Assembly: GCA_008363385.1 (NCBI GenBank) | Contig: RHKY01000031.1 | Span: 6,522-70,521, forward strand | DNA length: 64,000 nt | Direction of reading: 5' to 3' | From: Acidobacteriota bacterium | Lineage (GTDB): Bacteria > Acidobacteriota > Thermoanaerobaculia > UBA5066 | Shown: positions 1-64,000 of the stretch, one piece after another | Layout of the letters: every line of letters starts with the position of its first letter | Position numbering within the stretch: the stretch's first letter is position 1 | The notes under the pieces: generated by a model | Databases searched by the model: none | What the model was told of the DNA's origin: nothing | The model's input: the letters and a program-made list of their open reading frames with translations, nothing else | Program-made: the position numbers and the translations under genes

Positions 1-784
1 TCCGGGCCCCCGTGTCGCCGCGGCCGACCAGCTCACGGAGCCGCTTCGAGTACGCGGCATCCCCTTCCCCTGCGATTCGCAGACGCCAGCCCGACAGCCC
101 CTCGCCTCGCACCACCTCGAGGAACGCCTCGACGAGGCCCTCGAGGTTCTTCTTCTCGTGCAGCCGCGAGAGAAAGAGGACCGTCCGGCTCCTCGTCGCG
201 GGCGGCTCCGCGGGCCCGCCGAAAAGGTCCTCGTCGACACCGAGCGGGATCACGACGCCCGGCCTCCGGGAGACCTCTCGAGGCGCGAGCCGCCGCTCGT
301 CCTCCGTGGTCCACTGGATCCGGCTCGCGGCTTCGATCGCCCGGCGTCCCGCCAGTCCGAGGAACAGCCGCTTCCTCAGCCGCCCCTGCGCGAGGCTCCA
401 CGGGTCGAGCTGCCCGAGCGGCCGGATCAGGTACGGCACGCCAGCCCGTCGCGCGGAGCGCGCGGCCGCCAGCGTGGCGTGGGCGAAGACCCCGTGGACA
501 TGGACGACGTCGAAGCTCTCGACGTTGCGCCTCAGCCAGTGCGCGAGTCCCGGCGACGCCTTGACCGACTCCGACGCGAGCCGGGCGAAGAAGAACGCGG
601 GGAGCCCCTCGAACACCGTCTCGCGTCCGATCTCCACCGGCAGCCTCCCTGCGCCGTCCGCGTCCGTCGCCGCGAGAACCGCGTCGACGCCAGTCTCCCT
701 CAACGCCCCGCACATGCGGATCACCGCCACGCTCGGACCACCGTACCGGGGCGCCACGGCCGGGATCACGTGGAGGGCGCGCAT
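1..784 (-). CDS. Glycosyltransferase family 4 (partial; C-terminal part lies beyond window start)
   Basis: Not in ORF track because it runs off the window. My translation from ATG 784..782 gives MRALHVIPAVAPRYGGPSVAVIRMCGALRETGVDAV...TVLFLSRLHEKKNLEGLVEAF, the GT4 N-domain plus onset of the C-domain (EX7E-type fold). Start overlaps stop of downstream gene by 19 bp. Confidence 0.7.
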   Translation of the reverse strand, partial: MRALHVIPAVAPRYGGPSVAVIRMCGALRETGVDAVLAATDADGAGRLPVEIGRETVFEGLPAFFFARLASESVKASPGLAHWLRRNVESFDVVHVHGVFAHATLAAARSARRAGVPYLIRPLGQLDPWSLAQGRLRKRLFLGLAGRRAIEAASRIQWTTEDERRLAPREVSRRPGVVIPLGVDEDLFGGPAEPPATRSRTVLFLSRLHEKKNLEGLVEAFLEVVRGEGLSGWRLRIAGEGDAAYSKRLRELVGRGDTGAR

Positions 785-1947
785 GCCGGCTCCCTCTCCG
801 CCTTCGCCCCGCGCGAAGCCCCCATCGGCGCGTACCGCTTCAGCTTCAACCAGTGCTTCTCCCACCCGTGCCAGCTCGCCAGCGCCACCAGGACGCTCAC
901 GGTGCCGCACAGGAGCATGAAGACCAGCCGCCCCGGGAGGAGCGAGCCCGCGACCCGGGGAAGCCACGCGTCCTGCCAGTGCCGGGCCAGGACGTCCTGG
1001 ACGAACGGGTGCACGACGTAGATCCCGTACGAGTAGGCCCCCAGGAAGACGAACGGCCGGAAGGAGAAGAGCCTCGCTGGCCATCCCCTCGCTGCGCCGG
1101 TCAGGGCCGCGACGAGGAGGGCGGCGAACAGGACGTTCACGGCCAGGGTCCCGACGACCATCAGCGCGGCCGTCCGTCCGGCTCCCCAGCCGCTGGAAAG
1201 AAGGGCTGCGAGGACCACGAGCGCCGCCCCCGCCGCCGGCCCCGCGAGCTTTCTCGCTCTGTCAAGCGCGGGGTCCTTCGACTCCCAGGCCGCGACCAAC
1301 GCCCCGAGCATCAATCCGTCGAGCCGAGTCGGCGTCGCGACGTAGAGCGCCAGGACCGATGCTCCCATCGTCGTCGCGATCCAGCGCGCCGCGACCGAGA
1401 GCCCGATCACCGCAACGGCGAAGGGCACGATCCGCTTCGCCCCCAGAGCGAGCACTCCGAGAGGCCAGAGGAGATAGAACTGCTCTTCGATCGCGAGCGA
1501 CCAGAAGTGAGCGAGGCCGACGTAGTCGTTCTTCAGCGCGAAGAGCCAGTTGCAGCCATAGAGCCAGTACCAGGCCTGGTGGTCCCCCGAGGAGTTCGTC
1601 ACCAGCCACCAGCCGGGCGCCACCGCCGGCCAGATGAAGAACGCGATCACGAGCGCGAGGTAGTAGAGCGGGAAGATCCGGACCGTCCGCCGGAGGTAGA
1701 AGCTCCGGAAGTACGCCTCCGATCCCCGTGCCCGGATCAGGATCCGAGTGATCAGGAACCCGGAAAGGACGAAGAACATGTCCACGCCGTTCGATCCGAG
1801 TCGCCCGAGCGCGAAGACCATCCGGTCCGCCGCCGTGTCCAGGCTCATCTCCTGGACGAAGTGACGGATCATGACGGCGAGCACGGCGACCCCGCGGACC
1901 CCGTCCAGGGGGCCTATCCGGGGCTCGGATCCGGAAGGATGCGTCAC
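766..1947 (-). CDS. Acyltransferase family 3 (OafA/YrhL-like) integral-membrane O-acyltransferase
   Basis: Multi-TM protein with GVDMFFVLSGFLITRIL and HFWSLAIEEQFYLLWP motifs. The track ORF extends to 2283 but the Arg/Gly-rich N-extension overlaps the upstream gene. GTG at 1947..1945 sits 30 bp after the upstream stop (1980) with a GAAGG RBS, giving a 394-aa protein. Confidence 0.75.
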   Translation of the reverse strand: MTHPSGSEPRIGPLDGVRGVAVLAVMIRHFVQEMSLDTAADRMVFALGRLGSNGVDMFFVLSGFLITRILIRARGSEAYFRSFYLRRTVRIFPLYYLALVIAFFIWPAVAPGWWLVTNSSGDHQAWYWLYGCNWLFALKNDYVGLAHFWSLAIEEQFYLLWPLGVLALGAKRIVPFAVAVIGLSVAARWIATTMGASVLALYVATPTRLDGLMLGALVAAWESKDPALDRARKLAGPAAGAALVVLAALLSSGWGAGRTAALMVVGTLAVNVLFAALLVAALTGAARGWPARLFSFRPFVFLGAYSYGIYVVHPFVQDVLARHWQDAWLPRVAGSLLPGRLVFMLLCGTVSVLVALASWHGWEKHWLKLKRYAPMGASRGAKAEREPACAPST

Positions 1948-1979
1948 GAGGCCTTCGTTCGTCGGGCCGGGGGCACGCG

Positions 1980-3410
1980 TCAGCCGGCCAGCACCGGAAC
2001 CCGCCCGGTCGCGGGCGCCAGTTCCGGCCGGTTCCCCCGGTCGGTCGCCCGGCGCCCTGCGGGGGCCGTTCCGTCGATCAGCCCGACGATCCCGCCCGCG
2101 ATCAGCCCGAGCAGGAGATAGACGAAGGGATCGCCGAAGATCTGCGAAGCCGTGACGAAGACCAGAGCGTTGGCCAGGAGCAGCGAGAGAAGGCCGAATC
2201 CGAGCCTCGCCACGCCGGGTTCCCGGATCGCGAGGGACGCGACGCGACGCCGAAGCTCGCCCCCCAGCCTGACGACCAGCCACCCCGCCAGGAGCAGGCC
2301 GAGGATGCCCAGCTCGGCGGCGATCCGTCCGATCCCCGGCTCCGCGACGAGACCGATCGACGCATCCGCCCCGAAGTACTGCGTGCCCTGGGCCGACGAC
2401 CCGGCTCCCACACCGAAGAGCCCGTATCTCCGCAGGGCCTCCGCGGCGGAACCCACGGACTCCGTCAGCCGGCGCGTCGAGTCCTCGGCCACCGACCCGC
2501 CCCGGGAGACGAGGTGGGCAGTGGCGCGGGACTCGCTCGCGGCGAACGCCCCGCTCAGGAGCTGGTAGCCCACGATGGCGCCTCCGAGCACTACGACGGT
2601 CACCAGCCTCCGGGGGCGCTGCCGCGCCCGGAAGAGGAGGAAGAAGTAGACGGCCGCGAAGAAGACGAGCTCTGCGAGAGCCTTGCGACGCCCGGTGAAC
2701 AGGATCGCGAGGACGGCGACCGCCAACCCGAACGCCCCGTACGCGAGCTCACCCAGTCGTCGCCGACCCCGATCCCCGACGGTCAGCAGGATCAGGAGGA
2801 CGCATGCCGTCGTCGCAGCGTGCCAGGCGGCGACCTCCGGAGTCCTCAGGAGACCCGATGCCAGCTCGACCCTGAGGTTCTCCCCGTAGACCATCAAGCC
2901 CTCTCCGATCGGCCGGAGGACCGTCATCTCCGGCCAGAGCCGCGCGGCGAGCACCGAACCCGCCGCCAGCGTCCCCAGCAGCGCGTACGCCCGGAAGAGC
3001 GCGAGCAGCCGGCTCGTCCGGAGACTCAGGAGGTAGCCCGCCGAGGCGGCGGCGACCGGGCCCAGGTAGCTCAGGAACCCGATGCCCGAGATAACGGCGC
3101 TTCCCCAGCGCGCGTACGAGTGCAACGTCTGCACCAGGACCAGGAGGAAGAGAGCTGCGACGGGCACCCGGAACAGCCCGAATGTGGCCGATCGCTGCAA
3201 CCGCCGAAGCCCCCCCCGCGCGAACAGCCCGGCCGCGCAGAAGGTGAACAGGAAGAAGGCCAGGAGCACCATGTAGAACGCGTTCCCCGGCAGCAGCTTC
3301 CTCAGCGGATCCTGGAGAAACCCCGCGACCACAACCACGTGCAGGCCCGAGAACGGGCGGACCAGGCAGAACAGCGCCAGGAGGGCGGTCGCGACGACGA
3401 GGATGTCCAC
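1980..3410 (-). CDS. O-antigen ligase / Wzy-like polymerase family polytopic membrane protein
   Basis: 476 aa with about 10-12 hydrophobic helices and a central loop. Architecture typical of Wzy_C/WaaL proteins. No catalytic motif verified. Confidence 0.5.
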   Translation of the reverse strand: MDILVVATALLALFCLVRPFSGLHVVVVAGFLQDPLRKLLPGNAFYMVLLAFFLFTFCAAGLFARGGLRRLQRSATFGLFRVPVAALFLLVLVQTLHSYARWGSAVISGIGFLSYLGPVAAASAGYLLSLRTSRLLALFRAYALLGTLAAGSVLAARLWPEMTVLRPIGEGLMVYGENLRVELASGLLRTPEVAAWHAATTACVLLILLTVGDRGRRRLGELAYGAFGLAVAVLAILFTGRRKALAELVFFAAVYFFLLFRARQRPRRLVTVVVLGGAIVGYQLLSGAFAASESRATAHLVSRGGSVAEDSTRRLTESVGSAAEALRRYGLFGVGAGSSAQGTQYFGADASIGLVAEPGIGRIAAELGILGLLLAGWLVVRLGGELRRRVASLAIREPGVARLGFGLLSLLLANALVFVTASQIFGDPFVYLLLGLIAGGIVGLIDGTAPAGRRATDRGNRPELAPATGRVPVLAG

Positions 3411-4691
3411 CTAGGTCGCTCCCCGTCCGCCGACGGTCGCCGCTGCTGGCGGCATCGACAGCCGTCGCGCGCTATCGCGAGCGTCCACGTCCCAGATGTC
3501 CGTGCGGCGATCCGCCACCGCCCTCAGGGCCCGGAGGACCGCCTCCGCCGCCACGGGGAGGTCCTGGGTGTCCGCCAGGAGCTCCGAGCTCCTGCCGAGC
3601 CGCTCCCGCTCCCCGGGGTCGTCGGTCAACCGGCGCAGCGCCGCCGTCAGCCCGACCACGTCCCCGCAGGAGAACACGGCCGTGTTCCGACCGGGCTGCG
3701 CGGAGTCGGTCTCGCCGACGCACCCGATCCGGTCCGACGCCACGATGGGAAGCCCCACCGCCATCGCCTCCGTCACCACGAGAGGATGCGGGTCGAAATC
3801 GGACGCCACCACGAGGATGTCTCCGCCGGCGAGAAGCGACGGCATCTCCCGCTGGTTCACGAATCCCGACACCCTCATTCGACCTTCGAGCCCTCGCTCC
3901 CGGATGCGTGTCTCCACGGCTCCGCGAAGGGGTCCGTCGCCCACGAGAAGACCCGCGACGGGGACGGCGTCTGCCGCGAGCGCTCCCACGGCTTCCACCA
4001 GGTCGAAGGGCCTCTTCCTGGGCTCCAGCTTCCCGACCTGCAGCGCGACGAGCGCGTCGGGAGGCAGCTGGAACCGCTCCCGTATGGACCTCCGGCTCGC
4101 CGGCCGCTCGCCCGCGCCGGCGCGGAATCTCTGGACGTCCACCGGGCAGGCGCCGCGGAACATCTTCTCCGGCGGGACTCCATAGTGCCGGTAGTACGCC
4201 TCGTTGTTGTCCCCTATCGTGACGAAGGCATCGCAGCGCCCGAAGTGCCACCTCAGGATCGCCCGCTTCAGCGCTCGACGGACGACGCCCCGATCGTGGA
4301 GCAGCTCCGAGTCCCCGAAATGCAGCAGCGCCGCCCTCCCCGAGGCCCAGCGCGCCGCTCTCCAGATGGTCCGCTGGGAGTATCCGTGCAGCCAGAGCGC
4401 ATGGGGGTTGAACTCGTCCAGGTATCGGCCGACGCTCGGGTTGTCCATGTCGAGGAACCCGGCGGACCGGGGCCGGCGCCGGATGGGGAGGAAGACGGAG
4501 TCGTAGCCCGAGAGCAGGTCCACGTCCCAGGCGAACGTCTGGCCAAACCCGGAGTCGTGATAGGGCTTCACTCCCCAGTCGCAGCAGTAGAAGACCCTCA
4601 CCTCGAGGCCGGGGACACCGGCGAGAGTGCGGAACAGCGGTGCGTAGTGCTGGATCGGGTGGGAGATGACCACGCCGAGTCGAAGTGTCAC
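3411..4691 (-). CDS. Glycosyltransferase family 4
   Basis: C-terminal 426 aa of the 964-aa track ORF (N-part is Arg/Gly-rich overlap artefact). GT4 hallmarks: VTLRLGVVISHPIQHYAPLF N-term, GDGPLRGAVE, TEAMAVGLPIVASD. GTG start 4691..4689 overlaps TGA of upstream gene (GTGA). Confidence 0.8.
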   Translation of the reverse strand: MTLRLGVVISHPIQHYAPLFRTLAGVPGLEVRVFYCCDWGVKPYHDSGFGQTFAWDVDLLSGYDSVFLPIRRRPRSAGFLDMDNPSVGRYLDEFNPHALWLHGYSQRTIWRAARWASGRAALLHFGDSELLHDRGVVRRALKRAILRWHFGRCDAFVTIGDNNEAYYRHYGVPPEKMFRGACPVDVQRFRAGAGERPASRRSIRERFQLPPDALVALQVGKLEPRKRPFDLVEAVGALAADAVPVAGLLVGDGPLRGAVETRIRERGLEGRMRVSGFVNQREMPSLLAGGDILVVASDFDPHPLVVTEAMAVGLPIVASDRIGCVGETDSAQPGRNTAVFSCGDVVGLTAALRRLTDDPGERERLGRSSELLADTQDLPVAAEAVLRALRAVADRRTDIWDVDARDSARRLSMPPAAATVGGRGAT

Positions 4692-6496
4692 GCCGCCCTC
4701 CCGCGGACCCGACGCACGGCTGGCTCGAGGAGCTTCGCCCCCCCCGCGTACAGCCGGATCGCCCAGAACATCGCTCGGATCTCGCCGACGAGCTTGACCG
4801 GGATCCACCAGGGCCGCGACAGATGGAAGCGCGTGCGGACCTCGCGGAACAGCCTGCGCGGGAAGAACAGAAGAGCTTCCCGTGCCGTCCCCTCCCGGAG
4901 AGCGAAGTAGTAGTCGCCGACGCCGTAGTCCGGCCGCGCGCTCTTCAGGTGCGACCCCTTCCTGCGAGTTCCGCCGGACTCCGCACGGAGGTGCCGTATC
5001 CGAGCCGTCGGCTCGAACGCGACGGTCCACCCGGACCTCCGGAGTCTCCTCACGAACTCCGTCTCGAACCGGTGCGCCGTGCCGCGAAAGGCCTCGTCGA
5101 AGCCGCCGACACCCAAGGCCGCCACCCGGCTGACGGACAGGTTCCCGGCCATGCAGTTGGCGACGACGGCCGGCTGCGTGGAGTTGAACCGGAAATCGAG
5201 GTCTTGCACGAGGCCGGCGGCGGCGCGGCGGGAGGCCGGCGGATCGATCGGCTCCTCGCCCGGCTGGAGCACCATGCCGACGACGGCGCCCACGCGCGCG
5301 CCCCGGTGAGCCGCCAGGTGGCCGGCGATCAGGTCGCGGTCGGGCACGAGGTCGTCGTCGAGGAACAGGACGACGGGCCTCGTCGCGCGGAGCAGGCCCT
5401 GGTTCATCGCCCGGGGGATCGAAGGCTCCGCGAGCTGGATCAGGCGGATCGCGCCGGCGGCGCTCCAGGCCCGGAGCCGAGCGGCCGTCTCCGGCAGGTG
5501 CTCCGGCGTCTGGTCCACCACGATCAGCTCTCCCGGGGGAGGATCGAGGGCGAGAACTGCTGACACGGTCTCGACGAGCACTCCCTCGCGGCCGAAGGTC
5601 GGGATCACGACGGAGACCCGGGCCCCGTCGCGAGCAGACTCCGCGACTTCGATTCCGGAAGCCGACGTCGTCGACGGCCGGTCGTCGGAGGTCCCGGCCT
5701 TCCGAAACGCGAGCTGCACGCAGTACCCCGCCCAGCCGGCCACCAGCACCTCGAGGAACCTCCGGAGGCCGCTGACGAGCCGACTGGTCCGGTTCCCGTA
5801 GACCCTCTTCATCCACGCCCGGATCAGCCCCTCGGCCTCGTCCTCGAGGCCCAGGACCCCTTCGTAGAAGGACCTGTCCAGGAGCCGGAAGCCGTGCCGC
5901 TCGATCTTCGCGACGGTGCGGTCCGGGTCGAGCGCATACTGGTTGAAAGGAGCTGCGGGCTCGGCGCCGGTGTCCAACGTCTCGTACCGGCGCCGCGCCG
6001 CCTTCCGGCGACGCAGCCAGGACATCGCGGGGAACGACACGAAGGCGACCCCGCCTGGCCTCAGGATCCGGTCCATCTCCGCGACGATCGGCTCGAAGCC
6101 ATCCCGGAAGTGGCCGATCACTCCCTGGCTGATGTAGACGTCCACCGATTCGGCCTCCAGCGGCAGGCGCCTCACGTCCGCCGCGGCCAGGAGCATCAGG
6201 GGCTCTTCCTGGCGCACCGCCGTGAGGGTCCTCGTGGAGAAGTCGACGCCGAGGCAGCGGTAGCCCCGCCGCCCCAGATCGCGGACGACGTTGCTCACTC
6301 CGCACCCGGCCTCCACGCAGAGGCCACCGGCAGGGGCGTGCTTCTCGATCATCCTCAGCAGCGTGCCCGGCGTCCCGGCGCGGATCGACACCGAGAGTCC
6401 GGTACCGAGGAGGCGCTCCCAGTTGCGCCCCCAGAACTCAGGCGTCGCCGCCTGGTCGAAGAAGGCCAGCTCGCCGTCGACGAGGAGCTTCAGCAC
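4688..6496 (-). CDS. Bifunctional class I SAM-dependent methyltransferase / GT2 glycosyltransferase
   Basis: N-terminal MTase motif I (LCVEAGCGVSNVV, VDFS acidic loop). C-terminal GT2-A fold (VSVVIPTFGRE, VVLFLDDDLVPD). Single continuous frame of 602 aa. Confidence 0.75.
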   Translation of the reverse strand: MLKLLVDGELAFFDQAATPEFWGRNWERLLGTGLSVSIRAGTPGTLLRMIEKHAPAGGLCVEAGCGVSNVVRDLGRRGYRCLGVDFSTRTLTAVRQEEPLMLLAAADVRRLPLEAESVDVYISQGVIGHFRDGFEPIVAEMDRILRPGGVAFVSFPAMSWLRRRKAARRRYETLDTGAEPAAPFNQYALDPDRTVAKIERHGFRLLDRSFYEGVLGLEDEAEGLIRAWMKRVYGNRTSRLVSGLRRFLEVLVAGWAGYCVQLAFRKAGTSDDRPSTTSASGIEVAESARDGARVSVVIPTFGREGVLVETVSAVLALDPPPGELIVVDQTPEHLPETAARLRAWSAAGAIRLIQLAEPSIPRAMNQGLLRATRPVVLFLDDDLVPDRDLIAGHLAAHRGARVGAVVGMVLQPGEEPIDPPASRRAAAGLVQDLDFRFNSTQPAVVANCMAGNLSVSRVAALGVGGFDEAFRGTAHRFETEFVRRLRRSGWTVAFEPTARIRHLRAESGGTRRKGSHLKSARPDYGVGDYYFALREGTAREALLFFPRRLFREVRTRFHLSRPWWIPVKLVGEIRAMFWAIRLYAGGAKLLEPAVRRVRGRAA

Positions 6497-7677
6497 CCCC
6501 CCACGACCCCCGCCTCGGGGCCGAGGCCGGCGACCCCGGCGACGACGGATCTCAGCTGGCGGCCGGTCTCCTCCCAGGCGAAACGGGGCCAGACGGACCC
6601 CCTCGCCGCGCCCTCCATCGACGCGAGCAGATTCTTGTCCCCCGCTACCCTCGCGATCGCCGAGGCGAGCTGTCGGGGCCGGCCAGGCGGGACGAGCAGG
6701 CCGTTCGTGCCTTCCGTGACGACGTCGGGGATTCCCCCCACGCGACTGCCGATCACCGGGACGCCGCAGGCCAGCGCCTCCAGGACGACCCCGGGGAACG
6801 AATCGCTCCGGGACGGTACGCAGACGACATCGGAGGCCCTGTAGATCTGGGCCAGCTCGTGCTTCGGTCTCGCTCCCAGGAAGGTCACCAGATGGCGAAA
6901 GCGATCACGGATTCCCTTCCTCAGAGCCGCCGCCTCGGGCCCGTCGCCGACGATCTGGAGCTGGACGCCGTGACCCTCTTCTTCGAGGATGCAGACCGCT
7001 TCGATCAGGTCTTCGACGCCCTTCTCGACTGCGAGCCGGCCCACGAACAGGAGCTGGAGTCGCGTCGTCGCGGCCGGGCGCGGGCGTGGCTCGTCCCACG
7101 CCGGACCGAGCGCCTCCGGCTCGACCCCGTTCGGAACCACGAAGACCCGGCCGGGCCTCGCACCGCCGCGGACGGCCAGCTCCGCCATCGCCGTCGAGAG
7201 AGCGATCACCGCGTCGGCATCCTGATACGCCACGGCGGAGGCGTACTTGTAGAGCGCGGTCAGGGTCGCGTCGTACGTGCCACGGGGCCTTTCGAAAACG
7301 TCCCCGTGGGTCACCATCAGGACAGCCACCCCCAGCCGTCTGTTGAGGGCCCTGCCCGCAACCGCGGTGAGAACGTGCCCGTGACAGACGACCGCCATCG
7401 GCTCGCCGGGCGCGTAGTGCCGCAGAAGCGCGCGCCCGACCCCCGCCGCGAACGCCACCTCTCGCGGAACGTGGCTCAGTCGCCTCAGCGGCCGGAACTG
7501 CGGCGTGTCGACCGGCACGAAGTCGTAGGGGCCCCTCCCTGACGGCGGCGAGTCCGAGAAGAGCGCGGTCTCGAACTCCCTTCCGAGCTCGCGCGCATGC
7601 CAGGCCGCGACCCATCCGACGCTCCCCCCCGAGCCGCAGCCCGGAGCCGCGACGGCCACCCGGGGGCGCTTCCTCAT
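6490..7677 (-). CDS. Glycosyltransferase family 4
   Basis: 395 aa. FVGRLAVEKGVEDLIEA, EAMACGVPVIGSRVGGIPDVV, TGLLVPP motifs typical of GT4 retaining transferases. Confidence 0.8.
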   Translation of the reverse strand: MRKRPRVAVAAPGCGSGGSVGWVAAWHARELGREFETALFSDSPPSGRGPYDFVPVDTPQFRPLRRLSHVPREVAFAAGVGRALLRHYAPGEPMAVVCHGHVLTAVAGRALNRRLGVAVLMVTHGDVFERPRGTYDATLTALYKYASAVAYQDADAVIALSTAMAELAVRGGARPGRVFVVPNGVEPEALGPAWDEPRPRPAATTRLQLLFVGRLAVEKGVEDLIEAVCILEEEGHGVQLQIVGDGPEAAALRKGIRDRFRHLVTFLGARPKHELAQIYRASDVVCVPSRSDSFPGVVLEALACGVPVIGSRVGGIPDVVTEGTNGLLVPPGRPRQLASAIARVAGDKNLLASMEGAARGSVWPRFAWEETGRQLRSVVAGVAGLGPEAGVVGGC

Positions 7678-8642
7678 CCGCCGACCGTCTGCCCGGTCGT
7701 GTCGCAGAGCAGGGCGGCCGCCGCCAGGGCCAGCCAGACGCGCGGCGAGAGCGGCGCCTCCCGCCGGCAGGCGGTCAGATAGCGGAGCGCTCTGCGGTCC
7801 CGGCGGTCAAGAAGGCACTTCCCGATGAAGTAGCTGCCCGGGAGCGCTCCGGCTCCCGGCGGCCCGGTTCGCGTCGAGACGGTCGCGGCCTGAGCCAGGA
7901 TGTCGTCCTCGCTGGCTCCCGCTGCCCGGGCCTCCCGGGCCGCCATCGCGAGCTCGTAGAGCGCCTGCTGCTGCCGCTTCCTCACGGCGCTGATCCCTCG
8001 CTCCTCGTATCGGTACGCGTAGAGGAACTCCGGCACGAACGCGAAGCCCCCCCGTTCGGTGAGGCGGAGCCAGAGATCCCAGTCCTGCGCGAACCGGAAC
8101 GGCCCCCGATAGCCGCCCACGGCCCGATAGTCGTCCGCGCGGAACATCGCGGATCCGTGCCCGTTCGGACCTCTCCCGCGCGATCTCAGCGCCTCGGTCG
8201 CCTCGGCTGTTGCCGTCGGGCCCTCCTCCTCGAGAAGCAGCTCACCGTCCGGCCCGACGACGTAGGCGTGGCACGACACGAGCGACAGGCTCGGCTCGCT
8301 CGAGAGCAGCCCCGCCTGCTTCCGCAGACGGCCCGGCAGAGAGAGGTCGTCCGCGTCGTGCCGCGCGATGTACCTGCCGCGGCTCACGGAGCAGCCGAGG
8401 ACCAGCGCGGCGGTCAACCCCTGGTTCGTCCGGCGGTAGAGCCGGACCCTGCGGTCCTCCCTTTCGACCTCCTCGAGGTAGCGCGTCGTCTCGTCCGTCG
8501 AGCCGTCGTCCACGACGATCAGCTCGAGGTCCTCGAGGTCCTGTCCGAGCACCGAGTCCAATGAACGCCGGACGTACCTCCCCACGTTGTAGGCGCTCGT
8601 CACGACGGAGACGAGGGGAGGCTCCCCGCCCACGGATGTCAC
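7674..8642 (-). CDS. Glycosyltransferase family 2
   Basis: LVSVVTSAYNVGRYVRRSLDSVLGQ, LIVVDDGSTDET, DADD(L) GT2-A motifs. GTG 8642..8640 overlaps TGA of upstream GT2 (GTGA). The track ORF's longer N-extension is an out-of-frame overlap artefact. Confidence 0.75.
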   Translation of the reverse strand: MTSVGGEPPLVSVVTSAYNVGRYVRRSLDSVLGQDLEDLELIVVDDGSTDETTRYLEEVEREDRRVRLYRRTNQGLTAALVLGCSVSRGRYIARHDADDLSLPGRLRKQAGLLSSEPSLSLVSCHAYVVGPDGELLLEEEGPTATAEATEALRSRGRGPNGHGSAMFRADDYRAVGGYRGPFRFAQDWDLWLRLTERGGFAFVPEFLYAYRYEERGISAVRKRQQQALYELAMAAREARAAGASEDDILAQAATVSTRTGPPGAGALPGSYFIGKCLLDRRDRRALRYLTACRREAPLSPRVWLALAAAALLCDTTGQTVGG

Positions 8643-9643
8643 GGGTCCCCTCCGGGCGGACCGAGCCCCGACCGCACCCGGTCGAAGGCGCACGCCGCGC
8701 GGCCGACCCGGCTCCATCCGAGGAGTCGCGCCATCGACCGATACGCCCGCATGTCGCGCGACCCCGACTCCCGGCCGGCGGAAGCCGCCACCGCCAGCTC
8801 GAGCATGCGCGCCGCCTGCCCCTCCAGCCCCGCGTCCCCGGCGAGCCGGCAGAGGTGGAAGAGCTCTCTCGCGTACTGCCTCATGTGAGGGTCTTCCGAA
8901 GAGACGCCGGCCGCCTCGGCGTGGCGGAAGATCAGCTCGTGCGACTCGCAGCGCCAGGCCATCCTCACCGGGTCCCGCTCCCACGATCCGCTCGCGCGAT
9001 CGCCCCCGTGGTGCCGGGCATCCGCGAGGAACTCCGGGCACCAAGCGAGCCGGGCGCCGAGCGCTCCTGCCCGCGCGTCGTACTCCCAGTCCTCCTCCTG
9101 CCTCAGGCTCGTCCACGGCCCGACCCTGTCCGTGAGGGTGCGACGGTAGACAGGCGTCATTGTGTGCCAGACCCGCCCCGAGAGGAGGTGCGGGAAGAGC
9201 GTCTCCAGCTCCACTCCGGTCCGGGCTGCCGGGACGTCGCACCGGTCGCCTCCGATCACGTACTCCCGCGACTTGCAGTAGGCCACGTCGGCCCCGGGGC
9301 GGTCCCGCAGCGCGGAGACCTGGACCTCGAACTTCCGGGGGTCGAGCCAGTCGTCGCTGTCGAGGTACTGGATGTACTCGCCCCGCGCGGCAGCCCGACC
9401 CGTCTCCCGCGCCAGGCCGGGGCCCCCGTTCGGTCTCGTCAGGACGCGTAACACGCCCGGGTGCCGCGCCGCCAGCGCCTCCGCGGCCTCTCTCGTGTCG
9501 TCCGTCGACCCGTCGTCGACGACGACGATCTCGATGGGCCGATAGGTCTGCGCGAGGACGCAGCCGACCGCCTGGGCGAGGAGGGCCGCGCGGTTGAACA
9601 CCGGGATCACCGTCGAGACGAGGTCCGGGACGACGTTCTCCAC
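8639..9643 (-). CDS. Glycosyltransferase family 2
   Basis: VSTVIPVFNRAALLAQAVGCVLAQT, IVVVDDGSTDDT, YLDSDDW (DXD) motifs. 334 aa. Confidence 0.8.
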   Translation of the reverse strand: MENVVPDLVSTVIPVFNRAALLAQAVGCVLAQTYRPIEIVVVDDGSTDDTREAAEALAARHPGVLRVLTRPNGGPGLARETGRAAARGEYIQYLDSDDWLDPRKFEVQVSALRDRPGADVAYCKSREYVIGGDRCDVPAARTGVELETLFPHLLSGRVWHTMTPVYRRTLTDRVGPWTSLRQEEDWEYDARAGALGARLAWCPEFLADARHHGGDRASGSWERDPVRMAWRCESHELIFRHAEAAGVSSEDPHMRQYARELFHLCRLAGDAGLEGQAARMLELAVAASAGRESGSRDMRAYRSMARLLGWSRVGRAACAFDRVRSGLGPPGGDP

Positions 9644-9646
9644 GGA

Positions 9647-11497
9647 TCAGGCCTCGAACGCGGCGCCCGGGTGTGCGGCGAGCCACTCGTGAAGCACCCA
9701 GAGGGCCCAGAGCTTGACCCCGCCCCGGTCGGCGTCCAGGAGCCGTCGCGCCGCCGCCGGCTCCAGGAGCCCGCCCACGCCAGTCTTCTCGTCCAGGATC
9801 GCCGCCGTCATCCGCTCACGCCGCTTTGGGTCGAACCACCGCTGCGTCGGCAGGCCGAAGCCCTTCTTCGGTGCGTGCACGATCTCGCGATCGAGGTAGC
9901 GCTCGGCCAGCCGCTTCAAGAGGAGCTTCGTGACCGTCCCCCGGCCGTAGAGGCTCCGGATCTTGAGCTCCGACGGCATCGTCGCGACGAGCTCGACGAC
10001 GACGTGGTCGAGCAGCGGGACACGCACCTCGAGGCCGTGGAACATGCTCGCGACGTCGACCTTCGTCAGGATGTCGCCCGGGAGGTACCACCGGAAGTCG
10101 AACCACTGGATCTGCGAGCAGAGATCCAGGCCCTTCATCTCGTCGCGGGAGAGCTCGAGCAGAGAGGGGTGGCCCGTCGCCGCCTTCCGCCAGGGAGATC
10201 GCCAGAGCTGCCGCCGCTCCTCGAGCGTGAACGCCGCCCGCGACCGGGCCAGGACCTCCAGCGGGGCCCTCTGCCCCGCCCCCTCCCGGAGCCACGCGAG
10301 CACGGGCCTGCCGACGCGGCGAGCGAGGGCTCCCAGACTCCTCGAAGGGAACAGGAAGCTCTCCAGCGTGCCGGCGAGCCACGGGTAGCCCGCGAAGGAC
10401 TCGTCCCCGCCGTCTCCCGACAGCACGACTTTCACGAACCTGCGTGCCAGCCGTGACACGATCCAGGTCGGGACCGCCGACGAGTCCCCGAACGGCTCGC
10501 CGTAGTGCCGGGCCAGGATCGGCAGGATCTCGTCCGACCCTCCCTCCAGGACCTCGAGGTGATGCTCCACCCCCAGCGCGCGCGCCACCGCTCTCGCCTT
10601 GGGAGCCTCGTCGAACTCCTCGTCGTGGTGCCCGATCGTGAAGGACCGGACTCCCCCGGCCGCCTGCCTGGCGACGTAGGCCGTGACCAGGCTCGAGTCC
10701 AGGCCTCCGGAGACGAACGTACCGACCGGGACGTCCGCGACCCTGTGGAGGCGGACCGCCTCCTCCAGGCAAGCGTCGAGCCTCTCCAGCCACTCGTCCT
10801 CCGTCGGCGCGGTATCGGGGGCGAACCTCGGTGCCCAGTACCGCCGGGACTCCATGGTTCCATCCGCGTCGACGCGCAGCCACGTCCCCGGCTCCAGCTT
10901 CCGGAGCCCGGCGAACACCGTGAGGGGGGCGGGGACGTACAGCAGCTCCAGGTACCAGTCGAGCGCGACCGGGTCGATCCGTGACGGAGGATCGTCGAGG
11001 GCCCGGAAGGCGGACAGCTCCGACGCGAAGTCCAGCCTGGACCCGCGGTGCCAGTAGAGCAGAGGCTTGATCCCGAGCCGGTCCCGGGCCAGGAAGAGCG
11101 TCCGAGCCTTCGCGTCCCAGATCCCGAACGCGAACATCCCGCGCAGCCGCTCGAGGACGCCTTCGCCCCACTCCGCGTACCCGTGGAGGATCGTCTCGGT
11201 GTCGCTGCGGGTCCGGAACCGGTATCCGGCCCCCTCGAGCTCCGCCCGGAGCTCGAGGTAGTTGTAGATCTCGCCGTTGAAGGTGATCCCGAGAGTGCCG
11301 CTGTCGTCGAAGAGGGGCTGACGCCCGCCTTCCAGGTCGATGATCGCCAGCCGGCGGTGCCCGAGCGCCACCGGCCCGAGGATCTCCACGCCCCGGCCGT
11401 CGGGCCCCCGATGCGCCAGCGCGTCCGTGACCCGTTCGATCTCCGCGCCGTCCGGCCGCTGGCCGTCGAACCGCACGACGCCGGCGATCCCGCACAT
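9647..11497 (-). CDS. asnB: Asparagine synthetase (glutamine-hydrolysing) family amidotransferase
   Basis: N-terminal MCGIAG Ntn-glutaminase nucleophile. PP-loop SGGLDSS in synthetase domain. 616 aa. In glycan loci these act as sugar-carboxylate amidotransferases (WbpS-like). Confidence 0.85.
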   Translation of the reverse strand: MCGIAGVVRFDGQRPDGAEIERVTDALAHRGPDGRGVEILGPVALGHRRLAIIDLEGGRQPLFDDSGTLGITFNGEIYNYLELRAELEGAGYRFRTRSDTETILHGYAEWGEGVLERLRGMFAFGIWDAKARTLFLARDRLGIKPLLYWHRGSRLDFASELSAFRALDDPPSRIDPVALDWYLELLYVPAPLTVFAGLRKLEPGTWLRVDADGTMESRRYWAPRFAPDTAPTEDEWLERLDACLEEAVRLHRVADVPVGTFVSGGLDSSLVTAYVARQAAGGVRSFTIGHHDEEFDEAPKARAVARALGVEHHLEVLEGGSDEILPILARHYGEPFGDSSAVPTWIVSRLARRFVKVVLSGDGGDESFAGYPWLAGTLESFLFPSRSLGALARRVGRPVLAWLREGAGQRAPLEVLARSRAAFTLEERRQLWRSPWRKAATGHPSLLELSRDEMKGLDLCSQIQWFDFRWYLPGDILTKVDVASMFHGLEVRVPLLDHVVVELVATMPSELKIRSLYGRGTVTKLLLKRLAERYLDREIVHAPKKGFGLPTQRWFDPKRRERMTAAILDEKTGVGGLLEPAAARRLLDADRGGVKLWALWVLHEWLAAHPGAAFEA

Positions 11498-11498
11498 C

Positions 11499-12476
11499 TC
11501 AGCCCGCGGCCCGGTAGAAGCCGGCGATCCTGTCGATGATCTCGTCCAGCCGCGTGACCGGCTCGAAGCCGATCAACTCACGGATCCGGGTGATGTCGGG
11601 CACCCGTCGCGTCATGTCCTCGAAGCCGGACTGGTACGCCTCCTCGTAGGGGATCAGCTCTATCGCGGACGCGCTCCCGAGACGCGCCCGGACGCGTTCC
11701 GCCAGCTCGAGGATGCTCACCTCTTCCTGCGATCCGATGTTGTACACCTTGCCTCGAGCGTCCGGGCGCTCCATGAGCCGGCACAGCGCCACCACGACGT
11801 CGCCGACGTAGCCGAAGCAGCGCCTCTGGCTGCCATCGCCGTACACCGTCAGCGGCCGCCCCGCGAGGGCCTGCTGCACGAAGGTCGGCATGACCATGCC
11901 GTACCGGCCCGTCTGACGCGGCCCCACCGTGTTGAAGAGCCGCGCGACGGTCACCGGGAGTCCCTTCTCCCTGAAGTAGGCGATGCCGAGGAACTCGTCC
12001 AGCGCCTTGCTGCAGGCGTAGGCCCAGCGGCCCTTGCTCGTCGGGCCGAGCACGAGGTCGTCCTCCTCCGAGAACGGGAGCTTCGTCGCCTTCCCGTACA
12101 CCTCCGAGGTCGACGTGATCAGTACGGGCACCCGTCGCTGGGCCGCCGCCTCGAGAACGGCTTCCGTGCCTCTCACGTTCGTCTCGATGGTACGGACCGG
12201 GCTCTCGACGATGAGCTTCACCCCGACCGCGGCGGCCAGGTGGAAGACACCGTCGACCCCCTCGAGAGCCTCGGCCACGGTTCCCGCGTCCATCACCGAG
12301 CCTTGGACGAACTCGAACCCCTCGCTCCCTCTCAGGCCCGCAAGGTTCTCGAGGCTTCCGGTCGAGAGGTCGTCCAGGACGACGACCTGGGCCCCCTCGC
12401 CCACCAGGGCCTCGCAGAGGTGGCTCCCGACGAACCCCGCGCCTCCGGTGACGAGATACCTCGGCTGCAAGCTCAC
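11499..12476 (-). CDS. SDR-family NAD-dependent sugar epimerase/dehydratase
   Basis: TGGAGFVGSH Rossmann motif and YxxxK catalytic pair (YACSK). 325 aa. Confidence 0.8.
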   Translation of the reverse strand: MSLQPRYLVTGGAGFVGSHLCEALVGEGAQVVVLDDLSTGSLENLAGLRGSEGFEFVQGSVMDAGTVAEALEGVDGVFHLAAAVGVKLIVESPVRTIETNVRGTEAVLEAAAQRRVPVLITSTSEVYGKATKLPFSEEDDLVLGPTSKGRWAYACSKALDEFLGIAYFREKGLPVTVARLFNTVGPRQTGRYGMVMPTFVQQALAGRPLTVYGDGSQRRCFGYVGDVVVALCRLMERPDARGKVYNIGSQEEVSILELAERVRARLGSASAIELIPYEEAYQSGFEDMTRRVPDITRIRELIGFEPVTRLDEIIDRIAGFYRAAG

Positions 12477-12501
12477 TCTCCTTCCATTCCGTCGCTCGTG
12501 G

Positions 12502-13470
12502 TCAGACAGGCACGCGTGAGATGGCCACCCGCGCGCGGCGGAGCAGCCGGTCCTTCAGCGGAGGCGGCGGAACCTCGCGCATGACGTCCTCGAGCTTCTC
12601 GAGCATCTCCCCCGGCAGCTCTCGGCCCCGCCTGTCGGACGCGCCCGGGCCGTGCCATCGCCTCCAGAGGTCCGCGTACCTCATCCGGAGGCCTCGCGGG
12701 ACTTCGTTCTCCCGCCGATACCTCGCCAGCGAGACGAGGCTCGTCACGGTGCCTTCCCAGTAGAGCCAGTTGTTGCGGCGCGACTCGTGGCTGACCGAGC
12801 TCTCGACAGTCCGGTACAGGACGCCGACGTACCGGCGGTGCGCGAACTTCCCGGGCCCCTCGAGGACCCGCGCGATCAGGTCCGTGTCCGAAGCGCACCC
12901 GAACCGCTCGTCGAGCCCTCCCATCTCCTCGAGCCGCTCGCGCCGAAGCATGACTCCGTCCCCGGCCCAGAGCTGGTGCCCGTGCGAGGCCACCGCGTAC
13001 CAGTCCGCGCACGGCTTGACGTGGTCGGAGAACGGGTCGATTCCCGCGCCGCGCATCGCGTCGTCGGCCGGGAACCCGCCGATCGGCTCGAGATCCTCCC
13101 CACAGGTCAGCGTCCGGACTCCGGCTCCCACCACCGCGGGATCCTCGAGGGCCTCCACCAGCTCCTCGAGCGTGCGTGGCCGGAAAGCGTCGTCGGCGTC
13201 GATCTTCATCACGAGCGTCCCCGTGGCGCGGCGGAGGCACTCGTTCCAGTTCCCGGTCACGCCTCGGTTCCGGTCATTCCGGAAGACCCGGATCCGGTCG
13301 TCCGCGCGCGACAGCGCTTCCAGCCGCACGACCGTCTCGTCCGAGCTGCAGTCGTCGCAGGCGACGATCTCCCATCCCGCGAAGGTCTGTCCCTGGACGC
13401 TCCGCACCGTGCCCTCGACGAAAGGCCCCGCGTTGTAGGCCGGGAGGAGGACGGAGACGGAGGGCTTCAC
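12502..13470 (-). CDS. Glycosyltransferase family 2
   Basis: VSVLLPAYNAGPFVEGTVRSVQGQT, IVACDDCSSDET, KIDADD motifs. GTG 13470..13468 overlaps TGA of upstream GT4 (GTGA). N-extension of track ORF discarded. Confidence 0.75.
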   Translation of the reverse strand: MKPSVSVLLPAYNAGPFVEGTVRSVQGQTFAGWEIVACDDCSSDETVVRLEALSRADDRIRVFRNDRNRGVTGNWNECLRRATGTLVMKIDADDAFRPRTLEELVEALEDPAVVGAGVRTLTCGEDLEPIGGFPADDAMRGAGIDPFSDHVKPCADWYAVASHGHQLWAGDGVMLRRERLEEMGGLDERFGCASDTDLIARVLEGPGKFAHRRYVGVLYRTVESSVSHESRRNNWLYWEGTVTSLVSLARYRRENEVPRGLRMRYADLWRRWHGPGASDRRGRELPGEMLEKLEDVMREVPPPPLKDRLLRRARVAISRVPV

Positions 13471-14606
13471 CGGGCCTTCTCCTCGAGGACCTCGTCGTAG
13501 AGGTCCATGTACTCCTTCGCCATCCGATCCAGCGAGAACGCCGCCAGCGCCCGCCGTCGAGCCGCCTCTCCCATGCGGCGCCTGAGCTCCGGCTCCCGCC
13601 CGAGGGTCCACATGCGGTCGACCATCCGGTCGAGCTCCCCCTTGCCGATGACGAAGCCGGCCTCGCCATCCCCCAGGAGCTCCTCGGCGCCGGCCGCCGA
13701 GAGCACCAGCGGGATGCCGCACGCCATGGCCTCGAGGACCGCGTTCGAGCACCCCTCGCGCGGGGACACCAGCACCATCCCGTCGCAGCCGGCCAGCAGC
13801 CGTGGCACGTCGTTCACGAGACCGACGAAGTGCGCTCGATCCGCGACGCCCAGCTCCGCCGCCCAACGCTGTACCTCTCCGTCCGCCAGGTCACGGCCGG
13901 CGAAGACGACGTGCACCGTTCGGTCGGTCGCCTTCGCGAGGGCGAGCGCGATCAGAACGGGAAGCTGTCCCTTGTACGGGCTCAGGTTCGCTACGCAGGC
14001 CAGGACGGCGCCCCCTTCGGGGACTCCGAGGCGCCGCCTGAGCTCCAGGTCCGGCGGCATGGGACGGAACAGCTCCGTGTCGACGCCGTTCCGGATCACC
14101 TGCACCTTCCTGCTGGCCGGTCCGTCCGCGTAGAAGGCCTCCGCGATGTGCTCCGTCACCGCCACGATCCGATCCGCCATCCGCTCGCGCACCTCCCAGC
14201 TCCGCACGGGGCCGTGGCGATAAAGGTCCGACTTCCGGATCAGATACGCGGGCACCCGGCCCAGCCGCACCGCCCACGGCTCCGTCCACCAGGCGTTACT
14301 GCAGAAGGAATGGACGACGTCGAACCTCGAGAGCCCGACCGCGGCTACGGGCAGATTCCATATGAGCCGGCGGCGTGCCCCCTCCTGCATCGCCCAGCGC
14401 TGCTCCCGGACCTCGATTCCGAGGGCCTCGTAGGCCTCGCGAAGGTCACCCTTTCTTGACCGCACCCACAGGGTCGGCTGGAAGCGACCGCGGTCGAGGC
14501 GGCTCAGCAGGTTCAGGAGGGCCCGTTCGGCGCCGCCCGCGGTCATGTCGTGGTTCATGAAGAGGACCCGTCTCGCGCCTGGGCGACGGATCGGAAGACG
14601 CTTCAT
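13467..14606 (-). CDS. Glycosyltransferase family 4
   Basis: RVLFMNHDMTAGGAERALLNL N-term (GT4 N-domain). CVANLSPYKGQ, EAMACGIPLVLS, GFVIGKG C-domain. ATG 14606..14604 overlaps TGA of upstream gene (ATGA). Confidence 0.75.
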   Translation of the reverse strand: MKRLPIRRPGARRVLFMNHDMTAGGAERALLNLLSRLDRGRFQPTLWVRSRKGDLREAYEALGIEVREQRWAMQEGARRRLIWNLPVAAVGLSRFDVVHSFCSNAWWTEPWAVRLGRVPAYLIRKSDLYRHGPVRSWEVRERMADRIVAVTEHIAEAFYADGPASRKVQVIRNGVDTELFRPMPPDLELRRRLGVPEGGAVLACVANLSPYKGQLPVLIALALAKATDRTVHVVFAGRDLADGEVQRWAAELGVADRAHFVGLVNDVPRLLAGCDGMVLVSPREGCSNAVLEAMACGIPLVLSAAGAEELLGDGEAGFVIGKGELDRMVDRMWTLGREPELRRRMGEAARRRALAAFSLDRMAKEYMDLYDEVLEEKAR

Positions 14607-15784
14607 GCCTGGCGGGCCCCGAGGATCCGCCTCTTTATCGGCGACAGTCCCCCCTTCAATCGGTACCAGAAGCTGCGAACGAAGTAGCCCCGGAGCGTGC
14701 TGCGTCGGGCGTTCGCGTAGAAGCGAACGGCCTCGGAGATGCTGCGCCTCCGCCCCGGCGGCGCAGCCTCGGCCCCAGCGACTGGCCTCTCCCCGGCCAC
14801 CAGGCGCCGCCAGATCTCCGCGTGCCGCCGCGCGTAGGTCCGCCACGTCAGCTCTCGCACCCCGTTCACGCGTCGCCGGCGCTCCCGGCCGATCGCCTCG
14901 AACACCGCAATCAGCTCTGCGGCGTTCGAGAACGGATGCGTGATCCCCCCGTCGATGTCGAGGTGGAATCCCTGCGGTGTCGTGATCGTCTCGACCCCGG
15001 CGGCGAGAGCGTCCAGCGTCCCCATCGAGCCTTCGTCGAAGCCGGTGTACAGGTAGAAGTCGAAGCCAGGGATGGCCTCCAGCGTCGTCCGGTAGTCCAC
15101 ATCCATGTCCGTCGACCCCGGCTCGTACCGGACCGTCGCACCCGCCCCCTCCAGCAAGGGAACGACTCTCTCCCAGCCCCTTCCGAAGATCCGGAACTCG
15201 AACTCGCTCAGATCGACCTTCGCCGCCATCGCGACGATCAGGTCCTCCCGCTTTCGACCGTCCGGATACAGCCTCGAGGTGATCCCCACGACCAGCCGGC
15301 GCGGCGCGACCGCGGAATCGTGCGCGGGGAGCACGTAGCAGAGCTTCGACGGGTCGATTCCGCTCCGGACGAGCTGCCCGAGAGTGTCCGTGGACATGCA
15401 GATGCCGAGATCCACGGCCCGGTCCAGGCTTTCTTTGAGCGCCGCCAGCTTGAGCGGGTCGTCGATGTGGGTGACCAGCGAAGTGGCCTTCGCCCGTCGC
15501 GAAGGCGGTCCGTTCCTCGAGTAGTAGCCCGGCGCGGGGAACGCCGATGTCCAGGGCTCCGAGTAGGTCAACCAGTGGTTCACGTCCACCGACTCTGCCG
15601 GCGCCTCCCCCACGTCGACCTCGACGCCGAATTCGGGCAGGTGCTCGACCATGCGCCGTGCGAACTTGCCGATGATCCAGCCCGCGTTGAGGCTGTCCAG
15701 GACGATCCGGACGGTGAGCCTTCGGGTCCCGCCCGGGCGGTCCGAATCCCCGGCGGCCCGCTCCCTATGAGTCAATGCGCTCAT
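14603..15784 (-). CDS. Putative glycosyltransferase (GT1/GT4-like GT-B fold)
   Basis: 393 aa, first gene of operon. C-terminal GFDEGSMGTLDALAAGVETITTPQG resembles the GT-B C-domain (E-x7-E region). Family assignment not secure. Confidence 0.5.
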   Translation of the reverse strand: MSALTHRERAAGDSDRPGGTRRLTVRIVLDSLNAGWIIGKFARRMVEHLPEFGVEVDVGEAPAESVDVNHWLTYSEPWTSAFPAPGYYSRNGPPSRRAKATSLVTHIDDPLKLAALKESLDRAVDLGICMSTDTLGQLVRSGIDPSKLCYVLPAHDSAVAPRRLVVGITSRLYPDGRKREDLIVAMAAKVDLSEFEFRIFGRGWERVVPLLEGAGATVRYEPGSTDMDVDYRTTLEAIPGFDFYLYTGFDEGSMGTLDALAAGVETITTPQGFHLDIDGGITHPFSNAAELIAVFEAIGRERRRRVNGVRELTWRTYARRHAEIWRRLVAGERPVAGAEAAPPGRRRSISEAVRFYANARRSTLRGYFVRSFWYRLKGGLSPIKRRILGARQA

Positions 15785-16009
15785 TCGAACCGGTCGTCAA
15801 AGCACGGGCGGAAGCCATGCCGCCGCTCCAGGAAATGGCGAAACGGCTCGAAGTGCTTGCGGACCGCACGCCGCCACTCAATCATGGATCGCACGTCCTC
15901 TCATTGTCTTGCCTCTCCCGTCTCCCCGCCTTCATCCCTACTTGGTGGCCTCCTGCAACACGTACTCGGCTCCGGGCACCGCTCGTCGCCCCGTCCGCTG
16001 GACCGAAGA

Positions 16010-16747
16010 TCATTGCTCCGAGCTGCAGATCAGCCAAATCCCCTCTGAGGCATCGCCCGTCCACACCGATTCCAGAACGCGGACGACAGGGTACGACGCT
16101 CGACAGCGTCTTTCCCACCAGGCGGGGCTGTTGTTGTAGAAGCTCTGCAGGGTCTTCACCCATCCCTCGTCGCGCCCGCTTCGCGAGACGGGCACCATGT
16201 GAAACGAGGTACCCTTGACGACGCGCTGACACTCGCAGAGCACCCTCTCGATCCCTTCCTCGGTGAAGTGCTCCAACGACCCGATCGTGTAGGCGTAATC
16301 GAAGCTACCGTCGGGGTATGGCAGGGATGCTGCGTCGGCTACCATGAGTCGATCCCCTGCGATTCCCCGCTCCTTCGCCTTTCCGATTAGCAGATCCGAG
16401 ATGTCGCATCCGTGGACCTCGATCTCGGGGAATCGCTCGAGGAGGCTCATCGTCTTTCCGGTTCCGCACGCGATATCCAGGATCCGACCCTTTCGATCGC
16501 TCATCAGAAGCTGGATCTCCCGCCAGACGGTCTTCTCGCCCCACGTCTCCAGGATCTCGGCCATCTTGGGATCCCAGTAGACCTCGAGGTCTTGGGTGCC
16601 GGGCTGCGTGGTATTCCGATCCGGCCCCTGCTCCGTCGTTTCTCCCTTTGACCAGGACAGTCGTTTGCGAGCGGCCCGCAGCCCTCTCCACGCGATCGGC
16701 GGGCAGACCTCCCGGAGCACGTTCTTCACCATCTGCGACGCAGCCAC
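16010..16747 (-). CDS. Class I SAM-dependent methyltransferase
   Basis: ILDIACGTGKTM motif I, acidic CDISD motif II. 245 aa. Last gene of second glycan operon. Confidence 0.75.
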   Translation of the reverse strand: MAASQMVKNVLREVCPPIAWRGLRAARKRLSWSKGETTEQGPDRNTTQPGTQDLEVYWDPKMAEILETWGEKTVWREIQLLMSDRKGRILDIACGTGKTMSLLERFPEIEVHGCDISDLLIGKAKERGIAGDRLMVADAASLPYPDGSFDYAYTIGSLEHFTEEGIERVLCECQRVVKGTSFHMVPVSRSGRDEGWVKTLQSFYNNSPAWWERRCRASYPVVRVLESVWTGDASEGIWLICSSEQ

Positions 16748-16828
16748 AGCAACACACCTCCCATCACGTTCATCGAAGGTCGCCGCGCCTCGGCACCAGC
16801 GATCCCCGTATCGTCGGACCTGCTTGGA

Positions 16829-17581
16829 TCACGCCGAAGAAGATCGCCGAAGAAGGAAGCCGTGAAGACCGCCGACGTCTCGTTCCGCAATCAGCGAGTA
16901 CTCGCGGCGCCACAGCGCCTGTAGCCCGTCTCGGTTTCTCACATAGCCCGCGAACGAGCTGCGGGTACCGCGAAGTTGGCGCGCGGCAAGCGCCTTGACT
17001 TCCCGCCACCAGTACTCCACCGACAGCAGGCCGCTGGGCACGAAGAGGACGTACTCGGCCCCGGCCTGCGCGAGCCGAAAGAAGACCCGCTTCCACTCTC
17101 GATTCGAGAACGACGTCTCCACTCGGTGCAAGAGATACAGCCGCTCCGGATGGGTGGGCATTGGATCGCGAGTCAGGTCGAGGACACGGATCTCGTCACA
17201 CTCGTGGAACACCGCGGAGAGCCTCTTCCTCCAGCCGTCGCCGACATCGCTCACAGCGAGGTGGAGATCCGGGGCTTTCGACTTGAGGTTGAACTCGAGG
17301 TAGGCACCACCGACTCCGAAGGACTCGATCCCCGTCAGCCGCAGCTCCCTTACGACGGCGACGATGGCGTCGGCCCGAGCCGTGAGGTTGCCGGTCCCGT
17401 CCTTCTCGGCGCCCCCCGTGCAATGACGCAGCCACTCCTCCCGGACGGGGCTGATAGAGAAAAACGTCTCCCTTGGTTCCGTCCGAAGACCGTCCCAATC
17501 CTCGGCCGACCGCAGCGCGCCGGTCACCAGCACCGCGGAACTCCCCCCGAACGGGTAGTAGCGCCGCATCGTGAATCTCAC
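16829..17581 (-). CDS. Hypothetical protein (glycan-locus associated)
   Basis: 250-aa ORF with non-repetitive composition, co-directional and tightly packed in operon. No motif recognised with confidence. Confidence 0.35.
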   Translation of the reverse strand: MRFTMRRYYPFGGSSAVLVTGALRSAEDWDGLRTEPRETFFSISPVREEWLRHCTGGAEKDGTGNLTARADAIVAVVRELRLTGIESFGVGGAYLEFNLKSKAPDLHLAVSDVGDGWRKRLSAVFHECDEIRVLDLTRDPMPTHPERLYLLHRVETSFSNREWKRVFFRLAQAGAEYVLFVPSGLLSVEYWWREVKALAARQLRGTRSSFAGYVRNRDGLQALWRREYSLIAERDVGGLHGFLLRRSSSA

Positions 17582-17612
17582 TCAGACCGTCTTCCCATCT
17601 GCTCGTCGCGCC

Positions 17613-18380
17613 TCATTCCGGCCGCCTCGCGAGGCACAGAATGTGCCACGTGTTGGCCTCGATGCGCCGCTCTTCCTCGAACCCGGCGAGCCAGGAGACC
17701 GGAACGAGGTCGGCGCGTTCCAGGAGCACGCTCATCTCGGGCACGGAGAAGTACCGGTTCCTATGCTCTTCTCGCGTGACCTGATACCGGCCGTCGCTCG
17801 AGAGCTCGTACAGGCTGTAGCTGACGGTCCCGACCTGCTCCTCGACCTCGAGCTTTGTCTCGGCGATCCGGAGCAGCTCCGTTCCGCCCAGGTGCCACCG
17901 CCGCACGCCGACAGGTCGGTAGTGTCGGAGCATCGCCGGGGCATGCCAGAACTCGAAGACGAAGAGGCCGCCGCGCCGGAGGTGAGAGCGGACGCGTCGC
18001 AGGACCTGCTCGACCGCCTCGTTCGTCACTACGTAGCCGATCGAGTCGAACAGGCAGTAGGCCGCGTCGTATTCGTCTCCGACGCTCAGCTCCCGCATGT
18101 CCTGCACCCGGAAGTCGATCTCGAGATTCCGCTCGGCGGCCTTTGCCCGCGCGAGCGCGATCATGTCCGGGGAAGAGTCCACCGCCACGATCCGGTACCC
18201 ACGCCTCGCCAGCTCCAGGGCGTGCTCTCCGGTGCCGCACGCGAGTTCGAGGAGCCGCCGACAAGAGCCCACGCCGTGCTGCCGCAGGCAACGGTCCACG
18301 AAGCCCGCCTCTTCCGCGTACGGCTTCTCGGCGTAGATGACGTCGTACAGCGCCGCGTGTCGACCCGTGTAAGGCAGCAT
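17613..18380 (-). CDS. Class I SAM-dependent methyltransferase (sugar N-/O-methyltransferase-like)
   Basis: LLELACGTGEHALELARRGYRIVAVDSSPDM motif I/II. Resembles TylM1/DesVI-type aminosugar N-methyltransferases. Confidence 0.8.
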   Translation of the reverse strand: MLPYTGRHAALYDVIYAEKPYAEEAGFVDRCLRQHGVGSCRRLLELACGTGEHALELARRGYRIVAVDSSPDMIALARAKAAERNLEIDFRVQDMRELSVGDEYDAAYCLFDSIGYVVTNEAVEQVLRRVRSHLRRGGLFVFEFWHAPAMLRHYRPVGVRRWHLGGTELLRIAETKLEVEEQVGTVSYSLYELSSDGRYQVTREEHRNRYFSVPEMSVLLERADLVPVSWLAGFEEERRIEANTWHILCLARRPE

Positions 18381-18389
18381 GCTCGGGCC

Positions 18390-19523
18390 TCACCGCGCGG
18401 CCGAGGGCACGCCACGCCGCTTGCGGGCTTCCCCGATCGCGTCGGCCACGCGGTCGATCGAGCTCTCGGAGAGCCCCGGCGAAGAGGGTAGGTACAGCCC
18501 CGTCTCCCAGAGCCGGTCGGCCACGGGGCACGGCTCCGCCCGGAAGCCAGGCAGTCGGCGAAGACAGGGCTGCTGGTTCATCGGACAGAAGAACGTACGG
18601 GTCTCGATCCCCTCCGCGCGCAGGAAGGCGGCGAGCTCGTCACGTCCGAGCCCGAACTCCGGCTCCACGACCACGCCGTACATCCAGTAGACGTTCCTCG
18701 CCCACTCCTTCTCGACGGGCAGCCTGAGCCCGGGGATTCCCCTCAGCCGCGCCGAGTACCGACTTGCCACTGCCCGCTTGGCTTCCAGGATCTCCCCGAT
18801 CCGGCGCACCTGGCTGACGCCCATCGCGGCCTGGTACCCGGTCATGCGGAAGTTGTATCCGGCCACCTCGTGACGGAAGCGTGGCTGGGTGAAGCCGAGG
18901 TTCCGCAGCAGACGGAGGCGCTCCGCCAGAGCGTCGTCGTTCGTCACGACCATCCCGCCTTCCCCTGTCGTGACGATCTTGTTCGCGTAGAAGCTGAAGC
19001 AGCCCATGTCCCCGAAGCTGCCGGTGACGCGCCCGCGGCACGTCGCGCCGTGCGATTCCGCGCAGTCCTCGATCACCACGAGGCGGTTCCTGCGGGCGAT
19101 CTCCGTCAACCGATCCATGTCCACCGGGTGCCCGAAGAGGTGCACGGGGACGATCGCTCGCGTTCGCGAGCCGATCAGGGGCTCCACGCGGTCGAGGTCC
19201 AGGTTCCAGGTCTCCGCCTCCGAGTCCACCGGCACCGGGAGCGCACCGTTGTGGACGGCCGCGAGCGCGGTCGCGATGTTCGTGCTCGCGCTGACGAGCA
19301 CCTCGTCGCCCGGTCCGATCCCTGCCGCGGCCACCGCGAGGTGCAGCGCCGTCGTGCCGCTGCTGACGGCGACTCCGTGCCGACTGCCAACGAATGCCGC
19401 GAACGACTCCTCGAATTCGGGGATGGAACGTCCGAACGACCCCGAGATCTCGCCCCGCCTCAGCGCTTCGACGACGGCCTGGACGTCCTCCTCGGAGACG
19501 CTGGGATCGAAGACGGGGATCAT
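18390..19523 (-). CDS. DegT/DnrJ/EryC1/StrS-family PLP-dependent sugar aminotransferase
   Basis: Conserved PLP lysine region SFYANKIVTTGEGGMVVTND. ATG 19523 (MIPVFDPS...) overlaps TGA of upstream gene (ATGA). 377 aa. Confidence 0.85.
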   Translation of the reverse strand: MIPVFDPSVSEEDVQAVVEALRRGEISGSFGRSIPEFEESFAAFVGSRHGVAVSSGTTALHLAVAAAGIGPGDEVLVSASTNIATALAAVHNGALPVPVDSEAETWNLDLDRVEPLIGSRTRAIVPVHLFGHPVDMDRLTEIARRNRLVVIEDCAESHGATCRGRVTGSFGDMGCFSFYANKIVTTGEGGMVVTNDDALAERLRLLRNLGFTQPRFRHEVAGYNFRMTGYQAAMGVSQVRRIGEILEAKRAVASRYSARLRGIPGLRLPVEKEWARNVYWMYGVVVEPEFGLGRDELAAFLRAEGIETRTFFCPMNQQPCLRRLPGFRAEPCPVADRLWETGLYLPSSPGLSESSIDRVADAIGEARKRRGVPSAAR

Positions 19524-19933
19524 CTCTTGACTTCCACGAGCACCTTGTCCCGCTCCGGCCCGAGAAACGGCCCCTGCTTGACGCTGATGCACTGCATGTC
19601 CTCGATCGCCTCGATCGCGTGGACTCCGTGAATGAGGACGATCGCGTCCCCGCCCCGCATCGTCACCTCCCGGAGAAGCTCACCGTCGTCCGAGTAGAGC
19701 CGCACCGCAACGACCCCGAACTGGACCACGAACATCTGCTGCAGGTCGTCGACGGTCCGGCGGAACGGGCTGTGGAAATGCGGGGGCTCCACGAAGCCCG
19801 CGCGGTGGGCCAAGAGGCCGAACTGGAACGAGGACTCCTCCGGCGAGAAGAACGTCGTCTTCTCGACGCGGGTGTCCGCCCAGATCACCTCGGCATAGCG
19901 CACGCCTCCGTGCTCGATGACTTCGACGCTCAT
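19520..19933 (-). CDS. WxcM-like/FdtA-like cupin sugar 3,4-ketoisomerase domain protein
   Basis: 137-aa cupin: FFSPEESSFQFGLLAHRAGFVEPPHFH...GDAIVLIHGVHAIE resembles the dTDP-4-keto-6-deoxyhexose 3,4-isomerase (FdtA) fold. ATG overlaps TGA of wzt (ATGA). Confidence 0.7.
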   Translation of the reverse strand: MSVEVIEHGGVRYAEVIWADTRVEKTTFFSPEESSFQFGLLAHRAGFVEPPHFHSPFRRTVDDLQQMFVVQFGVVAVRLYSDDGELLREVTMRGGDAIVLIHGVHAIEAIEDMQCISVKQGPFLGPERDKVLVEVKR

Positions 19934-21243
19934 CGTCCTCCCTGCCTTTCTCGGCTCCCGGCCGGGACCGCTGCCTCCGACGGCGAGACGAGCTCCCCGG
20001 GACGCTCGATCCTCTCCGTCCTCCACGGGATCCGCGGCGCGAGGCGGCCCGGCGACACGTACCCCGGCATGGAACGCGTCAGGAGGCCGGAATCGTGGAC
20101 TTCCAGCGTGTATTCCAGCGGTTCCGGGAAGATGTACCGTCCTCTCGCGATCGCGGCGTTCAGCTCCAGGCGGTACCGGCGCTGCGCGAGGAGGTTCGCC
20201 GGGATCTCCGCTCGTGTCACGTACCGCCCCGCGCTCATGCGCGGGAACGCCGGCCCTTCCCCATCGTGGGTGCTCTCGACGAGGAGGATGCCCTCTTCGT
20301 CGAAGAGGCGGATGAACACGTGCAGCCCGTCGCAGTCCTGCAGCACCTCGAACTCCGTGACCAGCTCCACCGGCTCCCCGGTCACGAGCTCCCGCGGACC
20401 TCTCGAGCCCTGCGAGAGGGACGCGTCCAGGAGCCGGAACGCCGGGTCCGGAGGCAAGGCCGCCTTGAACAGCTCGACCTCCGTGGCGCCGGTTCCGGTC
20501 GATACCCCCCTCAGGTACTGCTCGACGACGGAGTCTGCCTCGCCGATCCCCTGCACCCGACCTTCGCCGAGCCAGACCGCCCTCGTGCACAGGCCTCGGA
20601 TCGCCGGCATGTTGTGCGACACGAAGACCACGGTCCGCCCTTCCCGAGATTGCTCGCCCATTCGCGCAAGGCACTTGCGCTGGAAAGTCACGTCACCGAC
20701 CGCCAGCACCTCGTCGACCACCAGGATCTCCGGATCCAGGTGCGCGGCCACCGCGAAGGCGAGGCGGACGTACATCCCGCTCGAGTACCGCTTGACGGGC
20801 GTGTCGAGGAATCGTTCCACCTCGGCGAACGACACGATCGCGTCGAAGCTCCGTCGGATCTCCGCTCGCGACATCCCGAGGATCGAGCCGTTCAGGAAGA
20901 CGTTCTCGCGCCCGGTCAGCTCCGGATGGAACCCGGTGCCGACCTCGAGGAGGGAGGCGACGCGGCCGCGGAGTCTCGCCCTGCCGCAGGTCGGCTCCGT
21001 GATCCTCGAAAGGATTTTCAGAAGCGTCGACTTTCCCGCGCCGTTCTTGCCGACGATGCCGAACGCCTCGCCGTCGGCCACCGCGAAGGAGACGTCCCGG
21101 AGCGCCCAGAACTCCGACTGCTCTTGCTGCTCGCGCTTCCGCCAGAGCGCCGCGAACGCGTCCCGCGCGGTCCTGTACCCCAGCTCCTTGACGCCACCGA
21201 GCCGGTAGCGCTTCGAGATGCCGTCGACCTCGATCGCGTTCAA
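19930..21243 (-). CDS. wzt: ABC transporter ATP-binding protein Wzt (O-antigen/teichoic-acid exporter type) with C-terminal carbohydrate-binding extension
   Basis: Walker A GKNGAGKST, signature YSSGMYVRLAFA, Walker B ILVVDE. About 190-aa extension after the NBD. Probable TTG start 21243..21241 (LNAIEVDGISKRY) overlapping TGA of wzm (TTGA). Confidence 0.8.
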   Translation of the reverse strand: MNAIEVDGISKRYRLGGVKELGYRTARDAFAALWRKREQQEQSEFWALRDVSFAVADGEAFGIVGKNGAGKSTLLKILSRITEPTCGRARLRGRVASLLEVGTGFHPELTGRENVFLNGSILGMSRAEIRRSFDAIVSFAEVERFLDTPVKRYSSGMYVRLAFAVAAHLDPEILVVDEVLAVGDVTFQRKCLARMGEQSREGRTVVFVSHNMPAIRGLCTRAVWLGEGRVQGIGEADSVVEQYLRGVSTGTGATEVELFKAALPPDPAFRLLDASLSQGSRGPRELVTGEPVELVTEFEVLQDCDGLHVFIRLFDEEGILLVESTHDGEGPAFPRMSAGRYVTRAEIPANLLAQRRYRLELNAAIARGRYIFPEPLEYTLEVHDSGLLTRSMPGYVSPGRLAPRIPWRTERIERPGELVSPSEAAVPAGSRERQGGR

Positions 21244-22073
21244 ACCAGGTCCGCGAATCGGCGCTCCATGCGCCGGAAGTAGAGCATCCCCGAGATCAGG
21301 AGGGTGACCGCCCAGGCGGCCGAGATCGCCAGCTCGGCCCACGGGAGCGGCAGCCCGAGCGTCGAAGCGCGGAAGGCCTCGACGACTCCCGTCATCGGAT
21401 TCAGCGCGACGAGGGATCGGACGCGCTCGGGCAGCGCGGACTGCGGGTAGACGACGGGAGTACCGTACATCCAGATCTGGACGACGAAGGGCACGACGAC
21501 GCGGACATCACGATACTCCACGTTCAGCGCGGCGAAGAAGAGGCCGATCCCGAGCGAGAGAGCCGCGGCAATCGCGACGACGACCGGGAGCGCTACGAGG
21601 GAGACGCCCGGGACGACCGAGAACCAGAGGGCCATGGCGCCGAGAAGGAGGCACGTGACGCCGAGGTCGACCCCGGCGACCGCCACTGCGGCCATCGGTA
21701 TCAGGACCCGAGGGAAGTACACCTTGGAGAGCAGGCTCGCGTTGCCCACCAGGCTGTTCCCCGCGGACTGCACGCTCGCGGCGAAGAAGGTCCACGGCAA
21801 CAAGCCCGAGAAGACGAACAGCGAGTACGGCATGTCACCCTGAGAGGGAATCCGGGCGATGTAGCTGAAGACGAAGGTGAAGATCGCCATGGCCACCAAC
21901 GGCTGCCCCCAGACCCAGAGCGCGCCCAGGACGGTCTGGCTGTATCGGACCTTGACGTCGCGCCAGGCGAAGATCGCCAGCAGCTCCCGATAGCGCCAGA
22001 TCTCCCCGACGTCGATCCCCACCCAGCCCGTCGAGGGCTCGATCGTCAGCGTCGGGGCCTCCACCTTCCTCAT
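21240..22073 (-). CDS. wzm: ABC-2 type polysaccharide export permease Wzm
   Basis: 277 aa from MRKVEAPTLTIEPS with six TM segments. Typical Wzm/TagG. N-extension of track ORF discarded. Confidence 0.8.
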   Translation of the reverse strand: MRKVEAPTLTIEPSTGWVGIDVGEIWRYRELLAIFAWRDVKVRYSQTVLGALWVWGQPLVAMAIFTFVFSYIARIPSQGDMPYSLFVFSGLLPWTFFAASVQSAGNSLVGNASLLSKVYFPRVLIPMAAVAVAGVDLGVTCLLLGAMALWFSVVPGVSLVALPVVVAIAAALSLGIGLFFAALNVEYRDVRVVVPFVVQIWMYGTPVVYPQSALPERVRSLVALNPMTGVVEAFRASTLGLPLPWAELAISAAWAVTLLISGMLYFRRMERRFADLV

Positions 22074-22126
22074 CCCCAGGTTCTCGCCTGTCGTCGCGTG
22101 GCCGCCGCCCGGGAGGAACCTCTGCC

Positions 22127-25100
22127 TCACGGGCGAGACGCTCCGACGTCCCGCAGCTGCCGATGCAGGATGCCCGCAGCGACCACGGGTGCGTAGCGGG
22201 ATTCGACCAGCGCTCGACCCCGCCCGCCAAGCCGGGTCCGGAGGCCGGCGTCCTTCAGGATACTGAGGACCGCCTCGCCCAGCGCAGGACCCTCGCCGTC
22301 GCACAGGAACCCCGTCTCACCCGCGAGGACGAACTCCTCCGGCCCCCCGCAGCGCGTGCTGACGACCGGAACCCCGCACGCCAGCGCCTCGAGGGCCGCT
22401 ATGCAGAGTCCCTCCTGCTCCGACGGGAGGACGAAGACGTCGAACGACTTCACGAGGCCCGGTAGGAGGTCCTCGGCTACCGCCGGGACCACGTGGACCA
22501 GGGACTCCAGTCCGAGCCGTCTCACTCGCGCGGCGGTCGAGGCTCGGAGCGGCCCGCCCACCAGCATGGCCGAGACCGAGGCTCCTGCCGCACGGCAATA
22601 CGCCAGCACGTCCACGAGGAGATCGACCCTCTTTCGCGGATCGTCGATCCGCCCGACGAATCCGATCCGCCCGTGCACCACGGCCGCCGGATCCGGTCGG
22701 AAGCGGATCGGGTCGACCGGAACCGGGAGGACGTTCCCGGGCACGGCGCCGCCGGCGAGCCGCGCGAGCCTCCCTCGCGTGTACTCGCTCAGAGGGAGGA
22801 CGGACCCCGCCTCCAGGATCTCTCTCTCGAGCCGCTCCACGAGGGGCCTGACCAGGATGGAATCGGCCGCCCGGCGCAGGGCCGAGAAGCCGAGCTCGCG
22901 GGAGCGGCGGTCGTCGCGCCACGGGGTGGCCACCCAGGCGACGAAGCGCCGCCCGCTATCCAGAAACGGCCGGGCCGCCAGACAGGTCCCAGAGGCCGCG
23001 AGGCATACGTCCGCCTCGTCGACCAACGCCGCCCAGGGCCTAGAGAGGCGATACTGGTTCGACTCGAGCTCCGGAAGCCAGGCGCCCAGCTCGTGGCCCT
23101 CGACGCCGTCGAACACCACGGTCAGCCTCGCGCCGACCGCTCCGATCCCGAGGCGGGTCGCCGTTGGCGAGAGGTAGGGATCCTCCGTGAAGGGCCGGTA
23201 CCAGGCGAGCACCGGCAAGTCGCCGGCGTCCCGGACTGTCTCCGTGGCGAACTTCGCCATCCTGGGAACGCCTCCCCCCCAGGACGGGGGAAGGGTGGAG
23301 ATCAGGACCCTCCTGGGGCGCCTGGGTCCCGGTGTCGGCACCGCCGAGGCCACGTCAGGCCGCGCCACCCGCCGTCTCTCGTCGAGTCCCAGCTCTGGCG
23401 CAAGCCGGTCCAGCACGAACCGGGCCCACCCTCGTAGCCCCCGGCCGGTATGGGCATCCCCCCGGCCTCGCACCCACTCGGCGACCGGCGGCGCGAAGCC
23501 CGTCTTCGCACGGGAGAGCACCGGCTCGGGTACGTCGGGCTCCACGGCCCGGGCCATCTCCGCCTTCGTCGGCGGGTCGGCGAGGCCAAGCGAAGCTGCG
23601 AGCCGGCGGGCAAGCTCAACGTCGACGAACGGGACGCGGATCTCGAGCGAGTGCGCCATTCCGGCCCAGTCGGCGTCCCGGAGGAGCTGGTTCCGCATGT
23701 ACCACGTCGACTCGAGCGCCGTGATACGAAGCCGGTCGGAGAGAAGGCCGGAGACCGTGCCCTCGAGGGCCGGCAGCGTGCCGAGGGCTTCCCATCCTTC
23801 CCGGACCAGGTCTGCGTCCAGGAACTCCGGCAGCTCCCACGGCATGAAGAGCCCTCGCCGCAGGAAGTACGCCCCTCCCAACGTCCCGCCGTACTCGAGA
23901 ACGCTCGCCCACTTCGGTGAGGCTGCACGGGAGGCCAGCGGAGCTACCACCCGTCGGAAGAGCCGTCCCGCGGCCGGGACCGCCGTGAACGGCGATAGCG
24001 CCCTGGCGGTACGCGGGACCTCGTAGAACGATGGATAGCCGCCGAACAGCTCGTCGCCCCCGAGTCCCGAGAGGGCTACTTTGAGGCCCAGCGACGCCGC
24101 CGCGCGGCTCACGAACCACGTGTTGACGCCGTCGATCGACGGCTGGTCCATCGCGGCAAGGATAGCGTCCAGGTCGTCGTCGAAGTCGCTCCGGGTGACC
24201 CGAACGGCCTCGTGCCGGATGCCGAGCGACGAAGCGACCTGCCGCGCGACCGGGACCTCGTCCATGGGCGTTCCTTCGTGTTCCGAGAAGCCCAGCGTGA
24301 CGGAGAGGACGTCGGCTCCGGCGTCCCGGCAGAGCCGCGCGATTGCCCTCGAGTCGAGACCCGCCGAGAGGAAGAGCCCGACCGGCACGTCCGACTCCAG
24401 GTGGTGCCGGACGCTGTCCAGGAGCGCCTCTCTCATGGGCGCGCGCTTAGCCTCGTCTCCGAGCCCGCCCCGCTGGCTCGCGACGAGGGCGTCCACGAGG
24501 TGAGCTACCCGTGCCCTTCGCGGCCCCGTGCCCTGCCGGTAGATCGCGACCTCTCCCGGAGCGAGGGCGCGAATCCCGCGGTGCAGGGTGAAGGGCTCCG
24601 GCACGTGGCCCCAGACGCAGAACCCCACCACGCCCGCAGGATCCGGAACGGCTTCCACCCCGCGCCCGGCGAGCAGGCCCCGGACCTGGGAGGCGGCACG
24701 CACGGTCTGTCCGTCGTCCGCCAGGTACAGCGGCTTGATCCCGTACGGGTCCCGCGCGAGGGCGAGCGATCGCTCGGCCTCGTCCCAGAGGGCGAGGGCG
24801 TACATCCCGCGGAGCCTTCCGAGCATGTCCGGGCCGTGCTCCGCGTAGAGGGCGAGGAGCACCTCGGTGTCCGTCCCCGTCCTGAAGACGTGGCCGCGTG
24901 ACTCGAGCTCCGCGCGCAGCGCCTTGAAGTTGTAGATCTCGCCGTTGAAGACGATCGTGAATCGACCCGTCGGGTCACGCATCGGCTGCGCGCCCCGGTC
25001 CGAAGGATCGAGGATGGCGAGGCGCCGGTGGCCCAGGGCCACGTCGCGGCGGTCGCTCTCCCAGTAGCCGTGACCGTCCGGTCCCCGGGCTGCCATCGCT

Positions 25101-25180
25101 TCCCGGATGCGCAGGGCCTCCTCCCTGTCGACGCGGGGCGCGTCAGGGTCGTAGGCGTGGATGGCGACGATTCCGCACAT
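22127..25180 (-). CDS. Fusion protein: asparagine-synthetase-family amidotransferase (N, ~610 aa) + GT4 glycosyltransferase (C, ~390 aa)
   Basis: Single 1017-aa frame. MCGIVAIH glutaminase nucleophile, SAGLDSR PP-loop, then a Pro/Arg linker and GT4 domain (RVLISTLPPSWGGGV ... EALACGVPVVSTRCGGPEEFV). Confidence 0.8.
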   Translation of the reverse strand: MCGIVAIHAYDPDAPRVDREEALRIREAMAARGPDGHGYWESDRRDVALGHRRLAILDPSDRGAQPMRDPTGRFTIVFNGEIYNFKALRAELESRGHVFRTGTDTEVLLALYAEHGPDMLGRLRGMYALALWDEAERSLALARDPYGIKPLYLADDGQTVRAASQVRGLLAGRGVEAVPDPAGVVGFCVWGHVPEPFTLHRGIRALAPGEVAIYRQGTGPRRARVAHLVDALVASQRGGLGDEAKRAPMREALLDSVRHHLESDVPVGLFLSAGLDSRAIARLCRDAGADVLSVTLGFSEHEGTPMDEVPVARQVASSLGIRHEAVRVTRSDFDDDLDAILAAMDQPSIDGVNTWFVSRAAASLGLKVALSGLGGDELFGGYPSFYEVPRTARALSPFTAVPAAGRLFRRVVAPLASRAASPKWASVLEYGGTLGGAYFLRRGLFMPWELPEFLDADLVREGWEALGTLPALEGTVSGLLSDRLRITALESTWYMRNQLLRDADWAGMAHSLEIRVPFVDVELARRLAASLGLADPPTKAEMARAVEPDVPEPVLSRAKTGFAPPVAEWVRGRGDAHTGRGLRGWARFVLDRLAPELGLDERRRVARPDVASAVPTPGPRRPRRVLISTLPPSWGGGVPRMAKFATETVRDAGDLPVLAWYRPFTEDPYLSPTATRLGIGAVGARLTVVFDGVEGHELGAWLPELESNQYRLSRPWAALVDEADVCLAASGTCLAARPFLDSGRRFVAWVATPWRDDRRSRELGFSALRRAADSILVRPLVERLEREILEAGSVLPLSEYTRGRLARLAGGAVPGNVLPVPVDPIRFRPDPAAVVHGRIGFVGRIDDPRKRVDLLVDVLAYCRAAGASVSAMLVGGPLRASTAARVRRLGLESLVHVVPAVAEDLLPGLVKSFDVFVLPSEQEGLCIAALEALACGVPVVSTRCGGPEEFVLAGETGFLCDGEGPALGEAVLSILKDAGLRTRLGGRGRALVESRYAPVVAAGILHRQLRDVGASRP

Positions 25181-25260
25181 TGCTTCAGGTCCCGAGGCGG
25201 CGCGCGGCTCGGCTGCCGGCGTGCGCCGTCGAGCGCGATCCGATGACTACCGCCGAGCCC

Positions 25261-26238
25261 TCACCGCTCCCTGGGGAGCCCGGACGGCTCCTCGGCCAGC
25301 ATGGAAAGCAGCAGCCTCCCTTTCTCCTCCTCCGGGGGTCCGACTCGGGCCAGCTCCCGGACGTGCCCCTTCCTCTTCGACGAGAACAGGACGATCCCTC
25401 CCGGGTTCACGGCAGCAGCGGCCCCAAGCAGGACGCTCGCGAGCGAAGCCGGGTCGCCTGCGTCGATCCCGAGCCGCTCCGACCAGGCCCTTCTTCGGGC
25501 CTCCTGCTTCATCGACTCCCCGAGCCTCGGGAGGGCACCCCTGATCGCACCCTGGGTGATGACGAACGATCCGGAGTAGTCGGGGCGCCGATCCGAGCAC
25601 ACCGACCACTCGAACTGGAGCACCGGAGGAAGACCAGCGCCCGCGTCGACGACGCCGTCGACGAGCCGGCGTGGGCTTCCGATCCCCCACGCTCCGATCG
25701 CCCCCTTGGACACCTGCGCCTCCAGCGCTGCCCGCAGGTCGTCTCCCAGGGCCTCCACGCCCCCTTCGTGCACGAGGAACAGGTCGATCCGATCGCAGCG
25801 GAGCTTCCGGAGGCTCGCCTCGAGCGAAGCGAGCATCGCCGGGACCGAGTACGCCGTCGACTTCGGCGGTCTCCCGACCTGAGCCACCGCGCCGGCGGCC
25901 TCCACGAGGCGCGCCTTCGCGCGAGGGAACCTCGCCACGAGCGGCCTGAGGATCCCCCGAGCGACGTCCATGGCCGCCCTCGCCCTGGGGGGCGGCAAGC
26001 CGAACTTCGACGTCACCGTCACTTCCCCGCGATGACGCGCGACCAGCTCCCCGACCAGCGCTTCCGCCTCTCCCAGCCCGTACGGCGGCGCCGTGTCGAA
26101 GTGCCGTATCCCGGCGTCGAACGCCGTCTCGAGGAGGGCCAGCGACTCCCGCCGACTCCAGCCGCCGTGCAGCCCAGAGGATCCGTAGCCGATCGCGGTC
26201 GTGCCACCCGGTCGCCCTGGGAATCCGACTTGCCTCAG
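25261..26238 (-). CDS. Aldo/keto reductase family oxidoreductase
   Basis: LRQVGFPG...GYGSSGLHGGW...LETAFDAGIRHFDTAPPYG AKR N-terminus. No ATG/GTG/TTG in frame near the conserved N-terminus. CTG 26238..26236 with GGAGGG 7 nt upstream overlaps TGA of GMC gene. Confidence 0.65.
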   Translation of the reverse strand: MRQVGFPGRPGGTTAIGYGSSGLHGGWSRRESLALLETAFDAGIRHFDTAPPYGLGEAEALVGELVARHRGEVTVTSKFGLPPPRARAAMDVARGILRPLVARFPRAKARLVEAAGAVAQVGRPPKSTAYSVPAMLASLEASLRKLRCDRIDLFLVHEGGVEALGDDLRAALEAQVSKGAIGAWGIGSPRRLVDGVVDAGAGLPPVLQFEWSVCSDRRPDYSGSFVITQGAIRGALPRLGESMKQEARRRAWSERLGIDAGDPASLASVLLGAAAAVNPGGIVLFSSKRKGHVRELARVGPPEEEKGRLLLSMLAEEPSGLPRER

Positions 26239-27824
26239 CGGATTCCCTCCGCGCAGAGATGGTCGCCGAGGCGAAGCGCAAGAGCGATCGCCGTGTGTGT
26301 CGGATTGGAGAAGCTGCCGCTCGGGAAGACGGCGCTGCTGCAGACGTAGCCGTTCGCGGTGCCAAGGATCCTGAGGGACTCGTCGACGACTCCCGGTTCG
26401 GCGCCATCCGTCATCCGGGCGGTGCCCATGTCGTGGTAGTTGTCCCATCCCTTGCCGAGCACGGCGGGGTCACGCGCGGATACGAGTCGCTCGATCCTCA
26501 CCTCGGCGAGGCCCGTGCTCTCGAAGGCCGACTTCACGCTCTCCGCGAAGGTGGCGAGCGTCTCCACCTCGGCCTGACCGAGACGCCAGTCCAGCTGGGC
26601 ACGACGCATCCCAAAGGCATCCCTGTCCTCGGAGAGGGTGACGCGGCTCTCCGCGTCGGGAGCCTGCTCGATGAACGCGAGCAACCGGAAGCCGCGGTCC
26701 GAGGGGTTGAAGGCTCGCTTGTGGACGAGGTACCGCCAGGCCTGTCTTACGATCAGCGGCCCGGAACGGATGAAGCTCCGCGAGGCCTCCGCGAGGACTT
26801 TCGCGCTCGGCCGGCCCTGCAAGACTCTCCGGGCCGCGATCCGTACCTGATGCAGCACCTGCGCGCTGATCTCCGAGTAGAACAGAACCAACCCACCCGC
26901 GTTAAGAGAGCGCGCCTCCTCCTGTCTCGCGGCGCTCAGGTAGAGCCGCGGCTGGTACTTGAACCCGCGCAGGTAGACCATGTCCATCAGCCGATGAACC
27001 GCCGCGGGATTCCGCGGCACGACGTCCGCGCACTCGAAGGTGGGGTGGTCGAGGAAATACCGACCCAGGGCATCCGATCTCCGGGCCCAGGGCGGCTCGG
27101 TGCCGTCCTCGAGAGGTTGCATCAGGAGGCGCGCCGATTCGATGCCACCGACGCAGAAGACGAAACGACGGCCCGCAATTCGGATGCCGCGACCCTCGAG
27201 CGTTCTGGCTTTCGCCGACACGATGCGGTCCCCGGAGCAGGCGAGCGCCGTGACCGTCGCATGCAAGATGCAGCGAAGGCGGGACGAGCGCTCGACCTCG
27301 GCACCGTGCAGGCGAGCGAAGTCCGGCTGAGGGCACCATCTCGAGAGATGGGCCCGCAGGTCGGGTCCGAACTCGGGCGCGGACAGACCGATGGCTGACC
27401 AGACACCCTCGTCGTCCTTGACGCAGCCGCCTAGCCCCTCGTACTCGAGCGCCGTCCTGTAGTAGGGCTCGAGGTCGTCGTACGTGATGGGCCAGCCGCT
27501 GCTCCGGATCCAGTCCCGTCTCGCGAAGTCGATCGGGCCGAAGGGCAGGATCTGTCCGCCCCATTGGGTCGAGGTGCCGCCGAAGGCGCGGAATCGCCCG
27601 AGGTTGATCCCGTTGTGGTTCCGGCCCACGTTCTTGGACCGATAGAGATCCTGCAGCTCCGGCTCGACGGTGGGCCCGCCCGACTCGAGCATCACGACGT
27701 CCAGGCCTCGGCGAGACAACGCGAGCGAAAGCGTGATGCCCACCGGGCCGGCGCCCACGACGCAGACGTCCGTTTCCAGAAGCTCCGGCAGGCCGTCGGT
27801 ATGGAGATCAGCGAGCATCGTCAA
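26235..27824 (-). CDS. GMC-family FAD-dependent oxidoreductase
   Basis: DVCVVGAGPVGITLSLAL dinucleotide-binding motif. C-terminal GMC_oxred_C-like region (GTARM, active-site His region). 529 aa. Confidence 0.75.
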   Translation of the reverse strand: MTMLADLHTDGLPELLETDVCVVGAGPVGITLSLALSRRGLDVVMLESGGPTVEPELQDLYRSKNVGRNHNGINLGRFRAFGGTSTQWGGQILPFGPIDFARRDWIRSSGWPITYDDLEPYYRTALEYEGLGGCVKDDEGVWSAIGLSAPEFGPDLRAHLSRWCPQPDFARLHGAEVERSSRLRCILHATVTALACSGDRIVSAKARTLEGRGIRIAGRRFVFCVGGIESARLLMQPLEDGTEPPWARRSDALGRYFLDHPTFECADVVPRNPAAVHRLMDMVYLRGFKYQPRLYLSAARQEEARSLNAGGLVLFYSEISAQVLHQVRIAARRVLQGRPSAKVLAEASRSFIRSGPLIVRQAWRYLVHKRAFNPSDRGFRLLAFIEQAPDAESRVTLSEDRDAFGMRRAQLDWRLGQAEVETLATFAESVKSAFESTGLAEVRIERLVSARDPAVLGKGWDNYHDMGTARMTDGAEPGVVDESLRILGTANGYVCSSAVFPSGSFSNPTHTAIALALRLGDHLCAEGIR

Positions 27825-27908
27825 GACCCCGACTCCTCGCGGTCGGCTTGCACGGACTCACGCGAGGCAGACGGACCGGAGGGCTCGGGCAGCGGCGGGC
27901 CCGGGCGC

Positions 27909-29843
27909 TCACGCGGATGATGGAATATCCGTGGGATCGTGCCGCTCCGAGCCGAGCCGCAGCCCGGCACGCACCCGGACGTCGGCGCCGGTTCCGGCCG
28001 CCTCTGCCTCCCGCTCCGCGATATCCCCTTCGAACGAGACCCGGAAACGGAGGAAGGCGACGTCGAGCTCCTGGCACATCTCCTCGACCGCGGTGACTCT
28101 CTCGCCGGGGATCTTCGGCGACGTCACCACCAGGCCCCTGACGCCATGCGACTTGAAGAGGCGCGGCAGGTCTCCGAGGGTGCCGAGGACGGCCAGGCCG
28201 TTCAGGGTGCGGCCCACCTTCTCAGGGTCGTCATCGACGAATCCCGCAGGGTGGTAGAGCGCGTCCGCGCGGGCCCGCAGCTCCCGGAGGGCTGCGGAGC
28301 CGCGCCGTCCGGCTCCGTAGAGGAGGACGGGGATGCCGTGGTCGACGGTGCGGGCGCGCCAGTGGGCGAGGAGCCGGTACGAGGCTCGCGTGCCGTTCGT
28401 GAGGAGGAGCAGGAGGAGCGCGTAGACGAGGAAGAAGCTCGCCGGAGCTTCGGTGCGGCCCACGACGCCGTCGACGACCCCCGAAGCGAGAGCCGAGGCC
28501 GCGACCGCCGCCGACGGGCGAAGCAGGTCTTCCACGCTGGCATGGCGCCAGCGGCCACGGTAGAGGCCGAAGAGCCAGAATGTCAGGAAGGTGACGACGG
28601 GCAGGACCGCCGCCAGCTCGAGGAAGAGCGGGCGGTGCCGCACGAGCCCCCAGTCGTCCCACTTCAGGCCGATCGCGCCGTAGGCCGCAGCCACGACGAG
28701 CGACAGGTCGACGAAGACGACGAAGAAGCCCCTCTTCAGGACGGGCGTGTCGTACAGCCGGAGCATCGTGCCGCGCTTGAGGAAGGCCAGCTCCTCGTAT
28801 CCCAGCCGGCCGATCCCGACGGCCGCGGCGAAGAGGAGGGCCAGGAGGAAAAGGGCTGCGTCGCGCGAAGAGACGAAGAGCGAGGCGAAGCCGACGAGTC
28901 CCAGGAGAAGGCCCGTCCCGTGGAGGAGAAGCACCGCGCGCCGATGCGTGAGGCCCATCGCGAGGAGGCGGTGGTGTATGTGGCGCTTGTCCGCTTCCAT
29001 GATCCCGGACGGCGAGGTCGCATCCATGAGGCGGAGGGCTCGCCGGACGATCGAGAGGAGCGCATCCGCGAGCGGGACGCCCAGGATCACGACCGGGACG
29101 AGGACGGCGAGACCCGCCGAGAGGATCGCCCCCCCTTGCAGGCATAGGCACGCGAGGAGGAAGCCGACGGAGCAGGAGCCGCTATCGCCCAGGAAGATCG
29201 ACGCCGGATGGAGGTTGTACGGAAGGAAGCCGGCGAGGGCGCCCAGGAGGATGAGCGACCCCGTGGCGTACTCCCAGCGGCCCGCGAGGATGAAAACACC
29301 GGAAAGGCTGGCGGCGGAGATCAGGGCCAAGCCGGCCGAGAGCCCGTCGAGGCCGTCGATCAGGTTGAACGCGTTGGTGACGGCGACGATCCAGAGAATC
29401 GAGAGCGGGATCGCGAAGAGGCCCAGCTCGATCCCGTACCCGAAGACGTGCACGTGGCTGCCCAGCCGGATCCCAAGGGCGACTGCCGCGCTCGCGCCGA
29501 GTACGTGCGCGGCGAGCTTGACGAGCGCGCGCCGTGGGCGCACGTCGTCCCATACCGAGATCGCGAAGACGGGGAGAAGGCCGATTCCGATTGCGGCGAA
29601 GGTAGAGAGCTTCGGCGGCTTCGGGACCGGGAGGACGCCAAAGGTGACGAGGAGGGCAGTGGAAAGGAGGGCGCCGACGACGGCCACGCCGCCGAGGCGC
29701 GGGATCGGGCTCTTGTGGACTTTACGTTCGTCGGGGACGTCCACCGCGCCGATCGCCGCCGCCATCCGCTTGGCAAGCGGTGTCAAGGCCAGCGCGAGCG
29801 CCGCCGCGATCCCTGCAGGAAGGAGCAGGAGGAGGACCTTCAC
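27909..29843 (-). CDS. Polyprenyl-phosphate N-acetylhexosamine-1-phosphate transferase (WecA/MraY family) fused to C-terminal CoA-binding-like (PglF/WbpM N-terminal type) domain
   Basis: VTNAFNLIDGLDGL and IFLGDSGS MraY/WecA motifs in an 11-TM domain. C-terminal PVLLYGAGRRGSAALRE...GFVDDDPEKVG...GLAVLG. Start placed at GTG 29843 (VKVLLLLLPAGIAAAL). Track ORF start 29972 adds an Arg-rich leader. Confidence 0.65.
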   Translation of the reverse strand: MKVLLLLLPAGIAAALALALTPLAKRMAAAIGAVDVPDERKVHKSPIPRLGGVAVVGALLSTALLVTFGVLPVPKPPKLSTFAAIGIGLLPVFAISVWDDVRPRRALVKLAAHVLGASAAVALGIRLGSHVHVFGYGIELGLFAIPLSILWIVAVTNAFNLIDGLDGLSAGLALISAASLSGVFILAGRWEYATGSLILLGALAGFLPYNLHPASIFLGDSGSCSVGFLLACLCLQGGAILSAGLAVLVPVVILGVPLADALLSIVRRALRLMDATSPSGIMEADKRHIHHRLLAMGLTHRRAVLLLHGTGLLLGLVGFASLFVSSRDAALFLLALLFAAAVGIGRLGYEELAFLKRGTMLRLYDTPVLKRGFFVVFVDLSLVVAAAYGAIGLKWDDWGLVRHRPLFLELAAVLPVVTFLTFWLFGLYRGRWRHASVEDLLRPSAAVAASALASGVVDGVVGRTEAPASFFLVYALLLLLLTNGTRASYRLLAHWRARTVDHGIPVLLYGAGRRGSAALRELRARADALYHPAGFVDDDPEKVGRTLNGLAVLGTLGDLPRLFKSHGVRGLVVTSPKIPGERVTAVEEMCQELDVAFLRFRVSFEGDIAEREAEAAGTGADVRVRAGLRLGSERHDPTDIPSSA

Positions 29844-29895
29844 GATCGTGATCCGATCACGAGCGATTCGGGGGGATTGTCCGTAGGCAGCAAGG

Positions 29896-30909
29896 TTAGT
29901 CCCGCGGGACCGGGGACGCAAGCGCGGGAGGTGCCGGAGGCGGTTCCGCCGGCTGCGGGCTTGCGAGGGCATTCCAGGTGCGCCGGAGTCCTTCTGGCAA
30001 CTCGGTTGCCAGGACGACTCCGAGTACCACCTCGAGCAGCACCGCGGACGCCGAGGAATGCCGGATGTCCCCAGCGCGCGGTGGCAGGTGCTCGACCGCG
30101 GAGGCGGAACCGCTCACGTGGAGGATGGAGTTCGCGAGGACCCGAACGGTCGTCGAGGAGCTTCTGCCAGAGTTCAATGGTTGCCCGTAGGCTGCGGGTG
30201 GGGCCGAGGCTGCCGCGAGGATTACCCCGACGACGTCCGCGACGTACGTGAAGTCCCGCGCCTGCTCGCCGTCGCCGTATATGGTCAGCGGGCGGCCGTC
30301 GCGGGCGGCAGCGAGGAACTTCGGGATGACGGCGGCGTAGGGGCCTTCTGGGTTCTGCCGCGGCCCGTAGACGTTGAAGAAACGGAGGCTGACGACCGGG
30401 AGGCCGAAGACGCGCCAGTAGAGCTCGGCCAGCTCCTCGCCCATTCGCTTCGAGAGGGCGTACGGGGAGAGGGGGCGGCCCTCTTCCCCTTCGACCTTCG
30501 GAAGTTTCTCGCTGTCACCGTAGACGCTGGAGGAGGAGGCGAAGACGACGGACCTTACCGCCGCATCCCGGCATGCGGTGAAGACGTTCGCGGTGCCGCG
30601 GGCGTTCACGTCGAGAGTCGTGGCGGGGTCCTTCATCGACCGGGGGACCGAGCCGATCGCCGCGAGATGGAAGACGTGGGCGGCTCCGTCGATCGCGGCG
30701 CGGCAGGCGTCCAGGTCCCGGATGTCTCCCTCGACGAAGCGGATCCGATCCCGGACGCCGGCCAGGTTCTCCAGCGTGCCGGAGAAGAGGTTGTCGAGGA
30801 CGGTGACCTCTGCCCAGCGGGCAACGAGGGCATCGACGAGGTGCGAGCCGATGAAGCCAGCGCCGCCGGTGACGGTGACGCGCTTGCCGCGAAAGTCGGG
30901 CTCGATCAT
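29896..30909 (-). CDS. SDR-family NAD-dependent sugar epimerase/dehydratase
   Basis: VTGGAGFIGSH, YALSK catalytic pair. ATG 30909 overlaps TGA of the dehydrogenase gene (ATGA). 337 aa. Confidence 0.8.
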   Translation of the reverse strand: MIEPDFRGKRVTVTGGAGFIGSHLVDALVARWAEVTVLDNLFSGTLENLAGVRDRIRFVEGDIRDLDACRAAIDGAAHVFHLAAIGSVPRSMKDPATTLDVNARGTANVFTACRDAAVRSVVFASSSSVYGDSEKLPKVEGEEGRPLSPYALSKRMGEELAELYWRVFGLPVVSLRFFNVYGPRQNPEGPYAAVIPKFLAAARDGRPLTIYGDGEQARDFTYVADVVGVILAAASAPPAAYGQPLNSGRSSSTTVRVLANSILHVSGSASAVEHLPPRAGDIRHSSASAVLLEVVLGVVLATELPEGLRRTWNALASPQPAEPPPAPPALASPVPRD

Positions 30910-32936
30910 GCCTTGACGAGCATCCCGGGGAAGGCGTCGCGGGGGACGATGTTGCGACTGTCGACGACGAGCGACGCGAGCTGGTAGAGCGCTGGGTCCT
31001 TGAACTGCCTGTGGGCGGTGGAGACGACGACGGCGTCGTGACGGCCTAACTCTTCGGCGGTGCAGGCTGCCGACTCCATCACGAAGGCGTGCTTGCGGCC
31101 GCGATGGGAGCGGGGGATGTACGGGTCGCAGTAGGCGACCTCGGCCCCGAGCTCGTGGAAGAGCTCGAGGAGCTCGAAGGAGGGCGACTCGCGGTCGTCG
31201 TCGATGTCGGCCTTGTACGAGAGGCCGAGTACGAGCACCTTCGCGCCCTTGATGCTCTTGCCTTGCTGGTTGAGCGCCTTGACCGTCCGGTCGACGACGT
31301 ACTCGGGCATCCGGGTGTTCACCTCGCCCGCGAGCTCGATGAACCGCGCCCAGACGCCGTGCTCCGCGGCCTTCCACGTGAGGTAGAAGGGGTCGAGCGG
31401 AATGCAGTTGTGCACGAAGACGCCGCCGGTGGCGGCGAAGGTGTGGGATCCGGGCACCTCGACCGAGAAGACGGGCTCGCTCCCCTCTTCGAGGCGGACG
31501 TCGAGGACCGGGACCACCGAGGCGCCCTTCCAGGGGATCGTGCGGCGGGGCGCGGTGACGCCCCGACGGCTCTCCGCGAGCCGATCGAGCTTCCGCTGCT
31601 TCTCGCCGCCCAGGAGGCGCGCCAGTCGCTGCAGGCTGGCCGTCCCGGGAATGCGAATCTGCGGCTGCTCGAGCCGGCGGATCGGTGCGGAGCCCGGGTC
31701 CTGGGGCAGGCCTTCGTCTGCGGCGAGTGCGGGCGCTGCCTCCTCAACCCCTCCGTGGACCGGGACGAGGTCGCCCGCCTTCAGGTCCTGCGCCTTCCGG
31801 ACGACGAGCTCGTCGTCTTCCAGGACCAGCATCGGGTGCCGGTCCGTGGTCCGGAGGATCCGGCCACCGGCCAGGCGGACGGTGGCGATCGGCCCTTCGT
31901 ACGGGCGCCGGAACAGGAACGAGACCGGCTTCCACGCCTCCTGGCCCGTCTGAGGGTCGATCGAAAGGGCTTCGAGTCCCGTCGGAAGGAGCGCCTGCCC
32001 GTCCGGCAAGTCGAGCCGCGTGTCGCTGGCCTGGCGCGACTCGAAGAGATCAGCCAGGCGCACGACCGTGTTGGACGAGCCGTCACGCACGCGGACCGAC
32101 TCCGTCCCTGCCAGGCAGTGTCCGCCCAAACCGGGACCCGGGTAGAAGGGCATGAAGCCGAAAGGCTTGGTCTTCGCGGCCTCGATGACCTCCCAGACGT
32201 CGATCCCCATCCGGTCGAAGACGACCTTCAGCTCGTTGACGAGGGCGATGTTGACGGACCGGAAGACGTTCTCGAGGAGCTTGGCCGACTCGGCGACCTC
32301 GGGGCTGCCGACGGGGACGACGCGGTCCACCGCGGCGCCGTAGAGGGCGCAGGCGGCCCGCTGCGAGGGCTCGTCGATGCCGCCGACGACCTTCGGGATG
32401 TTCTGCGTGTGGAAGCTGGGGTTGCCGGGGTCCTCGCGCTCGGGAGAGAAGGCGAGGAAGAAGTCCGTCCCGCAGGCGAGGCCCGTGGCCGCGAAGCGCG
32501 GCAGGAGCTCCTCGCGGGTCGTCCCGGGGTAGGTCGTCGACTCCAGGACGACGAGCTGTCCCCTGCGCAGGCGCCGGGCGATCTCGTCGGCGGTCTTCTG
32601 GATGTACGACATGTCCGGCTCGCGGTGCCGGCCGAGCGGGGTCGGGACGCAGACGATGACCGCGTCGCACTCCGGGAGGCGGTCGAAGTCGGTCGTGGCC
32701 GCGATCCGGCCCCGGGCGAACGCCGCTGCCACCCGCTCCGCCCCGATGTGCTTGATGTACGACTCGCCGCGGTGGAGCGCCTCGGGCTTCTTCGCGTCGA
32801 CGTCGAAGCCGACGACAGAAAAGCCGGACTCCTCGAAGAGGAGGGCGAGCGGAAGGCCGACGTACCCGAGGCCGATGACGCCGACCCGGGCGGTGCGGTT
32901 CTGGATGCTGTCGAGGAGGTGGTCGAGGGTATTCAT
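30906..32936 (-). CDS. UDP-sugar 6-dehydrogenase (UDP-glucose/UDP-ManNAc dehydrogenase family) interrupted by an intein
   Basis: RVGVIGLGYVGLPLAL NAD motif. Catalytic region GPGLGGH|C...|CIPLDPFYL split by a 237-aa insert. Host protein is about 439 aa without the insert. Confidence 0.8.
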   Translation of the reverse strand: MNTLDHLLDSIQNRTARVGVIGLGYVGLPLALLFEESGFSVVGFDVDAKKPEALHRGESYIKHIGAERVAAAFARGRIAATTDFDRLPECDAVIVCVPTPLGRHREPDMSYIQKTADEIARRLRRGQLVVLESTTYPGTTREELLPRFAATGLACGTDFFLAFSPEREDPGNPSFHTQNIPKVVGGIDEPSQRAACALYGAAVDRVVPVGSPEVAESAKLLENVFRSVNIALVNELKVVFDRMGIDVWEVIEAAKTKPFGFMPFYPGPGLGGHCLAGTESVRVRDGSSNTVVRLADLFESRQASDTRLDLPDGQALLPTGLEALSIDPQTGQEAWKPVSFLFRRPYEGPIATVRLAGGRILRTTDRHPMLVLEDDELVVRKAQDLKAGDLVPVHGGVEEAAPALAADEGLPQDPGSAPIRRLEQPQIRIPGTASLQRLARLLGGEKQRKLDRLAESRRGVTAPRRTIPWKGASVVPVLDVRLEEGSEPVFSVEVPGSHTFAATGGVFVHNCIPLDPFYLTWKAAEHGVWARFIELAGEVNTRMPEYVVDRTVKALNQQGKSIKGAKVLVLGLSYKADIDDDRESPSFELLELFHELGAEVAYCDPYIPRSHRGRKHAFVMESAACTAEELGRHDAVVVSTAHRQFKDPALYQLASLVVDSRNIVPRDAFPGMLVKA
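31407..32117 (-). mobile_element. Mini-intein (237 aa, no LAGLIDADG endonuclease) inserted at catalytic Cys of UDP-sugar dehydrogenase
   Basis: Block A CLAGTESVRV (Cys1). Block B TTDRH (TxxH). Blocks F/G VFSVEVPGSHTFAATGGVFVHN followed by +1 Cys (CIPLDP). Splice junctions verified against nucleotides (tgc at 32117..32115; aac-tgc at 31409..31404). Confidence 0.75.
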
Positions 32937-32965
32937 GCTTTTCTGTTGCGAGAGCGGCGCGGAGA

Positions 32966-33319
32966 CTATGGCGACTCGGGTGTCGGCGCCGGCGGTGACA
33001 GTGGCTCGAGGACAGCCACCAGCGGCGGGATGTCCTCGCGGACCGTCTTCCACACGCCCTCGAGGTCGACGGAGTCGTACCCGTGGATCAGGATGTCGCG
33101 GGAGCCCGCGATCCGGCGCCAGGGAACCTCGGGGTGGGCTTCTCGGTATTCGGCAGAAAGTCGCTTCACGGCTTCCCCGAGCACGAGCAGCTGGTGCAGA
33201 ACCGCGGACTGGGTCTTCTCGTCCGCCTTGAACGAAGGCAGGTCGAGCTCACCCAGGAAGGCCGCAGCGTTGCGGGCCGCGCGAAGCGCGTCGAGGACGG
33301 ACGCTTCATCGCGCTGCAT
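32966..33319 (-). CDS. hepT: HepT-like HEPN toxin (DUF86)
   Basis: R-x4-HxY motif (RDILIHGY). Downstream partner of the MNT gene. Confidence 0.75.
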
Positions 33320-33665
33320 AGAGGGGCTCGGCCGTCGACAGGATCTCGTTCCGGCGGATCCAGTTGGGGCTGCTCTCCACGGCCGAACGGACGAGCAGGT
33401 CGACCGGCCGACCGAAGAGCTCGGAGAGCTCGTCACGCATCTGCCCTTGATCCAGGAGGGACCAGATCGTGTCGGCCTGAGGCGTGAGAAGGAGGTCCAC
33501 GTCGCTGTCGGGCCCGAAACTCGCGCGCAGGACGGATCCGAAGGCCGCGAGCTCGGCCACTCGCCACCTCTCGCAGAACGCTGCGAGCGTCGCCGGATCC
33601 ACCGAGATCGACAGGCTCATCGAGGGCATTCTATCGACGGCGCTCGCCGCGAGCCTTCGGGTCAT
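33306..33665 (-). CDS. mntA: MntA-like minimal nucleotidyltransferase antitoxin
   Basis: [20 protein letters not shown]-x(n)-DxD Pol-beta NTase motif. Overlaps hepT start. Confidence 0.75.
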
Positions 33666-33695
33666 CGACCCAGGGGACGCCGAGGAGGGCCGCCT

Positions 33696-33983
33696 TCAGG
33701 TGCCCGCCTCCGCCTCACGGACCATCTCGGGCGTGATCGCGGGTGCGTCCTCGGGGACGTCGAACACCGGAAAGCCGCCCCGTTCCCGGACCTCACCCGA
33801 GGCCGTTGGACCGCCTCGCGCGGGGGCGGCGAGGCCCTCGTCGGCCAGCGCCTGTTCGAACTCGGGATCGAGCTTGGCGCATTCCTCTCCCAGGCGTCGG
33901 TGCCTACGCCGCGATCTGCTCGTACGAGAACTCCGGGATCCCTCTCGATCCAGGCCTGGGAGGCTACGGCGGACCTTCTTCAT
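33696..33983 (-). CDS. Hypothetical small protein upstream of mntA/hepT
   Basis: 95-aa ORF with Arg-rich N-term. Only positional support. Confidence 0.25.
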   Translation of the reverse strand: MKKVRRSLPGLDREGSRSSRTSRSRRRHRRLGEECAKLDPEFEQALADEGLAAPARGGPTASGEVRERGGFPVFDVPEDAPAITPEMVREAEAGT

Positions 33984-34149
33984 CGTCTTCGCGTTCGACA
34001 GGATCCAGGGGGGCCAGAGCAGCCCCTCGTGCCGTGTTCGTCGGCGGCGATTCGCACCCGATCAGGCGACCCTGGCTTCCACGTACTCGGCCCGGGTGGC
34101 GGGCACGTCCTCGCTGCGTCTGGACGAGGCCGGCGCCGACGAGCCGAGG

Positions 34150-34542
34150 TCACCCTCGGCCGAGGTCCCCCGCCCGGCGCGCGGCCTTCCGCATCAAGGC
34201 GAGGTACGCCGGGAGGCGCGAGTAGACCTCTTCGGCCATCGCGGCCTTGTAGAGGTGGCTGGTCCTGTTGCGGTCCTCCAGCATCTGGAAGACGACGTCG
34301 TCGCCTTCGTCCAGGAGCCCGATCTGAAACGCAGCCCGGAAGGCCTCCCGTGGGGAAAAGAGCCGCAGGCCCTCCGCCTCCGAGCGCACCTTCAGAGTCT
34401 TCCAGAGAAGCTCGAACGAGAACTCGAAGCGCTGGATGGCTGCGTCCCGGACGATGTCGGACTTCGGCTCCCGCAGCGCCTCGTCGAGCCTGGCCAGCGC
34501 CGACTCGAGGTCCGACAGGAGCGATTCAAGCGGCGCGGTCAT
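34150..34542 (-). CDS. HI0074-type nucleotidyltransferase substrate-binding (HEPN) protein
   Basis: IQRFEFSFELLWKTLK...NRTSHLY pattern of NTase_sub_bind family. Follows cognate NTase. Confidence 0.7.
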   Translation of the reverse strand: MTAPLESLLSDLESALARLDEALREPKSDIVRDAAIQRFEFSFELLWKTLKVRSEAEGLRLFSPREAFRAAFQIGLLDEGDDVVFQMLEDRNRTSHLYKAAMAEEVYSRLPAYLALMRKAARRAGDLGRG

Positions 34543-34846
34543 GCAGGGGCACCACGTCTCGAAGGGCGATCTCGCGGAACTGCGCGTCGACCTGCCGGAA
34601 GTCGACGACGTCCACTCGGGCCAGGATCGGGGCCGCGTCGAGGAGGTCGCGGAGGTCCGCCATGTCCCGGGCGTCGAGCGGGCGGCCCGCGTCCACCCCG
34701 ATGTCGTAGTCCGAACGGACGTCGGCAGAGCCCCGGGCCCGCGACCCGAAGAGGAAGACGCGCAGGGGACGGTATCCGGAGAGCGGTCCGGCTACGGCAG
34801 CATCGACCGCCTCCAGCAGCACTTCGGGTAGATCGGTTCGCGTCAT
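34526..34846 (-). CDS. HI0073-type nucleotidyltransferase
   Basis: LFGSRARGSADVRSDYDIGV NTase motif. 106 aa. Confidence 0.75.
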   Translation of the reverse strand: MTRTDLPEVLLEAVDAAVAGPLSGYRPLRVFLFGSRARGSADVRSDYDIGVDAGRPLDARDMADLRDLLDAAPILARVDVVDFRQVDAQFREIALRDVVPLHDRAA

Positions 34847-34998
34847 CGCGTTGTCAGCTCACCCTGGACTTCGGTCAGGCCCGCGGCGCGGTCAGGCCGC
34901 GAGGCACGGGAGGCGGCTCAGGTTCCCAGCCGGCCTTCTCGAAGGCCTTCGCCGCGGATCTCCCGGAGATGTTGCCGAACCGCGACACGAATCCGCCT

Positions 34999-35214
34999 TC
35001 AGACGGCCACGACGATGGGCGTACCCTGCGAGTCGGAGCTGCGCGCCGACAGGGCCTTCTGATCTTCGGCCCAGAGCCAGGCCCGAATCGCCTCCTGGAT
35101 GTTCTCGAGCGCCTCCTTCTCGTCCTTCCCCTGGGAGACGCATCCCGGCAAGGCAGGACACTCCACCACGAACCAACCTTCCTCGTCCTTCTCCAGAGTC
35201 ACGTGAAACAACAC
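34999..35214 (-). CDS. HicB-like antitoxin (UPF0150 family)
   Basis: HVTLEKDEEGWFVVECPALPGCVSQGKDEKEALENIQEAI, the HicB N-domain. GTG start. Confidence 0.6.
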   Translation of the reverse strand: MLFHVTLEKDEEGWFVVECPALPGCVSQGKDEKEALENIQEAIRAWLWAEDQKALSARSSDSQGTPIVVAV

Positions 35215-35235
35215 GGTCCTGCCTCCGATCGAATC

Positions 35236-35331
35236 CTACGCTCCCACACCGAGGTCCCGGGTCTCGACGACGTCGCCGGCCCGGAACTCGATGTAGAGGG
35301 TGTCGGTCTCGACGAAGTACTCGACCTTCAC
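35236..35331 (-). pseudogene. Truncated DUF2283-like ORF (31 codons)
   Basis: My translation: VKVEYFVETDTLYIEFRAGDVVETRDLGVGA*, matching the N-half of DUF2283 proteins (MKIEYDKEADALYI...). GTG overlaps TGA of the HEPN gene (GTGA). Normal length is about 65-75 aa. Confidence 0.3.
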
Positions 35332-35750
35332 GGCTTGCCGCCTTCCAGCAGGCTCGTCGCCAGGTCCACGGCCTGTCGCGCGATCGAGACGGCGTCCTCG
35401 GCGTCATCGCGTCCGAACAACTCCCACGGCGTGCGCCAGGTCCCCTCGTCTCCGTAGTCGGATGCGACGTGCACGGCTGCTCCCAGCCGCTCGGCGAGGG
35501 TTGCCAGCTTGTCGAGGGCGCTCTGGCTCGCGGTGGCCGTCGATTCGGCAGCGAGCTGCCGCAGCAGGCTCCCGGGGGCATGAGTCCTTCCGACCGGTCC
35601 GGCATTGGCGAGGACCGCCTTCGCGGCGTTCTCCGTCGCGAGCTCGCTGGTGTCGACGCACGAACGCCAACGGCCCAGATCGATGTCCTGGGTGGCCTCG
35701 CCCAGGTACCCCTTCGCCAGCTTGATCCGGTAGGCGACTTCCTCGTTCAC
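35328..35750 (-). CDS. HEPN domain protein (partner of upstream MNT)
   Basis: C-terminal 140 aa of track ORF. HEPN-like helical protein. GTG 35750 overlaps TGA of MNT gene (GTGA). Confidence 0.6.
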   Translation of the reverse strand: MNEEVAYRIKLAKGYLGEATQDIDLGRWRSCVDTSELATENAAKAVLANAGPVGRTHAPGSLLRQLAAESTATASQSALDKLATLAERLGAAVHVASDYGDEGTWRTPWELFGRDDAEDAVSIARQAVDLATSLLEGGKP

Positions 35751-36223
35751 CGCTTCGCTCCATCCAGAGCAATGGGCTGCGCGTCCGCCGACCTCGGCCT
35801 GACCCTCCAGACTTCGCCGTCGGGCGTGCGGACCCGGAAGAGGCCGCGAGCGAACATCCTGGCCCGCAAGGCTTCGAGTCGCCGGCTGGCGTGCCCCTCG
35901 GGGTCGAAGAGGACGTCCCCGTCGAGGGCGATGTCGAAGAGGAGCGACGACTCGTGCCTCTCCAGCTCGTCCAGCGTCCACACGATCGGCGAGACCATCC
36001 CCCGCCACGACTCGGGCAGGCTCATGACCAGCTCCACGACCTCGCGCACTGGACGCTCATGCCGGGCCCGGATCACGACGAGAAGGTCCCAGTCGCTCCC
36101 AGGCTCGGCCTCGCTCCGCGCTCTCGAGCCGAACGAGACGATGGCGACGAGGCGGCCGGCGAGCGAGCGCCGGAACGCCGCGACCAGCTCCTCACGCGAC
36201 GGGCAGAGCGATTGGAGGTTCAC
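35747..36223 (-). CDS. Minimal nucleotidyltransferase (MNT) domain protein
   Basis: VSFGSRARSEAEPGSDWDLLVV Pol-beta NTase motif. 158 aa. Confidence 0.75.
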   Translation of the reverse strand: MNLQSLCPSREELVAAFRRSLAGRLVAIVSFGSRARSEAEPGSDWDLLVVIRARHERPVREVVELVMSLPESWRGMVSPIVWTLDELERHESSLLFDIALDGDVLFDPEGHASRRLEALRARMFARGLFRVRTPDGEVWRVRPRSADAQPIALDGAKR

Positions 36224-36275
36224 TGACTTCGGGGCCTTCTCTTCGCGAGCTCGGAAGGATGCCTGAGCGACTGTC

Positions 36276-36329
36276 TCACGGCGCCTGGACGAGGCCGGCG
36301 CCGACGTCGGTGGCCAGGAGCGGGAGGCG
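36276..36329. repeat. Direct repeat copy B: duplicated 3' end of the S8 protease gene (50/54 identical to 36885..36938)
   Basis: tcacggcgcctggacgaggccggcgccgacgtcggtGGCCaggagcgggaggcg. On the minus strand it encodes RLPLLATDVGAGLVQAP*, identical to the protease C-terminus, with only synonymous differences. Confidence 0.85.
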
Positions 36330-36331
36330 GC

Positions 36332-36562
36332 TCAATCCCGGAGGAAGTCCTCGGGGTCGATCCCGGCCTGGCGCAGGATGGCCCGCAGGGTACCTTCGGG
36401 AATATCGCCCGGGTGGTTGGGAAGGGTCGTGTACCTGTTTCTTGCGGGGTGATACCAGATCTCGTGGCTCCCGGCCGCTTGCCGATCGAACTCGAATCCG
36501 CGACGCCTCAGCCGGGCAGCGATCTCCCGATAGCGGAATCCGGCAAGCCTCCCCAGGATCAG
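36332..36562 (-). CDS. hicA: HicA-family mRNA interferase toxin
   Basis: Not in ORF track (no ATG/GTG/TTG). My translation: LGRLAGFRYREIAARLRRRGFEFDRQAAGSHEIWYHPARNRYTTLPNHPGDIPEGTLRAILRQAGIDPEDFLRD*. Conserved GSH...HP and GTL..IL.QAG motifs. Candidate CTG starts at 36562 (overlapping hicB TGA) or 36556 (GGAGG 6 nt upstream). Confidence 0.6.
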   Translation of the reverse strand: MILGRLAGFRYREIAARLRRRGFEFDRQAAGSHEIWYHPARNRYTTLPNHPGDIPEGTLRAILRQAGIDPEDFLRD

Positions 36563-36789
36563 CCTCCGACGACGAGCGTCAGATCCAGCGGCTCGCTGAT
36601 GGGCGGCGGTTCGTCGAGTGGCTCCCGACCGGCCTGCGCGTCGAGGAGCTTCCTCGCAACGTCGCGAGCGATCTCGAGGGTCTCCGCGATCGTCCGCCCC
36701 TGGGCGACCAGCCCCTGTACGTCTTCCGATGACGCCAGGAAGACGCCCTCGGGCAGCCGCTCCACGTGAACTCGGATGATCCGTTCCAA
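36559..36789 (-). CDS. hicB: HicB-family antitoxin
   Basis: VHVERLPEGVFLASSEDVQGLVAQGRTIAETLEIARDVARKLLDA. TTG start. Confidence 0.7.
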   Translation of the reverse strand: MERIIRVHVERLPEGVFLASSEDVQGLVAQGRTIAETLEIARDVARKLLDAQAGREPLDEPPPISEPLDLTLVVGG

Positions 36790-36884
36790 GGGACAGCTCC
36801 TTCAGCGTCCGGGCTGCCGGCCAGTCGGATCGGCCTCCCGGACATGCTTCCGGCTCATTCTATGGTGGGTCGCGCGCGGGCCCT

Positions 36885-38192
36885 TCACGGCGCCTGGACG
36901 AGGCCGGCGCCGACGTCGGTCGCGAGGAGCGGGAGGCGCTTGGCGGTCTGGGTGATCAGGGTCCAGATCTCGAGCGGCGTGGCGGTGGGGTTGGCCTCGG
37001 CGAGGAGGGCGGCGATGCCGGCGACGTGCGGCGTCGCCATGCTGGTGCCCGAGAGGCGCTGGTAGCGCTCGGGCATCGGGAAGCTGGAGTGGACGTCGAC
37101 GCCGGGGGCGGCGACGTCCACCTGGCCTCCCTTCGGGTCGAGGCCGCGGTTGGAGAAGGACGGGACGCGCAGCTTCGGGTCGAGGGCGCCGACGGCCATC
37201 ACCGAGGGGCAGTTGGCCGGGTGGCCGACGGGGGCGAAGTGCCCGGTTCGCCGCTCGCTCTCGTTGCCGGCGGCCGCGACGACGAGCGTCCCCTTCTTCA
37301 GGCCGCGCTTGGCGGCCGTCTCGAAGACCTTCGAGTACGGCTGGCCAAGCGAGACCTCGGCCCCGAGGGACATCGAGACGACGCGGCAGCCCTTCGAGAT
37401 GGCCCAGTTGACGCCCGCGAGGATCCAGCCGTCCGCCCCGCCGCCGTTGTCGTCGAGGACCTTCCCGGCGTGGATCCCGGCCTCGTGGGCGACGCCGTAC
37501 CGGGGCATGTGGTACGGCGCCTTCGGGCCGCACGCGGTGCCGATGCAGTGGGTGCCGTGGCCGTGGCCGTCCTGCGGCTTCGACCCCGGGACGAAGCTCT
37601 CGGCGACGATCTCGCGGTGCGGGTAGTCGGGGTGCTTGAGGTCGAAGCCGGTGTCGAGGACGGCGACCTTCACTCCCTTTCCCGAGAAGGCCGAGCGGTG
37701 GACGTTCGTGGCTTGCAGGCCCCAGGTGTACTCGCTCTCGCCGAGGGCGGGCGAGCCGAGGAGATCCAGGGCTCCGGGGGCGGCTTCTGCCGCGAGCTGG
37801 GCAACGAGGTCGTTGACGGCGTCGCGGTAGCCGCGGAGGTACTCGGGGAGGTGGGACGGGTCGTCGTGAAGGGCGCGGACGGCCCTCTCCGGCTCGACGG
37901 CGAGGAGGGGGCCCTGGGCCGAGGCCTTCTCGGCGAGCGAGCGGGCTTGGTCGGGGTCCGCGTCGACGAGGGCGACCCCCAGCTCGTGGAGGACGTAGGC
38001 GTCGGCCTCGCCCAGGTCGTCTTCCGTGGCCCGGCAGCCGGCGAAGTCGGCGCTGCACGCCGCCCGCAGGCCGGCGGCGTTCCTGAGGTCCGCGACGCCG
38101 AACCCGTCCAGCCCCTCGCGGAAGAGGACGAGGAGCCGGCCGGTGGTGGCGGGCGCCTTCGCGGGCGGGGGTTCGAGGCGAGGCTTTCTCAT
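36885..38192 (-). CDS. S8-family subtilisin-like serine peptidase
   Basis: Catalytic triad regions VAVLDTGFD (Asp), HGHGTHCIGT (His), GTSMATPHVAG (Ser). 435 aa. No obvious signal peptide. Last 54 nt (36885..36938) form direct-repeat copy A. Confidence 0.85.
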   Translation of the reverse strand: MRKPRLEPPPAKAPATTGRLLVLFREGLDGFGVADLRNAAGLRAACSADFAGCRATEDDLGEADAYVLHELGVALVDADPDQARSLAEKASAQGPLLAVEPERAVRALHDDPSHLPEYLRGYRDAVNDLVAQLAAEAAPGALDLLGSPALGESEYTWGLQATNVHRSAFSGKGVKVAVLDTGFDLKHPDYPHREIVAESFVPGSKPQDGHGHGTHCIGTACGPKAPYHMPRYGVAHEAGIHAGKVLDDNGGGADGWILAGVNWAISKGCRVVSMSLGAEVSLGQPYSKVFETAAKRGLKKGTLVVAAAGNESERRTGHFAPVGHPANCPSVMAVGALDPKLRVPSFSNRGLDPKGGQVDVAAPGVDVHSSFPMPERYQRLSGTSMATPHVAGIAALLAEANPTATPLEIWTLITQTAKRLPLLATDVGAGLVQAP

Positions 38193-38198
38193 GTTCTT

Positions 38199-38215
38199 CT
38201 AAAGGGACACTTTAG
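38199..38215. promoter_or_regulatory. AT-rich palindrome CTAAAG-GGACA-CTTTAG 7-24 bp upstream of protease ATG, followed by a GC hairpin (38224..38246)
   Basis: 30-bp AT-rich island in 70%+ GC context. Inverted repeat read directly. Function inferred. Confidence 0.3.
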
Positions 38216-38442
38216 GATTCTCACGCCCCGGCGGTCAGCCGGGGCGTCTCGTCTCGGAGGGACCGAGTTCCCGGGGCCACTCCGGCCGCGTAGGCCTGCC
38301 CGCAGCGCGACGCACGTCGTTGGCCATCCGTTGGAGGACGAGGAGGATGCCGAGCTTCCGCTCTATGGGGAGTCGGGCCAGCTCCAGCCGCCTCTGGCGC
38401 TTCGCCTCGAAGATGGCGATCTCGGGTCCGCTCACGACGACG

Positions 38443-38961
38443 TCAGGTCCCACGGACACCTCCTGACCACGCGGCCCAACGCTCGGCGAGCCCGAACCTC
38501 TCGAGAATCGAAGCGAGCCGGCGCGCATCCACCTCCGCTTCCTCGAGCAGCTGTTGCGCCCGGACACGGTCCTTCGACCGCCCCGTCTGAACAGCAATGG
38601 CGAGAAGGTACTCCACCCGGACGACCCTCGTCGGAGTCCCTCCAACCGTGTGCGGCTGCGCGTTGCGCGCGGCCTCCAGCACCAGGGAGTTGTACGCCGG
38701 AAGGAGCTGCACCGGGATGCCATGAAGAACGACGTGCTCGCCCTGCGGGACTCCGCCGCGACTCTTCAGGAATGCCAGCTGCGGCTCCATCGTGACGACG
38801 GCAGCGTTCGCCTGGCTCTCGGATAGAACGACGAAGACGTCGAGGTCGTGCGTCGCGACCGGTTCAGCGTAGAAGAGCGCGGCCACAGCGCCCCCGATCG
38901 CGTACGTCTCGACGAGACCCGCCTCGACGAGCTCGTTCAGGACTTCGAGAACGGCTTCCAT
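38443..38961 (-). CDS. Pol-beta-superfamily nucleotidyltransferase-like protein (AbiEii/DUF2204-like)
   Basis: From M38 of track ORF: YAIGGAVAALFYAEPVATHDLDVFVV (G[GS]-x(n)-DxD). 172 aa. Paralog of the next gene. Confidence 0.5.
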   Translation of the reverse strand: MEAVLEVLNELVEAGLVETYAIGGAVAALFYAEPVATHDLDVFVVLSESQANAAVVTMEPQLAFLKSRGGVPQGEHVVLHGIPVQLLPAYNSLVLEAARNAQPHTVGGTPTRVVRVEYLLAIAVQTGRSKDRVRAQQLLEEAEVDARRLASILERFGLAERWAAWSGGVRGT

Positions 38962-38971
38962 CGTGATTCGT

Positions 38972-39538
38972 TCAGGCTCGCTGCTCGCCCGGCGGGAGGA
39001 TCTTCTCGAGGAGGTGAGTGACGCCGGCGCTGGCTGCCTCGCGCCGGATGTAGGCGAGGTCGATGGCCTCACCGCAGCCAGCGAGGACGGAGGCCGCGTC
39101 TCGGAGCTGGCGCTCGGATCCGGAGAGGGCGGCCCACTTGAGCTTCGAGACGATGGAGCCCTCCGGGGAGATGACGTAGACGTCGACGTCGAACAGGCGC
39201 GCCCCCCTCCGCCTCGCGAGCTCGCCGCGCTCGAAAGGCCGATCGGGGCACACGATCAAGTCCGCCTTCCATCCGGACTCGAGGTGGATGACATTGAGCA
39301 TCCCCCGGGTCCTCAGGGCCTCGGCGGCCTCGTCCCGGCTGACGTAGAAGCCCTCCTTCAGCTCGTCCAGCAGACGGCTCAGCTGCGCTGGCCGCGGGTC
39401 GAAGACGACGTCGACGTCCTGGGTGGCTCGTGGCTCGCCGTAGAAGGCGGAGGCGGTGGAGCCAGTGATCATCCAGGGTATCCCCGCGGCATTCAGGGCA
39501 GCCGCGAGCCGGACGAGGATGTCGCGTGGAGAGGTCAT
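38972..39538 (-). CDS. Pol-beta-superfamily nucleotidyltransferase-like protein (AbiEii-like), paralog
   Basis: From M73 of track ORF: ITGSTASAFYGEPRATQDVDVVFDP. ...SIVSKLKWAALSGSERQLRDAASVL resembles the AbiEii C-region. ATG overlaps stop of upstream small ORF. Confidence 0.5.
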   Translation of the reverse strand: MTSPRDILVRLAAALNAAGIPWMITGSTASAFYGEPRATQDVDVVFDPRPAQLSRLLDELKEGFYVSRDEAAEALRTRGMLNVIHLESGWKADLIVCPDRPFERGELARRRGARLFDVDVYVISPEGSIVSKLKWAALSGSERQLRDAASVLAGCGEAIDLAYIRREAASAGVTHLLEKILPPGEQRA

Positions 39539-39813
39539 CGGCTCGAGCCCGCGGCGCCTGTGAAGCGATCCGCCAGTGCGTCGCCGTAGATGCGCCGGAA
39601 GAGCTCTGTGCGAAGCCGGAAGTCGTCGTACTCCGGGTGACGCATCCGGATGCCCGCGAGGACGGCCTCGCGGGCGAGCTCCGACGCCGCGAAGGCTGCC
39701 TCGACACGCCCCTCCGGGCCGAGCCGGGCGTGGATCTCCCGGACCTTTCTCCAAGCCGCCTCCGAAGTGTCGAGGGGGCGAGAGAAGGGATGGGGATGTT
39801 CTGGCGAGGTCAC
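39535..39813 (-). CDS. Hypothetical 92-aa protein, first gene of NTase-paralog operon
   Basis: ORF with balanced composition. Positional coupling to downstream NTase gene. Confidence 0.35.
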   Translation of the reverse strand: MTSPEHPHPFSRPLDTSEAAWRKVREIHARLGPEGRVEAAFAASELAREAVLAGIRMRHPEYDDFRLRTELFRRIYGDALADRFTGAAGSSR

Positions 39814-39871
39814 CGGTAGATGGAGGCTCGATGGCCTACGCGGAACCTGTAGGTACCGAGCGCCGGCTGAG

Positions 39872-40123
39872 TCAGATGCTCGGCGCTCCGAAGAGCCTCT
39901 CGTGGGAATGCTTCTTTCCGGCTGCGTACTGGGCGCGGGCCTCGCGAATGCCCGCGAGATAGCGCGGGGAAGACGCCGCGAGGAGCTCCTCGAGGAACAC
40001 CTCTCGGTCTGCCTTCTTCATCCGCTGAACGGCGGAGATGATCACGGCCGGGCTCAGGTCCATCCGAACTGTCACCGGGGCCGTCCGGTCGCCGACGGAG
40101 GTCGTCTCTCGCTTCATGGTCAT
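39872..40123 (-). CDS. Hypothetical small protein (RHH/ParD-like antitoxin candidate)
   Basis: 83 aa. ...REVFLEELLAASSPRYLAGIREARAQYAAGK weakly resembles ParD-type antitoxins. Follows relE. Confidence 0.3.
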   Translation of the reverse strand: MTMKRETTSVGDRTAPVTVRMDLSPAVIISAVQRMKKADREVFLEELLAASSPRYLAGIREARAQYAAGKKHSHERLFGAPSI

Positions 40124-40174
40124 GCGCGTTCTATCCGGGGTCCGCTCCGCTCCCGCGTTTACGGCTCTTCCGGA

Positions 40175-40453
40175 TCAGCGCCCCAGGAGGCGCGCCACCC
40201 TCGCGTAGACGTCGCGGCGATGGCCGACCGTGACCACGACGACTGTGACCTTCTCTCCCTGGACCTGGTAGACGATCCGCCAGTCGCCGGTGCGCCAGGA
40301 GCGGAGGCCTTTGAGCTCGAAATGGAGCGGCTTTCCGAGAGTCGGGTCGGACGCGAGCTCGAGGACCGCTCTCCGGACTCTCTCGCGGACCGCAGGGTCG
40401 AGCTTCCGGATCGCGTCTCGGGCCGAGTGGGTGTAGACGACCGTCCAGGTCAA
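40175..40453 (-). CDS. relE: RelE/ParE-family toxin
   Basis: MTWTVVYTHSARDAIRKLDPAVRERVRRAVLELASDP...LRSWRTGDWRIVYQV typical RelE/ParE. ATGA overlap with antitoxin gene. Confidence 0.8.
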   Translation of the reverse strand: MTWTVVYTHSARDAIRKLDPAVRERVRRAVLELASDPTLGKPLHFELKGLRSWRTGDWRIVYQVQGEKVTVVVVTVGHRRDVYARVARLLGR

Positions 40454-40704
40454 CCCCAGACCTCGTCTTGACCGACGACGCGCCCCTCACGGAGGTCCTT
40501 CAGGCCCGAGCGGATTCGCTTCATCAACCGCGGGTCGGAAAGGATCTCCAGGGTCTCCAGGAGCCCCTCGTACTCGTCGACGGAAACCAGCACACCCGCC
40601 GGGTGCCCCGACCGGGTGATGACGAGTGGCTCGCCGAGGTCTTCAACTCGCGCCAGCAGCCCAGCCAGGTGGGCCTTCGCTTCGGAGAGAGGGACCTGCT
40701 TCAT
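40450..40704 (-). CDS. yefM: Phd/YefM-family antitoxin
   Basis: MKQVPLSEAKAHLAGLLARVEDLGEPLVITRSGHPAGVLVSVDEYEGLLETLE canonical YefM. Confidence 0.8.
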   Translation of the reverse strand: MKQVPLSEAKAHLAGLLARVEDLGEPLVITRSGHPAGVLVSVDEYEGLLETLEILSDPRLMKRIRSGLKDLREGRVVGQDEVWG

Positions 40705-40734
40705 GACCTGATTATGGACTAGAATTCAGACCAC

Positions 40735-42669
40735 TCAGTCCAGCGGGATCTCGGACTTCCAGTCGCCCTTCTCGTGGTAGGGGGGCTGGCCTTCCTTGTC
40801 GAGGACGAAGGTCTCGAGGACCAGGGCGTCCATGTTCGTCCGCATGAAGCAGCGGTAGCTGTCCTCGGGGGTGCAGACGATCGGCTCGCCGCGGACGTTG
40901 AAGCTGGTGTTGACGACGACCGGGCAGCCGGTCTTCTGCCGGAAGGCCTCGAGGATCTCCCAGTAGAGGGGGTTCGTCTCCTTGCGGACGGTCTGGATCC
41001 GGGCGGAGTAGTCGACGTGCGTGACGGCCGGGATCTCGGACCGGACGACGTTGAGCTTGTCGATCCCCCAGAGGGCCTCTTCCTGGGACGTCATCTTCCG
41101 CTGCCGCTTCTTCGCCACGTCGGCCACGAGGAGCATGTACGGGCTGTCGACGGCGAGGTCGAACCACTCGGCGGCGTGCTCGCGCAGGACCGACGGCGCG
41201 AACGGCCGGAACCCTTCGCGGAACTTGATCTTGACGTTCATCGTGGCCTGCATCCTCGGCAAGCGGGGGTCGCCCAGGATGCTGCGCGAGCCGAGCGCTC
41301 GCGGGCCGAACTCCATCCGCCCCTGGTGGAGGCCGACGACCTTCTCCTGCGTCAGGAGTTCGGCGACGGCGCCGGGGAGAGCTTCGCGCTCGACGCGGCG
41401 GTACGGGAGCTTCCGCGCGTCGAGGAAGGCCCGGATCTCCTCCTCGGTGTGGCGCGGGCCGAGGTAGGCCCCCTTCATCCCGTCGGCGTAGGGCGCGGGC
41501 TGGCCGTTCCCCTTCGCGGGTGCGACCCACGTGCCGGCCTTCTCGGGGCTCGTCCGCGGGTTGCCGAGGTAACGGTGCCAGAGCGAGAGGGCGATGCCGA
41601 CGGCTCCCCCGGCGTCCCCGGCCGCGGGCTGGATCCAGACATTCTCGAACGGCCCCTCGCGCAGGATCCGCCCGTTGCCGACGCAGTTGAGGGCGACGCC
41701 GCCGGCCATGCAGAGGTTCGTCAGGCCCGTCTCCCTGTGCGCGAAGCGGGCCATCTTCAGCATCGACTCCTCGGTGACCTCCTGGATCGACCGGGCGAGG
41801 TCGAGGTCCTTCTGTGTCATCTTCGTCTCGGGCTCGCGCGCCGGGCCGCCGAAGAGCTTCTCGAAGGCGCGGTTGGTCATCCGCAGGCCGTCGGCGTATC
41901 CGAAGTAGTCCTGGTTGAGCCGGATCGAGCCGTCGTCGCGGACCTCGACGAGCTTCTCCCGGATGAGGCCGACGTACTTCGGCTCGCCGTAGGGGGCAAG
42001 GCCCATGACCTTGTACTCGCCGGAGTTGACCTTGAAGCCCGTGTAGTACGTGAAGGCGCTGTAGAGGAGCCCGAGGCTGTCGGGGAAGCGGAGCTCGCGG
42101 AGGAGCGTCAGCTCGGTGCCGCGGCCGTAGCCGAGGGAGCTGGTCGCCCACTCGCCGACGCCGTCCATCGTGAGGATGGCGGCCTCCTCGAACGGCGAGG
42201 GGAAGAACGCGCTCGACGCGTGGCTCTCATGGTGGTCGCCGAAGAGGACCTTGCACGGCAGCGCCGCGCCCCGCTTCTTCGCAGCCTTCTCGTCGGTCTC
42301 GCCCGCGACCTTAGCCAGCTCGGTCCGGAGGACGTCCGGCAGCCAGAGCTTCTCCTTCATCCAGAGCGGCATCGCCTGGACGAACGAGGCGAAGCCCCGA
42401 GGGGCGTAATCGGTGTAGGTCTCCAGCAACCGGTCGAACTTGGTGAGCGGCTTGTCATAGAAGCCGACGAGGTCGACCTGCTCGGGGGTGATCCCGGCCT
42501 CCTTCAGGCACCAGGCGACGGCGTGGCGCGGGAAGCGGTGGTCGTGCTTCTTCCGCGAGAAGCGCTCTTCCTGCGCCGCGGCGAGGATCTCCCCGTCGAC
42601 GACGAGACACGCCGCCGAGTCGTGGTAGTAGGCCGAGATGCCGAGGATTCTGGTCAGGTTGCTGCTCAG
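40735..42669 (-). CDS. Carbamoyltransferase (NodU/CmcH/SxtI family)
   Basis: Track ORF (564 aa from TTG 42429) lacks the conserved N-domain. In-frame upstream translation gives SSNLTRILGISAYYHDSAACLVVDGEILAAAQEERFSRKKHDHRFP... with no ATG/GTG/TTG. CTG 42669..42667 overlaps TGA of the SxtK-like gene. Confidence 0.75.
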   Translation of the reverse strand: MSSNLTRILGISAYYHDSAACLVVDGEILAAAQEERFSRKKHDHRFPRHAVAWCLKEAGITPEQVDLVGFYDKPLTKFDRLLETYTDYAPRGFASFVQAMPLWMKEKLWLPDVLRTELAKVAGETDEKAAKKRGAALPCKVLFGDHHESHASSAFFPSPFEEAAILTMDGVGEWATSSLGYGRGTELTLLRELRFPDSLGLLYSAFTYYTGFKVNSGEYKVMGLAPYGEPKYVGLIREKLVEVRDDGSIRLNQDYFGYADGLRMTNRAFEKLFGGPAREPETKMTQKDLDLARSIQEVTEESMLKMARFAHRETGLTNLCMAGGVALNCVGNGRILREGPFENVWIQPAAGDAGGAVGIALSLWHRYLGNPRTSPEKAGTWVAPAKGNGQPAPYADGMKGAYLGPRHTEEEIRAFLDARKLPYRRVEREALPGAVAELLTQEKVVGLHQGRMEFGPRALGSRSILGDPRLPRMQATMNVKIKFREGFRPFAPSVLREHAAEWFDLAVDSPYMLLVADVAKKRQRKMTSQEEALWGIDKLNVVRSEIPAVTHVDYSARIQTVRKETNPLYWEILEAFRQKTGCPVVVNTSFNVRGEPIVCTPEDSYRCFMRTNMDALVLETFVLDKEGQPPYHEKGDWKSEIPLD

Positions 42670-42824
42670 AACAGCGTGTAGATGAACGGCGCGACGGCCG
42701 AGCCCTGCGAGACGACGAGGAGGAGGCCGACGAGGAGCAGGACGATGACGATCGGGGCGAGCCAGTACTTCTTGTTGTGCTTCAGGAACTCGCCGAACTC
42801 GGAGACGACTTGCAGCTTGCTCAT
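42666..42824 (-). CDS. DUF5989/SxtK-like small membrane protein
   Basis: 52 aa MSKLQVVSEFGEFLKHNKKYWLAPIVIVLLLVGLLLVVSQGSAVAPFIYTLF. Family characteristically adjacent to carbamoyltransferases. Confidence 0.55.
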   Translation of the reverse strand: MSKLQVVSEFGEFLKHNKKYWLAPIVIVLLLVGLLLVVSQGSAVAPFIYTLF

Positions 42825-42832
42825 CGCGGGCC

Positions 42833-43249
42833 TCAGTAGAGCTTCTCGTAGTGCTTCGGGTCGAGGTGGCGCGCCGGGTAGGGGTGCCAGTAGCTGTCGG
42901 CGGGGGCCGAGCGGCGGCGGAGCGGGTCCGAGCCGGTCAGGCGGCGAAAGATCCCGATCGGCGTGACGACGAGGTAGAAGACGACGAAGAGGACGACGCG
43001 GGTCATCACCCAGCCGAGCCCCTCGGCGAGCGTCATCCAGCCGCGGTGAGGGAGGGCGAGGGCCTTCGGCGCGGCCGCGCCGAGGAGGAAGAGGAGCGCG
43101 CCGATGCCGAGGAGGACAGGCGCCGCGACGGGGAACCGTCCGCGGAAGAGCCACCACCCGCCGATCGCGGCGAGGATCCCGCCCACCAGGAGCCCGAACG
43201 AGCGCAGCTCGCGGACGGAGGCGGGGGGGTGAGGCTGGGCTGGGCTCAT
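42833..43249 (-). CDS. SxtJ-like membrane protein
   Basis: 138 aa, 3-4 TM helices. Position and size match SxtJ partners of SxtI/SxtK-like genes. Confidence 0.5.
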   Translation of the reverse strand: MSPAQPHPPASVRELRSFGLLVGGILAAIGGWWLFRGRFPVAAPVLLGIGALLFLLGAAAPKALALPHRGWMTLAEGLGWVMTRVVLFVVFYLVVTPIGIFRRLTGSDPLRRRSAPADSYWHPYPARHLDPKHYEKLY

Positions 43250-43265
43250 CGAGCTCCCTGCAGAT

Positions 43266-43297
43266 CGAAAGTGATACTTTCGTTTATCCTGATAAAC
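43266..43297. promoter_or_regulatory. Divergent promoter region with two perfect palindromes: CGAAAGT-gat-ACTTTCG and GTTTATC-ct-GATAAAC
   Basis: Read directly. AT-rich 54-bp intergenic between sxtJ-like (minus) and AAA ATPase (plus) starts. Confidence 0.4.
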
Positions 43298-43302
43298 TGA
43301 GG

Positions 43303-44460
43303 TTGATGCTTCGACGGTCCCTGGCTCTCCCGTCTCGCCCCGAGACGACCTTCTCCCTCTGGGGACCCCGCCAGACCGGGAAGAGCACGCTCCTGCGCGC
43401 CACCTACCCGGACGCGACGTGGATCGACCTGCTGAAGTCCGACGAGATGGCGCGCTACCTGTCCCGGCCCGCGCTGCTTCGCGAGGAGCTGGAGGCCAGG
43501 CCCGCCACGGGAGTCGTCGTCGTCGACGAGGTGCAGAAGGTGCCGGCGCTCCTCGACGAGATCCACTGGCTGATCGAGAACCGCAGACGTGTCTTCGCGC
43601 TCTGCGGGTCGAGCGCGCGCAAGGTCCGGCGGTCCCACGCGAACCTGCTCGGAGGGCGCGCCGTCCGCTACGAGCTGACCGGCCTCGTGGCGCCGGAGCT
43701 GGGAACGGCGTTCGACCTGGACCGGATGCTGAACCACGGAACGCTTCCCCGGCACTACCTCTCCGACGAACCGCGGCCGCTCCTGCGGGCTTACGTGGGG
43801 GACTACCTGAAGGAGGAGATCGCGGCCGAAGGGATCGTCCGGAGGATCCCAGCCTTCTCGGGCTTCCTGGCGGCGGCCGCGCTCGCGGACGGCGAGATGG
43901 TCAGCTACGCGACGATCGCGCGGGACTGCGGCGTCTCGGCGCCCACGGTGAACGGGTACTTCGAGATCCTCGTCGACACGCTGCTCGGCCGGTTCGTCCC
44001 CTCGTTCACGCGCCGGCCGAAGCGCCGCGTGATCCAGGCCCCGAAGTTCTACTTCGCCGACGTGGGCGTCGTGAACGTCCTGGCCCGCCGCGGCCGGGTC
44101 GAGCGCGGGTCCGAGCTGTACGGGAAGGCGTTCGAGAGCTGGGTGCTGCACGAGCTGTGGGCCGCGTCCCGCTACCGGGAGCTCTACTTCGAGATCTCGT
44201 ACTGGAGGGTGGCCAGCGGGTTCGAGGTGGACTTCGTCCTGGGAGACATGGAGGCCGCCGTCGAGGCGAAGGCGGTCGAGCGCGTCACGTCCGATCACCT
44301 GAAGGGGCTTCGTCAGCTCGCCGTCGACCACCCGGAAACGCGGCAACGGTGGCTCGTCTGCCTGGAGCCCCGGGCCCGGAGGACCGAGGACGGGATCGAC
44401 ATCCTGCCGTACCGCGAGTTCGTCCGGCGCATCTGGAACGAGGAGCTGCCTCGCGGCTGA
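43303..44460 (+). CDS. AAA-family ATPase with DUF4143 C-terminal domain
   Basis: Walker A GPRQTGKST, Walker B VVVVDEVQ. C-terminal region typical of AAA_14+DUF4143 proteins. ATG at 43306 is the likely start. Confidence 0.75.
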   Translation: MMLRRSLALPSRPETTFSLWGPRQTGKSTLLRATYPDATWIDLLKSDEMARYLSRPALLREELEARPATGVVVVDEVQKVPALLDEIHWLIENRRRVFALCGSSARKVRRSHANLLGGRAVRYELTGLVAPELGTAFDLDRMLNHGTLPRHYLSDEPRPLLRAYVGDYLKEEIAAEGIVRRIPAFSGFLAAAALADGEMVSYATIARDCGVSAPTVNGYFEILVDTLLGRFVPSFTRRPKRRVIQAPKFYFADVGVVNVLARRGRVERGSELYGKAFESWVLHELWAASRYRELYFEISYWRVASGFEVDFVLGDMEAAVEAKAVERVTSDHLKGLRQLAVDHPETRQRWLVCLEPRARRTEDGIDILPYREFVRRIWNEELPRG

Positions 44461-44567
44461 ACCCCGGCAGCCTTCGAACGAGGTCTTCCCTGCTGACCGG
44501 GGAGAGCCGCGTTGAGGTAGTCGAGGAGCATCGCCGAAGAGATCCTATCTCACCGTGGAATCGATAG

Positions 44568-45548
44568 TCAGGCGGACTGCGCGCCCGCGGGCCTCGCCCC
44601 GAGCCACCAGTCGAGCGTCCTGGCGAGGCCGTCCTTCATCGTCGTGGTCGCGCGCCAGCCGAAGCGCTCGGCGGCGCGGGTGGTGTCGAGCTTCCTCCGC
44701 GGCTGGCCGTTGGGCTGGCTCGTGTCCCAGACGATCCCGCCCTCGAAGCCGACGAGGGCGCGGATCGTCTCGGCGAGGTCCTTGATCGAGATCTCCTCGC
44801 CGGAGCCGAGGTTGACGGGGTCCTCGCCGTCGTACCGCTCGGCCGCAGCGAGGATCCCCTCGGCGGCGTCCTCGACGTAGAGGAACTCGCGCGTGGAGCT
44901 GCCGTCGCCCCAGAGGGTGACGCTCGTCTCGCCGCGGTCCTTGGCCTCGAGGAACTTCCGGATCATGGCGGGGATGACGTGGCTGGTGACGAGGTCGAAG
45001 TTGTCGCGCGGGCCGTAGAGGTTCACCGGGAGGAGGAAGACGCCCGGGAAGCCGAACTCCTGCCGGTAGCCCTGGAGCATGACGAGGAGCGACTTCTTGG
45101 CGATGCCGTACGGGGCGTTCGTCTCCTCGGGGTAGCCGTTCCAGAGGTCCTCCTCGCGGAACGGGACGGGCGTGAACTTGGGGTAGGCGCAGATGGTCCC
45201 GAGCTGGACGAACTTCTCGAAGCCGGGAAGGCGCCCCTCCTCGATCCCCGCGCGGCAGGCCTCGATCAGGTGGATCCCCATCAGGGCGTTGTCGCGGAAG
45301 AAGCTGCCGGGGTGGAGGCGGTTGGCGCCGATGCCGCCGACCTTGGCCGCGGCGTGGATGACGACGTGCGGCCGCGACCAGGCCAGGCACCTCTCGACGT
45401 CCTCGACCCGCGTCAGGTCGAACTGCTCGATCCGCGGGACGAAGACCTCGGTCCCCGCGAGGGCCTGGAGCCGCTCGACGAGGTGGCTGCCGAGGAAACC
45501 GGCACCACCGGTCACGAGGACGCGCTTGCCGGCGAGGGTGATCGTCAC
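44568..45548 (-). CDS. fcl: GDP-L-fucose synthase (GDP-4-keto-6-deoxy-D-mannose 3,5-epimerase/4-reductase)
   Basis: [19 protein letters not shown] catalytic pair. [19 protein letters not shown] signature of Fcl. Confidence 0.85.
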
Positions 45549-45597
45549 TGCTGTCTTTTCGTCGCGATGGCGCTACGGCCGGATCCAGACGCGTCGT

Positions 45598-45990
45598 TCA
45601 GGCCGCAGCAACCAGAGGGATCGAGTAGAGCCCGAACGACGGGTCCGCCGTCATGACGGTCAGCTTCTCGACGAGCGCCTGCGCGACGAGAAGCCGGTCG
45701 AACGGGTCCCGGTGGTGCATAGGAAGCGACGCGACCTGCAGGGCATGCGAGTGAGCGATCGGAAGCGGCTCGAGCGCCTGGGCCGCCATCCGGGAGGGCA
45801 CGAACGTGGAGGGTGGCTCCGGGAGGGTCAGCTTGCCCAGGGCGTACTTGATCGCGATCTCCCACGCGGATGCGGCCGAGAGGTAGACGGTGTTCCGGCG
45901 CGAGACCAGGAGCCTGCGCGCTTCCGGCGACAGTCGTTCCGGCTCCGCGAGGCTCCAGAGCCAGCAGTGCGTGTCGACGAGGAGCTTCAC
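45598..45990 (-). CDS. vapC: VapC PIN-domain toxin
   Basis: MKLLVDTHCWLW...(D) N-term, PFDRLLVAQALVE..LTVMTAD acidic residues. ATGA overlap with antitoxin. Confidence 0.8.
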   Translation of the reverse strand: MKLLVDTHCWLWSLAEPERLSPEARRLLVSRRNTVYLSAASAWEIAIKYALGKLTLPEPPSTFVPSRMAAQALEPLPIAHSHALQVASLPMHHRDPFDRLLVAQALVEKLTVMTADPSFGLYSIPLVAAA

Positions 45991-46220
45991 CCTTCGAAGT
46001 CCCGGAGGACGTCCTCGGGAAGCGGAGCGTCGAAGTCGTCGGCGATCCGGATCTTCCCGGCGTCGAGGCCCAGCGGACGCCGCGGGCTCGACGCGTCGAA
46101 CGGGACCAGCCGGGCCACGGGCTTCCCGGCGCGAGCGATGACGATCTCCTCGCCGGCCTCGACGCGGACGAGAAGCTGCGAGAGGCGGGTCTTCGCGTCG
46201 TGAACGTTGACCTCGGTCAT
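45987..46220 (-). CDS. vapB: Phd/YefM-type (VapB) antitoxin
   Basis: MTEVNVHDAKTRLSQLLVRVEAGEEIVIARAGKPVARLVP. Confidence 0.7.
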   Translation of the reverse strand: MTEVNVHDAKTRLSQLLVRVEAGEEIVIARAGKPVARLVPFDASSPRRPLGLDAGKIRIADDFDAPLPEDVLRDFEG

Positions 46221-46241
46221 GGCAGTAGACTAAGTCCTCGA

Positions 46242-46670
46242 CTAAGTTAGATCAAGGGATTCGACCACCGTCGCCGCGAAGCGCTCGAGGTCGCCGATGT
46301 TCTTCTCGACGATGGCGCGGACGACGGCGGGGTCGAGGGTGGTGTAGTCGTGGACCGCGACGTTCCGGAAACCGACCACGGAGCGCATGGCGACGAGGAG
46401 TTCGCCGGACAGGGCGCCGCGGTTCGCGAGGATCTCGAAGGCGTTCCGCGCGTCGCGCGGGACCTCCCAGCCGTTCTCGGCGATCAGGTGGTTCGCCAGG
46501 TCGATGCAGGCCTCGGCCGCCCGCTGGAGGTTGAGGACGGCGAGGTCCTGCCGCATCCACTCCTTGTCGGGCTGCGGCACGAGGGCCGGCAGGTCGCGGA
46601 TCGTCCCGGTGGCCTTCCGGATGGTGGAGGCCTTCGCCAGGACGACGTCGCGGTCGGCCTTCAACGGCAC
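46242..46670 (-). CDS. hepT: HepT-like HEPN toxin (DUF86)
   Basis: R-x4-HxY motif RNVAVHDY. 142 aa. Confidence 0.75.
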   Translation of the reverse strand: MPLKADRDVVLAKASTIRKATGTIRDLPALVPQPDKEWMRQDLAVLNLQRAAEACIDLANHLIAENGWEVPRDARNAFEILANRGALSGELLVAMRSVVGFRNVAVHDYTTLDPAVVRAIVEKNIGDLERFAATVVESLDLT

Positions 46671-47074
46671 GTGCGGGCCCAGGCGGCCATCGCCTGCTCC
46701 ACGGGGCGGCGCTGGATCTTCACGTCGAAGTAGAGGGCGGGCGTGTACATCCGGAACTCGGCGAGCGCCCGGGCGTCCTCCACGAGGACCGGCACGCCGT
46801 GCTCGAGGACCTGCATCCTCACGATCGCGTCTCCGCGGCGGAGGTCGAGGAGGTCGACGGTGCGGTGGAGGTGCCGCTCGAGGCGCTGCGAGATCTCGAG
46901 CCGCTCGTCCGGCGAGAGGGCGCGATCGGCCCAGAGGGCGACGTCGACGTCGCTCTCGGGGCCGAGCCTCCCCGCCGCGGCCGAGCCGTGGACGTACGCG
47001 AAGCGGACCCCGACCGGGGCGTCCTGGAGGACGTCGCGGACGGCGGCGGCGATGTCTGGGTCGAGGGCGGTCAA
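46661..47074 (-). CDS. mntA: MntA-like nucleotidyltransferase antitoxin
   Basis: YVHGSAAAGRLGPESDVDVAL NTase motif. Confidence 0.75.
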   Translation of the reverse strand: MTALDPDIAAAVRDVLQDAPVGVRFAYVHGSAAAGRLGPESDVDVALWADRALSPDERLEISQRLERHLHRTVDLLDLRRGDAIVRMQVLEHGVPVLVEDARALAEFRMYTPALYFDVKIQRRPVEQAMAAWARTCR

Positions 47075-47081
47075 GGACGCG

Positions 47082-47330
47082 TCAGGAGACCGGGGAGCCC
47101 GGGGGGCCGATCGAGACGTCGCGCGCGAGGTCGACGGCCTCGACGCCGTCGAGGTCCGTGAGGCGGCCGACGACGTCCCCCGGCGCGCGGCCGGTGATCG
47201 TGCCGACCGACTCGAGGACGCCGTCCACCGTCATCCCGGCAGCCCGCAGGCGGCCGGCGACCTCGTGGAGGCGATCGCCGTGGAGCTCATCGACGGTGAC
47301 GACGACGGGGACGAGGCTGGTCGCGGTCAT
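47082..47330 (-). CDS. Hypothetical 82-aa protein (first gene of mntA-hepT operon)
   Basis: Strong RBS GGAGGTGA 4 nt before ATG. Its RBS plus first 29 codons are duplicated 602 bp upstream. Confidence 0.4.
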   Translation of the reverse strand: MTATSLVPVVVTVDELHGDRLHEVAGRLRAAGMTVDGVLESVGTITGRAPGDVVGRLTDLDGVEAVDLARDVSIGPPGSPVS

Positions 47331-47340
47331 CGCTCACCTC
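47242..47340. repeat. 99-bp perfect direct repeat, copy 1 (identical to 47844..47942)
   Basis: gcccgcaggcggccggcgacctcgtggaggcgatcgccgtggagctcatcgacggtgacgacgacggggacgaggctggtcgcggtcatcgctcacctc read at both loci. Confidence 0.9.
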
Positions 47341-47488
47341 CTTTTTCGTCTCCGGCTCCAGCGCGGCGGCGGAGCAAGAAGTCCCGGCACGCCACTGCTC
47401 GCCCGTGCAGCCCGTCTCCATGGGCGAGTCGGGCGACGGCCAGGTCCTCCTCGGCGAAGGCGAGCCAGGTCTCAGGCAGCCCGCTCAT
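47327..47488 (-). pseudogene. Truncated HEPN-domain gene fragment (about 54 codons) ending at the repeat boundary
   Basis: MSGLPETWLAFAEEDLAVARLAHGDGLHGRAVA resembles a HEPN N-terminus. Frame terminates inside repeat copy 1. Overlaps MNT stop. Confidence 0.35.
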
Positions 47489-47840
47489 ACAGCACGCGGC
47501 CGCTCCCGAGGATCTCGTCCCGCACGAAGGGCCGCTCGGCGACGAGTCGCTCCAGCTCGGCCGGGGTGTAGGCCAGGATGTCCGTGGCGACGACCGGGCG
47601 GAGGATCCGGCGAAGCTCGGCCAGGCGCCGGAAGAACGGTGCGTCCGTATCCAGGACGACGACGAGGTCGATGTCCGAGTCCTCTTGGGGGGCTCCTCGC
47701 GCAACGGATCCGAAGACCAGGACCGTCCGGACCCGGTGGTCCCGGGACAGGATCCCCACGTAGCGAGCCAGCTCCGCGCGAAGGAGCGCGAGGCGATCGC
47801 TCGGATCAGCCGAGTCCGGGGCGGAAAGCGAAGTCAACAT
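47472..47840 (-). CDS. Minimal nucleotidyltransferase (MNT) domain protein
   Basis: VLVFGSVARGAPQEDSDIDLVVV motif. ATG overlaps stop of a 32-codon leader ORF created by repeat copy 2. Confidence 0.75.
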   Translation of the reverse strand: MLTSLSAPDSADPSDRLALLRAELARYVGILSRDHRVRTVLVFGSVARGAPQEDSDIDLVVVLDTDAPFFRRLAELRRILRPVVATDILAYTPAELERLVAERPFVRDEILGSGRVLYERAA

Positions 47841-47843
47841 GAT

Positions 47844-47942
47844 GCCCGCAGGCGGCCGGCGACCTCGTGGAGGCGATCGCCGTGGAGCTCATCGACGGTG
47901 ACGACGACGGGGACGAGGCTGGTCGCGGTCATCGCTCACCTC
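47844..47942. repeat. 99-bp perfect direct repeat, copy 2
   Basis: Identical to 47242..47340. Carries RBS+ATG+29 codons of the 82-aa gene, here terminating after ...LRASC*. Confidence 0.9.
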
Positions 47943-48159
47943 GGAAAACTCCGAGGCTCCGCCCCCTTGGGTCGACATTCGATCGACGCCCGCACGGCTC
48001 ATCGGCTCCGGTTACGCCCCCCGACGAGCCTGTAAATCAGATGATGGGGCCGGGGAAGAAAAAAGCAATCAAAGCAGCGACCAGAGCGGCCGAAGGGTAG
48101 CAGATCGAGCCCGATCCGGCCAAATCGAGGAGCTTCCCGCCTGCCCCCGTGCGCGCCGC

Positions 48160-49677
48160 TCAGGAGGAGCGCGCCGGGCCGTTCCGGCGGCTCCCGTTCG
48201 CCCGTCCGGCGGGCTCGGCGCGGGCCAGGAGGAAGGCCTCGAGGAGCTCCGGGCCGGTCCCCGCGCCGCTCTTGACCCCCTCGTCGATGGCCGCGATCTC
48301 CTCCATCGCCGCGACGAGCTGGCCCAGCGTCCATTCCTGAGCCGCGAGCCACGAACGGTGGAGGACGAACGGGTGCCCGTCCACCGGGACGGGGGCGCCG
48401 CCGGGGCGCGGGCTCTTGAGGACCGGGAGGACCCGGTCGACGAACGTGCGGTAGTCCGCCCGGCGGATCCGCTCGTCGCCCCCCTTCGCCTCGGCCGCGG
48501 CGGCCTTCAGGGCGAGCATCCGGCGGACCTCGCCCGCCAGGAGGCCGAGGAGGGGGAAGAACGCGGCCTCTCCCCGGGGGCCCTTCTTGGCGCCGGGGGC
48601 GGGCCCGGCCGCGTCCTTTCCGAACGGCCGGAAGGCGGCGAAGTCGTCGGCGGCCATCAGCTTCTCGAGGAGGCGGAGCGCGGGGACGAACCGGCGCTGG
48701 GCCACGGCCTCGACGAAGTCCGAGCCGTACTCCTTCTTCTCGTCGGCCACGAGGCGGGCCGCGGCCTCGGCCGTGACGCGGCCGCCGGAGGCGCCGGCCA
48801 CGAGGCGGTCCAGCTCGAGGAGGAACGGGCGCGCCGAGAGGCGGCCCCTCTCGGTCAGGATGTCGAAGACCTCGGAGTCGACGGCGACGCCCCGCTCCAC
48901 CGCGCGCTCGAGGCCGAGCGCGATCAGCCGCTCGCGCCGCGAGGCGTCGTCCGGCGCCTCGAACCGGGCCGTCGGGGCGCCCCGGGCGAGCGCGGCGAGC
49001 GCGTGGTGCTCGGGGTCCGGCGAGACGGCGTGGACGAGGAGGACGTTGTCCCCGGCGCCGGCCCGCTCGGCGTAGTCCAGGAGCCGCCCGGCGGCGGTCT
49101 CGGCGGCCTCCCCCTCCTCTTCTCCCGCGAGCTCCAGGAGCGCGGCCAGCTCGGGCGTCCGGTCGACGCGCTTGACCCGGCCGGTGACCTTGCGGGCGGC
49201 CTCCTCGGCGCCGTTCTCGAGCGTGGCGCCCGCGGCCAGGACGAGCGCGCGGGCCTTGCGGGCCATGCGCGCGAGGGCCGCCGCGTCCTGCGGGGCGCCC
49301 GGGGCGGCGCCGAGGCCCGCCTCGCGAGCGTCGTCGAGGAGGGTGTCGACCTCCTCGGCCGTCAGCTTCCTGGCGCGGAAGAGGTCCGTCCCGTCCAGGA
49401 CGACGAGCCGGTTCGTGGCGAAGAGGGCCACGGTCGCCGCGTCGGCCACGGCCTCCTTCGTCCCCCCTCCCGCGGCGTCGTACTCGGAGACCTCTCCCTC
49501 GGGGAAGGCCGCGCGGAAGGCGGCGGTGCAACGGCGGGCGGCCTCGTGGACGACCCAGTCGTCGTCGCCGAGGACGAGGAGGACGGGCGGGAAGGGCGCC
49601 CTTCCGAGCGCGCCGAGGACCTTCGCCAGCGGGGCGAAGGGGTCGTCGCGGCGGGTCGTCCGGGGAGGGGCGGCCAT
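48160..49677 (-). CDS. DNA polymerase III delta-subunit (HolA)-like protein
   Basis: From M125 of track ORF: PPVLLVLGDDDWVVHEAARR, ATNRLVVLDGTDLF and a helical C-domain resemble HolA. Ala/Glu-rich inserts make it about 506 aa. TGATG overlap with queD. Confidence 0.45.
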   Translation of the reverse strand: MAAPPRTTRRDDPFAPLAKVLGALGRAPFPPVLLVLGDDDWVVHEAARRCTAAFRAAFPEGEVSEYDAAGGGTKEAVADAATVALFATNRLVVLDGTDLFRARKLTAEEVDTLLDDAREAGLGAAPGAPQDAAALARMARKARALVLAAGATLENGAEEAARKVTGRVKRVDRTPELAALLELAGEEEGEAAETAAGRLLDYAERAGAGDNVLLVHAVSPDPEHHALAALARGAPTARFEAPDDASRRERLIALGLERAVERGVAVDSEVFDILTERGRLSARPFLLELDRLVAGASGGRVTAEAAARLVADEKKEYGSDFVEAVAQRRFVPALRLLEKLMAADDFAAFRPFGKDAAGPAPGAKKGPRGEAAFFPLLGLLAGEVRRMLALKAAAAEAKGGDERIRRADYRTFVDRVLPVLKSPRPGGAPVPVDGHPFVLHRSWLAAQEWTLGQLVAAMEEIAAIDEGVKSGAGTGPELLEAFLLARAEPAGRANGSRRNGPARSS

Positions 49678-50123
49678 CAGGGCTGGGCCAGGCGCTCGAA
49701 GCCGGGGGCCACCAGCTCGACTGCGAAGACCGGGGTGACCTTCAGGGTGAGGGCCGCCAGCCGGCAGGGCCACCTCTCGGCCACGAGGCGCGCCTCGACC
49801 CGGCGCCAGATCCAGAGGGCGAGGTTCTCGGCGGTGGGGACGGTCTCCTCGAAGCCGGCGACCTCGGCGTTGAGGTGGCGGTGGTCGAGCGGGCGGTCGA
49901 CCTCCTCCTTCAGGATCCGGTCGAGGTCGAGGAGGTTGACGATCATCCCGTGCTCCGGGTCGGGCTCGCCCGCGACGTAGACCTCGAGCGCGTAGTTGTG
50001 CCCGTAGCCCGCCTCGTTGGCGCCGGGGCCGTACGTCCGGCGGTTCCACTCCTCGCTCCTGGCGGGGTTCCAGAGGCGGTGCGCGGCGTTGAAGTGGATC
50101 GTGCGGGAGAGGAGGAGGGCCAT
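49677..50123 (-). CDS. queD: 6-carboxy-5,6,7,8-tetrahydropterin synthase QueD (PTPS family)
   Basis: IHFNAAHRLWNP...C..GHNY, the conserved Cys-x5-HGH region of QueD/PTPS. 148 aa. Confidence 0.85.
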   Translation of the reverse strand: MALLLSRTIHFNAAHRLWNPARSEEWNRRTYGPGANEAGYGHNYALEVYVAGEPDPEHGMIVNLLDLDRILKEEVDRPLDHRHLNAEVAGFEETVPTAENLALWIWRRVEARLVAERWPCRLAALTLKVTPVFAVELVAPGFERLAQP

Positions 50124-50177
50124 GGGGCGCCGATTCTATTCGCGAGACGGCGCCGTCGCCCCGCCTACAATCTCCCC

Positions 50178-52142
50178 GTGATCATCCGGCCCGGTACGGC
50201 GCTGGGTCCGTACGAGGTCGTCGCGCCGCTCGACGCGGGCGGGATGGGGTCCGTCTTCCGCGGGAGGGACCCGCGCCTGGGGCGCGAGGTGGCGATCAAG
50301 GTGCTGCCCGTCGCCTCGATGAAGGACGAGCGGCGCGTGAAGCGGTTCCTCCGCGAGGCGCGCGCCGCCGCGGCCGTGACGCACCCGAACATCGTCGCGA
50401 TCTACGACGTGGGCGAGGCGGAGGTGGACCTGGCGGCGCCGGTCGGGGCGGAGCGGGTGGCGCTGCGGTTCCTGGTCGAGGAGTTCGTCGAGGGGCCGTC
50501 GCTCAGACGCCTCCTGCGCTCGGGGCGGCCGCCGCTCGGGCGGCTGGTGGAGATCGCCACCGGGATCGCGCGGGGGCTCGGGGCCGCGCACGAGAAGGGG
50601 CTGATCCACCGGGACCTGAAGCCCGAGAACGTCCTCCTCGACGCGCGCGGCACGGCCAAGATCGCCGACTTCGGCCTGGTGCGGTTCATCTACCCCGATA
50701 CCGCGGCGCCCGGCGACGAGGCGGAGAAGGACGACGTGACCGAGACGCTGACGCGGAGCGGTTTCGTCGTCGGGACGCTCGGCTACATGAGCCCGGAGCA
50801 GGTCCGCGGCGACCCGCTGGGCCCTTCGAGCGACCTCTTCGCGCTGGGGATCGTCCTGTACGAGATGCTCGCCGGCGAGACGCCGTTCTCCCGGTCGGCG
50901 TTCGGCGACCCGTTCACGGCGATCCTGAAGGAGCCGACGCCGCGTGTGCTGGAGCGGATCCCGGGGACGCCGCCGCGCCTGGCCCACGTGATCGAGCGGT
51001 GCCTGGAGAAGGACGCCGCCAGGCGCTACCCCTCGGCCGCGCGGGTCCTCGTCCACCTCGAGGAGCTCCGGCGCGAGCTGCGTCTGGACACGGGCCGCGC
51101 GGCGAGCCCGCGGGCCTCGGCCGTCCTGCCGACGGTCGCCGCGGCGGAGCCGACGAGGCGCACGGCTCGCCCTCTCGGCGGGGGGCACCAGCTGGCCCTC
51201 GCCCTGGCCGGGGGGGCGCTGGCGGTCCTCGTCGCGTTCGCGGGGGGCTGGGCCGTCGGGCGGACCCGGCCCGCCCCGGCCTCGGCGAACCCCGTCGACC
51301 CGCGCCTCCTGGCCGACTCGTGGCGCGCGACGCGCGTCCTCGACGGGCTGGCCGAGAGGTGCGTGGCGGCCGCCCTCTCGCCGGACGGGAGGAGGGCGGC
51401 GCTGGCGAGCGCGGGGGACGGCGTGGGCGCCGAGCTGATCGTCGCCGCGCCGAACTCGTCGCCGGAGGCCGCGACCGTGGCCGCCGGGTTCGCCTCGATC
51501 GAGGCGCCGGCGTTCGGGAACGCCTCGGTCCTCTTCGTCGGGGCGAGGGACGGCTCGCCGTCCGGGATCTGGCTCGCCCGCCTGGCGGAGGCCGCGGGGC
51601 TCTTGGCCGCGGCCGACGGCGAGCCGCAGCCGGTCGCCGAGGGGGGCGAGGACCCGGCGGTCTCCCCCGACGGTTCGCTCGTCGTCTTTGTCCGGCGCAG
51701 CGCCGGAGGCTCGCAGCTGTGGCTCGCCTCGCCCGGCGGGGCGAAGGCGCGGCCCCTCGTCTCGGCGCCCGGCAGGAGCCTCAGGCACCCGGTCTTCGTC
51801 GAGGGGGGAGGGGCGGTCCTGGCCGTGGACCTGGCGGATCCGGCCGGGCCCGACGCCGGGAGCGGGATCCTCTTCAGCTCGCCGCTCGCAGACGCGCGCC
51901 TCGTGCCGTTCGGGACGGGCCGCGCGGTGGACGCGGGCGTCCGCCCCGCGCCGCTCGGGGACGGGACGCTGATCGTCGTCTCCTGGCCCGACCGCAGCGC
52001 CTGGCTGCTCGACGGAGCGGGCGAGACCGCAAGGCGCCTCCCGTTCGGAGCCGGCCTCACCCACCTCGCCGCCTCCGCCGACGGCCGGAGTGTCCTCACC
52101 CGGACGGGGAACGGCCCGCTGATCCTCTGGCGGCGGGGGTGA
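50178..52142 (+). CDS. Serine/threonine protein kinase with C-terminal PD40/TolB-like beta-propeller repeats
   Basis: GTG 50178 (VIIRPGTALGPYEVVAPLDAGGMGSVF...). VAIK, HRDLKPENVLL, DFG kinase motifs. TM segment then repeated SPDG...(PD40) motifs. Confidence 0.8.
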   Translation: MIIRPGTALGPYEVVAPLDAGGMGSVFRGRDPRLGREVAIKVLPVASMKDERRVKRFLREARAAAAVTHPNIVAIYDVGEAEVDLAAPVGAERVALRFLVEEFVEGPSLRRLLRSGRPPLGRLVEIATGIARGLGAAHEKGLIHRDLKPENVLLDARGTAKIADFGLVRFIYPDTAAPGDEAEKDDVTETLTRSGFVVGTLGYMSPEQVRGDPLGPSSDLFALGIVLYEMLAGETPFSRSAFGDPFTAILKEPTPRVLERIPGTPPRLAHVIERCLEKDAARRYPSAARVLVHLEELRRELRLDTGRAASPRASAVLPTVAAAEPTRRTARPLGGGHQLALALAGGALAVLVAFAGGWAVGRTRPAPASANPVDPRLLADSWRATRVLDGLAERCVAAALSPDGRRAALASAGDGVGAELIVAAPNSSPEAATVAAGFASIEAPAFGNASVLFVGARDGSPSGIWLARLAEAAGLLAAADGEPQPVAEGGEDPAVSPDGSLVVFVRRSAGGSQLWLASPGGAKARPLVSAPGRSLRHPVFVEGGGAVLAVDLADPAGPDAGSGILFSSPLADARLVPFGTGRAVDAGVRPAPLGDGTLIVVSWPDRSAWLLDGAGETARRLPFGAGLTHLAASADGRSVLTRTGNGPLILWRRG

Positions 52143-52300
52143 CCGCGCTACGCCCTCGACTCCCCTCGTAGCCCGGACGGCGTGATGCAGAACGGGCTCT
52201 CGATCACGCGGTCGAAGACGACTCGCCGGGACCCGAAATGTAAAGTACGCCTGCGATTCGTCACGCGGCGGCGGCCGTCGAGGAGGGATGGCCTCGCGTT

Positions 52301-52699
52301 TCAGCGGTTCGGCAGCGTCGGCAGGCCCCGGACAGCCAGCAGCCGCTCGTCGGCCGTGACGAGCGTCAGCCCGTGGACAAGCGCCGTCGCGGCGATGAAG
52401 CGGTCCGCCGGGTCCTCGTGCGGGAGCGCGATGCGCCGGCTCTGGACAGCCACCTCGCGCGTCAATGGCGCGTCCCGTAGCGTGCCGGGCGCCTCCAGGG
52501 CCGCCTTCACCCACTCCTCGGCCGGGCGGTCGGGCCTCAGGGTCCCCTTCTCCACGAGGACGAGCACCTCCCACACGCTGATCGGCGAGAGCCAGAGCTC
52601 GTTCCTTCCGGACCTCAGGGCGGAGGCGACCCGGCGCGAGAGCCGCTTCGGGTCGGCGACGCTCCAGATCCAGATGTGGGTGTCGAGAAGGAGCTTCAC
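52301..52699 (-). CDS. vapC: VapC PIN-domain toxin
   Basis: From GTG 52699: VKLLLDTHIWIW...DPADRFIAATALVHGLTLVTADE. GTGA overlap with antitoxin. Confidence 0.75.
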   Translation of the reverse strand: MKLLLDTHIWIWSVADPKRLSRRVASALRSGRNELWLSPISVWEVLVLVEKGTLRPDRPAEEWVKAALEAPGTLRDAPLTREVAVQSRRIALPHEDPADRFIAATALVHGLTLVTADERLLAVRGLPTLPNR

Positions 52700-52938
52700 C
52701 GGCGGAGCGCCTCCCAGTCCCGGGCGGGCTTGGCCGGCGCGACGACGTCGCCGTCGATCCTCACCGACCCCGCGAGGCTCCCGAGCCACTCCCGTCGACG
52801 GGCGGGGGGCGGCGGCGGGACGACCTCGGCGACCGGCTCTCCGAAGCGAGTGACGAGGACGGGCCGGCCGCTCCTCTTCACCTCGGCCAGGATGGAGAGG
52901 CATCTCGCCTTGAAGACGGAGATCGCGACGGTGTCCAT
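52696..52938 (-). CDS. Phd/YefM-type antitoxin
   Basis: MDTVAISVFKARCLSILAEVKRSGRPVLVTRFGEPVAEVVP. Confidence 0.65.
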   Translation of the reverse strand: MDTVAISVFKARCLSILAEVKRSGRPVLVTRFGEPVAEVVPPPPPARRREWLGSLAGSVRIDGDVVAPAKPARDWEALRR

Positions 52939-53124
52939 GGCCCGATTAGATCATGGTCAATGTCCATGGTCCAACTCCGCTTCCCGCGCGCCTGCGGACG
53001 CCCGGCTCCCCGACGGCGGGTGCCCGGGAAGGGCCCCTCGAAGCCGAGCCGGCCAAGCCTCGCGACGAAGTCGCGCCGCTTACAGGGTCGCCACGGCACG
53101 GGCCGGCCCCTCGTCGAGGTCGAA

Positions 53125-53238
53125 GACCCGGGGGTCAGAGCTCCGTTCTACGTTCTACGGGGCGGTTACTTGACCCCGCGAGACCCGGGGGTCAGAGCTC
53201 CGTTCTACGTTCTACGGGGCGGTTACTTCACCCCGAGG
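53125..53238. repeat. 57-bp tandem duplication (2 copies), each with terminal inverted repeat GGGGTCAG...CTTGACCCC and internal GTTCTAC x2
   Basis: Copy 2 contains the last 5 codons plus stop of the FKBP gene. Copy 1 still reads ...RGVK* on the minus strand. Confidence 0.75.
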
Positions 53239-53690
53239 AGCTCGACGTCGAAGAGGAGGGTGGCCTTGGGCGGGATGACGCCCGGGTAGCCGCGGTCGCC
53301 GTAGGCGAGGTCGGAGGGGATGAGGAGGGTGCGCTTGCCGCCGACCTTCATCGTGGCGACGCCCTCGTCCCAGCCCTTGATGACGCGGCCCTGGCCGAGG
53401 GGGAACTGGAACGGCTTGCCGTTGTCGACGGAGCTGTCGAACTTGGCGCCCTTCTTGCCGTTCTCCCAGAGCCAGCCGGTGTAGTGCATCACGCAGGTCT
53501 GCCCGGCCTTCGGCGTGGCGCCGGTGCCCTCCTTGGTGTCCTCGTACTGGAGGCCCGACGGGGTCGTGATCATCTTCGACTCCTTCTTGGCGGCCGCCTT
53601 CTCGGCGGGGGCGGCGGCCTTCTCCTCGGAGGAGGCCGGGAGGGCGATGGCGACGAGCGCGGCGAGCGCGAGTCCGGCGATTCTCTTCAT
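53223..53690 (-). CDS. FKBP-type peptidyl-prolyl cis-trans isomerase (secreted)
   Basis: Signal peptide [62 protein letters not shown] core. Confidence 0.85.
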
Positions 53691-53774
53691 CCCAGGTCCT
53701 TTCGCTTGGGGCCTCGTGGCCCGGGGCGGGCGAAGTCTAGCGCGAGGGCGCGGGCGCAGGGTCCGGCTGCGCCG

Positions 53775-54773
53775 TCACCCGGCTCCCCTTCCGCGCGCGT
53801 CGGCGGCGGCCCGCGCGGCGCCGAGGAGGGCGCACGTGTCGTCCAGGATCACCTTCACCGGGATCCGCGAGAGGAGCGGCCCGAACCGCCCCTTGTCGCA
53901 GAAGGCGGTGAAGAAGGTCCCCTCGCGGAGCCTGGGGAGGATCTTCGGTGGGATGCCCCCTCCGAGGAAGACGCCGCCGGTGGCGAGGACCTTCAGGGCG
54001 AGGTTCCCCGCCTCGCCGCCGAGGATCGACGCGAAGCGCTGGAGGGTCCTCATGCAGACGTCGTCGCGGTTGTTGAGGGCGTTCTTCGCGATGACCGGGG
54101 CGTGGTCGCCCGCCTCGGCGAACTCGGCGGTGAGCCACTCCGGTTGAGGCCGTCCCGAACGGAGCCGCTCGAACCGGTAGAGGTTGCGCAGCCCCGGCCC
54201 GGAGAGGATCCGCTCGTAGGAGACGTGGCCGAACTCGCCCTCCAGGAACTTGAGGAGCTCGACCTCCTCCGGATGGCGCGGGGCGAAGGAGGCGTGGCCC
54301 CCCTCCGAGGCCTGGGGGACGAGCCTGCCGGCGATCCTGACGAGGTAGCCCTCGCCCAGGCCGGTCCCGGGAGAGAGGATCGCGGCGTTGCCGTCCGGCG
54401 CGGCGACCCCCTCGTTGAGGACGGCGAAGCCGGCCGGCGGCAGCTCGGAGACCCCCCAGCCGTTGGCGACGAGGTCGTTCACGAGGACGGCGACCGGGAT
54501 GGCGAAGGCGGCCCGCACGTCGGCCACGTCGACCCGCCACGGGAAGTTCGTCGCGATGCAGCGGCCGTCCTTGACCGGCCCGGCGATGCCGAAGCCCGCG
54601 GCCGCGACGGCGTCGTCCGGCCGGAGGAAGGCGCGGACGACCGCCTCGAGCCCCTCGAACTCGCGGACCCGGTACTTCTCGATCCGCCCCCGCTCGAGCC
54701 GCCCCTCCCGCTCCTCGAAGAGCGCGAGCCGGACGTTGGTGCCGCCGATGTCGCCGGCGAGGATCGTCATCAC
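53775..54773 (-). CDS. glk: Glucokinase
   Basis: ILAGDIGGTNVRLALF ATP motif. ROK-less Glk family. 332 aa. Confidence 0.85.
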   Translation of the reverse strand: MMTILAGDIGGTNVRLALFEEREGRLERGRIEKYRVREFEGLEAVVRAFLRPDDAVAAAGFGIAGPVKDGRCIATNFPWRVDVADVRAAFAIPVAVLVNDLVANGWGVSELPPAGFAVLNEGVAAPDGNAAILSPGTGLGEGYLVRIAGRLVPQASEGGHASFAPRHPEEVELLKFLEGEFGHVSYERILSGPGLRNLYRFERLRSGRPQPEWLTAEFAEAGDHAPVIAKNALNNRDDVCMRTLQRFASILGGEAGNLALKVLATGGVFLGGGIPPKILPRLREGTFFTAFCDKGRFGPLLSRIPVKVILDDTCALLGAARAAADARGRGAG

Positions 54774-54788
54774 GCCTCCGGGAACCGG

Positions 54789-55544
54789 TCAGAGCATCTC
54801 GACGGCCGTCCTCGGCTCGTCCTTCGGTGGCTCGGGGACGGGGTCGACGAGGAAGACGGTCCGCTCGCGCCCGCGGACCATCGAGATCGGAAGGTCGGTC
54901 CTCCCGAACATCGACTCGGCCACGACCTGGCGTTTCTCGCCCGGGGCCAGGAAGAGGACGGTCCGCGCCGCGTTCAGGAGCGGCAGCGTGAACGTGATCC
55001 GCTCGGGCGGCGGCTTCGGGGCGTCCGTCACCTTCACGACGAGGCGCGCGGCCTCGGCGAGCGCCGGGTGCGCCGGGAAGAGCGACGCCGTGTGCCCGTC
55101 CGTCCCCATCCCCAGGATCACCAGGTCGAGCGACGGGACGGCCGGGGGGGCGAGCCGGTACGTCGCGCGGATCAGCGCCTCGTACCTCTCGGCCGCGTCC
55201 GGGAGCGTCGGGTCGACGCGCAGGACGTTCTGCGGGGGGACGGCCACGTTGGAGAGGAGCGTCCGCCAGGCGCGGTAGTCGTTCCGCTCCGGGTCTCCCT
55301 GCGGGACGCACCGCTCGTCGCCGAAGAGGACGAGGATCTTCGTCCAGTCGATCTCGTCGCGGTGAGGGATCTCCGACAGCGCCGTGTACATCGACTCCGG
55401 CGAGGTCCCCCCGGCCAGCGCCACCGCGAAGACGCCGCGGGAGGCGACGGCCGCCTCGAACGCCTCGCGGAAGAGGCGCGCGGCGACGACCCCGAAGAGC
55501 TCGGGGTCGGGCGCGGTGACGAGCTCGGGGGCCACGGCGCTCAC
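54789..55544 (-). CDS. pgl: 6-phosphogluconolactonase
   Basis: 251 aa from GTG 55544 (GTGA overlap with zwf). VALAGGTSP, LGMGTDGHTASLFP motifs. Confidence 0.8.
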   Translation of the reverse strand: MSAVAPELVTAPDPELFGVVAARLFREAFEAAVASRGVFAVALAGGTSPESMYTALSEIPHRDEIDWTKILVLFGDERCVPQGDPERNDYRAWRTLLSNVAVPPQNVLRVDPTLPDAAERYEALIRATYRLAPPAVPSLDLVILGMGTDGHTASLFPAHPALAEAARLVVKVTDAPKPPPERITFTLPLLNAARTVLFLAPGEKRQVVAESMFGRTDLPISMVRGRERTVFLVDPVPEPPKDEPRTAVEML

Positions 55545-57046
55545 GGGCGCCTCCACCGGCGGCCGTCGCGCGCCAGGAGCGCCACGGCGGCTTCCGGGCC
55601 CCAGGTCCCGGCCTCGTAGTTCGGGTGGTCCTGCGGGGGGTGCTCGCGCCACGTGTCGAGGACGGCGGTGACGTGCTCCCACGCCGCCTCCACCTCGTCG
55701 CGCCGGGCGAAGAGCGTCCCGTCGCCGTTCAGGGCGTCCATCACGAGCCGCTCGTAGGCCTCGGGGCTGGCGGCGCCGAAGAACTCGGAGTACCGGAAGT
55801 CCATCTTCACCGGCTCGATCCGCATCGAGGCGCCGGGGAGCTTGGCCCCGAAGCGGAGCGCGATCCCCTCGTCCGGCTGGATCCTGAGGACGAGGACGTT
55901 CGGCTCCTGCGACAGGACCCCCGCGCGGCGGAAGAAGGCGATCGGGGGCGTCTTGAACGTGATGGCGATCTCGGTGACGCGCTTGGGGAGGCGCTTGCCG
56001 GCCCGGAGGTAGAACGGGACGCCGGCCCAGCGCCAGTTGTCGACGTGGACCTTCCAGGCGGCGTAGGTCTCCCGCAGCGAGGCCGGGGCGACGTTCGGCT
56101 CCTGCCGGTAGCCGGGGACCGGCTTGCCGTCGACGGCGCCGGGGGCGTACTGCCCCCGCACCGTGTCGCGCAGGACCTCCTCGGGCGTCTGGGGGCGGAG
56201 GGCGCGGAGGACCTTGACCTTCTCGTCGCGGACGGCGTTCGGCTCGAAGGCCACCGGCGGCTCCATGGCGACGAGGCAGAGGAGCTGCAGGACGTGGTTC
56301 TGGACGACGTCGCGGAAGACGCCCGTCTCCTCGAAGAAGCGGCCCCGCCCCTCGACGCCGATCGCCTCGGCGACCGTGATCTGGACGTGGTCGACGTACC
56401 GGCGGTTCCAGAGCGGCTCGAACAGGCCGTTGCCGAGCCGGAAGACGAGGATGTTCTGCGTCGTCTCCTTGCCGAGGTAGTGGTCGATCCGGAAGACCTG
56501 CCGCTCGCGGAAGACGTGCCCGATCTCCTCGTTGAGGGCCCGGGCGCTCGCCAGGTCGTGGCCGAACGGCTTCTCGACGACGAGGCGGGACCACGGGCCG
56601 CCCTCGACCGGCGCGACCAGACCCGCCTCCCCCAGGTGCTTCACCGTCGGGCCGATCCCGGAGGGGGGGATGGCGAGGTAGAAGAGCCGGTTCCCCGGCA
56701 GGCCTCGCTCCTTCTCGATCGCGGCGAGGCGCTCGCCGAGCGCGGCGAAGGAGTCCGCCCGCGCGTGGTCCCCGCGGAAGAAGAAGAGCCGCGCGGCGAA
56801 CCCGTCCCAGTCCGCGTCCTCCACCGGCTTCTTCCGCGCGAACTCGCCGACGGCCGCCTTCATCGCGGCGCGGTACTCCTCGTCGGTCCCGCCGCTCCGC
56901 CCGAAGCCGACGACGGCGGTGGCGGGCGCGAGCTGCCGGTCGCGGTGGAGCTCGAAGAGGGCCGGGACGAGCTTGCGCCTCGACAGGTCGCCCGAGCCGC
57001 CGAAGACGACGATCGTGGCCGGGCCGGCCGGGGGCGCGCCGCTCAC
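55541..57046 (-). CDS. zwf: Glucose-6-phosphate 1-dehydrogenase
   Basis: VVFGGSGDLSRRKL NADP motif, RIDHYLGKE active-site signature. 501 aa. Confidence 0.9.
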   Translation of the reverse strand: MSGAPPAGPATIVVFGGSGDLSRRKLVPALFELHRDRQLAPATAVVGFGRSGGTDEEYRAAMKAAVGEFARKKPVEDADWDGFAARLFFFRGDHARADSFAALGERLAAIEKERGLPGNRLFYLAIPPSGIGPTVKHLGEAGLVAPVEGGPWSRLVVEKPFGHDLASARALNEEIGHVFRERQVFRIDHYLGKETTQNILVFRLGNGLFEPLWNRRYVDHVQITVAEAIGVEGRGRFFEETGVFRDVVQNHVLQLLCLVAMEPPVAFEPNAVRDEKVKVLRALRPQTPEEVLRDTVRGQYAPGAVDGKPVPGYRQEPNVAPASLRETYAAWKVHVDNWRWAGVPFYLRAGKRLPKRVTEIAITFKTPPIAFFRRAGVLSQEPNVLVLRIQPDEGIALRFGAKLPGASMRIEPVKMDFRYSEFFGAASPEAYERLVMDALNGDGTLFARRDEVEAAWEHVTAVLDTWREHPPQDHPNYEAGTWGPEAAVALLARDGRRWRRP

Positions 57047-57050
57047 GCCC

Positions 57051-57947
57051 TCAGGCCTTCTTGACGGCGTGGCCGCCGAACTCGTTCCGGAGAGCGTTCA
57101 GGAACTGCGCCGCGTAGCTCGGGTCCTGCCGGGACCGGAAGCGGGCCTGGAGCGCGGCCGTGATCGCCGGCGTGGGGACGGCCCTGTCGACCGACTCGAC
57201 GACGGTCCACCGCCCCTCGCCCGAGTCGGCCACCCACGGGGCGATCCCGGTGAAGCCCGGGTTCGTCTCGAGCGCGTGGGCCGCGAGCTCGAGGAGCCAC
57301 GACCGGACGACCGATCCCTGCATCCAGAGCCGGGCGATCCGCGCGTTGTCCAGGCCGAGCCCCGAGGCCTGCATCAGCTCGAAGCCCTCGGCGTAGGCCT
57401 GCATCAGGGCGTACTCGACGCCGTTGTGGACCATCTTGACGTAGTGCCCCGCGCCCGACGGCCCGCAGTGGAGCCAGCCGTCGGGCGGCGCGAGCGTGCG
57501 GAAGACCGGGGCGAGGCGCGAGACGGGCTCCTCCTCGCCGCCGACCATCAGGCAGTAGCCGTACTGCAGGCCCCAGACCCCGCCCGACGTGCCGACGTCG
57601 ACGAAGTGGACCCCCTTGCGGAAGAGGTCGGCCGAGCGCCGCTGCGAGTCGTGGTAGCTGGAGTTGCCGCCGTCGAGGACGACGTCGCCGGGCGACAGGA
57701 GCTCGCCGAGCGCCGCGACGACGGACTCGGTCGGGTCGCCGGCGGGGACCATCGCCCAGACGGCGCGGGGGCGGGCGAGCCGCGAGACGAGGTCGGGGAG
57801 GCCCGCGGAGCGCGTCGCGCCGGCCGCGGCGGCCGCGTCGGCGGCGGCCGGGTCCCGGTCGGTGACGACGACGACGTGCCCCTCCCGCAGGAGCCGGCGG
57901 ACCATGTTTCCGCCCATCTTGCCGAGGCCGACGAAGCCGATCTCCAT
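57051..57947 (-). CDS. gnd: 6-phosphogluconate dehydrogenase (decarboxylating), short Gnd-like form
   Basis: 298 aa from MEIGFVGLGKMGGNM. ...GTSGGVWGL...HYVKMVHNGVEYALMQ. N-extension of track ORF discarded. Confidence 0.8.
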   Translation of the reverse strand: MEIGFVGLGKMGGNMVRRLLREGHVVVVTDRDPAAADAAAAAGATRSAGLPDLVSRLARPRAVWAMVPAGDPTESVVAALGELLSPGDVVLDGGNSSYHDSQRRSADLFRKGVHFVDVGTSGGVWGLQYGYCLMVGGEEEPVSRLAPVFRTLAPPDGWLHCGPSGAGHYVKMVHNGVEYALMQAYAEGFELMQASGLGLDNARIARLWMQGSVVRSWLLELAAHALETNPGFTGIAPWVADSGEGRWTVVESVDRAVPTPAITAALQARFRSRQDPSYAAQFLNALRNEFGGHAVKKA

Positions 57948-57985
57948 ACCGTCCTCCAGGCGCCGGGGGGCCTGCCGTCCCCGCG

Positions 57986-59146
57986 CTAACGCACGACCTT
58001 CTGCGTGCGGGAGAGGTTCTGGACCGCCTCGGCCCGCCGGGTCTCGATCGTGGCGAGGAGGTCGTCGTAGGCCTTCGCGAAGAGGACGACGCCGTCCTCC
58101 TGGAGCTTCTCGCCGACGGCCTCCACGTCGATGCCGGCGGCGGCGAGGTCCTCGAGCGTCCGGCGGGCGGCCTCGACGCCGTCCAGGACCGAGTCGCCCA
58201 GGTCGCGGCCGTGGTCCAGGAGGGCCTCGAGCGTCTTCTCGGGCATCGTGTTGACGGTGTCGGGGCCGACGAGGTTCTCCACGTAGAGGAGGTCGGAGTA
58301 GGCCGGGTTCTTCGTCCCGGTGGAGGCCCAGAGGGGCCGCTGGACGCTCGCCCCCCGCCCGGCCAGTGCGCGGAAACGCGGCGAGCCGAAGATCGACAGG
58401 AAGTCCTGGTAGACGACCCGGCTGTTGGCGACGCCGGCCTTCCCCTTGAGCGAAGCGAGGTGCTCCTGCTCGGCCGGCGAGGACGCCGCGGCGATCTTCT
58501 CGTCGAGGAGCTTGTCGACGAGCGTGTCGGTGCGCGACACGAAGAACGACGCCACGGAGCGGACCTTCGTGGGGTCCCCGCCCGCGGCGAGGAGGTCCTC
58601 GACGCCGGCGATGTAGGCAGAGGCAACGTCGCGGTAGTGGGCGCGGTTGAACATCAGCGTGACGTTCACCGAGACGCCGTGCCCGATCAGCGTCCGGACG
58701 GCCGAGAGGCCCGCCCGCGTGGCCGGGACCTTGATCAGGACGTTCGGCCGCCCGAGGAGGTCGTGCAGGCGGCGCGCCTCGTCGACCGTCGCGTGGGCGT
58801 CGTGCGCCAGCGACGGGAGGACCTCGAGCGAGACGTACCCGTCCTCGGGGTTCTCGGCGTGCTGGGGACGGAAGAGGTCGGCCGCCTCGGCGATGTCGCG
58901 GCGCGTCAGCTGGTCGTAGATCGAGAAGGCGTCCGCGCCCGCCTCGGCGTGCCGGACGAGGGCGTGTCCGTAGTCCCCCTCGTTCTTCTGGATCGACTGG
59001 CCGAAGATGCTGGGGTTCGACGTGACGCCGTAGACCGTCCCGTCCGAGATGAGGCTGCCCAGGCGCCCCTCGCGGATCATCCGGTTCGAGATGGTGTCGA
59101 GCCAGACGGCCTGGCCGCGACGGCGGTACTGCACCGGGAGAGACAT
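57986..59146 (-). CDS. tal: Transaldolase (long form)
   Basis: GVTSNPSIF signature, Schiff-base Lys region. 386 aa. Confidence 0.85.
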   Translation of the reverse strand: MSLPVQYRRRGQAVWLDTISNRMIREGRLGSLISDGTVYGVTSNPSIFGQSIQKNEGDYGHALVRHAEAGADAFSIYDQLTRRDIAEAADLFRPQHAENPEDGYVSLEVLPSLAHDAHATVDEARRLHDLLGRPNVLIKVPATRAGLSAVRTLIGHGVSVNVTLMFNRAHYRDVASAYIAGVEDLLAAGGDPTKVRSVASFFVSRTDTLVDKLLDEKIAAASSPAEQEHLASLKGKAGVANSRVVYQDFLSIFGSPRFRALAGRGASVQRPLWASTGTKNPAYSDLLYVENLVGPDTVNTMPEKTLEALLDHGRDLGDSVLDGVEAARRTLEDLAAAGIDVEAVGEKLQEDGVVLFAKAYDDLLATIETRRAEAVQNLSRTQKVVR

Positions 59147-59590
59147 GCCGGGACCTCCTTCTGGGGCTCCCGCGCCCGCGGGACCGACGGGGACCGTCGG
59201 GAAAACGTATCACGACCCGGCTCCGCCCCCCCTCGCCGGGTCAGCGCCGATTCCTGACCCGTCCCGAGGGTCAGCGCCGAACCCCGAGGCCCGACGAGAA
59301 TTCGCCGAATCGATCACACGCGGCGCCCGTCGCCAGGCCGCCCCGAGGCGCGCCGGGTGGCGCCGGCCTTGCAGAATCCACCGCGCGGAAGGAGCCGCAC
59401 GGGGGGCAAGAACCCTCGCATCCGACCTGCGAGGCTCCCGGTGACTCCTTCTGCTGTTCCTTTGCCGTCGATCGGACGGATGCGCCGGCCCGGGCGGAGG
59501 AGGAAGGGCCGCGCGGGAGGGGAGACCCGCCCGCGCGGCCCGGTTCTGCGTCCGCGGACCCGGCGCGGACCCGGCGCAGAGGCCCGAGCA

Positions 59591-59615
59591 GAACGTAGAA
59601 TGGAGCTCTGACCCC
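59591..59615. repeat. Partial inverted copy of the 53125..53238 repeat unit (GAACGTAGAAtGGAGCTCTGACCCC)
   Basis: 24/25 match to the reverse complement of ggggtcagagctccgttctacgttc. Flanked by further GGGGTCAG. Confidence 0.45.
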
Positions 59616-59648
59616 GTCCGAGTGACCCCATCCGAGTGAGGGGCGGGG

Positions 59649-62600
59649 TCAGCTGGCGGGGTCTTCCTGGCCGCGGAGGCCGTACTTGGCCATCTTCGAC
59701 TTGAGGGTGTTGCGGGCCAGGCCGAGGCGGCGGGCGGCCTCGCGGATCTTGCCGCTCGACTCGGAGAGGGCGCGCTCGATCAGCTCGCGCTCGACGCCCG
59801 AGAGGACGCGGTCGTAGGTCTCCGGGTCGAGCGGCTTGCCCGGCTCGAGCCGGACCGAGAGCGGCGGGGCCTCGGCGGCGTCGGCAGCCGCGGCGGCGGG
59901 CTCCGGCGGGGGCGCGGCGGCGCGCGGGGCGGCCGAGAGGAGAGGCGACTCGATCAGCCACGGGAAGTCGGCCTCGCTGAGGGCGTCGCCGGGCGACAGG
60001 ACGAGCGCGCGGTGGAGCGTCGCCTCCAGCTCGCGGATGTTCCCGGGCCACGGGTAGCGGTGGAACAGCTCGAGGACCCCCGGCGAGAGGCGGCGCGGGT
60101 CGGTCCCGAGGTCGCGCGAGAGCTTGACGACGAAGTGGTGGAGGAGGAGCGGCAGGTCCTCGAGCCGCTTCCTCAGCGGCGGCAGCTCGATCGGGACGAC
60201 GTTGAGCCGGTAGAAGAGGTCCTCGCGGAACTCGTTCCGCTCGATGGCGGTCGCCAGGTCGAGGTTCGTGGCCGCGAGGATCTTGGCGTCGGACTTCAGC
60301 GTCTGCGTCCCGCCGACGCGCTCGTACTCGCGGTCCTCGACGACGCGCAGGAGCTTGGCCTGGATGGCGAGCGAGGTCTTGCCGATCTCGTCGAGGAAGA
60401 TCGTCCCCCCCTGCGCCAGCTCGAAGCGGCCGGGCTTCCTCCGGTCGGCGCCCGTGAACGAGCCCTTCTCGTGCCCGAAGAGCTCCGACTCGGCGAGCGT
60501 CTCGGGGAGGGCGGCGCAGTTGAACTGGACGAACGGCCCCTGCGCCCGCGGCGAGAGGGAGTGGAGGATCCGCGCGACGAGGTTCTTCCCGGTTCCGGAC
60601 TCGCCGCGGATGAGGACCGTACCTGTCCCCGCCGCCGCCCGCGGGAGCATCACCTTGATCCGGCGGGCCGCCTCGGACGTGCCGACGAGGGCGTCGAGGT
60701 TCCAGCCGCGGGCCAGGTTCGCCTTCAGGCTCTCGTTCTCCACGGAGAGCCTCAGGCGCGCCTCGAGGAGCTCCTCGAGGAGGCGGGCGTTCTCGATGGC
60801 GACGGCGGCCAGGTCGGCGAAGGCTTCCAGGAACGCCCGGTCGGCCTCGCTGAAGAGGCGCGGGGCCCCCCGGTGGTCGACGTAGATGGCCCCGGAGACC
60901 CGCTCCTTGACCCGGAGCGGGACGCAGAGGAACGAGACGATGGCGTGGGCCAGGATCGACTCGCGCCCGGCGAAGCGCGGGTCGACGCGGGCGTCGGCCG
61001 CCAGGACCGAGACCCCCTCGGAGACGACCCGCTCGACGACGCCGCGGGAGATGGCCTCGGCCTCCTCCTCGCGCCCCGTCTTGAGGTTGCGCGCCACGCG
61101 GATGGAGACGCGGGACGTGACCGGGTCCGTCAGGAGGACCATCCCCCGCTCGGCGTTCAGCCGCCGGAGCGCCAGGTCGACGATGTCCTCGAGGAGGGCC
61201 GAGAGCTCGCGCGTGGAGTTGACGATCCGCGAGACCTCGTAGAGGCCGATGACGCCGTCGCCGGCGCTCTCGGCCGGGACGGCGTCGGAGGGGCTCTTCG
61301 TGGCGATCCGCTCGAGCGCCCCGCGCGCCCGCTCCAGCTCCCTGCGCGCCCCGATCCGCTCGAACAGCCTCGCGGCCGTCCCGAGGCGGGCGGTGGCGCG
61401 CGAGCGCTCGTCGGTCCTGACGCCCCACTCGTAGTAGGCGCGGCCCAGGTCGTACAGGACGCCGATGTCGGAGAGGAGCCGCGTGGCCTCCTCGAAGAGG
61501 CGGTCGGCCTCCTCGGGGCGGCGCTTGGCCCAGGCGATCCGCGCCTCGACCGTCAGGATCCGGCCCTTGTCGAACCGGTCGTTCAGCTCCTCGGCCAGCT
61601 GGCGGGCCCGCCCGGCCTCGCGCTCGGCCCGCGCCGCCTCGCCGGTGCGCAGGGAGAGGTCCGCCGCGGAGAAGAGGACCCGCCCGAGGCCCTCCTTCGT
61701 CCCCGAGGCCTCCATCGAGGCGAGGACCTCGTCGAGGTGTCGGCGCGCGTCGTCGAGGTGCTCGTGGTCCTTCTCGACGAGGGCCACGGCGTACAGGACG
61801 GCCGCGAGGAGCTCGCGGTCCCCCAGGTCCCGGGCCGCCGAGAGCGCGGCGGAGAGGGTCTTCTCGGCCCGCTCGAGGTCCCCCTTCTTCCGGAGGAGGT
61901 TCCCGAGCGCCACCTGCCCCTCGAGGACGTTCTTGCTCGTCCGGTCGTCCCCGAGGAGGTCCAGCATCAGCCGGAAGTTCGTCTCGGCCTCGTCCCAGCG
62001 GCCGAGCATCTCGTCGCACTGGCCGAGGTTCAGGTGCGCCAGCGCCTGCCCGCCCGAGGAGCCGAGGCGGCGGTGGATCTCGAGGGCCCGCTCGAACTTG
62101 GGCCGCGCCTCGCCGAACTCCCCCCGGCCGCACGAGAGGACCGCCAGGTTCGTCAGCGACGACGTGATCCCCCAGAGGTCGCGCGAGCGCTCGGCCTCGC
62201 GCAGGCACTCCTGCTCCATCGCCTCGCTCTCGTCCCAGCGGCCCGTCTTCCAGTACGTGGTGGCGAGCGCCGAGAGGGAGCGGCGGAGGAGCTCGGGCCG
62301 CCCCGAGGCGCGCGCCTCCTCGACGGCGGCCTGGAGCTCCGCCTCGGCGGCCGCCCAGTCGCCCCGCTGGAACGCCACCGCGCCGAGCGTGCCGCGCAGG
62401 AGGGCCTTCAGGTCGCTCGGCCCGGCCGGCCCGACCAGCTCCAGGCCCGCCCGCGCACGCGCCTCGGCCCCGGCGTGGTCCCCCCGGTCGAGGCCGGCGC
62501 GGGCCGAGGCGTCGAGGAGGCGGGCCCGCTCCTCCGCGGAGCCGACCTCGGCCAGCTCCACCTCGGCCCGGTCGAACAGGGTGCGCGCCGCCTCGGCGTC

Positions 62601-64000
62601 GCCGCGGCGGAGGCGGATCATCCCGACCTTGAACGTCAGGAGGGCCGCGCGGCGCCTCACCTCGGGCTCCCCCGCGTCGGGGCGGACGCCCAGCTCCTTG
62701 AGGAGGAAGTGGTAGGCCGAGAGCGCCTTCCGCCAGTTCCCCGCCCGGAAGTGGACGTCCCCCAGCTTCTCCCTCACGAGCGACTTCTCGGCGTCCCGGC
62801 CGAGGATGTCGAGGAACTCCAGGACCCCGGCGTAGAACCTCGCGGCCTGGTCGTACGCGAAGAGGCGCTCGGCCTGGGCCGCGGCCATCAGCCCGAGGCG
62901 GATCCCGCGCTCGGGGTCGCCCCCCCGGAGCGCGTGCGTGGCGGCGGCCGCGCCGAGGTCGGGGCGCGACGGGAGGCGGGACTCGAAGTAGGCCGCCGCG
63001 GCGTCGTGGAGCGCCCGGCGCGACACCTCGTCCAGGGCCGCGGCGAGGAGGTCGCGGATCCGCGGCGAGGGGAACTCGTAGAGCGTCTCGCCGGAGCGCT
63101 CCCGCGCCAGGAGGAGCCCTCCCGCCGTCAGGTCCCGGAGGTCGTCCGAGAGGTCGTCGGCGAGGTCGTCCACGGGGCCGGCCCCCGGAGCGGACGGCTC
63201 GCCCGCCTCGCCCGGGAGGACGCCCGCCAGGCGGCGGGTCAGCTCGAAGGAGAGGTCGGTCGGGACGACCGACAGGGCGGTGAGGAGCCGCCGCCTCCGC
63301 GCCGGGAGGGCCTGCAGGGAGGCGTCGAGCGCGTCGGCGGCGGCGCCGGGCTGCGAGAGCCGCTTCAGACGCGCCGGGTCGACCGTGATCCGTCCGTCGT
63401 CGAGCGAGACGACGCGCAGGGCGACGGCGTTCTCGAGGAGGCGCACGAGGGCGCCGGGCTGCCCCTGGGACTCGTGGAGGAGCGTCTGGACCAGCTCCTG
63501 CGGCAGGTCGGCGGTCCCCAGCATCCCCGCGGAGGCCTGCGTCACCTCGGCCTCGGTGAGGGGCGGCAGGGGCCAGGGGTTGACGTTCAGCTCGGCGTGA
63601 GGCGCGGTCCGGACGCCGCCCCCGAGCGTCTCGTCCTCCTCCCGCTCCGCCTCGATCCCCACGGTCCCGGCCAGGACGATCCGCGTCGCCTCGACGGCCT
63701 TGCCGAGGAACGACAGCAGGCCGATCGTCGCCCGGTCCGCCAGGTGGAGGTCGTCCAGGAGGAGGACGAGCGGCTGGTCGCCCACCTCCGCGGCCCGCGA
63801 GGCCTGGAGCGCCGCGAGCACCTCCTCGAAGAGGGCGAGGCGGCTCCGCTCGTCGGTCAGGCGGGAGATCGGGAGGTCCTCGACCTGCGTGGCGGCCAGC
63901 CGAGCCACGCGCGCCAGCGTGGCCCGCGCCGCCGCCCCGAAGGAGCCCCCCCGGCGCGTGAGGGCCGAGAGGACGTCCAGGATCGGCCGGTACGGGGTCC
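59649..64000 (-). CDS. Sigma-54-dependent enhancer-binding protein with N-terminal AAA16-type ATPase, TPR repeats and GAF domain (partial, N-terminus beyond window)
   Basis: Sigma54 activation domain [21 protein letters not shown]-like [16 protein letters not shown]-terminal Fis-type HTH. Frame stays open to the window edge (...[12 protein letters not shown]...). Confidence 0.8.

Follow-up and report, generated by a model that had tools for sequence, protein, structure and literature searches.

Uronamide sugars are constituents of O-antigens and of protein-linked glycans in pathogens such as Pseudomonas aeruginosa O6, Escherichia coli O121, F. tularensis, Bordetella and Porphyromonas gingivalis. 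WbpS (P. aeruginosa O6), WbqG (E. coli O121) and PGN_1234/WbpS (P. gingivalis) are genetically required for the conversion of HexNAcA to HexNAcAN (PMC7468200, PMC6025236), and WbpS has been assigned to the family TIGR03108 (eps_aminotran_1; PMC7468200). The stage at which such amidotransferases meet their substrate, as a nucleotide sugar or as part of the assembled glycan, has been stated to be unknown (PMC7468200, PMC2615507). The Bordetella wbm locus, which directs an ABC-transporter-dependent O-antigen with uronamides, carries several amidotransferase paralogues (WbmC, WbmI and WbmZ); the sugar is L-GalNAc3NAcA, and a glycosyltransferase (GT) fusion is not reported in that paper (PMC2615507). 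A precedent for transfer followed by amidation is provided by the LtsA/AsnB1-type mDAP amidotransferases, AsnB/PurF-type enzymes that amidate a carboxylate of an envelope precursor, of which LtsA acts on lipid-linked intermediates (PMC7920481); their substrate, however, is a peptide stem and not a sugar, and they carry no GT fusion.

Here we describe a gene from a cell-surface polysaccharide operon of an uncultured acidobacterium in which an AsnB-family enzyme is joined to a GT4 glycosyltransferase. It occupies 22127..25180 of the window, by which we mean the whole 64,000-nucleotide stretch analysed, and lies on the minus strand; an earlier, sequence-only reading of this DNA had left the strand unstated. 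Like WbpS, WbqG and PGN_1234, the encoded protein has a two-domain AsnB architecture with an N-terminal Cys and belongs to a glycan locus with a UDP-HexNAc dehydrogenase (compare WbpO/WbpA) and an epimerase (compare WbpP), but whereas those enzymes are stand-alone proteins of ~600 aa, this one is covalently fused to GT4. The likeness to WbpS is drawn by family model and context, the TIGR03108 score lying below cut-off. As in the Bordetella locus, there is more than one amidotransferase, here two AsnB copies. We found no description of an AsnB–GT fusion in the literature searched, an absence that is no proof for the literature at large.

Architecture and reading frame of the fusion gene

The gene encodes 1017 aa plus a stop, with an ATG start and the N-terminus MCGIV, and comprises an AsnB-type glutamine amidotransferase (aa 1-600), a linker (aa ~601-622) and a GT4 domain (aa 623-1017). 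Pfam identified GATase_6/7 (aa 34-170, E 2e-44), Asn_synthase (aa 250-579, E 6e-55) and Glycos_transf_1 (PF00534; aa 838-989, E 3e-26, 92.4 bits against a cut-off of 26.4). Together with the ORF itself, AlphaFold2 and Foldseek, these matches bear out the proposal, made from the sequence alone, of a single-frame fusion of two complete halves. Could the single ORF instead be a sequencing or assembly artefact, in which a frameshift merges two genes, or could one half have decayed and be inactive? Split versions with 4-bp overlaps do exist, which a one-base error could merge, and the sequence data are metagenome assemblies. However, the identical 1017-aa protein was found under two NCBI accessions and in Logan assemblies (four contigs in all); fused orthologues at 81%, 72% and 71% identity from independent metagenomes retain the single ORF and have the linker region in common; the coding frame is unbroken along the gene in a GC3 frame plot (GC1/2/3 = 0.76/0.53/0.87); and the catalytic residues of all three active sites, and so of both halves, are invariant in an alignment of 51 fusions. 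We therefore regard this explanation as having a negligible probability: a frameshift or assembly artefact, including the linker frameshift named earlier as a possible weakness, is ruled out, and the fusion gene is confirmed as genuine.

The amidotransferase half, of the AsnB superfamily (PF13537 + PF00733), begins with a class II (Ntn) glutamine amidotransferase domain (24581..25180, minus strand; aa 1-200), recognised by Pfam GATase_6/7 and by invariant columns in the 51 fusions, whose predicted nucleophile, Cys2, directly follows the initiator Met. In the same alignment M1-C2-G3 is at least 90% conserved, and R52, N79-G80-E81 and D104, which we take to be the equivalents of AsnB R49, N74, G75, E76 and D98 (1CT9 numbering, and alignments), are invariant. 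An ATP-dependent PP-loop synthetase domain of the Asn_synthase type follows (23381..24463, minus strand; aa ~240-600; Pfam, alignments and Foldseek). Its PP-loop SAGLDS(R) at aa 272-278 (S272-A-G274-L-D276-S277) is an Ala variant at the second position of SGGxDS, and S371-G372, D376-E377, Y382 and K559 are invariant, all but the last aligning with AsnB S346-G347, D351-E352 and Y357. The nucleophile of MCGIV and the PP-loop residues of SAGLDSR, both picked out in the sequence-only reading, are present and invariant, as are the AMP-site residues of the synthetase, which that reading had singled out for careful alignment. In Foldseek searches the AsnB half matched TsnB9 (7YLZ), its best PDB relative, and E. 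coli AsnB (1CT9) at TM 0.74-0.76, and it has the fold, the glutaminase residues, the PP-loop and the motif S-G-x-G-x-D-E-x-F-G-G-Y in common with both. It differs from them in reading SAGLDS for SGGLDS, in its glycan operon, in its C-terminal GT4 and in having Leu373, at least 90% conserved in the fused family, at the position of AsnB Glu348. Glu348 is catalytic in AsnB, and the adenylation/amidation chemistry may therefore differ from that of canonical AsnB.

The C-terminal half is a complete GT4 glycosyltransferase domain (GT-B, retaining-type; 22130..23314, minus strand; aa 623-1017). Pfam matches only its C-terminal part, the N-terminal Rossmann half (aa 623-837) having no match, but an incomplete enzyme was ruled out by the AlphaFold2 model, which folds as a full GT-B with pLDDT ~90, by Foldseek, which aligned ~410-440 columns to full-length GT4 enzymes at TM 0.75-0.79 (0.72-0.79 across the solved GT4 structures compared), and by stand-alone homologues that start at the same point. 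G636-G637, K850 and E923-x7-E931 are invariant in the 51 fusions, and the GT-B fold, the EX7E motif, the conserved Lys and the N-terminal Gly-Gly loop are common to BshA, MshA, PimB', HepE and a mycobacterial methylmannose polysaccharide mannosyltransferase (7qsg); these structures are only 15-22% identical to it in sequence and give no guide to donor or acceptor, and the enzymes all lack a fused amidotransferase. TviE and TuaC are matched weakly (29-35 bits).

In line with the Pro/Arg linker proposed earlier, an R/P/A/S/G-rich, disordered stretch of variable length and sequence lies between the halves (23315..23380, minus strand; aa ~601-622; DERRRVARPDVASAVPTPGPRRPRR at aa ~598-622), and in the window's lineage it stands in place of the AsnB C-terminal tail. 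AlphaFold2 gives it pLDDT <50 at aa 602-619, column conservation is 0.12 with 55% gaps, and the spacing between W585 and G636 ranges from 25 to 67 aa across fusions. Because the linker is such a flexible, variable tether, and with a whole-model pTM of only 0.62, the idea that fusion channels the amidated nucleotide sugar directly into transfer is not supported.

The operon and the occurrence of fused and split forms

The glycan operon around the fusion spans ~33 kb. The GTG start (22130-22128) of wzm (ABC-2 permease; 21240..22130, minus strand) overlaps the TGA stop of the fusion (22129-22127), and the wzt product (ABC ATPase; 19930..21243, minus strand) bears a C-terminal Wzt_C-type carbohydrate-binding domain, a sub-threshold match (E 4.7e-4) backed by a profile match to the Aquifex Wzt domain. 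The presumed initiating enzyme is a WecA-like polyprenyl-phosphate HexNAc-1-P transferase fused to a WbaP-N-terminal/CoA_binding_3 region (27909..29843, minus strand), an architecture also found upstream of the fusions in two related loci, L081 and L084. With Wzm, Wzt, a WecA-type initiating enzyme, cytoplasmic GTs and a WaaL-like ligase all present, this is an ABC-transporter-dependent O-polysaccharide locus. A PEP-CTERM/exosortase exopolysaccharide context, to which the names of TIGR03108 and TIGR03088 point, was rejected: no exosortase or PEP-CTERM genes occur among the scanned window ORFs, and the locus is of the Wzm/Wzt type.

The sugar dehydrogenase placed earlier at 30906..32936 is confirmed as a nucleotide-sugar 6-dehydrogenase (30906..33053, minus strand) and is the presumed source of uronic acid; a start at 32936 (M40) is plausible, the longest ORF extending to 33053, and the gene is interrupted by a 237-aa intein that had been missed. 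The protein groups with UDP-HexNAc dehydrogenases (WecC/TviB-type) and not with UDP-glucose dehydrogenase, its scores lying below equivalog cut-offs. The earlier claim of a glycan locus encoding such a dehydrogenase holds, but the residue we would predict in the glycan is a HexNAc-uronamide rather than a plain hexuronamide, because the enzyme is of the UDP-HexNAc type. Adjoining it is a TviC/WbpP-like SDR epimerase (29896..30909, minus strand); among NCBIfam models it scores highest against TviC (UDP-GlcNAcA C4-epimerase), though short of the curated cut-off. LegB- and LegC/PseC-like genes are also encoded.

The second AsnB reported at 9647..11497 was likewise found, on the minus strand: AsnB2 is a stand-alone paralogue of 616 aa (Pfam/NCBIfam), 36% identical to the fused AsnB half, with Asp at the AsnB Glu348 position. 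TIGR03108 is the best specific NCBIfam match for both, at 519.6 bits for AsnB2 and 319.5 bits for the fused half, below the curated cut-off of 816.9. A GT2 glycosyltransferase gene (8639..9643, minus strand) starts 4 bp downstream of the AsnB2 stop, and the same AsnB–GT2 order is seen in Caenimonas (L082); none of the 120 closest relatives of AsnB2 is fused, and no AsnB–GT2 fusion occurs among them.

Rather than being a singular event, the AsnB–GT4 architecture is widespread and has been fused and split repeatedly. We identified more than 100 fused homologues (clusters) at 41-81% identity in Acidobacteriota, Beta- and Gammaproteobacteria, Nitrospirota, Gemmatimonadota and Schekmanbacteria, and 53 further fusions with a different GT4 subfamily. 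The GT half also occurs alone (374-436 aa, 40-54% identity, 87-97% coverage of the 407-aa C-terminal query), a finding that is new here; each of the three such genes examined is immediately preceded by an AsnB gene in the same orientation, at distances of -4, +2 and +170 bp. In the relative L001, AsnB and GT4 overlap by GTGA. Such split pairs (e.g. L085, Thermoanaerobaculaceae; L086, Gammaproteobacteria; and L087) have an orthologous GT (44-53% identity, tblastn) with AsnB immediately upstream, and L086 shares the window's epimerase/wzm/wzt neighbourhood; their two proteins are encoded separately, the stop codon of one gene overlapping or abutting the start codon of the next, where the window has a single polypeptide. 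In the GT tree, fused and split forms are interleaved. In many other bacteria the two are encoded side by side as separate genes, from which we conclude that the enzymes almost certainly cooperate. A scan of genome contigs returned no fused ORFs and mostly generic AsnB paralogues at ≤40% identity, only L001 being useful, while a BLAST proxy placed a GT directly downstream of 17 and directly upstream of 13 of 84 AsnB ORFs from 80 loci, a weak lower bound since the probes were the window's GTs only. Both activities and their co-occurrence in glycan loci being already known, the fused form is only modestly novel and not a new kind of system.

The module directly adjoins wzm/wzt in 8 of 13 contexts and lies between the two genes in L090; AsnB–GT4 is best described as a recurrently fused, functionally coupled pair, usually adjoining wzm/wzt. 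A dehydrogenase or Wbp-type uronic-acid genes are present in 7/13: the window, L001, L083, L085 (where it is immediately upstream of the AsnB/GT pair) and L088 each have a dehydrogenase no more than 10 kb away; WbpB/D/E-type genes (di-N-acetyl uronic acid) adjoin the fusion in L081 and L083; and in L084 a WbpB-type GFO_IDH_MocA gene is near it. In L082, L086, L089, L090 and L091, 8-10 kb were read to either side and contained no dehydrogenase.

Proposed function and alternative readings

We propose, with a probability of roughly 60%, that the protein is a bifunctional enzyme combining WbpS-like amidation of a HexNAc-uronic acid with GT4 transfer in a Wzm/Wzt-dependent, O-antigen-like pathway. 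Its origin would be the joining of two conserved, translationally coupled genes, the first for a WbpS-like AsnB-family amidotransferase and the second for a dedicated, retaining GT4 glycosyltransferase. The glutaminase domain would hydrolyse Gln via the N-terminal Cys and release ammonia; the PP-loop domain would adenylate a HexNAc-uronic acid at its C6 carboxylate, the probable substrate being GalNAcA or GlcNAcA supplied by the dehydrogenase and TviC-like epimerase of the operon; and attack by ammonia would give the primary amide. The GT4 domain would put the same residue in alpha-linkage on the undecaprenyl-PP-linked glycan begun by the WecA-like transferase, either after or before amidation. 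We infer that the uronamide most likely serves as a conserved element that is not serotype-specific, for instance an adaptor at the reducing end, a role suggested by gene position and by the conservation of the module as against the divergence of the Wzt carbohydrate-binding domain. The WbpS-type role put forward earlier is a reasonable analogy, supported by context (the intein-containing UDP-HexNAc-type dehydrogenase, with the epimerase beside it, and the WecA-like initiating transferase) and by the precedents of WbpS, WbqG and PGN_1234, even though the TIGR03108 score falls well short of its cut-off. The order taken for granted with it, amidation of the nucleotide sugar and then transfer, is an assumption, given the stated uncertainty over substrate stage (PMC7468200, PMC2615507) and the lipid-linked precedent of LtsA (PMC7920481).

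That the AsnB half is a housekeeping asparagine synthetase fused by chance to a glycosyltransferase would agree with the name asparagine synthase given to the protein in all databases and with its score against the generic TIGR01536 model (357.9 bits, cut-off 267.1), but it is very improbable in view of the 236.8 bits against the AsnB equivalog NF006949 (cut-off 499), the loss of AsnB Glu348, the setting in a glycan operon and the persistent pairing or fusion with GT4 across phyla. The same conserved Leu373 is in keeping with a different possibility, namely that the coupling is real and the amidated carboxylate belongs to a nonulosonic acid, Kdo or a pyruvyl/lactyl substituent, or that the product is an amide or ring other than a primary uronamide. 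TsnB9, the best PDB relative, is a hydroxyamidotransferase using a non-ammonia nucleophile, the operon carries the LegB- and LegC/PseC-like genes, and five homologous loci showed no dehydrogenase in the regions read. We nonetheless consider this rather unlikely: full conservation of the glutaminase site implies that the nucleophile is ammonia, the operon ORFs that were scanned include neither a nonulosonic-acid synthase nor a CMP-activating gene, and uronic-acid genes recur near the module, in L085 directly beside the pair.

Where in the chain the residue would sit is a separate matter. Cap-adding enzymes are encoded beside wzm/wzt in E. coli O9a and Klebsiella O12, and both the position of the module in most contexts and the Wzt_C-type domain of Wzt would suit a cap at the non-reducing terminus that stops chain growth and is recognised by the carbohydrate-binding domain of Wzt for export. 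A domain reading a conserved cap should itself be conserved, yet between loci the Wzt carbohydrate-binding domains are 14-22% identical, as against 42-51% for full-length AsnB–GT4, 45-57% for Wzt best HSPs and 38-52% for Wzm. In addition, the closest relative, L081 (81% identity), lacks wzm/wzt beside the fusion while keeping the upstream epimerase and initiating-transferase block. Such a cap thus seems unlikely, and we continue to favour the adaptor. A more specific version of the adaptor pathway, tentative and itself on the unlikely side, is that GT4 would place the HexNAc-uronic acid on the undecaprenyl-PP primer at the membrane and the tethered AsnB would then amidate the lipid-linked residue, much as LtsA does with lipid II, giving a conserved uronamide adaptor used by the Wzm/Wzt pathway of many phyla. 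If this were true, lipid-linked glycans rather than nucleotide sugars would be the substrates of WbpS-type enzymes in general, a result that would overturn the default assumption of the O-antigen literature.

The repeated joining and splitting of this AsnB subfamily and one particular GT4 is evidence of the Rosetta-stone kind for a physical coupling between amidation and a single, specific glycosyl transfer, and the fusion offers a single-polypeptide system for a direct test of the order of the two reactions. On our reading, hundreds of database entries named 'asparagine synthase (glutamine-hydrolyzing)' would be mis-described bifunctional glycan enzymes.

A continuous AsnB-GT4 reading frame with three conserved active sites

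The sequence-only reading had proposed a single 1017-aa frame at 22127..25180, a second AsnB gene and a nucleotide-sugar dehydrogenase, all three of which were borne out. The fusion gene lies on the minus strand, starts with ATG and encodes the N-terminus MCGIV. Spurious long ORFs are abundant in the window (G+C 70.8%); the GC of this frame at codon positions 1/2/3 (0.76/0.53/0.87) is a coding signature, and a GC3 frame plot follows one uninterrupted frame over the whole gene. Pfam identified GATase_6/7 (aa 34-170), Asn_synthase (aa 250-579) and Glycos_transf_1 (aa 838-989) domains, and by NCBIfam models the N-terminal region falls in the asparagine-synthase superfamily and the C-terminal one with the GT4 enzymes. 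Two NCBI entries from acidobacterial MAGs (KAA0253157.1 and MCE7956317.1) carry the identical protein, which recurs in Logan assemblies; it is found on 4 contigs overall, the longest of 98.6 kb. The AsnB-GT4 fusion is real. Among 5.8 billion clustered proteins, a search recovered the Asn_synthase and Glycos_transf_1 architecture in more than 100 clusters, 958-1083 aa long, at identities of 81%, 72% and 71% descending to about 41%. They derive from Caenimonas, Ramlibacter, Gemmatimonadales, Vicinamibacterales, Nitrospiraceae and Schekmanbacteria, and the databases call every one of them simply ‘asparagine synthase’.

In the AlphaFold2 model (mean pLDDT 90.2; whole-model pTM 0.62), which was computed from 51 aligned full-length fusions, aa 623-1017 make up a full two-Rossmann GT-B fold, of which Pfam picks up only the C-terminal half. 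In Foldseek comparisons with the PDB, the N-terminal 600 aa resemble TsnB9 and E. coli AsnB (target TM 0.74-0.76), and the C-terminal 400 aa the full-length GT4s BshA, MshA, PimB', 7qsg and HepE (TM 0.72-0.79). The R/A/S/P/G-rich linker is the least conserved stretch among the 51 fusions (column conservation 0.12, gaps 55%); 25-67 residues separate the conserved W585 and G636, and pLDDT falls below 50 at aa 602-619. Being disordered and variable in both length and sequence, it is a flexible tether, and neither the substrate channelling that had been proposed for the fusion nor a fixed interface between its halves was supported.

All three active sites keep their catalytic residues with little or no variation in the same 51 proteins: Cys2, R52, N79-G80-E81 and D104 in the glutaminase site; S272-x-G274-x-D276-S277, S371-G372, D376-E377, Y382 and K559 in the synthetase site; and G636-G637, K850 and E923-x7-E931 in the GT4 site. 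The AMP-binding residues of the N-domain, on which the proposed assignment depended, are thus present and conserved, and alignment with E. coli AsnB is clean at both the PP-loop and the S-G-x-G-x-D-E-x-F-G-G-Y motif. Glu348 of E. coli AsnB is catalytic. Its position is occupied in the fused family by Leu373 (at least 90% conserved; codon 24062-24064, minus strand), which fits an enzyme other than asparagine synthetase, and by Asp in the second AsnB of the window. From these alignments, the residue at this position may be a marker that tells true asparagine synthetases apart from AsnB paralogs that amidate sugars.

Fused and separate forms of the AsnB-glycosyltransferase pair

Searching with the GT region alone (aa 611-1017, 407 aa) matched more than 1000 proteins, and nearly all of the best 120 are stand-alone GT4s of 374-436 aa (identity 40-54%, query coverage 87-97%). 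A co-oriented AsnB gene lies directly upstream in all three stand-alone GT contexts examined, with an annotated gap of 170 bp in a Thermoanaerobaculaceae locus (L085), a gap of 2 bp in a gammaproteobacterium (L086) and an overlap of 4 bp in L087. The annotated 170-bp ‘intergenic’ gap of L085 (7831-8000) itself codes for the conserved GT N-terminus RRILISTLPLTGGGVPVM, so the public call of its GT, P0203 (from MLDFV), is truncated, and the true spacing of the two genes is far smaller than the annotation gives.

Comparison of domain boundaries with split homologs, suggested as a check on the fusion, showed that the start of the fused GT, ‘RRVLISTLPPSWGGGVPRM’, coincides exactly with that of the stand-alone homolog P0121, ‘LTDVLLSTLPPDWGGGVPRM’, whose TTG start overlaps an AsnB stop. 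A Thermoanaerobaculia MAG locus syntenic with the window (L001) carries the AsnB ortholog (64% identity) as a stand-alone gene followed by a different GT4 whose GTG start overlaps the AsnB TGA, and 53 further fusions join a different GT4 subfamily to a similar AsnB domain. A neighbour-joining tree of the GT domains switches repeatedly between fused and stand-alone forms, and places the clade of the window protein (with P0001, P0003, P0004 and P0005) as sister to the split P0121. This interleaving, together with the adjacent pairs, is the classical signature of a functionally coupled pair that has been repeatedly fused and split.

The second AsnB (9647..11497, minus strand, 616 aa) shares only 36% identity with the fused AsnB half, and its 120 closest relatives are all stand-alone, with no fused form among them. 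A GT2 gene starts 4 bp after it (the two genes span 8639-11497, minus strand), and an AsnB-GT2 pair with a 4-bp overlap is also found in the syntenic Caenimonas locus L082 (21209-23042). Together with the AsnB-GT4 fusion, this pairing suggests that each amidotransferase of the locus seemingly has its own glycosyltransferase.

The glycan operon and homologous loci

Positions 1..33053 form a single minus-strand operon with many 4-bp overlaps. Along the direction of transcription it opens with the dehydrogenase, a TviC-like epimerase and a WecA-like transferase that carries a fused WbaP-N-terminal/CoA_binding_3 region (27909-29843, minus), followed by a GMC oxidoreductase, an aldo-keto reductase and the fusion (22127..25180), whose TGA overlaps a GTG in the frame of wzm. 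Wzm and Wzt (permease and ATPase of ABC-type glycan export), an unknown protein of 137 aa, a LegC/PseC-like aminotransferase, methyltransferases with further unknowns, a GT4, a GT2 and a LegB-like SDR precede the second AsnB and its GT2; the operon then runs through another GT2, a GT4, a methyltransferase-GT2 fusion (4688-6496, minus; 602 aa, with an N-terminal class I methyltransferase), a GT4, a WaaL/Wzy_C-like protein and an O-acyltransferase to a last GT4. The presumed initiating enzyme (640-650 aa) combines a WecA/MraY-type Glycos_transf_4 domain with a C-terminal region that matches the non-catalytic N-terminus of phosphoglycosyl transferases of the WbaP type (CoA_binding_3; TIGR03025 positions 2-219), and the same unusual fusion lies upstream of AsnB-GT4 in L081 (786-2744) and L084 (7969-9891).

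The longest ORF of the dehydrogenase spans 30906..33053, the start at 32936 in the sequence-only reading corresponding to Met40, and its identity is confirmed by Pfam and NCBIfam profiles. It scores 212-254 bits against UDP-HexNAc models (WecC, TviB and archaeal UDP-ManNAc dehydrogenase) which is more than with models of UDP-glucose dehydrogenase (AglM 158.6, TuaD 109.5, PRK15057 21.3 bits), and by these profiles groups with the UDP-HexNAc dehydrogenases. The gene contains a 237-aa mini-intein (31407-32117, minus; Cys313 to His-Asn549) inserted directly before the catalytic Cys of the motif ‘GGH|C-IPLDP’, with C550 as the +1 residue. Pfam detects Intein_splicing only and no endonuclease domain, and the intein is absent from the orthologs in L001 (exteins 73% and 68% identity) and L085.

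Among homologous loci, L081 (fusion 81% identical) has an epimerase (79%) and the initiating transferase (81%) upstream and WbpB-, WbpD- and WbpE-like genes downstream, and in L084 the initiating transferase lies immediately 5' of the fusion. Caenimonas aquaedulcis (L082, 51%) is syntenic with the window, with two epimerases, the fusion, Wzm, Wzt, a methyltransferase, GTs, AsnB and GT2. The remaining orders are epimerase, dehydrogenase, epimerase, fusion, methyltransferase, Wzm (L088); epimerase, fusion, Wzm, Wzt (L089); Wzm, fusion, Wzt (L090); and fusion, epimerase, Wzm, Wzt (L091). In Schekmanbacteria (L083) the fusion lies ~9 kb from WbpA-, WbpE-, WbpB- and WbpD-like genes. Of the 13 contexts overall, 8 have the AsnB-GT4 module next to wzm/wzt; 5 include a dehydrogenase no more than 10 kb away, and 2 others have Wbp-type uronic-acid genes.

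Several further features surround these operons. Third-position GC is 0.84-0.93 in the glycan operon (1-33053) versus 0.94-0.99 in flanking housekeeping genes (36885-63908), which is compatible with horizontal acquisition or weaker codon bias. Directly upstream of the operon lie several nucleotidyltransferase/HEPN-type toxin-antitoxin-like pairs (33306-36223 and 46242-47074, minus; NTP_transf_2, NTase_sub_bind, HepT-like), and pairs of this type likewise flank the L083 fusion. A NodU/CmcH-type carbamoyltransferase adjoining an SxtJ-family gene (40735-43249, minus), a few kb upstream of the operon, has a possible role in glycan carbamoylation. The glycan operon with the fusion adjoins a lasso-peptide-like cluster in three loci of the Caenimonas type (L082 414-7863, L088 199-5173, L089 1-8438); this cluster comprises a PqqD protein, an NTP_transf_5 protein and a second AsnB-family cyclase (614-707 aa), and in L082 only, a transglutaminase-core gene.

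Predicted product and place of the module in the glycan

The AsnB homologs WbpS, WbqG and PGN_1234 are genetically needed for the conversion of HexNAc-uronic acid to uronamide (PMC7468200, PMC6025236), and the ABC-transporter-dependent Bordetella wbm locus encodes three amidotransferase paralogs of the WbpS kind (PMC2615507). By analogy, the fused enzyme may be likened to WbpS together with a partner GT4; it scores 319.5 bits against TIGR03108, the NCBIfam model that contains WbpS, below the cut-off of 816.9. A housekeeping AsnB identity for the fused half was considered and rejected. Taken together, the dehydrogenase, the TviC/WbpP-like epimerase, AsnB and GT4 point to a HexNAc-uronamide as the most likely product, with a probability of about 0.6. 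The stage at which WbpS-type amidotransferases act is not settled (PMC7468200, PMC2615507), the AsnB-type enzyme LtsA is able to act on lipid-linked intermediates (PMC7920481), and the H. pullorum wbpS mutant, in which a HexNAc-HexNAcA disaccharide piles up without extension, fits either amidation or transfer coming first; we therefore choose neither order.

Where the module acts in the glycan can be approached through Wzt, which carries a Wzt_C-type carbohydrate-binding domain (Pfam-detected in 5 of 6 orthologs) whose profile matches the Aquifex Wzt domain at about 1e-7. Were the module to make a terminal cap read by this domain, the two might be expected to be conserved together; however, the binding domains share only 14-22% identity when loci are compared whose AsnB-GT4 proteins have a full-length identity of 42-51% (best-HSP identities of Wzm and Wzt, 38-57%), which argues against such a cap. 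This divergence beside a conserved module instead favours the addition of a conserved residue, such as a reducing-end adaptor, which the position of the module beside the initiating transferase in its closest relatives would also fit.

The AsnB-GT4 architecture is common in databases and both activities, amidation and glycosyl transfer, are already known; our literature search did not find the fusion described. The fusion provides Rosetta-stone evidence that amidation is coupled to one specific glycosyl transfer, and a tractable system for deciding at which stage uronamides arise.

Follow-up and report, generated by a model that had tools for sequence, protein, structure and literature searches.

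A nucleotide-sugar dehydrogenase in which 237 additional residues separate His273 from the catalytic Cys raises the question of what this insert is, and of whether its removal from the protein serves to control glycan synthesis. In the current work this was addressed by computational analysis of a 64,000 nt stretch of DNA from an Acidobacteriota bacterium, referred to as the window, whose full length is the basis of all coordinates given below. The initial annotation of this DNA had considered the insert to be a mini-intein located exactly at the catalytic Cys of a dehydrogenase of a polysaccharide locus, and had assigned to it the role of a post-translational gate on glycan synthesis.

Structure of the dehydrogenase gene

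The insert corresponds to aa 274-510 of the precursor (window positions 31407..32117) and divides the protein sequence as GPGLGGH/C...VHN/CIPLDP, with slashes indicating the two junctions. The following features, all on the minus strand, are used throughout:

30906..32936 (-), precursor gene encoding the intein-containing nucleotide-sugar dehydrogenase (676 aa plus stop; Pfam/TIGRFAM matches)
32118..32936 (-), N-extein, aa 1-273, ending ...FYPGPGLGGH (PF03721, PF00984; alignment to PDB 4r16 and 3ojl)
31746..32117 (-), predicted intein N-terminal splicing region, intein aa 1-124 (TIGR01445; pLDDT >90, beta-rich)
32115-32117 (-), intein Cys1, block A (start CLAGTE)
31836-31847 (-), block B TDRH, intein aa 91-94 (TxxH)
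31539..31745 (-), linker and putative remnant of a deleted homing-endonuclease insert, intein aa 125-193 (alignment to the full-length intein L002, described below; pLDDT profile)
31407..31538 (-), predicted intein C-terminal splicing region with blocks F and G, intein aa 194-237 (TIGR01443; pLDDT >90)
31407-31412 (-), intein terminal His236-Asn237, block G, followed by the +1 Cys
31404..31406 (-), +1 Cys (equivalent by alignment to the Cys in the GGHC(L/I)PxDP motif of PDB 4r16 and Cap5O 3ojl)
30909..31406 (-), C-extein, aa 511-676 (PF00984, PF03720)
29896..30909 (-), downstream TviC/WbpP-like NAD-dependent sugar epimerase (PF01370), given as context and not part of the intein

The initial annotation numbered the insert as aa 313-549 of a 715-aa open reading frame, 30906..33053 (-), which is present in the window. 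The true start of the gene is nevertheless the ATG at 32936, because the HepT-like gene upstream stops at 32966, and gene prediction carried out independently for a Logan contig (L001) gave the same 676-aa product. This contig, assembled independently from another sample, shows no differences from the window DNA, while a third sample (L082) yielded an assembled variant that is 97-98% identical to it; the dehydrogenase frame is unbroken in all three independent assemblies. Since the insert was independently assembled in L001 and, as a variant, in L082, it does not represent an assembly artefact. The minus-strand gene passes a codon-position GC filter (GC3 0.87), which the overlapping plus-strand open reading frame 31089..34709 fails, and the latter was rejected as a high-GC artefact. 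In GenBank MAG records the gene is present in the form of fragments only, labelled 'hypothetical protein' or 'partial', as a consequence of contig breaks and of an internal Met having been taken as the start. Contig breaks were seen 61 nt beyond the dehydrogenase stop codon and, in the GenBank MAGs, within the intein. These public records should be relabelled 'intein-containing nucleotide-sugar dehydrogenase'.

The start of the downstream epimerase gene overlaps the dehydrogenase stop by 4 nt (ATGA), and the dehydrogenase gene is, as read from this arrangement, translationally coupled to it. The top NCBIfam match of the epimerase is TviC, with a score (197.6 bits) under the TviC cut-off.

The host enzyme

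Excision of the insert in silico leaves one contiguous nucleotide-sugar dehydrogenase of 439 aa that matches TIGR03026 in a single stretch (profile positions 2-410 of 413; 418.8 bits, cut-off 189.8), whereas with the insert left in, the match is broken into two stretches. The insert interrupts the central domain, whose beginning lies in the N-extein together with the NAD-binding domain, and whose remainder lies in the C-extein together with the UDP-binding domain. The best PDB match of the dehydrogenase is 4r16 (E 1e-66), and from knowledge of the UDP-glucose dehydrogenase family we take the +1 Cys, aligned in 4r16 and Cap5O as listed above, to be the catalytic thiol of the enzyme after splicing. 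The position that the initial annotation had assigned to the insert is thereby confirmed.

In the NCBIfam profile search the host did not reach the equivalog cut-offs of WecC (NF008286; 239 versus 459), the archaeal UDP-ManNAc dehydrogenase (NF040825; 269 versus 750) or TviB (NF011729; 228 versus 592). Close orthologues carry the JGI label 'UDP-N-acetyl-D-glucosamine dehydrogenase', and the host is designated here as a putative UDP-N-acetylhexosamine-type 6-dehydrogenase (TviB/WbpO/WecC-like) of an Acidobacteriota polysaccharide locus.

Intein motifs and predicted fold

By a margin far outside chance expectation, the insert passes the curated cut-offs of the Pfam model Intein_splicing (53.4 bits, cut-off 35.8, E 3e-14), of TIGR01445 (36.1 bits, cut-off 24.5) and of TIGR01443 (20.4 bits, cut-off 15.6). 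The residues C1, T91-x-x-H94, H236-N237 and the +1 C are all present, and are invariant or near-invariant in relatives. Invariant positions include T91, D92, H94 and P95 (with T91 and H94 having been checked in 14 relatives), as well as V216, S218, E220, T226, G232, H236 and N237. Cys1 is the sole Cys inside the intein, and its neighbour in the active site of the predicted fold is the +1 Cys. An AlphaFold model of the intein has a mean pLDDT of 83, with values >90 over aa 1-124 and 194-237, and all 50 matches listed in a Foldseek comparison with the PDB are inteins or HINT domains, with TM-scores up to 0.87 (the Pho RadA and PolII mini-inteins). The insert is predicted to have the HINT fold, and these results agree with the initial assignment as a 237-aa intein, which had been based on Cys1, the TxxH block B and the terminal HN followed by a +1 Cys.

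The HINT fold predicted for the window intein is that of the structurally characterized mini-inteins Pho RadA (4e2t), Mvu TFIIB (5o9i), Pab/Pho CDC21-1 (6rpp/6rpq) and PolII (2lcj, 7oec), with Foldseek E values of 1e-12 to 1e-9 and target-normalised TM-scores of 0.8-0.87; sequence matches reach down to E 1e-9. Identity is just 14-17%, and what further sets the window intein apart from these mini-inteins is an additional segment of ~70 aa that separates its N- and C-terminal splicing regions and is disordered in one part and helical in another.

Class-1 inteins have an acidic residue in block F, usually Asp at position F:4. In the window intein Ser218 (VFSVEV) aligns with the Asp of VYDLQV in the Pab CDC21-1 intein (6rpp). 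This is not specific to the window, as VYSxEV is found at block F throughout the intein family, with both the Ser and Glu220 being invariant, and the catalytic details may differ from those of textbook class-1 inteins.

Loss of the homing endonuclease

No endonuclease domain (LAGLIDADG, HNH or other) was found in the insert with Pfam and NCBIfam at E<=1, as had been stated in the initial annotation. The closest relatives are the intein of P0001, a protein from an Acidobacteriota MAG (E 3.5e-48 to the window intein), and L002, a full-length LAGLIDADG intein of 482 aa that interrupts the orthologue in another Acidobacteriota MAG, MFD02134.bin.2.200 (CAVUAN010000005.1). The extein of L002 is 76% identical to that of the window; its intein aligns over residues 1-133 (56% identity, aa 1-133 of the window intein) and 367-482 (59% identity, the last 115 aa), with the SLQRLARLLGGEK segment being identical in both. 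Both LAGLIDADG motifs are kept in L002 and P0001, whereas the window intein is without ~250 internal residues, and the motifs of L002 (positions 233 and 334) fall inside the alignment gap.

L002 residues 382-482 are the aligned counterpart of the window intein from ~aa 137 onwards, and the retained remnant of ~55-70 aa corresponds to the region after the LAGLIDADG core in full-length relatives. Intein aa 125-152 are predicted to be disordered and aa 159-168 and 171-185 to form two helices; the segment is very basic (pI ~12 for aa 142-205). Judged from this alignment, the insert is an endonuclease-deleted derivative, and neither a clean nor a minimal mini-intein; the term mini-intein used in the initial annotation holds for the absence of the endonuclease, but not for the size of what was kept.

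The udp intein allele in Archaea and Bacteria

The window allele is by its sequence and position not new, but belongs to the known udp/UDP-GD family, with which it shares the host enzyme family, the insertion point just before the catalytic Cys and the class-1 residues. An equivalent site is occupied in the archaeal Haloplanus salinus cluster P0025/P0161 (GGS/C...HN/CFPKD), and the P0025 intein is related in sequence to that of the window (E ~1e-11). The Haloplanus host is a UDP-glucose 6-dehydrogenase of the GGS/C-FPKD type, whereas the window host belongs to the GGH/C-IPxDP subfamily (UDP-GlcNAc/ManNAc-type); the window intein further differs from archaeal udp inteins in residing in an Acidobacteriota bacterium and in the deletion of its endonuclease.

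The 'udp'/UDP-GD allele has been described for Methanocaldococcus and relatives and for Halobacteria, with Dictyoglomus thermophilum and a Fervidibacteria bacterium as the bacterial entries in 2014 (PMC4071816), and ten UDP-GlcDH inteins have been reported from Euryarchaeota (PMC4760082). A literature search pairing intein with nucleotide sugar dehydrogenase or UDP GD gave no match. As the intein alignment (A1) was too divergent for a search pattern, a junction-spanning alignment (A2) was used instead. With only the intein as query, a word-indexed protein search returned nothing at E<=1e-3, and an exhaustive HMMER scan was needed, which retrieved at least 45 representative dehydrogenases with an intein at GG[HS]/C...HN/C, the Haloplanus cluster among them. 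The single junction motif VHN/CIP[LIV]DP was found in 87 bacterial species genomes, with Acidobacteriota accounting for ~42 of 80 among the listed bacterial matches. The allele, which surveys had listed as archaeal apart from two bacterial entries, is thus widespread in Bacteria, especially in Acidobacteriota, Chloroflexota and Planctomycetota, and the remark in the initial annotation that inteins at this site are known in archaea is correct without being the full extent. A contig scan of species-representative genomes with peptide patterns taken solely from the window intein detected no relative, and therefore the genome of the window, or its allele, is absent from the species representatives.

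Intein lengths at the udp insertion site vary from 167 to 493 aa; bacterial copies are mostly full length, with several independent endonuclease losses. The family thereby covers all stages in the decay of the endonuclease at a single site and provides a natural series for the intein life cycle. On its own the window intein represents a routine annotation, with by-products of modest value.

Proposed splicing pathway

The insert is very probably a class-1 cis-splicing intein of the udp/UDP-GD allele, placed before the catalytic Cys of the dehydrogenase, and a selfish relic that has lost its endonuclease while remaining competent for splicing. The steps proposed here follow established intein chemistry. 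In the precursor (73.8 kDa, predicted) Cys1 would undergo an N-S acyl shift assisted by Thr91 and His94 of block B, upon which the +1 Cys would attack the thioester to generate a branched intermediate. Cyclisation of Asn237, assisted by His236, would then release the intein (25.6 kDa), and an S-N shift would join the exteins to the 48.2-kDa enzyme with the junction peptide ...GPGLGGHCIPLDPFYLTWK, in which the same +1 Cys would serve as the catalytic thiol. The computed masses are close to those estimated initially (~48 kDa for the enzyme and ~26 kDa for the intein). Prior to splicing the protein must be inactive, as both its central domain and its active site are split.

With respect to its origin, the element would derive from a LAGLIDADG intein of ~480 aa similar to L002, an internal deletion of ~250 aa having left the basic helical remnant. 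Its splicing ability would be kept by selection because the intein occupies an essential site, and it would persist or disappear solely through homologous recombination with intein-free alleles.

Intein-free alleles and alternative explanations

An allele of a sister strain (P0175), 96% identical and in the same genomic context, is intein-free to the exact codon, with precisely the junction, GGHCIPLDP, that is predicted for the spliced protein. Relative to a continuous site made by fusing the two flanks of the window's intein, the P0175 site has 6 synonymous changes within 5 codons on either side of the insertion point. The intein-plus and intein-minus alleles are identical across 3.8 kb upstream of a recombination breakpoint, which precedes the insertion site by ~40 nt. 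Furthermore, among the 120 clusters of homologues closest to the extein, 119 are without the intein. Between the two intein-bearing strains (window and L082) the intein has accumulated 11 synonymous and 2 non-synonymous substitutions, giving a pN/pS of ~0.07 from only 13 substitutions, as compared to 0.09 and 0.15 for the exteins; by this estimate the intein is under purifying selection. Homing-type co-conversion is not claimed, as the flanking extein DNA does not cluster by intein presence: the flanks of the window and L082 are no nearer to the intein-plus L002 than to intein-free alleles (12-15 differences per 78 nt throughout).

If the insert were splicing-dead, the dehydrogenase would be inactivated and effectively a pseudogene, with the activity being supplied from elsewhere in the genome. 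Loss of the endonuclease shows the element to be in decay, and the fragmentary GenBank records would fit an inactivated gene, yet the latter are explained by contig breaks and the internal start call, and the intact frame in three assemblies, the conservation of all splicing residues, the low pN/pS of both intein and exteins and the coupling to the epimerase gene make this reading very improbable. Retention in the mature enzyme, either as a lineage-specific structural insertion or as a bacterial intein-like (BIL) domain, is hardly credible, considering that 237 aa splitting GGH/C would wreck the active site, that the site is a canonical intein-type site with the N- and C-terminal intein models passed and a terminal HN before the +1 Cys, that LAGLIDADG endonucleases are found in relatives with this insertion site, and that close homologues are without the insert to the exact codon. 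BIL domains are HINT domains that occur in variable or poorly conserved proteins and typically lack a +1 nucleophile; the insert, by contrast, has a +1 Cys and interrupts the motif of highest conservation in an enzyme of housekeeping type.

The gate on glycan synthesis suggested in the initial annotation would require the intein to act as a sensor, releasing the dehydrogenase under certain conditions only and thereby controlling the supply of uronic acid to the glycan pathway; splicing might, for example, depend on a reducing environment in which a disulfide between Cys1 and the +1 Cys is opened, or on thiol-reactive metals or oxidants being absent. An inactive precursor whose catalytic Cys is the +1 residue, the proximity of this residue to the sole Cys of the intein, and purifying selection are consistent with conditional splicing, for which the Msm DnaB intein DnaBi1 (PMC6195587) and Pho RadA (PMC5238726) provide experimentally documented precedent. 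In these systems, too, the intein occupies a critical site and host activity needs splicing; however, their response to stress or substrate is proven, while the window intein has a natural intein-free counterpart. Any intein that occupies an essential site would be expected to be under purifying selection anyway, and from the intein-free sister allele together with nearly all close orthologues being intein-free it follows that a gate is dispensable. Moreover, the sporadic occurrence across phyla and the wide range of sizes correspond to the pattern of invasion, decay and loss of a mobile element. The gate, including the redox and metal examples, is thus left without support and is considered quite unlikely.

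The preferred reading, that of a splicing-competent selfish relic, may be extended in that the intein could still be moving in a present-day Acidobacteriota population, either mobilised in trans by the LAGLIDADG endonucleases of full-length relatives with the same target or by plain homologous recombination at the edge of a glycan locus that varies between strains, and/or in that its splicing could be thiol/redox-conditional; this extension is regarded as unlikely. If thiol/redox-conditional splicing were true, intein-plus and intein-minus strains would differ in the stress response of their polysaccharide precursor supply. The near-identical intein-plus and intein-minus alleles constitute a clean natural control for the cost or regulatory effect of an intein at a catalytic Cys.

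Host gene and insertion site

Two features on the minus strand define the host gene and its insert:

30906..33053, minus strand: open reading frame present in the window
31407..32117, minus strand: 237-aa insert (precursor aa 274-510; aa 313-549 in the ORF numbering of the initial annotation)

With the HepT-like toxin gene upstream extending to 32966, the ATG at 32936 is the biologically sensible start of the precursor gene, yielding a 676-aa product; the same product was called independently on a Logan contig of identical DNA. The junctions of the insert read FYPGPGLGGH / CLAGTE...GGVFVHN / CIPLDPFY, and the insert alone scored above the curated cut-offs of three intein models, namely Pfam Intein_splicing (53.4 versus 35.8 bits), TIGR01445 for the intein N-terminus (36.1 versus 24.5) and TIGR01443 for the C-terminus (20.4 versus 15.6), thereby confirming the mini-intein-type insert splitting GPGLGGH/C...VHN/CIPLDP that had been proposed from the sequence.

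In silico removal of the intein generates a 439-aa protein which gives a single continuous match to the nucleotide-sugar dehydrogenase model TIGR03026 (profile 2-410 of 413, 418.8 bits) and aligns end to end with the solved relatives 4r16 (E 1e-66) and Cap5O 3ojl. The +1 Cys, the first residue of the C-extein, aligns to the Cys of GGHC(L/I)PxDP in both structures, in agreement with the earlier proposal that splicing would rebuild a dehydrogenase with this residue at the catalytic position. The Cys of the GGHC-type motif is the catalytic nucleophile in the UDP-glucose dehydrogenase family. Excision would be required for dehydrogenase activity, because the +1 nucleophile is also the catalytic thiol.

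GenBank holds exact or near-exact fragments of the precursor from unclassified Acidobacteriota MAGs (Acidobacteria bacterium ACD and ACB2), and the records KAA0253222.1, MCE7956312.1, MDL1948377.1 and MCE7956602.1 form the cluster of window 30909-32936. One fragment form, 308 aa long and labelled ‘hypothetical protein’, begins at an internal Met within the intein; the other, a 356-aa ‘partial’ dehydrogenase, ends within it. In ACB2 there seems to be an assembly break near intein aa 83-96.

Predicted fold and splicing motifs

An AlphaFold2 model of the intein, built from a 14-sequence alignment (mean pLDDT 83), is beta-rich with pLDDT >90 over aa 1-124 and 194-237, falls below 50 at aa 125-152 and contains two predicted helices at aa 159-185 (pLDDT about 76-78). 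The 50 matches listed by Foldseek against the PDB were inteins or HINT domains only, headed by the Pho RadA, Mvu TFIIB, PolII and CDC21-1 mini-inteins (E down to 8e-13; target-normalised TM-score up to 0.87 for the best mini-intein matches).

In the alignment with relatives, T91, D92, H94, P95, V216, S218, E220, T226, G232, H236 and N237 are invariant and C1, the sole Cys of the window intein, nearly so. Block F (window 31443-31466, intein aa 216-223) has the form VYSxEV family-wide, with S218 and E220 invariant. This deviates from the canonical intein pattern: the Ser aligns with the Asp of VYDLQV in the Pab CDC21-1 intein, and the Glu lies two residues on. VYSxEV may represent a variant catalytic arrangement common to all inteins at this site.

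Distribution and loss of the endonuclease

A scan for the junction-spanning pattern VHN/CIP[LIV]DP in one genome per GTDB species returned 87 matches, all confirmed, and all 80 listed are bacterial. Among these 80, about 42 are from Acidobacteriota (Pyrinomonadaceae, Blastocatellia, Thermoanaerobaculia and others), 13 from Chloroflexota, 6 from Planctomycetota (including the isolate Singulisphaera sp. Ch08) and 2 from cyanobacteria (Oscillatoria, Laspinema), the remainder including Bipolaricaulota, Omnitrophota, Thermotoga and Clostridia. At the 76 loci with both junctions the intein measured 463-493 aa in 58, 167-214 aa in 17 and 329 aa in one.

UDP-glucose dehydrogenase has long been listed as an intein host (PMC2874743), with 10 inteins, from Euryarchaeota only, in one account (PMC4760082); another covers the halobacterial ‘udp’ allele together with related inteins in Methanococci and in two bacteria, Dictyoglomus thermophilum and a Fervidibacteria bacterium (PMC4071816). 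The statement in the initial annotation that inteins at this site are known in archaea is borne out by a Haloplanus salinus protein cluster (P0025/P0161), in which the junctions are GGS/C...HN/CFPKD rather than the GGH/C and CIPLDP of the window gene; the allele is also widespread in bacteria. This kind of intein is therefore already known, and its bacterial breadth appears under-reported.

Scanned exhaustively with HMMER, 1.84 billion representatives gave 191 matches at E<=1e-3, and at least 45 of the best 150 carry the intein exactly at GG[HS]/C...HN/C of a nucleotide-sugar dehydrogenase. They fall into two size groups, about 165-265 aa and about 440-490 aa, and most of the longer inteins of the GGH/C subfamily bear LAGLIDADG-like motifs (GYYLSEG...LLRGDG). 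Among full-length relatives the closest is a 482-aa intein from an Acidobacteriota MAG (locus L002), whose host gene is orthologous to that of the window (exteins 76% identical). Two blocks of it align to the window intein: residues 1-133 of both (56% identity), and L002 residues 367-482 with window intein residues 123-237 (59% identity, with identical SLQRLARLLGGEK within). Since both LAGLIDADG motifs that L002 keeps and the window intein lacks (positions 233 and 334) lie within the gap, the alignment indicates that about 250 internal residues were lost and that the window intein is an endonuclease-deletion derivative, not a clean mini-intein. The mini-intein label consequently holds in that LAGLIDADG, HNH and other endonuclease families gave no match in a profile search of the insert to E<=1, but a remnant of the endonuclease insert is kept: the retained basic segment corresponds to the region after the endonuclease core in full-length relatives. 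This segment (window 31503-31694, intein aa 142-205) is very basic, with a pI of about 12.

In sixteen other short inteins of the genome set, what is left of the L002 frame varies, with about ten distinct patterns of retention; together with the 329-aa intein of intermediate size, this indicates repeated endonuclease loss at this insertion site.

Intein-plus and intein-free alleles

Three alleles of the locus were compared: that of the window (identical to Logan contig L001), L082 from a different sample, and L083-L085 from three samples. The first two are intein-plus, whereas L083-L085 (SRR28483934/35/39) are codon-precisely intein-free, encoding a 439-aa protein (P0175) with the junction GGHCIPLDP and 96% identity to the spliced extein, in the same context of upstream HicB/MNT/HEPN/HepT genes and downstream epimerase start. 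Between the window and L082, the intein differs by 11 synonymous and 2 non-synonymous changes; its pN/pS of 0.07, against 0.09 and 0.15 for the N- and C-extein, indicates constraint like that on the enzyme.

L082 and L083 show no differences over 3,000 nt upstream and coding nt 1-779, followed by 9 synonymous differences within nt 780-831 (spliced coordinates, insertion site 819/820) and a C-extein divergence of about 7%. This puts a recombination breakpoint within about 45 nt on the upstream side of the insertion site, compatible with either gain or loss of the intein. The window and L082 are identical between nt 775 and 848. As the flanking DNA of the insertion site does not group by intein presence, endonuclease-type co-conversion is not claimed. 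All four independent contigs L082-L085 stop 61 nt past the dehydrogenase stop, inside the epimerase gene start (window about 30845), and the C-exteins of the three alleles diverge by 6.6-8.2% against 99-100% identity in the upstream region, which suggests that the dehydrogenase gene is the (left) boundary of a strain-variable glycan locus with frequent recombination.

On the favoured reading, the insert is probably a splicing-competent, endonuclease-less class-1 intein, a decaying selfish element and not a regulator. The proposal of the initial annotation that splicing acts as a post-translational gate on the dehydrogenase, and hence on glycan synthesis, is possible on chemical grounds, given that a disulfide could link Cys1 to the +1 Cys and that other inteins are documented to splice conditionally; however, no data obtained here support it and the natural intein-free sister alleles show that such a gate is dispensable, so that it is considered unlikely. 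A dead insert or pseudogene is very improbable given the intact frames, conserved catalytic residues and purifying selection, and a non-intein structural or BIL domain is hardly credible, being excluded by motif, site and empty-allele evidence. The most useful by-products of the analysis are the natural intein-plus/intein-minus allele pair and the endonuclease decay series.

Surrounding glycan locus

A large polysaccharide cluster on the minus strand opens with the dehydrogenase gene, which overlaps (ATGA), in translational coupling, a TviC-like epimerase. Further members are:

WecA-like GT4 phosphotransferase
GMC oxidoreductase
AsnB-GT1 fusion
ABC-2 permease and ATPase
DegT aminotransferase
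methyltransferases
second AsnB-like amidotransferase
GT2 and GT1 glycosyltransferases
Wzy_C-like protein

The spliced enzyme scored below every equivalog cut-off (WecC, TviB and archaeal UDP-ManNAc dehydrogenase models). Close orthologues are labelled UDP-N-acetyl-D-glucosamine dehydrogenase (JGI), and intein-free orthologues likewise have epimerase or AsnB genes of these kinds downstream. The product is likely a UDP-HexNAc uronic acid, possibly amidated.

The fusion (22127-25246, minus strand, ~1039 aa) joins a glutamine-dependent asparagine-synthase-like amidotransferase to a C-terminal GT1 glycosyltransferase, while the best NCBIfam match of the stand-alone AsnB-like gene (9647-11572) is the XrtA/PEP-CTERM amidotransferase. 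An AsnB gene often directly follows intein-free dehydrogenase orthologues (L086, L088), and AsnB genes beside dehydrogenases hint at uronamide formation. The GT4 phosphoglycosyl transferase (27909-29972, minus strand) is of WecA/MraY type with a fused C-terminal CoA_binding_3 domain, a domain that usually forms the N-terminus of EPS polyprenyl glycosylphosphotransferases.

Several toxin-antitoxin modules (HepT/MNT, HEPN/MNT, HicB) lie upstream of the dehydrogenase, and toxin-antitoxin-like genes are dense beside and within the glycan region (32966-36331, 38443-40486, 46661-47888):

32966-33665: HepT and MNT
34150-34858: NTase_sub_bind (HEPN-like) protein and Polbeta NTase
35747-36331, 46661-47230, 47472-47888: further MNT-like NTases
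40175-40486: ParE toxin

A sigma-54 activator of >1449 aa (59649-63998, minus strand) with AAA_16, TPR, GAF, AAA+ and HTH_8 domains runs off the window, adjoined by pentose-phosphate genes (transaldolase 57986-59209, G6PD 55541-57097, glucokinase 53775-54788).

Follow-up and report, generated by a model that had tools for sequence, protein, structure and literature searches.

The 64,000-nt stretch of DNA analysed here (the window), from an Acidobacteriota (Thermoanaerobaculia-like) genome, carries a crowded 15-kb gene cluster (32966-47942), flanked by a polysaccharide locus and by holA. It raises two questions: how the cluster is built up, and whether a 92-aa protein, two minimal nucleotidyltransferases (NTases) and a neighbouring S8 subtilase in its midst form one module. 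A sequence-only reading had seen a dense toxin–antitoxin (TA) island between the glycan locus and housekeeping genes and, as a candidate undescribed module, the 92-aa protein with both NTases just upstream of the subtilase. The explanation that fits best, and that we consider probable, is a hotspot for TA cassettes beside holA that includes two MenT-type modules, with the S8 protease as a non-component.

The island genes were compared with the Pfam, NCBIfam and PADLOC profile collections, giving the following features.

32966..33665, minus: MNT (33306-33665) / HepT (32966-33319) pair (Pfam)
34150..34846, minus: HI0073-type MNT (34526-34846) / HI0074-type NTase_sub_bind HEPN (34150-34542) pair (Pfam)
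34999-35214, minus: orphan 71-aa HicB-like gene, separate from the hicBA cassette
35239-35330, minus: DUF2283 fragment (Pfam, profile positions 1-26 of 49)
35328..36223, minus: MNT (35747-36223) / HEPN PF05168 (35328-35750) pair (Pfam); the MNT matches PADLOC PDC-S09
36332..36789, minus: hicBA cassette, HicB-like/DUF1902 of 76 aa (36559-36789), then HicA (36332-36556)
36885..38192, minus: S8 subtilase, 435 aa (Pfam Peptidase_S8, E 4e-54)
38223..38247, minus: 10-bp G+C hairpin across the 72-aa gene's stop codon, upstream of the S8 start
38235..38453, minus: 72-aa basic protein (family A5), candidate partner/antitoxin; 11-nt overlap with the NTase2 stop
38443..38961, minus: NTase2, 172 aa, MenT1-fold nucleotidyltransferase (DUF2204-like), first gene of pair B
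38972..39538, minus: NTase1, 188 aa, MenT1-like minimal nucleotidyltransferase, candidate toxin
39535..39813, minus: 92-aa protein (family A3), MenA1-like candidate antitoxin, sharing ATGA between its stop and the NTase1 start
39872..40123, minus: conserved 83-aa ORF between ParE and pair A
40175..40704, minus: YefM/Phd antitoxin (40450-40704) and ParE/RelE toxin (40175-40453) (Pfam)
40735..43249, minus: carbamoyltransferase, DUF5989, SxtJ (glycan/secondary-metabolite type)
43303..44460, plus: DUF4143/AAA_14 ATPase (Pfam; PADLOC candidate PDC-S01, E 7e-50)
44568..45548, minus: NAD-dependent epimerase, GDP-fucose-synthase-like (glycan gene)
45598..46220, minus: VapB (Phd-type) / VapC (PIN) pair (Pfam)
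46242..47074, minus: MNT (46661-47074) / HepT (46242-46670) pair (Pfam)
47082-47330, minus: 82-aa ORF
47330-47470, minus: HEPN stub (recognised by eye)
47472-47840, minus: orphan MNT (Pfam)

This inventory, in which about 10 complete TA pairs and some fragments are interspersed with glycan genes (40735-43249 and 44568-45548), largely agrees with the earlier one, as does the reading of the flanks, with glycan genes on the left and glucokinase, G6PD and transaldolase on the right. A search of the remaining 49 kb of the window for homologs of the island's TA proteins turned up one further TA pair only (VapBC, 52343-52932). Pfam bore out the HI0073/HI0074-type pair, relE/yefM, vapBC, the orphan MNT, the DUF2283 fragment and the interspersed DUF4143 ATPase and S8 subtilase. 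Two of three proposed HepT/MntA pairs stood (32966-33665 and 46242-47074), but the HEPN of the third belongs to PF05168 and not to HepT/DUF86. The proposed hicAB is present, but as a HicB-like gene (DUF1902, E 1.3e-3) followed by HicA (HicA_toxin PF07927, E 2e-19), in whose DNA no ATG, GTG or TTG start was found, and with a separate orphan HicB; the cassette recurs in locus L105. What had been called a truncated HEPN is recognisable as a stub but has no Pfam match. The 83-aa ORF, without a match in Pfam, NCBIfam or PADLOC, has homologs at the same place in L105 and at a different position in L004, where it adjoins an MNT/HEPN pair.

A recombination hotspot that accumulates small TA cassettes is supported because whole cassettes differ between close relatives and because long direct repeats bracket two cassettes. 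The cassette-boundary repeats noticed from the sequence are real. A perfect 99-nt direct repeat (47242-47340 and 47844-47942), copying the 5' end of the 82-aa ORF, encloses the orphan MNT and the HEPN stub, and the independent assembly L111 has both copies as well. A second copy of the final 54 nt of the S8 gene (native copy 36885-36938) lies at 36276-36329 with 96% identity, the two copies enclosing the hicBA cassette, and a third copy of 32 nt lies at 34110-34141. Two copies of the 54-nt repeat occur in L105 and a single copy in L004, L005, L009 and L021; its folded structure did not exceed that of shuffled sequences. The flanks are 98.7-99.7% identical in strain L111, yet indel mapping showed that VapBC has no counterpart there, and the MNT/HepT segment at 46242-47074 is only 91.9% identical. 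In L004, L005 and L021, S8 directly follows holA, and cassettes are few or different. These differences and repeats agree with the integration hotspot that had been proposed.

The focal unit consists of two bicistronic modules that lie side by side and are independent of each other. The genes of pair A overlap in ATGA, a 10-nt spacer separates the pairs, and the genes of pair B overlap by 11 nt. Gene calls in L009-L011 have an identical layout (92/188/172/72/S8), and each pair recurs alone elsewhere. The two NTases had been taken for orphans, but NTase1 is paired with the 92-aa protein and NTase2 with a 72-aa protein, whose conserved gene fills most of the roughly 250 bp that had been read as empty before the subtilase, leaving 42 nt. 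The supposed three-gene module thus resolves into two two-gene modules, the first of which maps onto MenA1/MenT1. The NTase1 and NTase2 families align with each other (hhalign probability 76%, E 2e-5), and both pairs probably belong to the MenT/AbiEii (DUF1814) superfamily of nucleotidyltransferase toxins. Our observations comprise gene structures, family conservation, fold and motif matches, conservation of the pairs and cassette differences between strains.

Judged from sequence and modelled structure, pair A, a MenA1-like protein followed by a MenT1-like NTase, is a candidate counterpart of the characterised MenA1/MenT1 (Rv0078B/Rv0078A). The best PDB match of the NTase1 family profile was MenT1 (8an4, E 2.7e-7, over the N-terminal 78 positions), with the family motif GS...PRaTqDvD aligned to PRFTRDVD of MenT1 (T39, D41). 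With the AF2 model (pLDDT 94.9), the top five Foldseek matches were all MenT1 (TM 0.61-0.68, 177-196 columns), while the Pfam AbiEii score of 19.6 bits lies below the 22.5 cut-off. Conserved residues are G26, S27, T39, D41, D43, K132 and D147; the invariant K132 and near-invariant D147 are spaced 15 residues apart and form a pair comparable to K137/D152 of MenT1 (PMC10435456). Since the C-terminal half of the family did not find MenT1 by sequence, the equivalence of motifs III and IV rests on fold and spacing. Most of the 47 homologs of the 92-aa protein carry precomputed Pfam PF18993 (Rv0078B), which our own scan detected in 6 of 25 members at E<=0.01; the L102 copy is an unmarked match. The window's own 92-aa protein had no PF18993 match in the Pfam scan, and the family profile did not match the MenA1 chain in the PDB. 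Each NTase1 homolog examined (L001-L005, L007-L011, L100-L105) is directly preceded by an A3-family ORF, and a homolog of the DUF4143 ATPase adjoins pair A in L001 too.

By homology, pair A would be expected to act like MenAT1 of Mycobacterium tuberculosis. The 92-aa protein and NTase1 may be translationally coupled through the ATGA overlap, and the 92-aa antitoxin would neutralise NTase1 in two ways, by sequestering it and by making it auto-phosphorylate the conserved Thr, predicted to be T39, two residues before the first catalytic Asp (for MenAT1, see PMC10435456, PMC11375011, PMC7450476). Toxicity, a tRNA target, the antitoxin roles and control by phosphorylation are what we infer.

Pair B is, on sequence evidence, a widespread, conserved pair, so far without a name. 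The 72-aa partner is encoded directly downstream of the NTase2 homolog in 79 of the 80 species genomes compared, which span many phyla, with an offset of -18 to +40 nt in 78 genomes, and one protein, P0376, is a natural fusion of an NTase2-family and a 72-aa-family domain. The 72-aa family comprises 100 representative clusters at E<=1e-3, with K33 and W59 invariant; the window's gene has a GTG start five nt after AGGAGG, and the gene is called in L009-L011 and present though uncalled in L012-L017. The NTase2 family is acidic and its partners are basic, the window's with a pI of 11.5. The 72-aa family has no match in Pfam, NCBIfam, PADLOC or the PDB and is unrelated to MenA1 (hhalign probability 0.7%); no description of pair B was found in the literature. 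NTase2 lies at the threshold of Pfam DUF2204, with 20.8 bits where 20.3 are required, and has no Pfam AbiEii match; DUF2204 is matched by 16 of 36 members of its family. Its AF2 model (pLDDT 91.5) again retrieved MenT1 as all top five Foldseek matches (TM 0.63-0.68). Conserved residues are G23, G24, T37, D39, D41, R128, K130 and D131; hhalign aligns no NTase2 lysine with K132 of NTase1, so its chemistry may differ. Pair B is a second MenT1-fold module, its gene order reversed relative to MenAT1 and its partner unrelated and undescribed, in which NTase2 would be the toxin and the 72-aa protein its antitoxin. The extreme basicity of the latter could equally fit a nucleic-acid binder or a toxin.

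Alternatively, NTase2 might modify a small molecule or serve in housekeeping, with the 72-aa protein as a regulator or nucleic-acid-binding cofactor. The minimal NTases ANT(2'')-Ia, LnuA and TM1012 also match the fold significantly (TM 0.50-0.54), a motif III lysine is not evident, many copies stand singly among housekeeping genes, e.g., between thiamine and histidine genes in L012-L017, and the family hardly occurs on viral contigs and only rarely on plasmids. MenT1 is nevertheless clearly the best fold match (E 2e-8 versus 2e-5 or weaker for ANT), and the tight gene pair with its overlapping ORFs, the patchy insertion at single loci between unrelated genes, the charge complementarity and the location in a TA island beside a MenAT1-like pair are all TA-typical, which makes a non-TA role unlikely. 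Somewhat more doubtful is an exchange of roles as in HEPN/MNT systems, in which NTase2 would neutralise a 72-aa toxin by binding or nucleotidylylation. The usual antitoxin-first order, several MNT-first pairs in the same island, and an acidic NTase2 beside a very basic partner would suit it. However, toxin-first operons are well established (higBA, hicAB, mqsRA), the 72-aa family lacks an invariant Tyr, Ser or Thr as AMPylation site, and the fold is much nearer to the toxin MenT1 than to MntA (7ae9: E 0.07, TM 0.37).

The S8 protein has a classical subtilisin catalytic domain behind an N-terminal extension of about 158 aa; its best PDB matches are subtilisin E/BPN' (E ~1e-44, residues 159-420), and PADLOC returned a generic 'subtilase' (E 9e-26). 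Because no obvious signal peptide is present, it could be cytoplasmic. In Acidobacteriota, S8 and the modules share a strand and lie within about 3 kb of each other in at least five different gene orders (the window, L009/L105, L004, L005, L021 and L106). Such proximity, kept despite rearrangement, may also indicate functional linkage: S8, only 42 nt from the 72-aa gene, could join the small proteins and both NTases in one lineage-specific multi-component module and, for example, degrade the small antitoxins on a trigger, releasing the NTases. Yet all co-occurrences fall in one clade of close relatives and at one chromosomal junction, where the order varies and S8 is anchored beside holA, usually after it. 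S8 occurs within 4 kb in 1 of 80 NTase2 loci and is absent from the other 79, as it is from the NTase1 loci L001-L003 and L100-L104; no S8 lies within 6 kb of the nearest NTase1 homolog that is not identical (79%, L001-L003), and the 48%-identical S8 of L107 has no modules nearby. Other genes intervene in L004 and L106, and the strong hairpin at 38223..38247 (RNA fold -34.7 kcal/mol, z -4.57 versus shuffles), which the terminator scan did not report because it has no U-tract, separates the 72-aa gene from S8. The sequence-only reading had named a subtilase unlinked in other genomes as evidence against its coupling to the unit, and S8 is missing from almost all other loci; one module including S8 is the least probable reading of all. 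S8 is probably a lineage-resident gene beside holA and not a module component, and the cassettes would have piled up next to it.

The island resembles TA-rich or defence-island variable regions, and cassette arrays such as chromosomal integrons, in its dense small TA cassettes, its decayed fragments, the presence or absence of cassettes between close strains and the direct repeats at some boundaries. It differs from them in that the analysis found neither an integrase nor attC-like folded sites, the repeats copy the ends of resident genes (the S8 3' end and the 5' end of the 82-aa ORF), and the cassettes are interleaved with polysaccharide genes.

AbiE (AbiEi/AbiEii) is a type IV TA and abortive-infection system. 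The NTase superfamily is shared, and NTase1 matches AbiEii weakly (Pfam 19.6 bits, PADLOC E 0.012); all scores were sub-threshold, and PADLOC called no system. Pairs A and B have no COG5340/AbiEi-type antitoxin, and their NTases have 172-188 aa versus about 250-300 aa in AbiE. Assignment to a known family such as canonical AbiEi/AbiEii had been named as evidence against novelty; pair A does go to a known family, that of MenAT1 and not canonical AbiE, and pair B is uncharacterised. Type VII HEPN/MNT systems (HepT/MntA, HI0073/HI0074), with four pairs or remnants in the same island, share the minimal polymerase-beta-type NTase and the tight two-gene operon. There, however, a HEPN RNase is paired with an NTase that acts as antitoxin, whereas the partners here are non-HEPN proteins of 72-92 aa and the NTase fold is much closer to that of MenT1 than to that of MntA.

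The closest known system is MenAT1 (Rv0078B/Rv0078A) of M. tuberculosis, from the short-antitoxin branch of the MenT/AbiEii DUF1814 family (PMC10435456, PMC11375011). Identity to MenT1 is about 18-21%, the Pfam AbiEii threshold is not reached, and the window's 92-aa protein matches neither PF18993 nor the MenA1 chain. Pair A shares with MenAT1 a small protein (about 70-90 aa) immediately upstream of a minimal NTase of ~190 aa, MenT1 as best profile and fold match, many partner homologs with PF18993, the aligned GS...T-x-D-x-D motif including the phospho-acceptor Thr, and the C-terminal-helix Lys/Asp 15 residues apart. Pair B shares the fold, size and N-terminal motif of MenT1, but has the opposite gene order and a very basic partner, unrelated to MenA1 and in no database family.

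The sequence-only reading described a three-gene unit, a 92-aa protein with two paralogous nucleotidyltransferases (NTases), lying about 250 bp upstream of a subtilase. This unit had been mis-parsed. The DNA carries four tightly packed genes, which form two two-gene modules, pair A and pair B:

39535-39813, minus strand: 92-aa protein (family A3), pair A
38972-39538, minus strand: NTase1 (188 aa), pair A
38443-38961, minus strand: NTase2 (172 aa), pair B
38235-38453, minus strand: 72-aa basic protein (family A5), pair B
36885-38192, minus strand: S8 subtilase (435 aa)

The stop of the 92-aa ORF and the start of NTase1 overlap as ATGA (4 nt), and 10 nt separate the NTase1 stop from the NTase2 start. 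The 72-aa ORF starts at a GTG, five nt behind AGGAGG, and there is an overlap of 11 nt with the NTase2 stop. It fills most of the supposed 250-bp gap and leaves 42 nt ahead of the subtilase, a stretch that holds a 10-bp G+C hairpin (38223-38247; z -4.6). A consensus scan of 36200-40800 for promoters and terminators gave no matches. The same 92/188/172/72/435-aa gene series was also called in the related contig L009. Matches to family A1 or A3 were present within 4 kb of at most 3 of the 80 best NTase2 loci, two of these being weak partial matches, which argues that pairs A and B are independent modules that are adjacent here by chance. The two NTases are not recent paralogs: BLASTP aligned nothing beyond a 23-residue NTase motif, and kinship of their families is apparent at the profile level only (hhalign probability 76%, E 2e-5). 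The 92-aa and 72-aa proteins are not akin (hhalign probability 0.7%).

NTase1 belongs to a widespread family of ~185-190-aa "hypothetical proteins" in which G26, S27, D41 and K132 are invariant and T39, D43 and D147 are kept in at least 90% of the members. The best PDB sequence for the family profile was Mycobacterium tuberculosis MenT1 (8an4, E 2.7e-7), and the HMMER alignment places the family motif GS...PRaTqDvD onto PRFTRDVD of MenT1, including T39 and D41. The AF2 model of NTase1 (pLDDT 94.9) gave the same relative, with all top five Foldseek matches in the PDB being MenT1 (8an5/8an4/8rr5; E 7e-8, TM 0.61-0.68, full length); for both NTases the MenT1 alignments span 177-199 columns. The spacing of K132 and D147, 15 residues, is that of K137/D152 in motifs III/IV of MenT1; the C-terminal half of the profile had no match in the PDB, MenT1 included. 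Against Pfam AbiEii (PF08843), NTase1 scored 19.6 bits, below the gathering cut-off of 22.5, and 14 of 37 family members matched at E<=0.01. Members of the family also matched DUF6036, NTP_transf_5, ANT(2'') or DUF2204.

For the 92-aa protein, 47 homologs were detected, and most carry a precomputed match to PF18993 (Rv0078B, i.e., MenA1). In our own PF18993 scan, 6 of 25 members of family A3 matched at E<=0.01 (best E 2.4e-4), with no match for the copy in the window; the family showed no sequence link to the MenA1 chain in the PDB at E<=10. An A3-family ORF lies immediately upstream of NTase1 in every locus examined; the loci come from close relatives (L001-L011, L105) and from Planctomycetota and others whose homologs are 45% identical (L100-L104). 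The profile and fold matches to MenT1, the PF18993 homologs and this constant upstream position together suggest that pair A probably belongs to the MenAT1 type as a distant member, and by analogy it may work in the same way. In E. coli, MenT1 is not toxic. Experiments have established that MenT1 adds CMPs to tRNA 3'-CCA ends and that the 68-aa MenA1, which neutralizes the toxin, links two MenT1 protomers and brings about auto-phosphorylation of T39 (PMC10435456, PMC11375011).

Pair B shares the toxin fold and the N-terminal catalytic and phospho-acceptor motifs with MenT, while its partner is new and the gene order is reversed. NTase2 belongs to a separate ~165-aa family with G23, G24, T37, D39, D41, R128, K130 and D131 invariant or near-invariant. 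It has no Pfam match to AbiEii (PF08843), and its score of 20.8 bits against DUF2204 (PF09970; cut-off 20.3) covers just positions 3-45 of the 181 in the profile; at E<=0.01, DUF2204 was matched by 16 of 36 family members. Sequence searches of the PDB with NTase2 and its profile found no relative. Its AF2 model (pLDDT 91.5) again retrieved only MenT1 as the top five PDB entries in Foldseek (E 2e-8, TM 0.63-0.68). By hhalign, I122 of NTase2 stands opposite K132 of NTase1, and the invariant R128, K130 and D131 lie one helix further.

The 72-aa protein represents a family of 100 representative clusters (E<=1e-3), mostly of 55-90 aa, with the signature ARLPIEEK...LQR.AN.IR...GR..P.W and a median pI of 11.1 versus 5.1 for the NTase. 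Neither the protein nor its profile matched Pfam, PDB or PADLOC, and there is no NCBIfam model for the partner. A scan of contigs with one genome per species gave more than 530 candidate stretches for NTase2 relatives. The best 80 come from at least a dozen phyla, among them Acidobacteriota, Verrucomicrobiota, Nitrospirota, Deltaproteobacteria, Elusimicrobia, Planctomycetota and Armatimonadota. In 79 of these loci, NTase2 has an A5-family ORF directly 3' of it on the same strand, with an offset of -18 to +40 nt in 78; at the one remaining locus the contig stops 76 nt past the NTase. The two proteins also occur as a natural fusion in P0376, a 237-aa library protein with an NTase2-family domain at 6-169 (E 3e-43) and a 72-aa-family domain at 181-237 (E 1e-22). 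All copies of pair B that we saw are annotated "hypothetical", including the rare plasmid copies. In IMG/VR, one locus only was found for each of the NTase1 and NTase2 families, and a phage origin was rejected for both. Literature searches on DUF2204, DUF6036 or NetFlax with nucleotidyltransferase returned nothing relevant, and none on pair B was found. The conserved gene pairing and the modeled fold suggest that pair B would function as a toxin-antitoxin (TA) module. We consider the chances evenly balanced that it represents a new TA family of MenT-like type, very widespread and with the toxin gene first, whose antitoxin would form a class of its own.

The catalytic domain of the S8 subtilase is of the classical subtilisin kind, and its D/H/S triad is intact in the sequence; subtilisin E/BPN' are the best PDB matches, and an N-terminal extension of ~158 aa lies ahead of the domain. 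It occurs near the modules solely in the window's own clade, and in varying gene order.

Gene order around the S8 subtilase in the window and related loci
Window, L009, L105: A3-NTase1-NTase2-A5-S8
L004: S8-HicB-like-NTase2 (frameshifted)-A5-A3-NTase1
L005: S8-A3-NTase1
L021: S8 ... NTase2-A5 ... A3
L106: S8-epimerase-A3-NTase1

The L004 homolog of NTase2 (5022-5537) is split across frames and is probably a frameshifted pseudogene; its A5 partner seems intact, as does the pair A next to it.

The subtilase gene is missing at 79 of the 80 best NTase2 loci. It is also missing from L001-L003, which carry the closest non-identical NTase1 (79%), and from L100-L104, and a 48%-identical S8 in L107 has no modules nearby. 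In L004, L005 and L021 the subtilase directly follows holA, which indicates that it resides at this junction, where cassettes gather; in the window the two genes are ~10 kb apart, separated by TA and glycan genes. A functional coupling of S8 to the modules is the less economical reading. It would take the form of a protease-gated NTase toxin system, undescribed so far, in Thermoanaerobaculia/Holophagae, in which a cytoplasmic S8 would respond to a trigger by degrading both small partners, the MenA1-like and the 72-aa protein, and thereby free tRNA-modifying NTases. We regard such a system as very improbable.

The surrounding island (32966-47942) was examined by Pfam scans, and nearly all of its inventory as first read from the sequence was borne out. 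The ParE(RelE)/YefM pair, a PIN-VapC with Phd-type VapB and an HI0073/HI0074-type pair are present, as are an orphan MNT beside a HEPN-like stub, a DUF2283 fragment, a DUF4143 ATPase and the S8 subtilase. Two of the three proposed HepT/MntA-type pairs are MNT/HepT; the third is an MNT/HEPN pair with PF05168 instead of HepT. The proposed hicAB is there in the form of a HicB-like/DUF1902 gene followed by a clear HicA, and a second HicB in the island is an orphan. Glycan genes within the island are carbamoyltransferase/DUF5989/SxtJ and an epimerase. Further genes of note are:

36332-36556, minus strand: HicA ORF (PF07927, E 2e-19)
45598-46220: VapBC pair of the island
52343-52932, minus strand: second VapBC pair
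39872-40123, minus strand: 83-aa ORF
47082-47330, minus strand: 82-aa ORF
30906-33053, minus strand: UDP-glucose/GDP-mannose dehydrogenase
22130-25246, minus strand: 1039-aa ORF
9650-11572: stand-alone Asn-synthase-like gene

The HicA ORF is without an ATG, GTG or TTG start and has just CTG/ATC codons behind a GGAGG overlapping the stop of hicB, a layout also present in L105. Either a non-canonical start may hold toxin translation low or the gene may be in decay. The 83-aa and 82-aa ORFs are conserved, have no family match and are relocated in relatives, the former adjoining an MNT/HEPN pair in L004 and the latter lying directly upstream of S8 in L106; by eye, the C-terminus of the 83-aa protein resembles tails of Phd/YefM-type antitoxins.

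The window has a G+C content of ~70%, and MAGs labelled Acidobacteria and Thermoanaerobaculia carry exact or near-exact copies of its proteins. To the left of the island lies a polysaccharide locus with GT2, GT1 and GT4 glycosyltransferases, two asparagine-synthase-like amidotransferases, a Wzt-like ABC ATPase, epimerases and the UDP-glucose/GDP-mannose dehydrogenase; to the right lie holA, PTPS, glucokinase, G6PD and transaldolase. The dehydrogenase contains a ~240-aa mini-intein (Pfam Intein_splicing at residues 331-549) inserted at the catalytic cysteine motif (…GLGGH|CLAGTES…FVHN|CIPLDP…), and its 438-aa ortholog in L005 is without the intein. The 1039-aa ORF is an asparagine-synthase-like amidotransferase (GATase plus Asn_synthase) fused to a GT1-family glycosyltransferase; the stand-alone gene is the second of this kind.

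Homology to the island's own TA proteins identified a single further TA pair in the remaining 49 kb of the window, so the concentration of TA genes in the island is real. That pair, the second VapBC (PIN plus Phd-type), lies among housekeeping genes and is paralogous to the island's VapBC. Another Thermoanaerobaculia genome (L001-L003, 5747-8586) has pair A in a different polysaccharide locus, where it is grouped with a DUF4143 ATPase as well as VapBC and PemK pairs; the group lies between Wzm/Wzt ABC-transporter genes and glycosyltransferases. This indicates that TA clusters within glycan loci recur in the lineage. Taken as a whole, the island is a zone of TA accretion, ordinary in kind though very dense, within a polysaccharide locus that is variable.

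Its interpretation as an integration hotspot is supported by cassette differences between strains and by bracketing repeats, and the repeat search of the window confirmed that the boundary repeats are real:

36885-36938: last 54 nt of S8, stop codon included
36276-36329: copy of these, directly after hicA
34110-34141: third copy, 32 nt, after the HI0074-type gene
47242-47340 and 47844-47942: 99-nt perfect direct repeats (period 602 nt), the 5' end of the 82-aa ORF

The copies of the S8 3' end bracket a 0.55-kb hicBA cassette and a 2.1-kb multi-TA block, and this duplication is limited to the window lineage (L105). The 99-nt repeats bracket MNT4 and the HEPN stub, which is cut off at the repeat. 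Since 99 is a common k-mer size, an assembly artefact was considered; both copies are found, with 1-2 differences, in the independent assembly of the near-identical strain L111, so the repeat is not an artefact. The second copy is also where several contigs assembled from short reads (L112-L116) break off. Immediately next to the upstream copy, on its holA side, L111 (596-656) and L112 (1715-1775) have ~61 extra nt that are missing from the window (47942).

L111 lacks the island's VapBC, having 76 nt (2360-2435) in place of window 45543-46276 (734 nt). The MNT2-HepT2-orf82 segment is only 91.9% identical between L111 and the window and lies between flanks of 98.7-99.7% identity, which points to mosaic recombination or replacement. 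The cassettes may have arisen either by Campbell-type integration by homology or by duplication followed by deletion.

The re-parsing is a useful product in itself. It adds Acidobacteriota, Planctomycetota and other phyla to the range of the experimentally characterized MenAT1 type, until now known from M. tuberculosis and a few homologs, and it exposes a second module, in which a MenT1-fold NTase is accompanied by a conserved basic protein of 55-90 aa. Should pair B be a TA system, the MenT family gains a new antitoxin class and a new gene order, and because the Thr is conserved, pair B would test the generality of antitoxin-induced Thr auto-phosphorylation. The cassette-flanking repeats and strain-level indels provide a concrete system for the movement of TA cassettes in polysaccharide loci. 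The main value lies in the unannotated, very widespread pair B and in the clean cassette differences between strains.

Compared with known systems, the island differs from an integron-type array, which combines an integrase with folded attC-like sites. No integrase or other recombinase was seen among the scanned ORFs, attC-like or terminator folding of the boundary repeats was not above that of shuffles (z +0.9 to -1.8), and there are no tRNA genes as integration targets within the window. PADLOC-DB v2 models found no complete defence system on the island, only single-protein candidates: the DUF4143 ATPase as PDC-S01, the MNTs as PDC-S09, and S8 as a generic "subtilase" with a weak IetS match. 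They returned nothing for the 92-aa protein, NTase2, the 72-aa protein, HepT, the HI0074-type HEPN, PIN, ParE or HicA. Canonical AbiE, named in the sequence-only reading as an example of a family that would make the unit a known one, combines a COG5340/AbiEi winged-helix antitoxin with a ~250-300-aa AbiEii. Here the 92-aa protein has no AbiEi domain, the NTases are of 188 and 172 aa, and the Pfam scores are sub-threshold, with a PADLOC AbiEii match in the focal unit of E 0.012 at best; neither pair is canonical AbiE. The likeness is to the MenT/DUF1814 (AbiEii) NTase toxins. Both NTase models have the bilobed MenT-type fold, and both families carry motifs I/II, hG[GS]x9-13Dh[DE]h, in which a Ser/Thr phospho-acceptor stands two positions ahead of the first Asp, as T39/D41 in MenT1. 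In MenAT1 a short antitoxin gene of the Rv0078B family (PF18993) lies right upstream of the NTase; in pair A the small gene, a candidate antitoxin, has this position and the 4-nt overlap at all loci examined.
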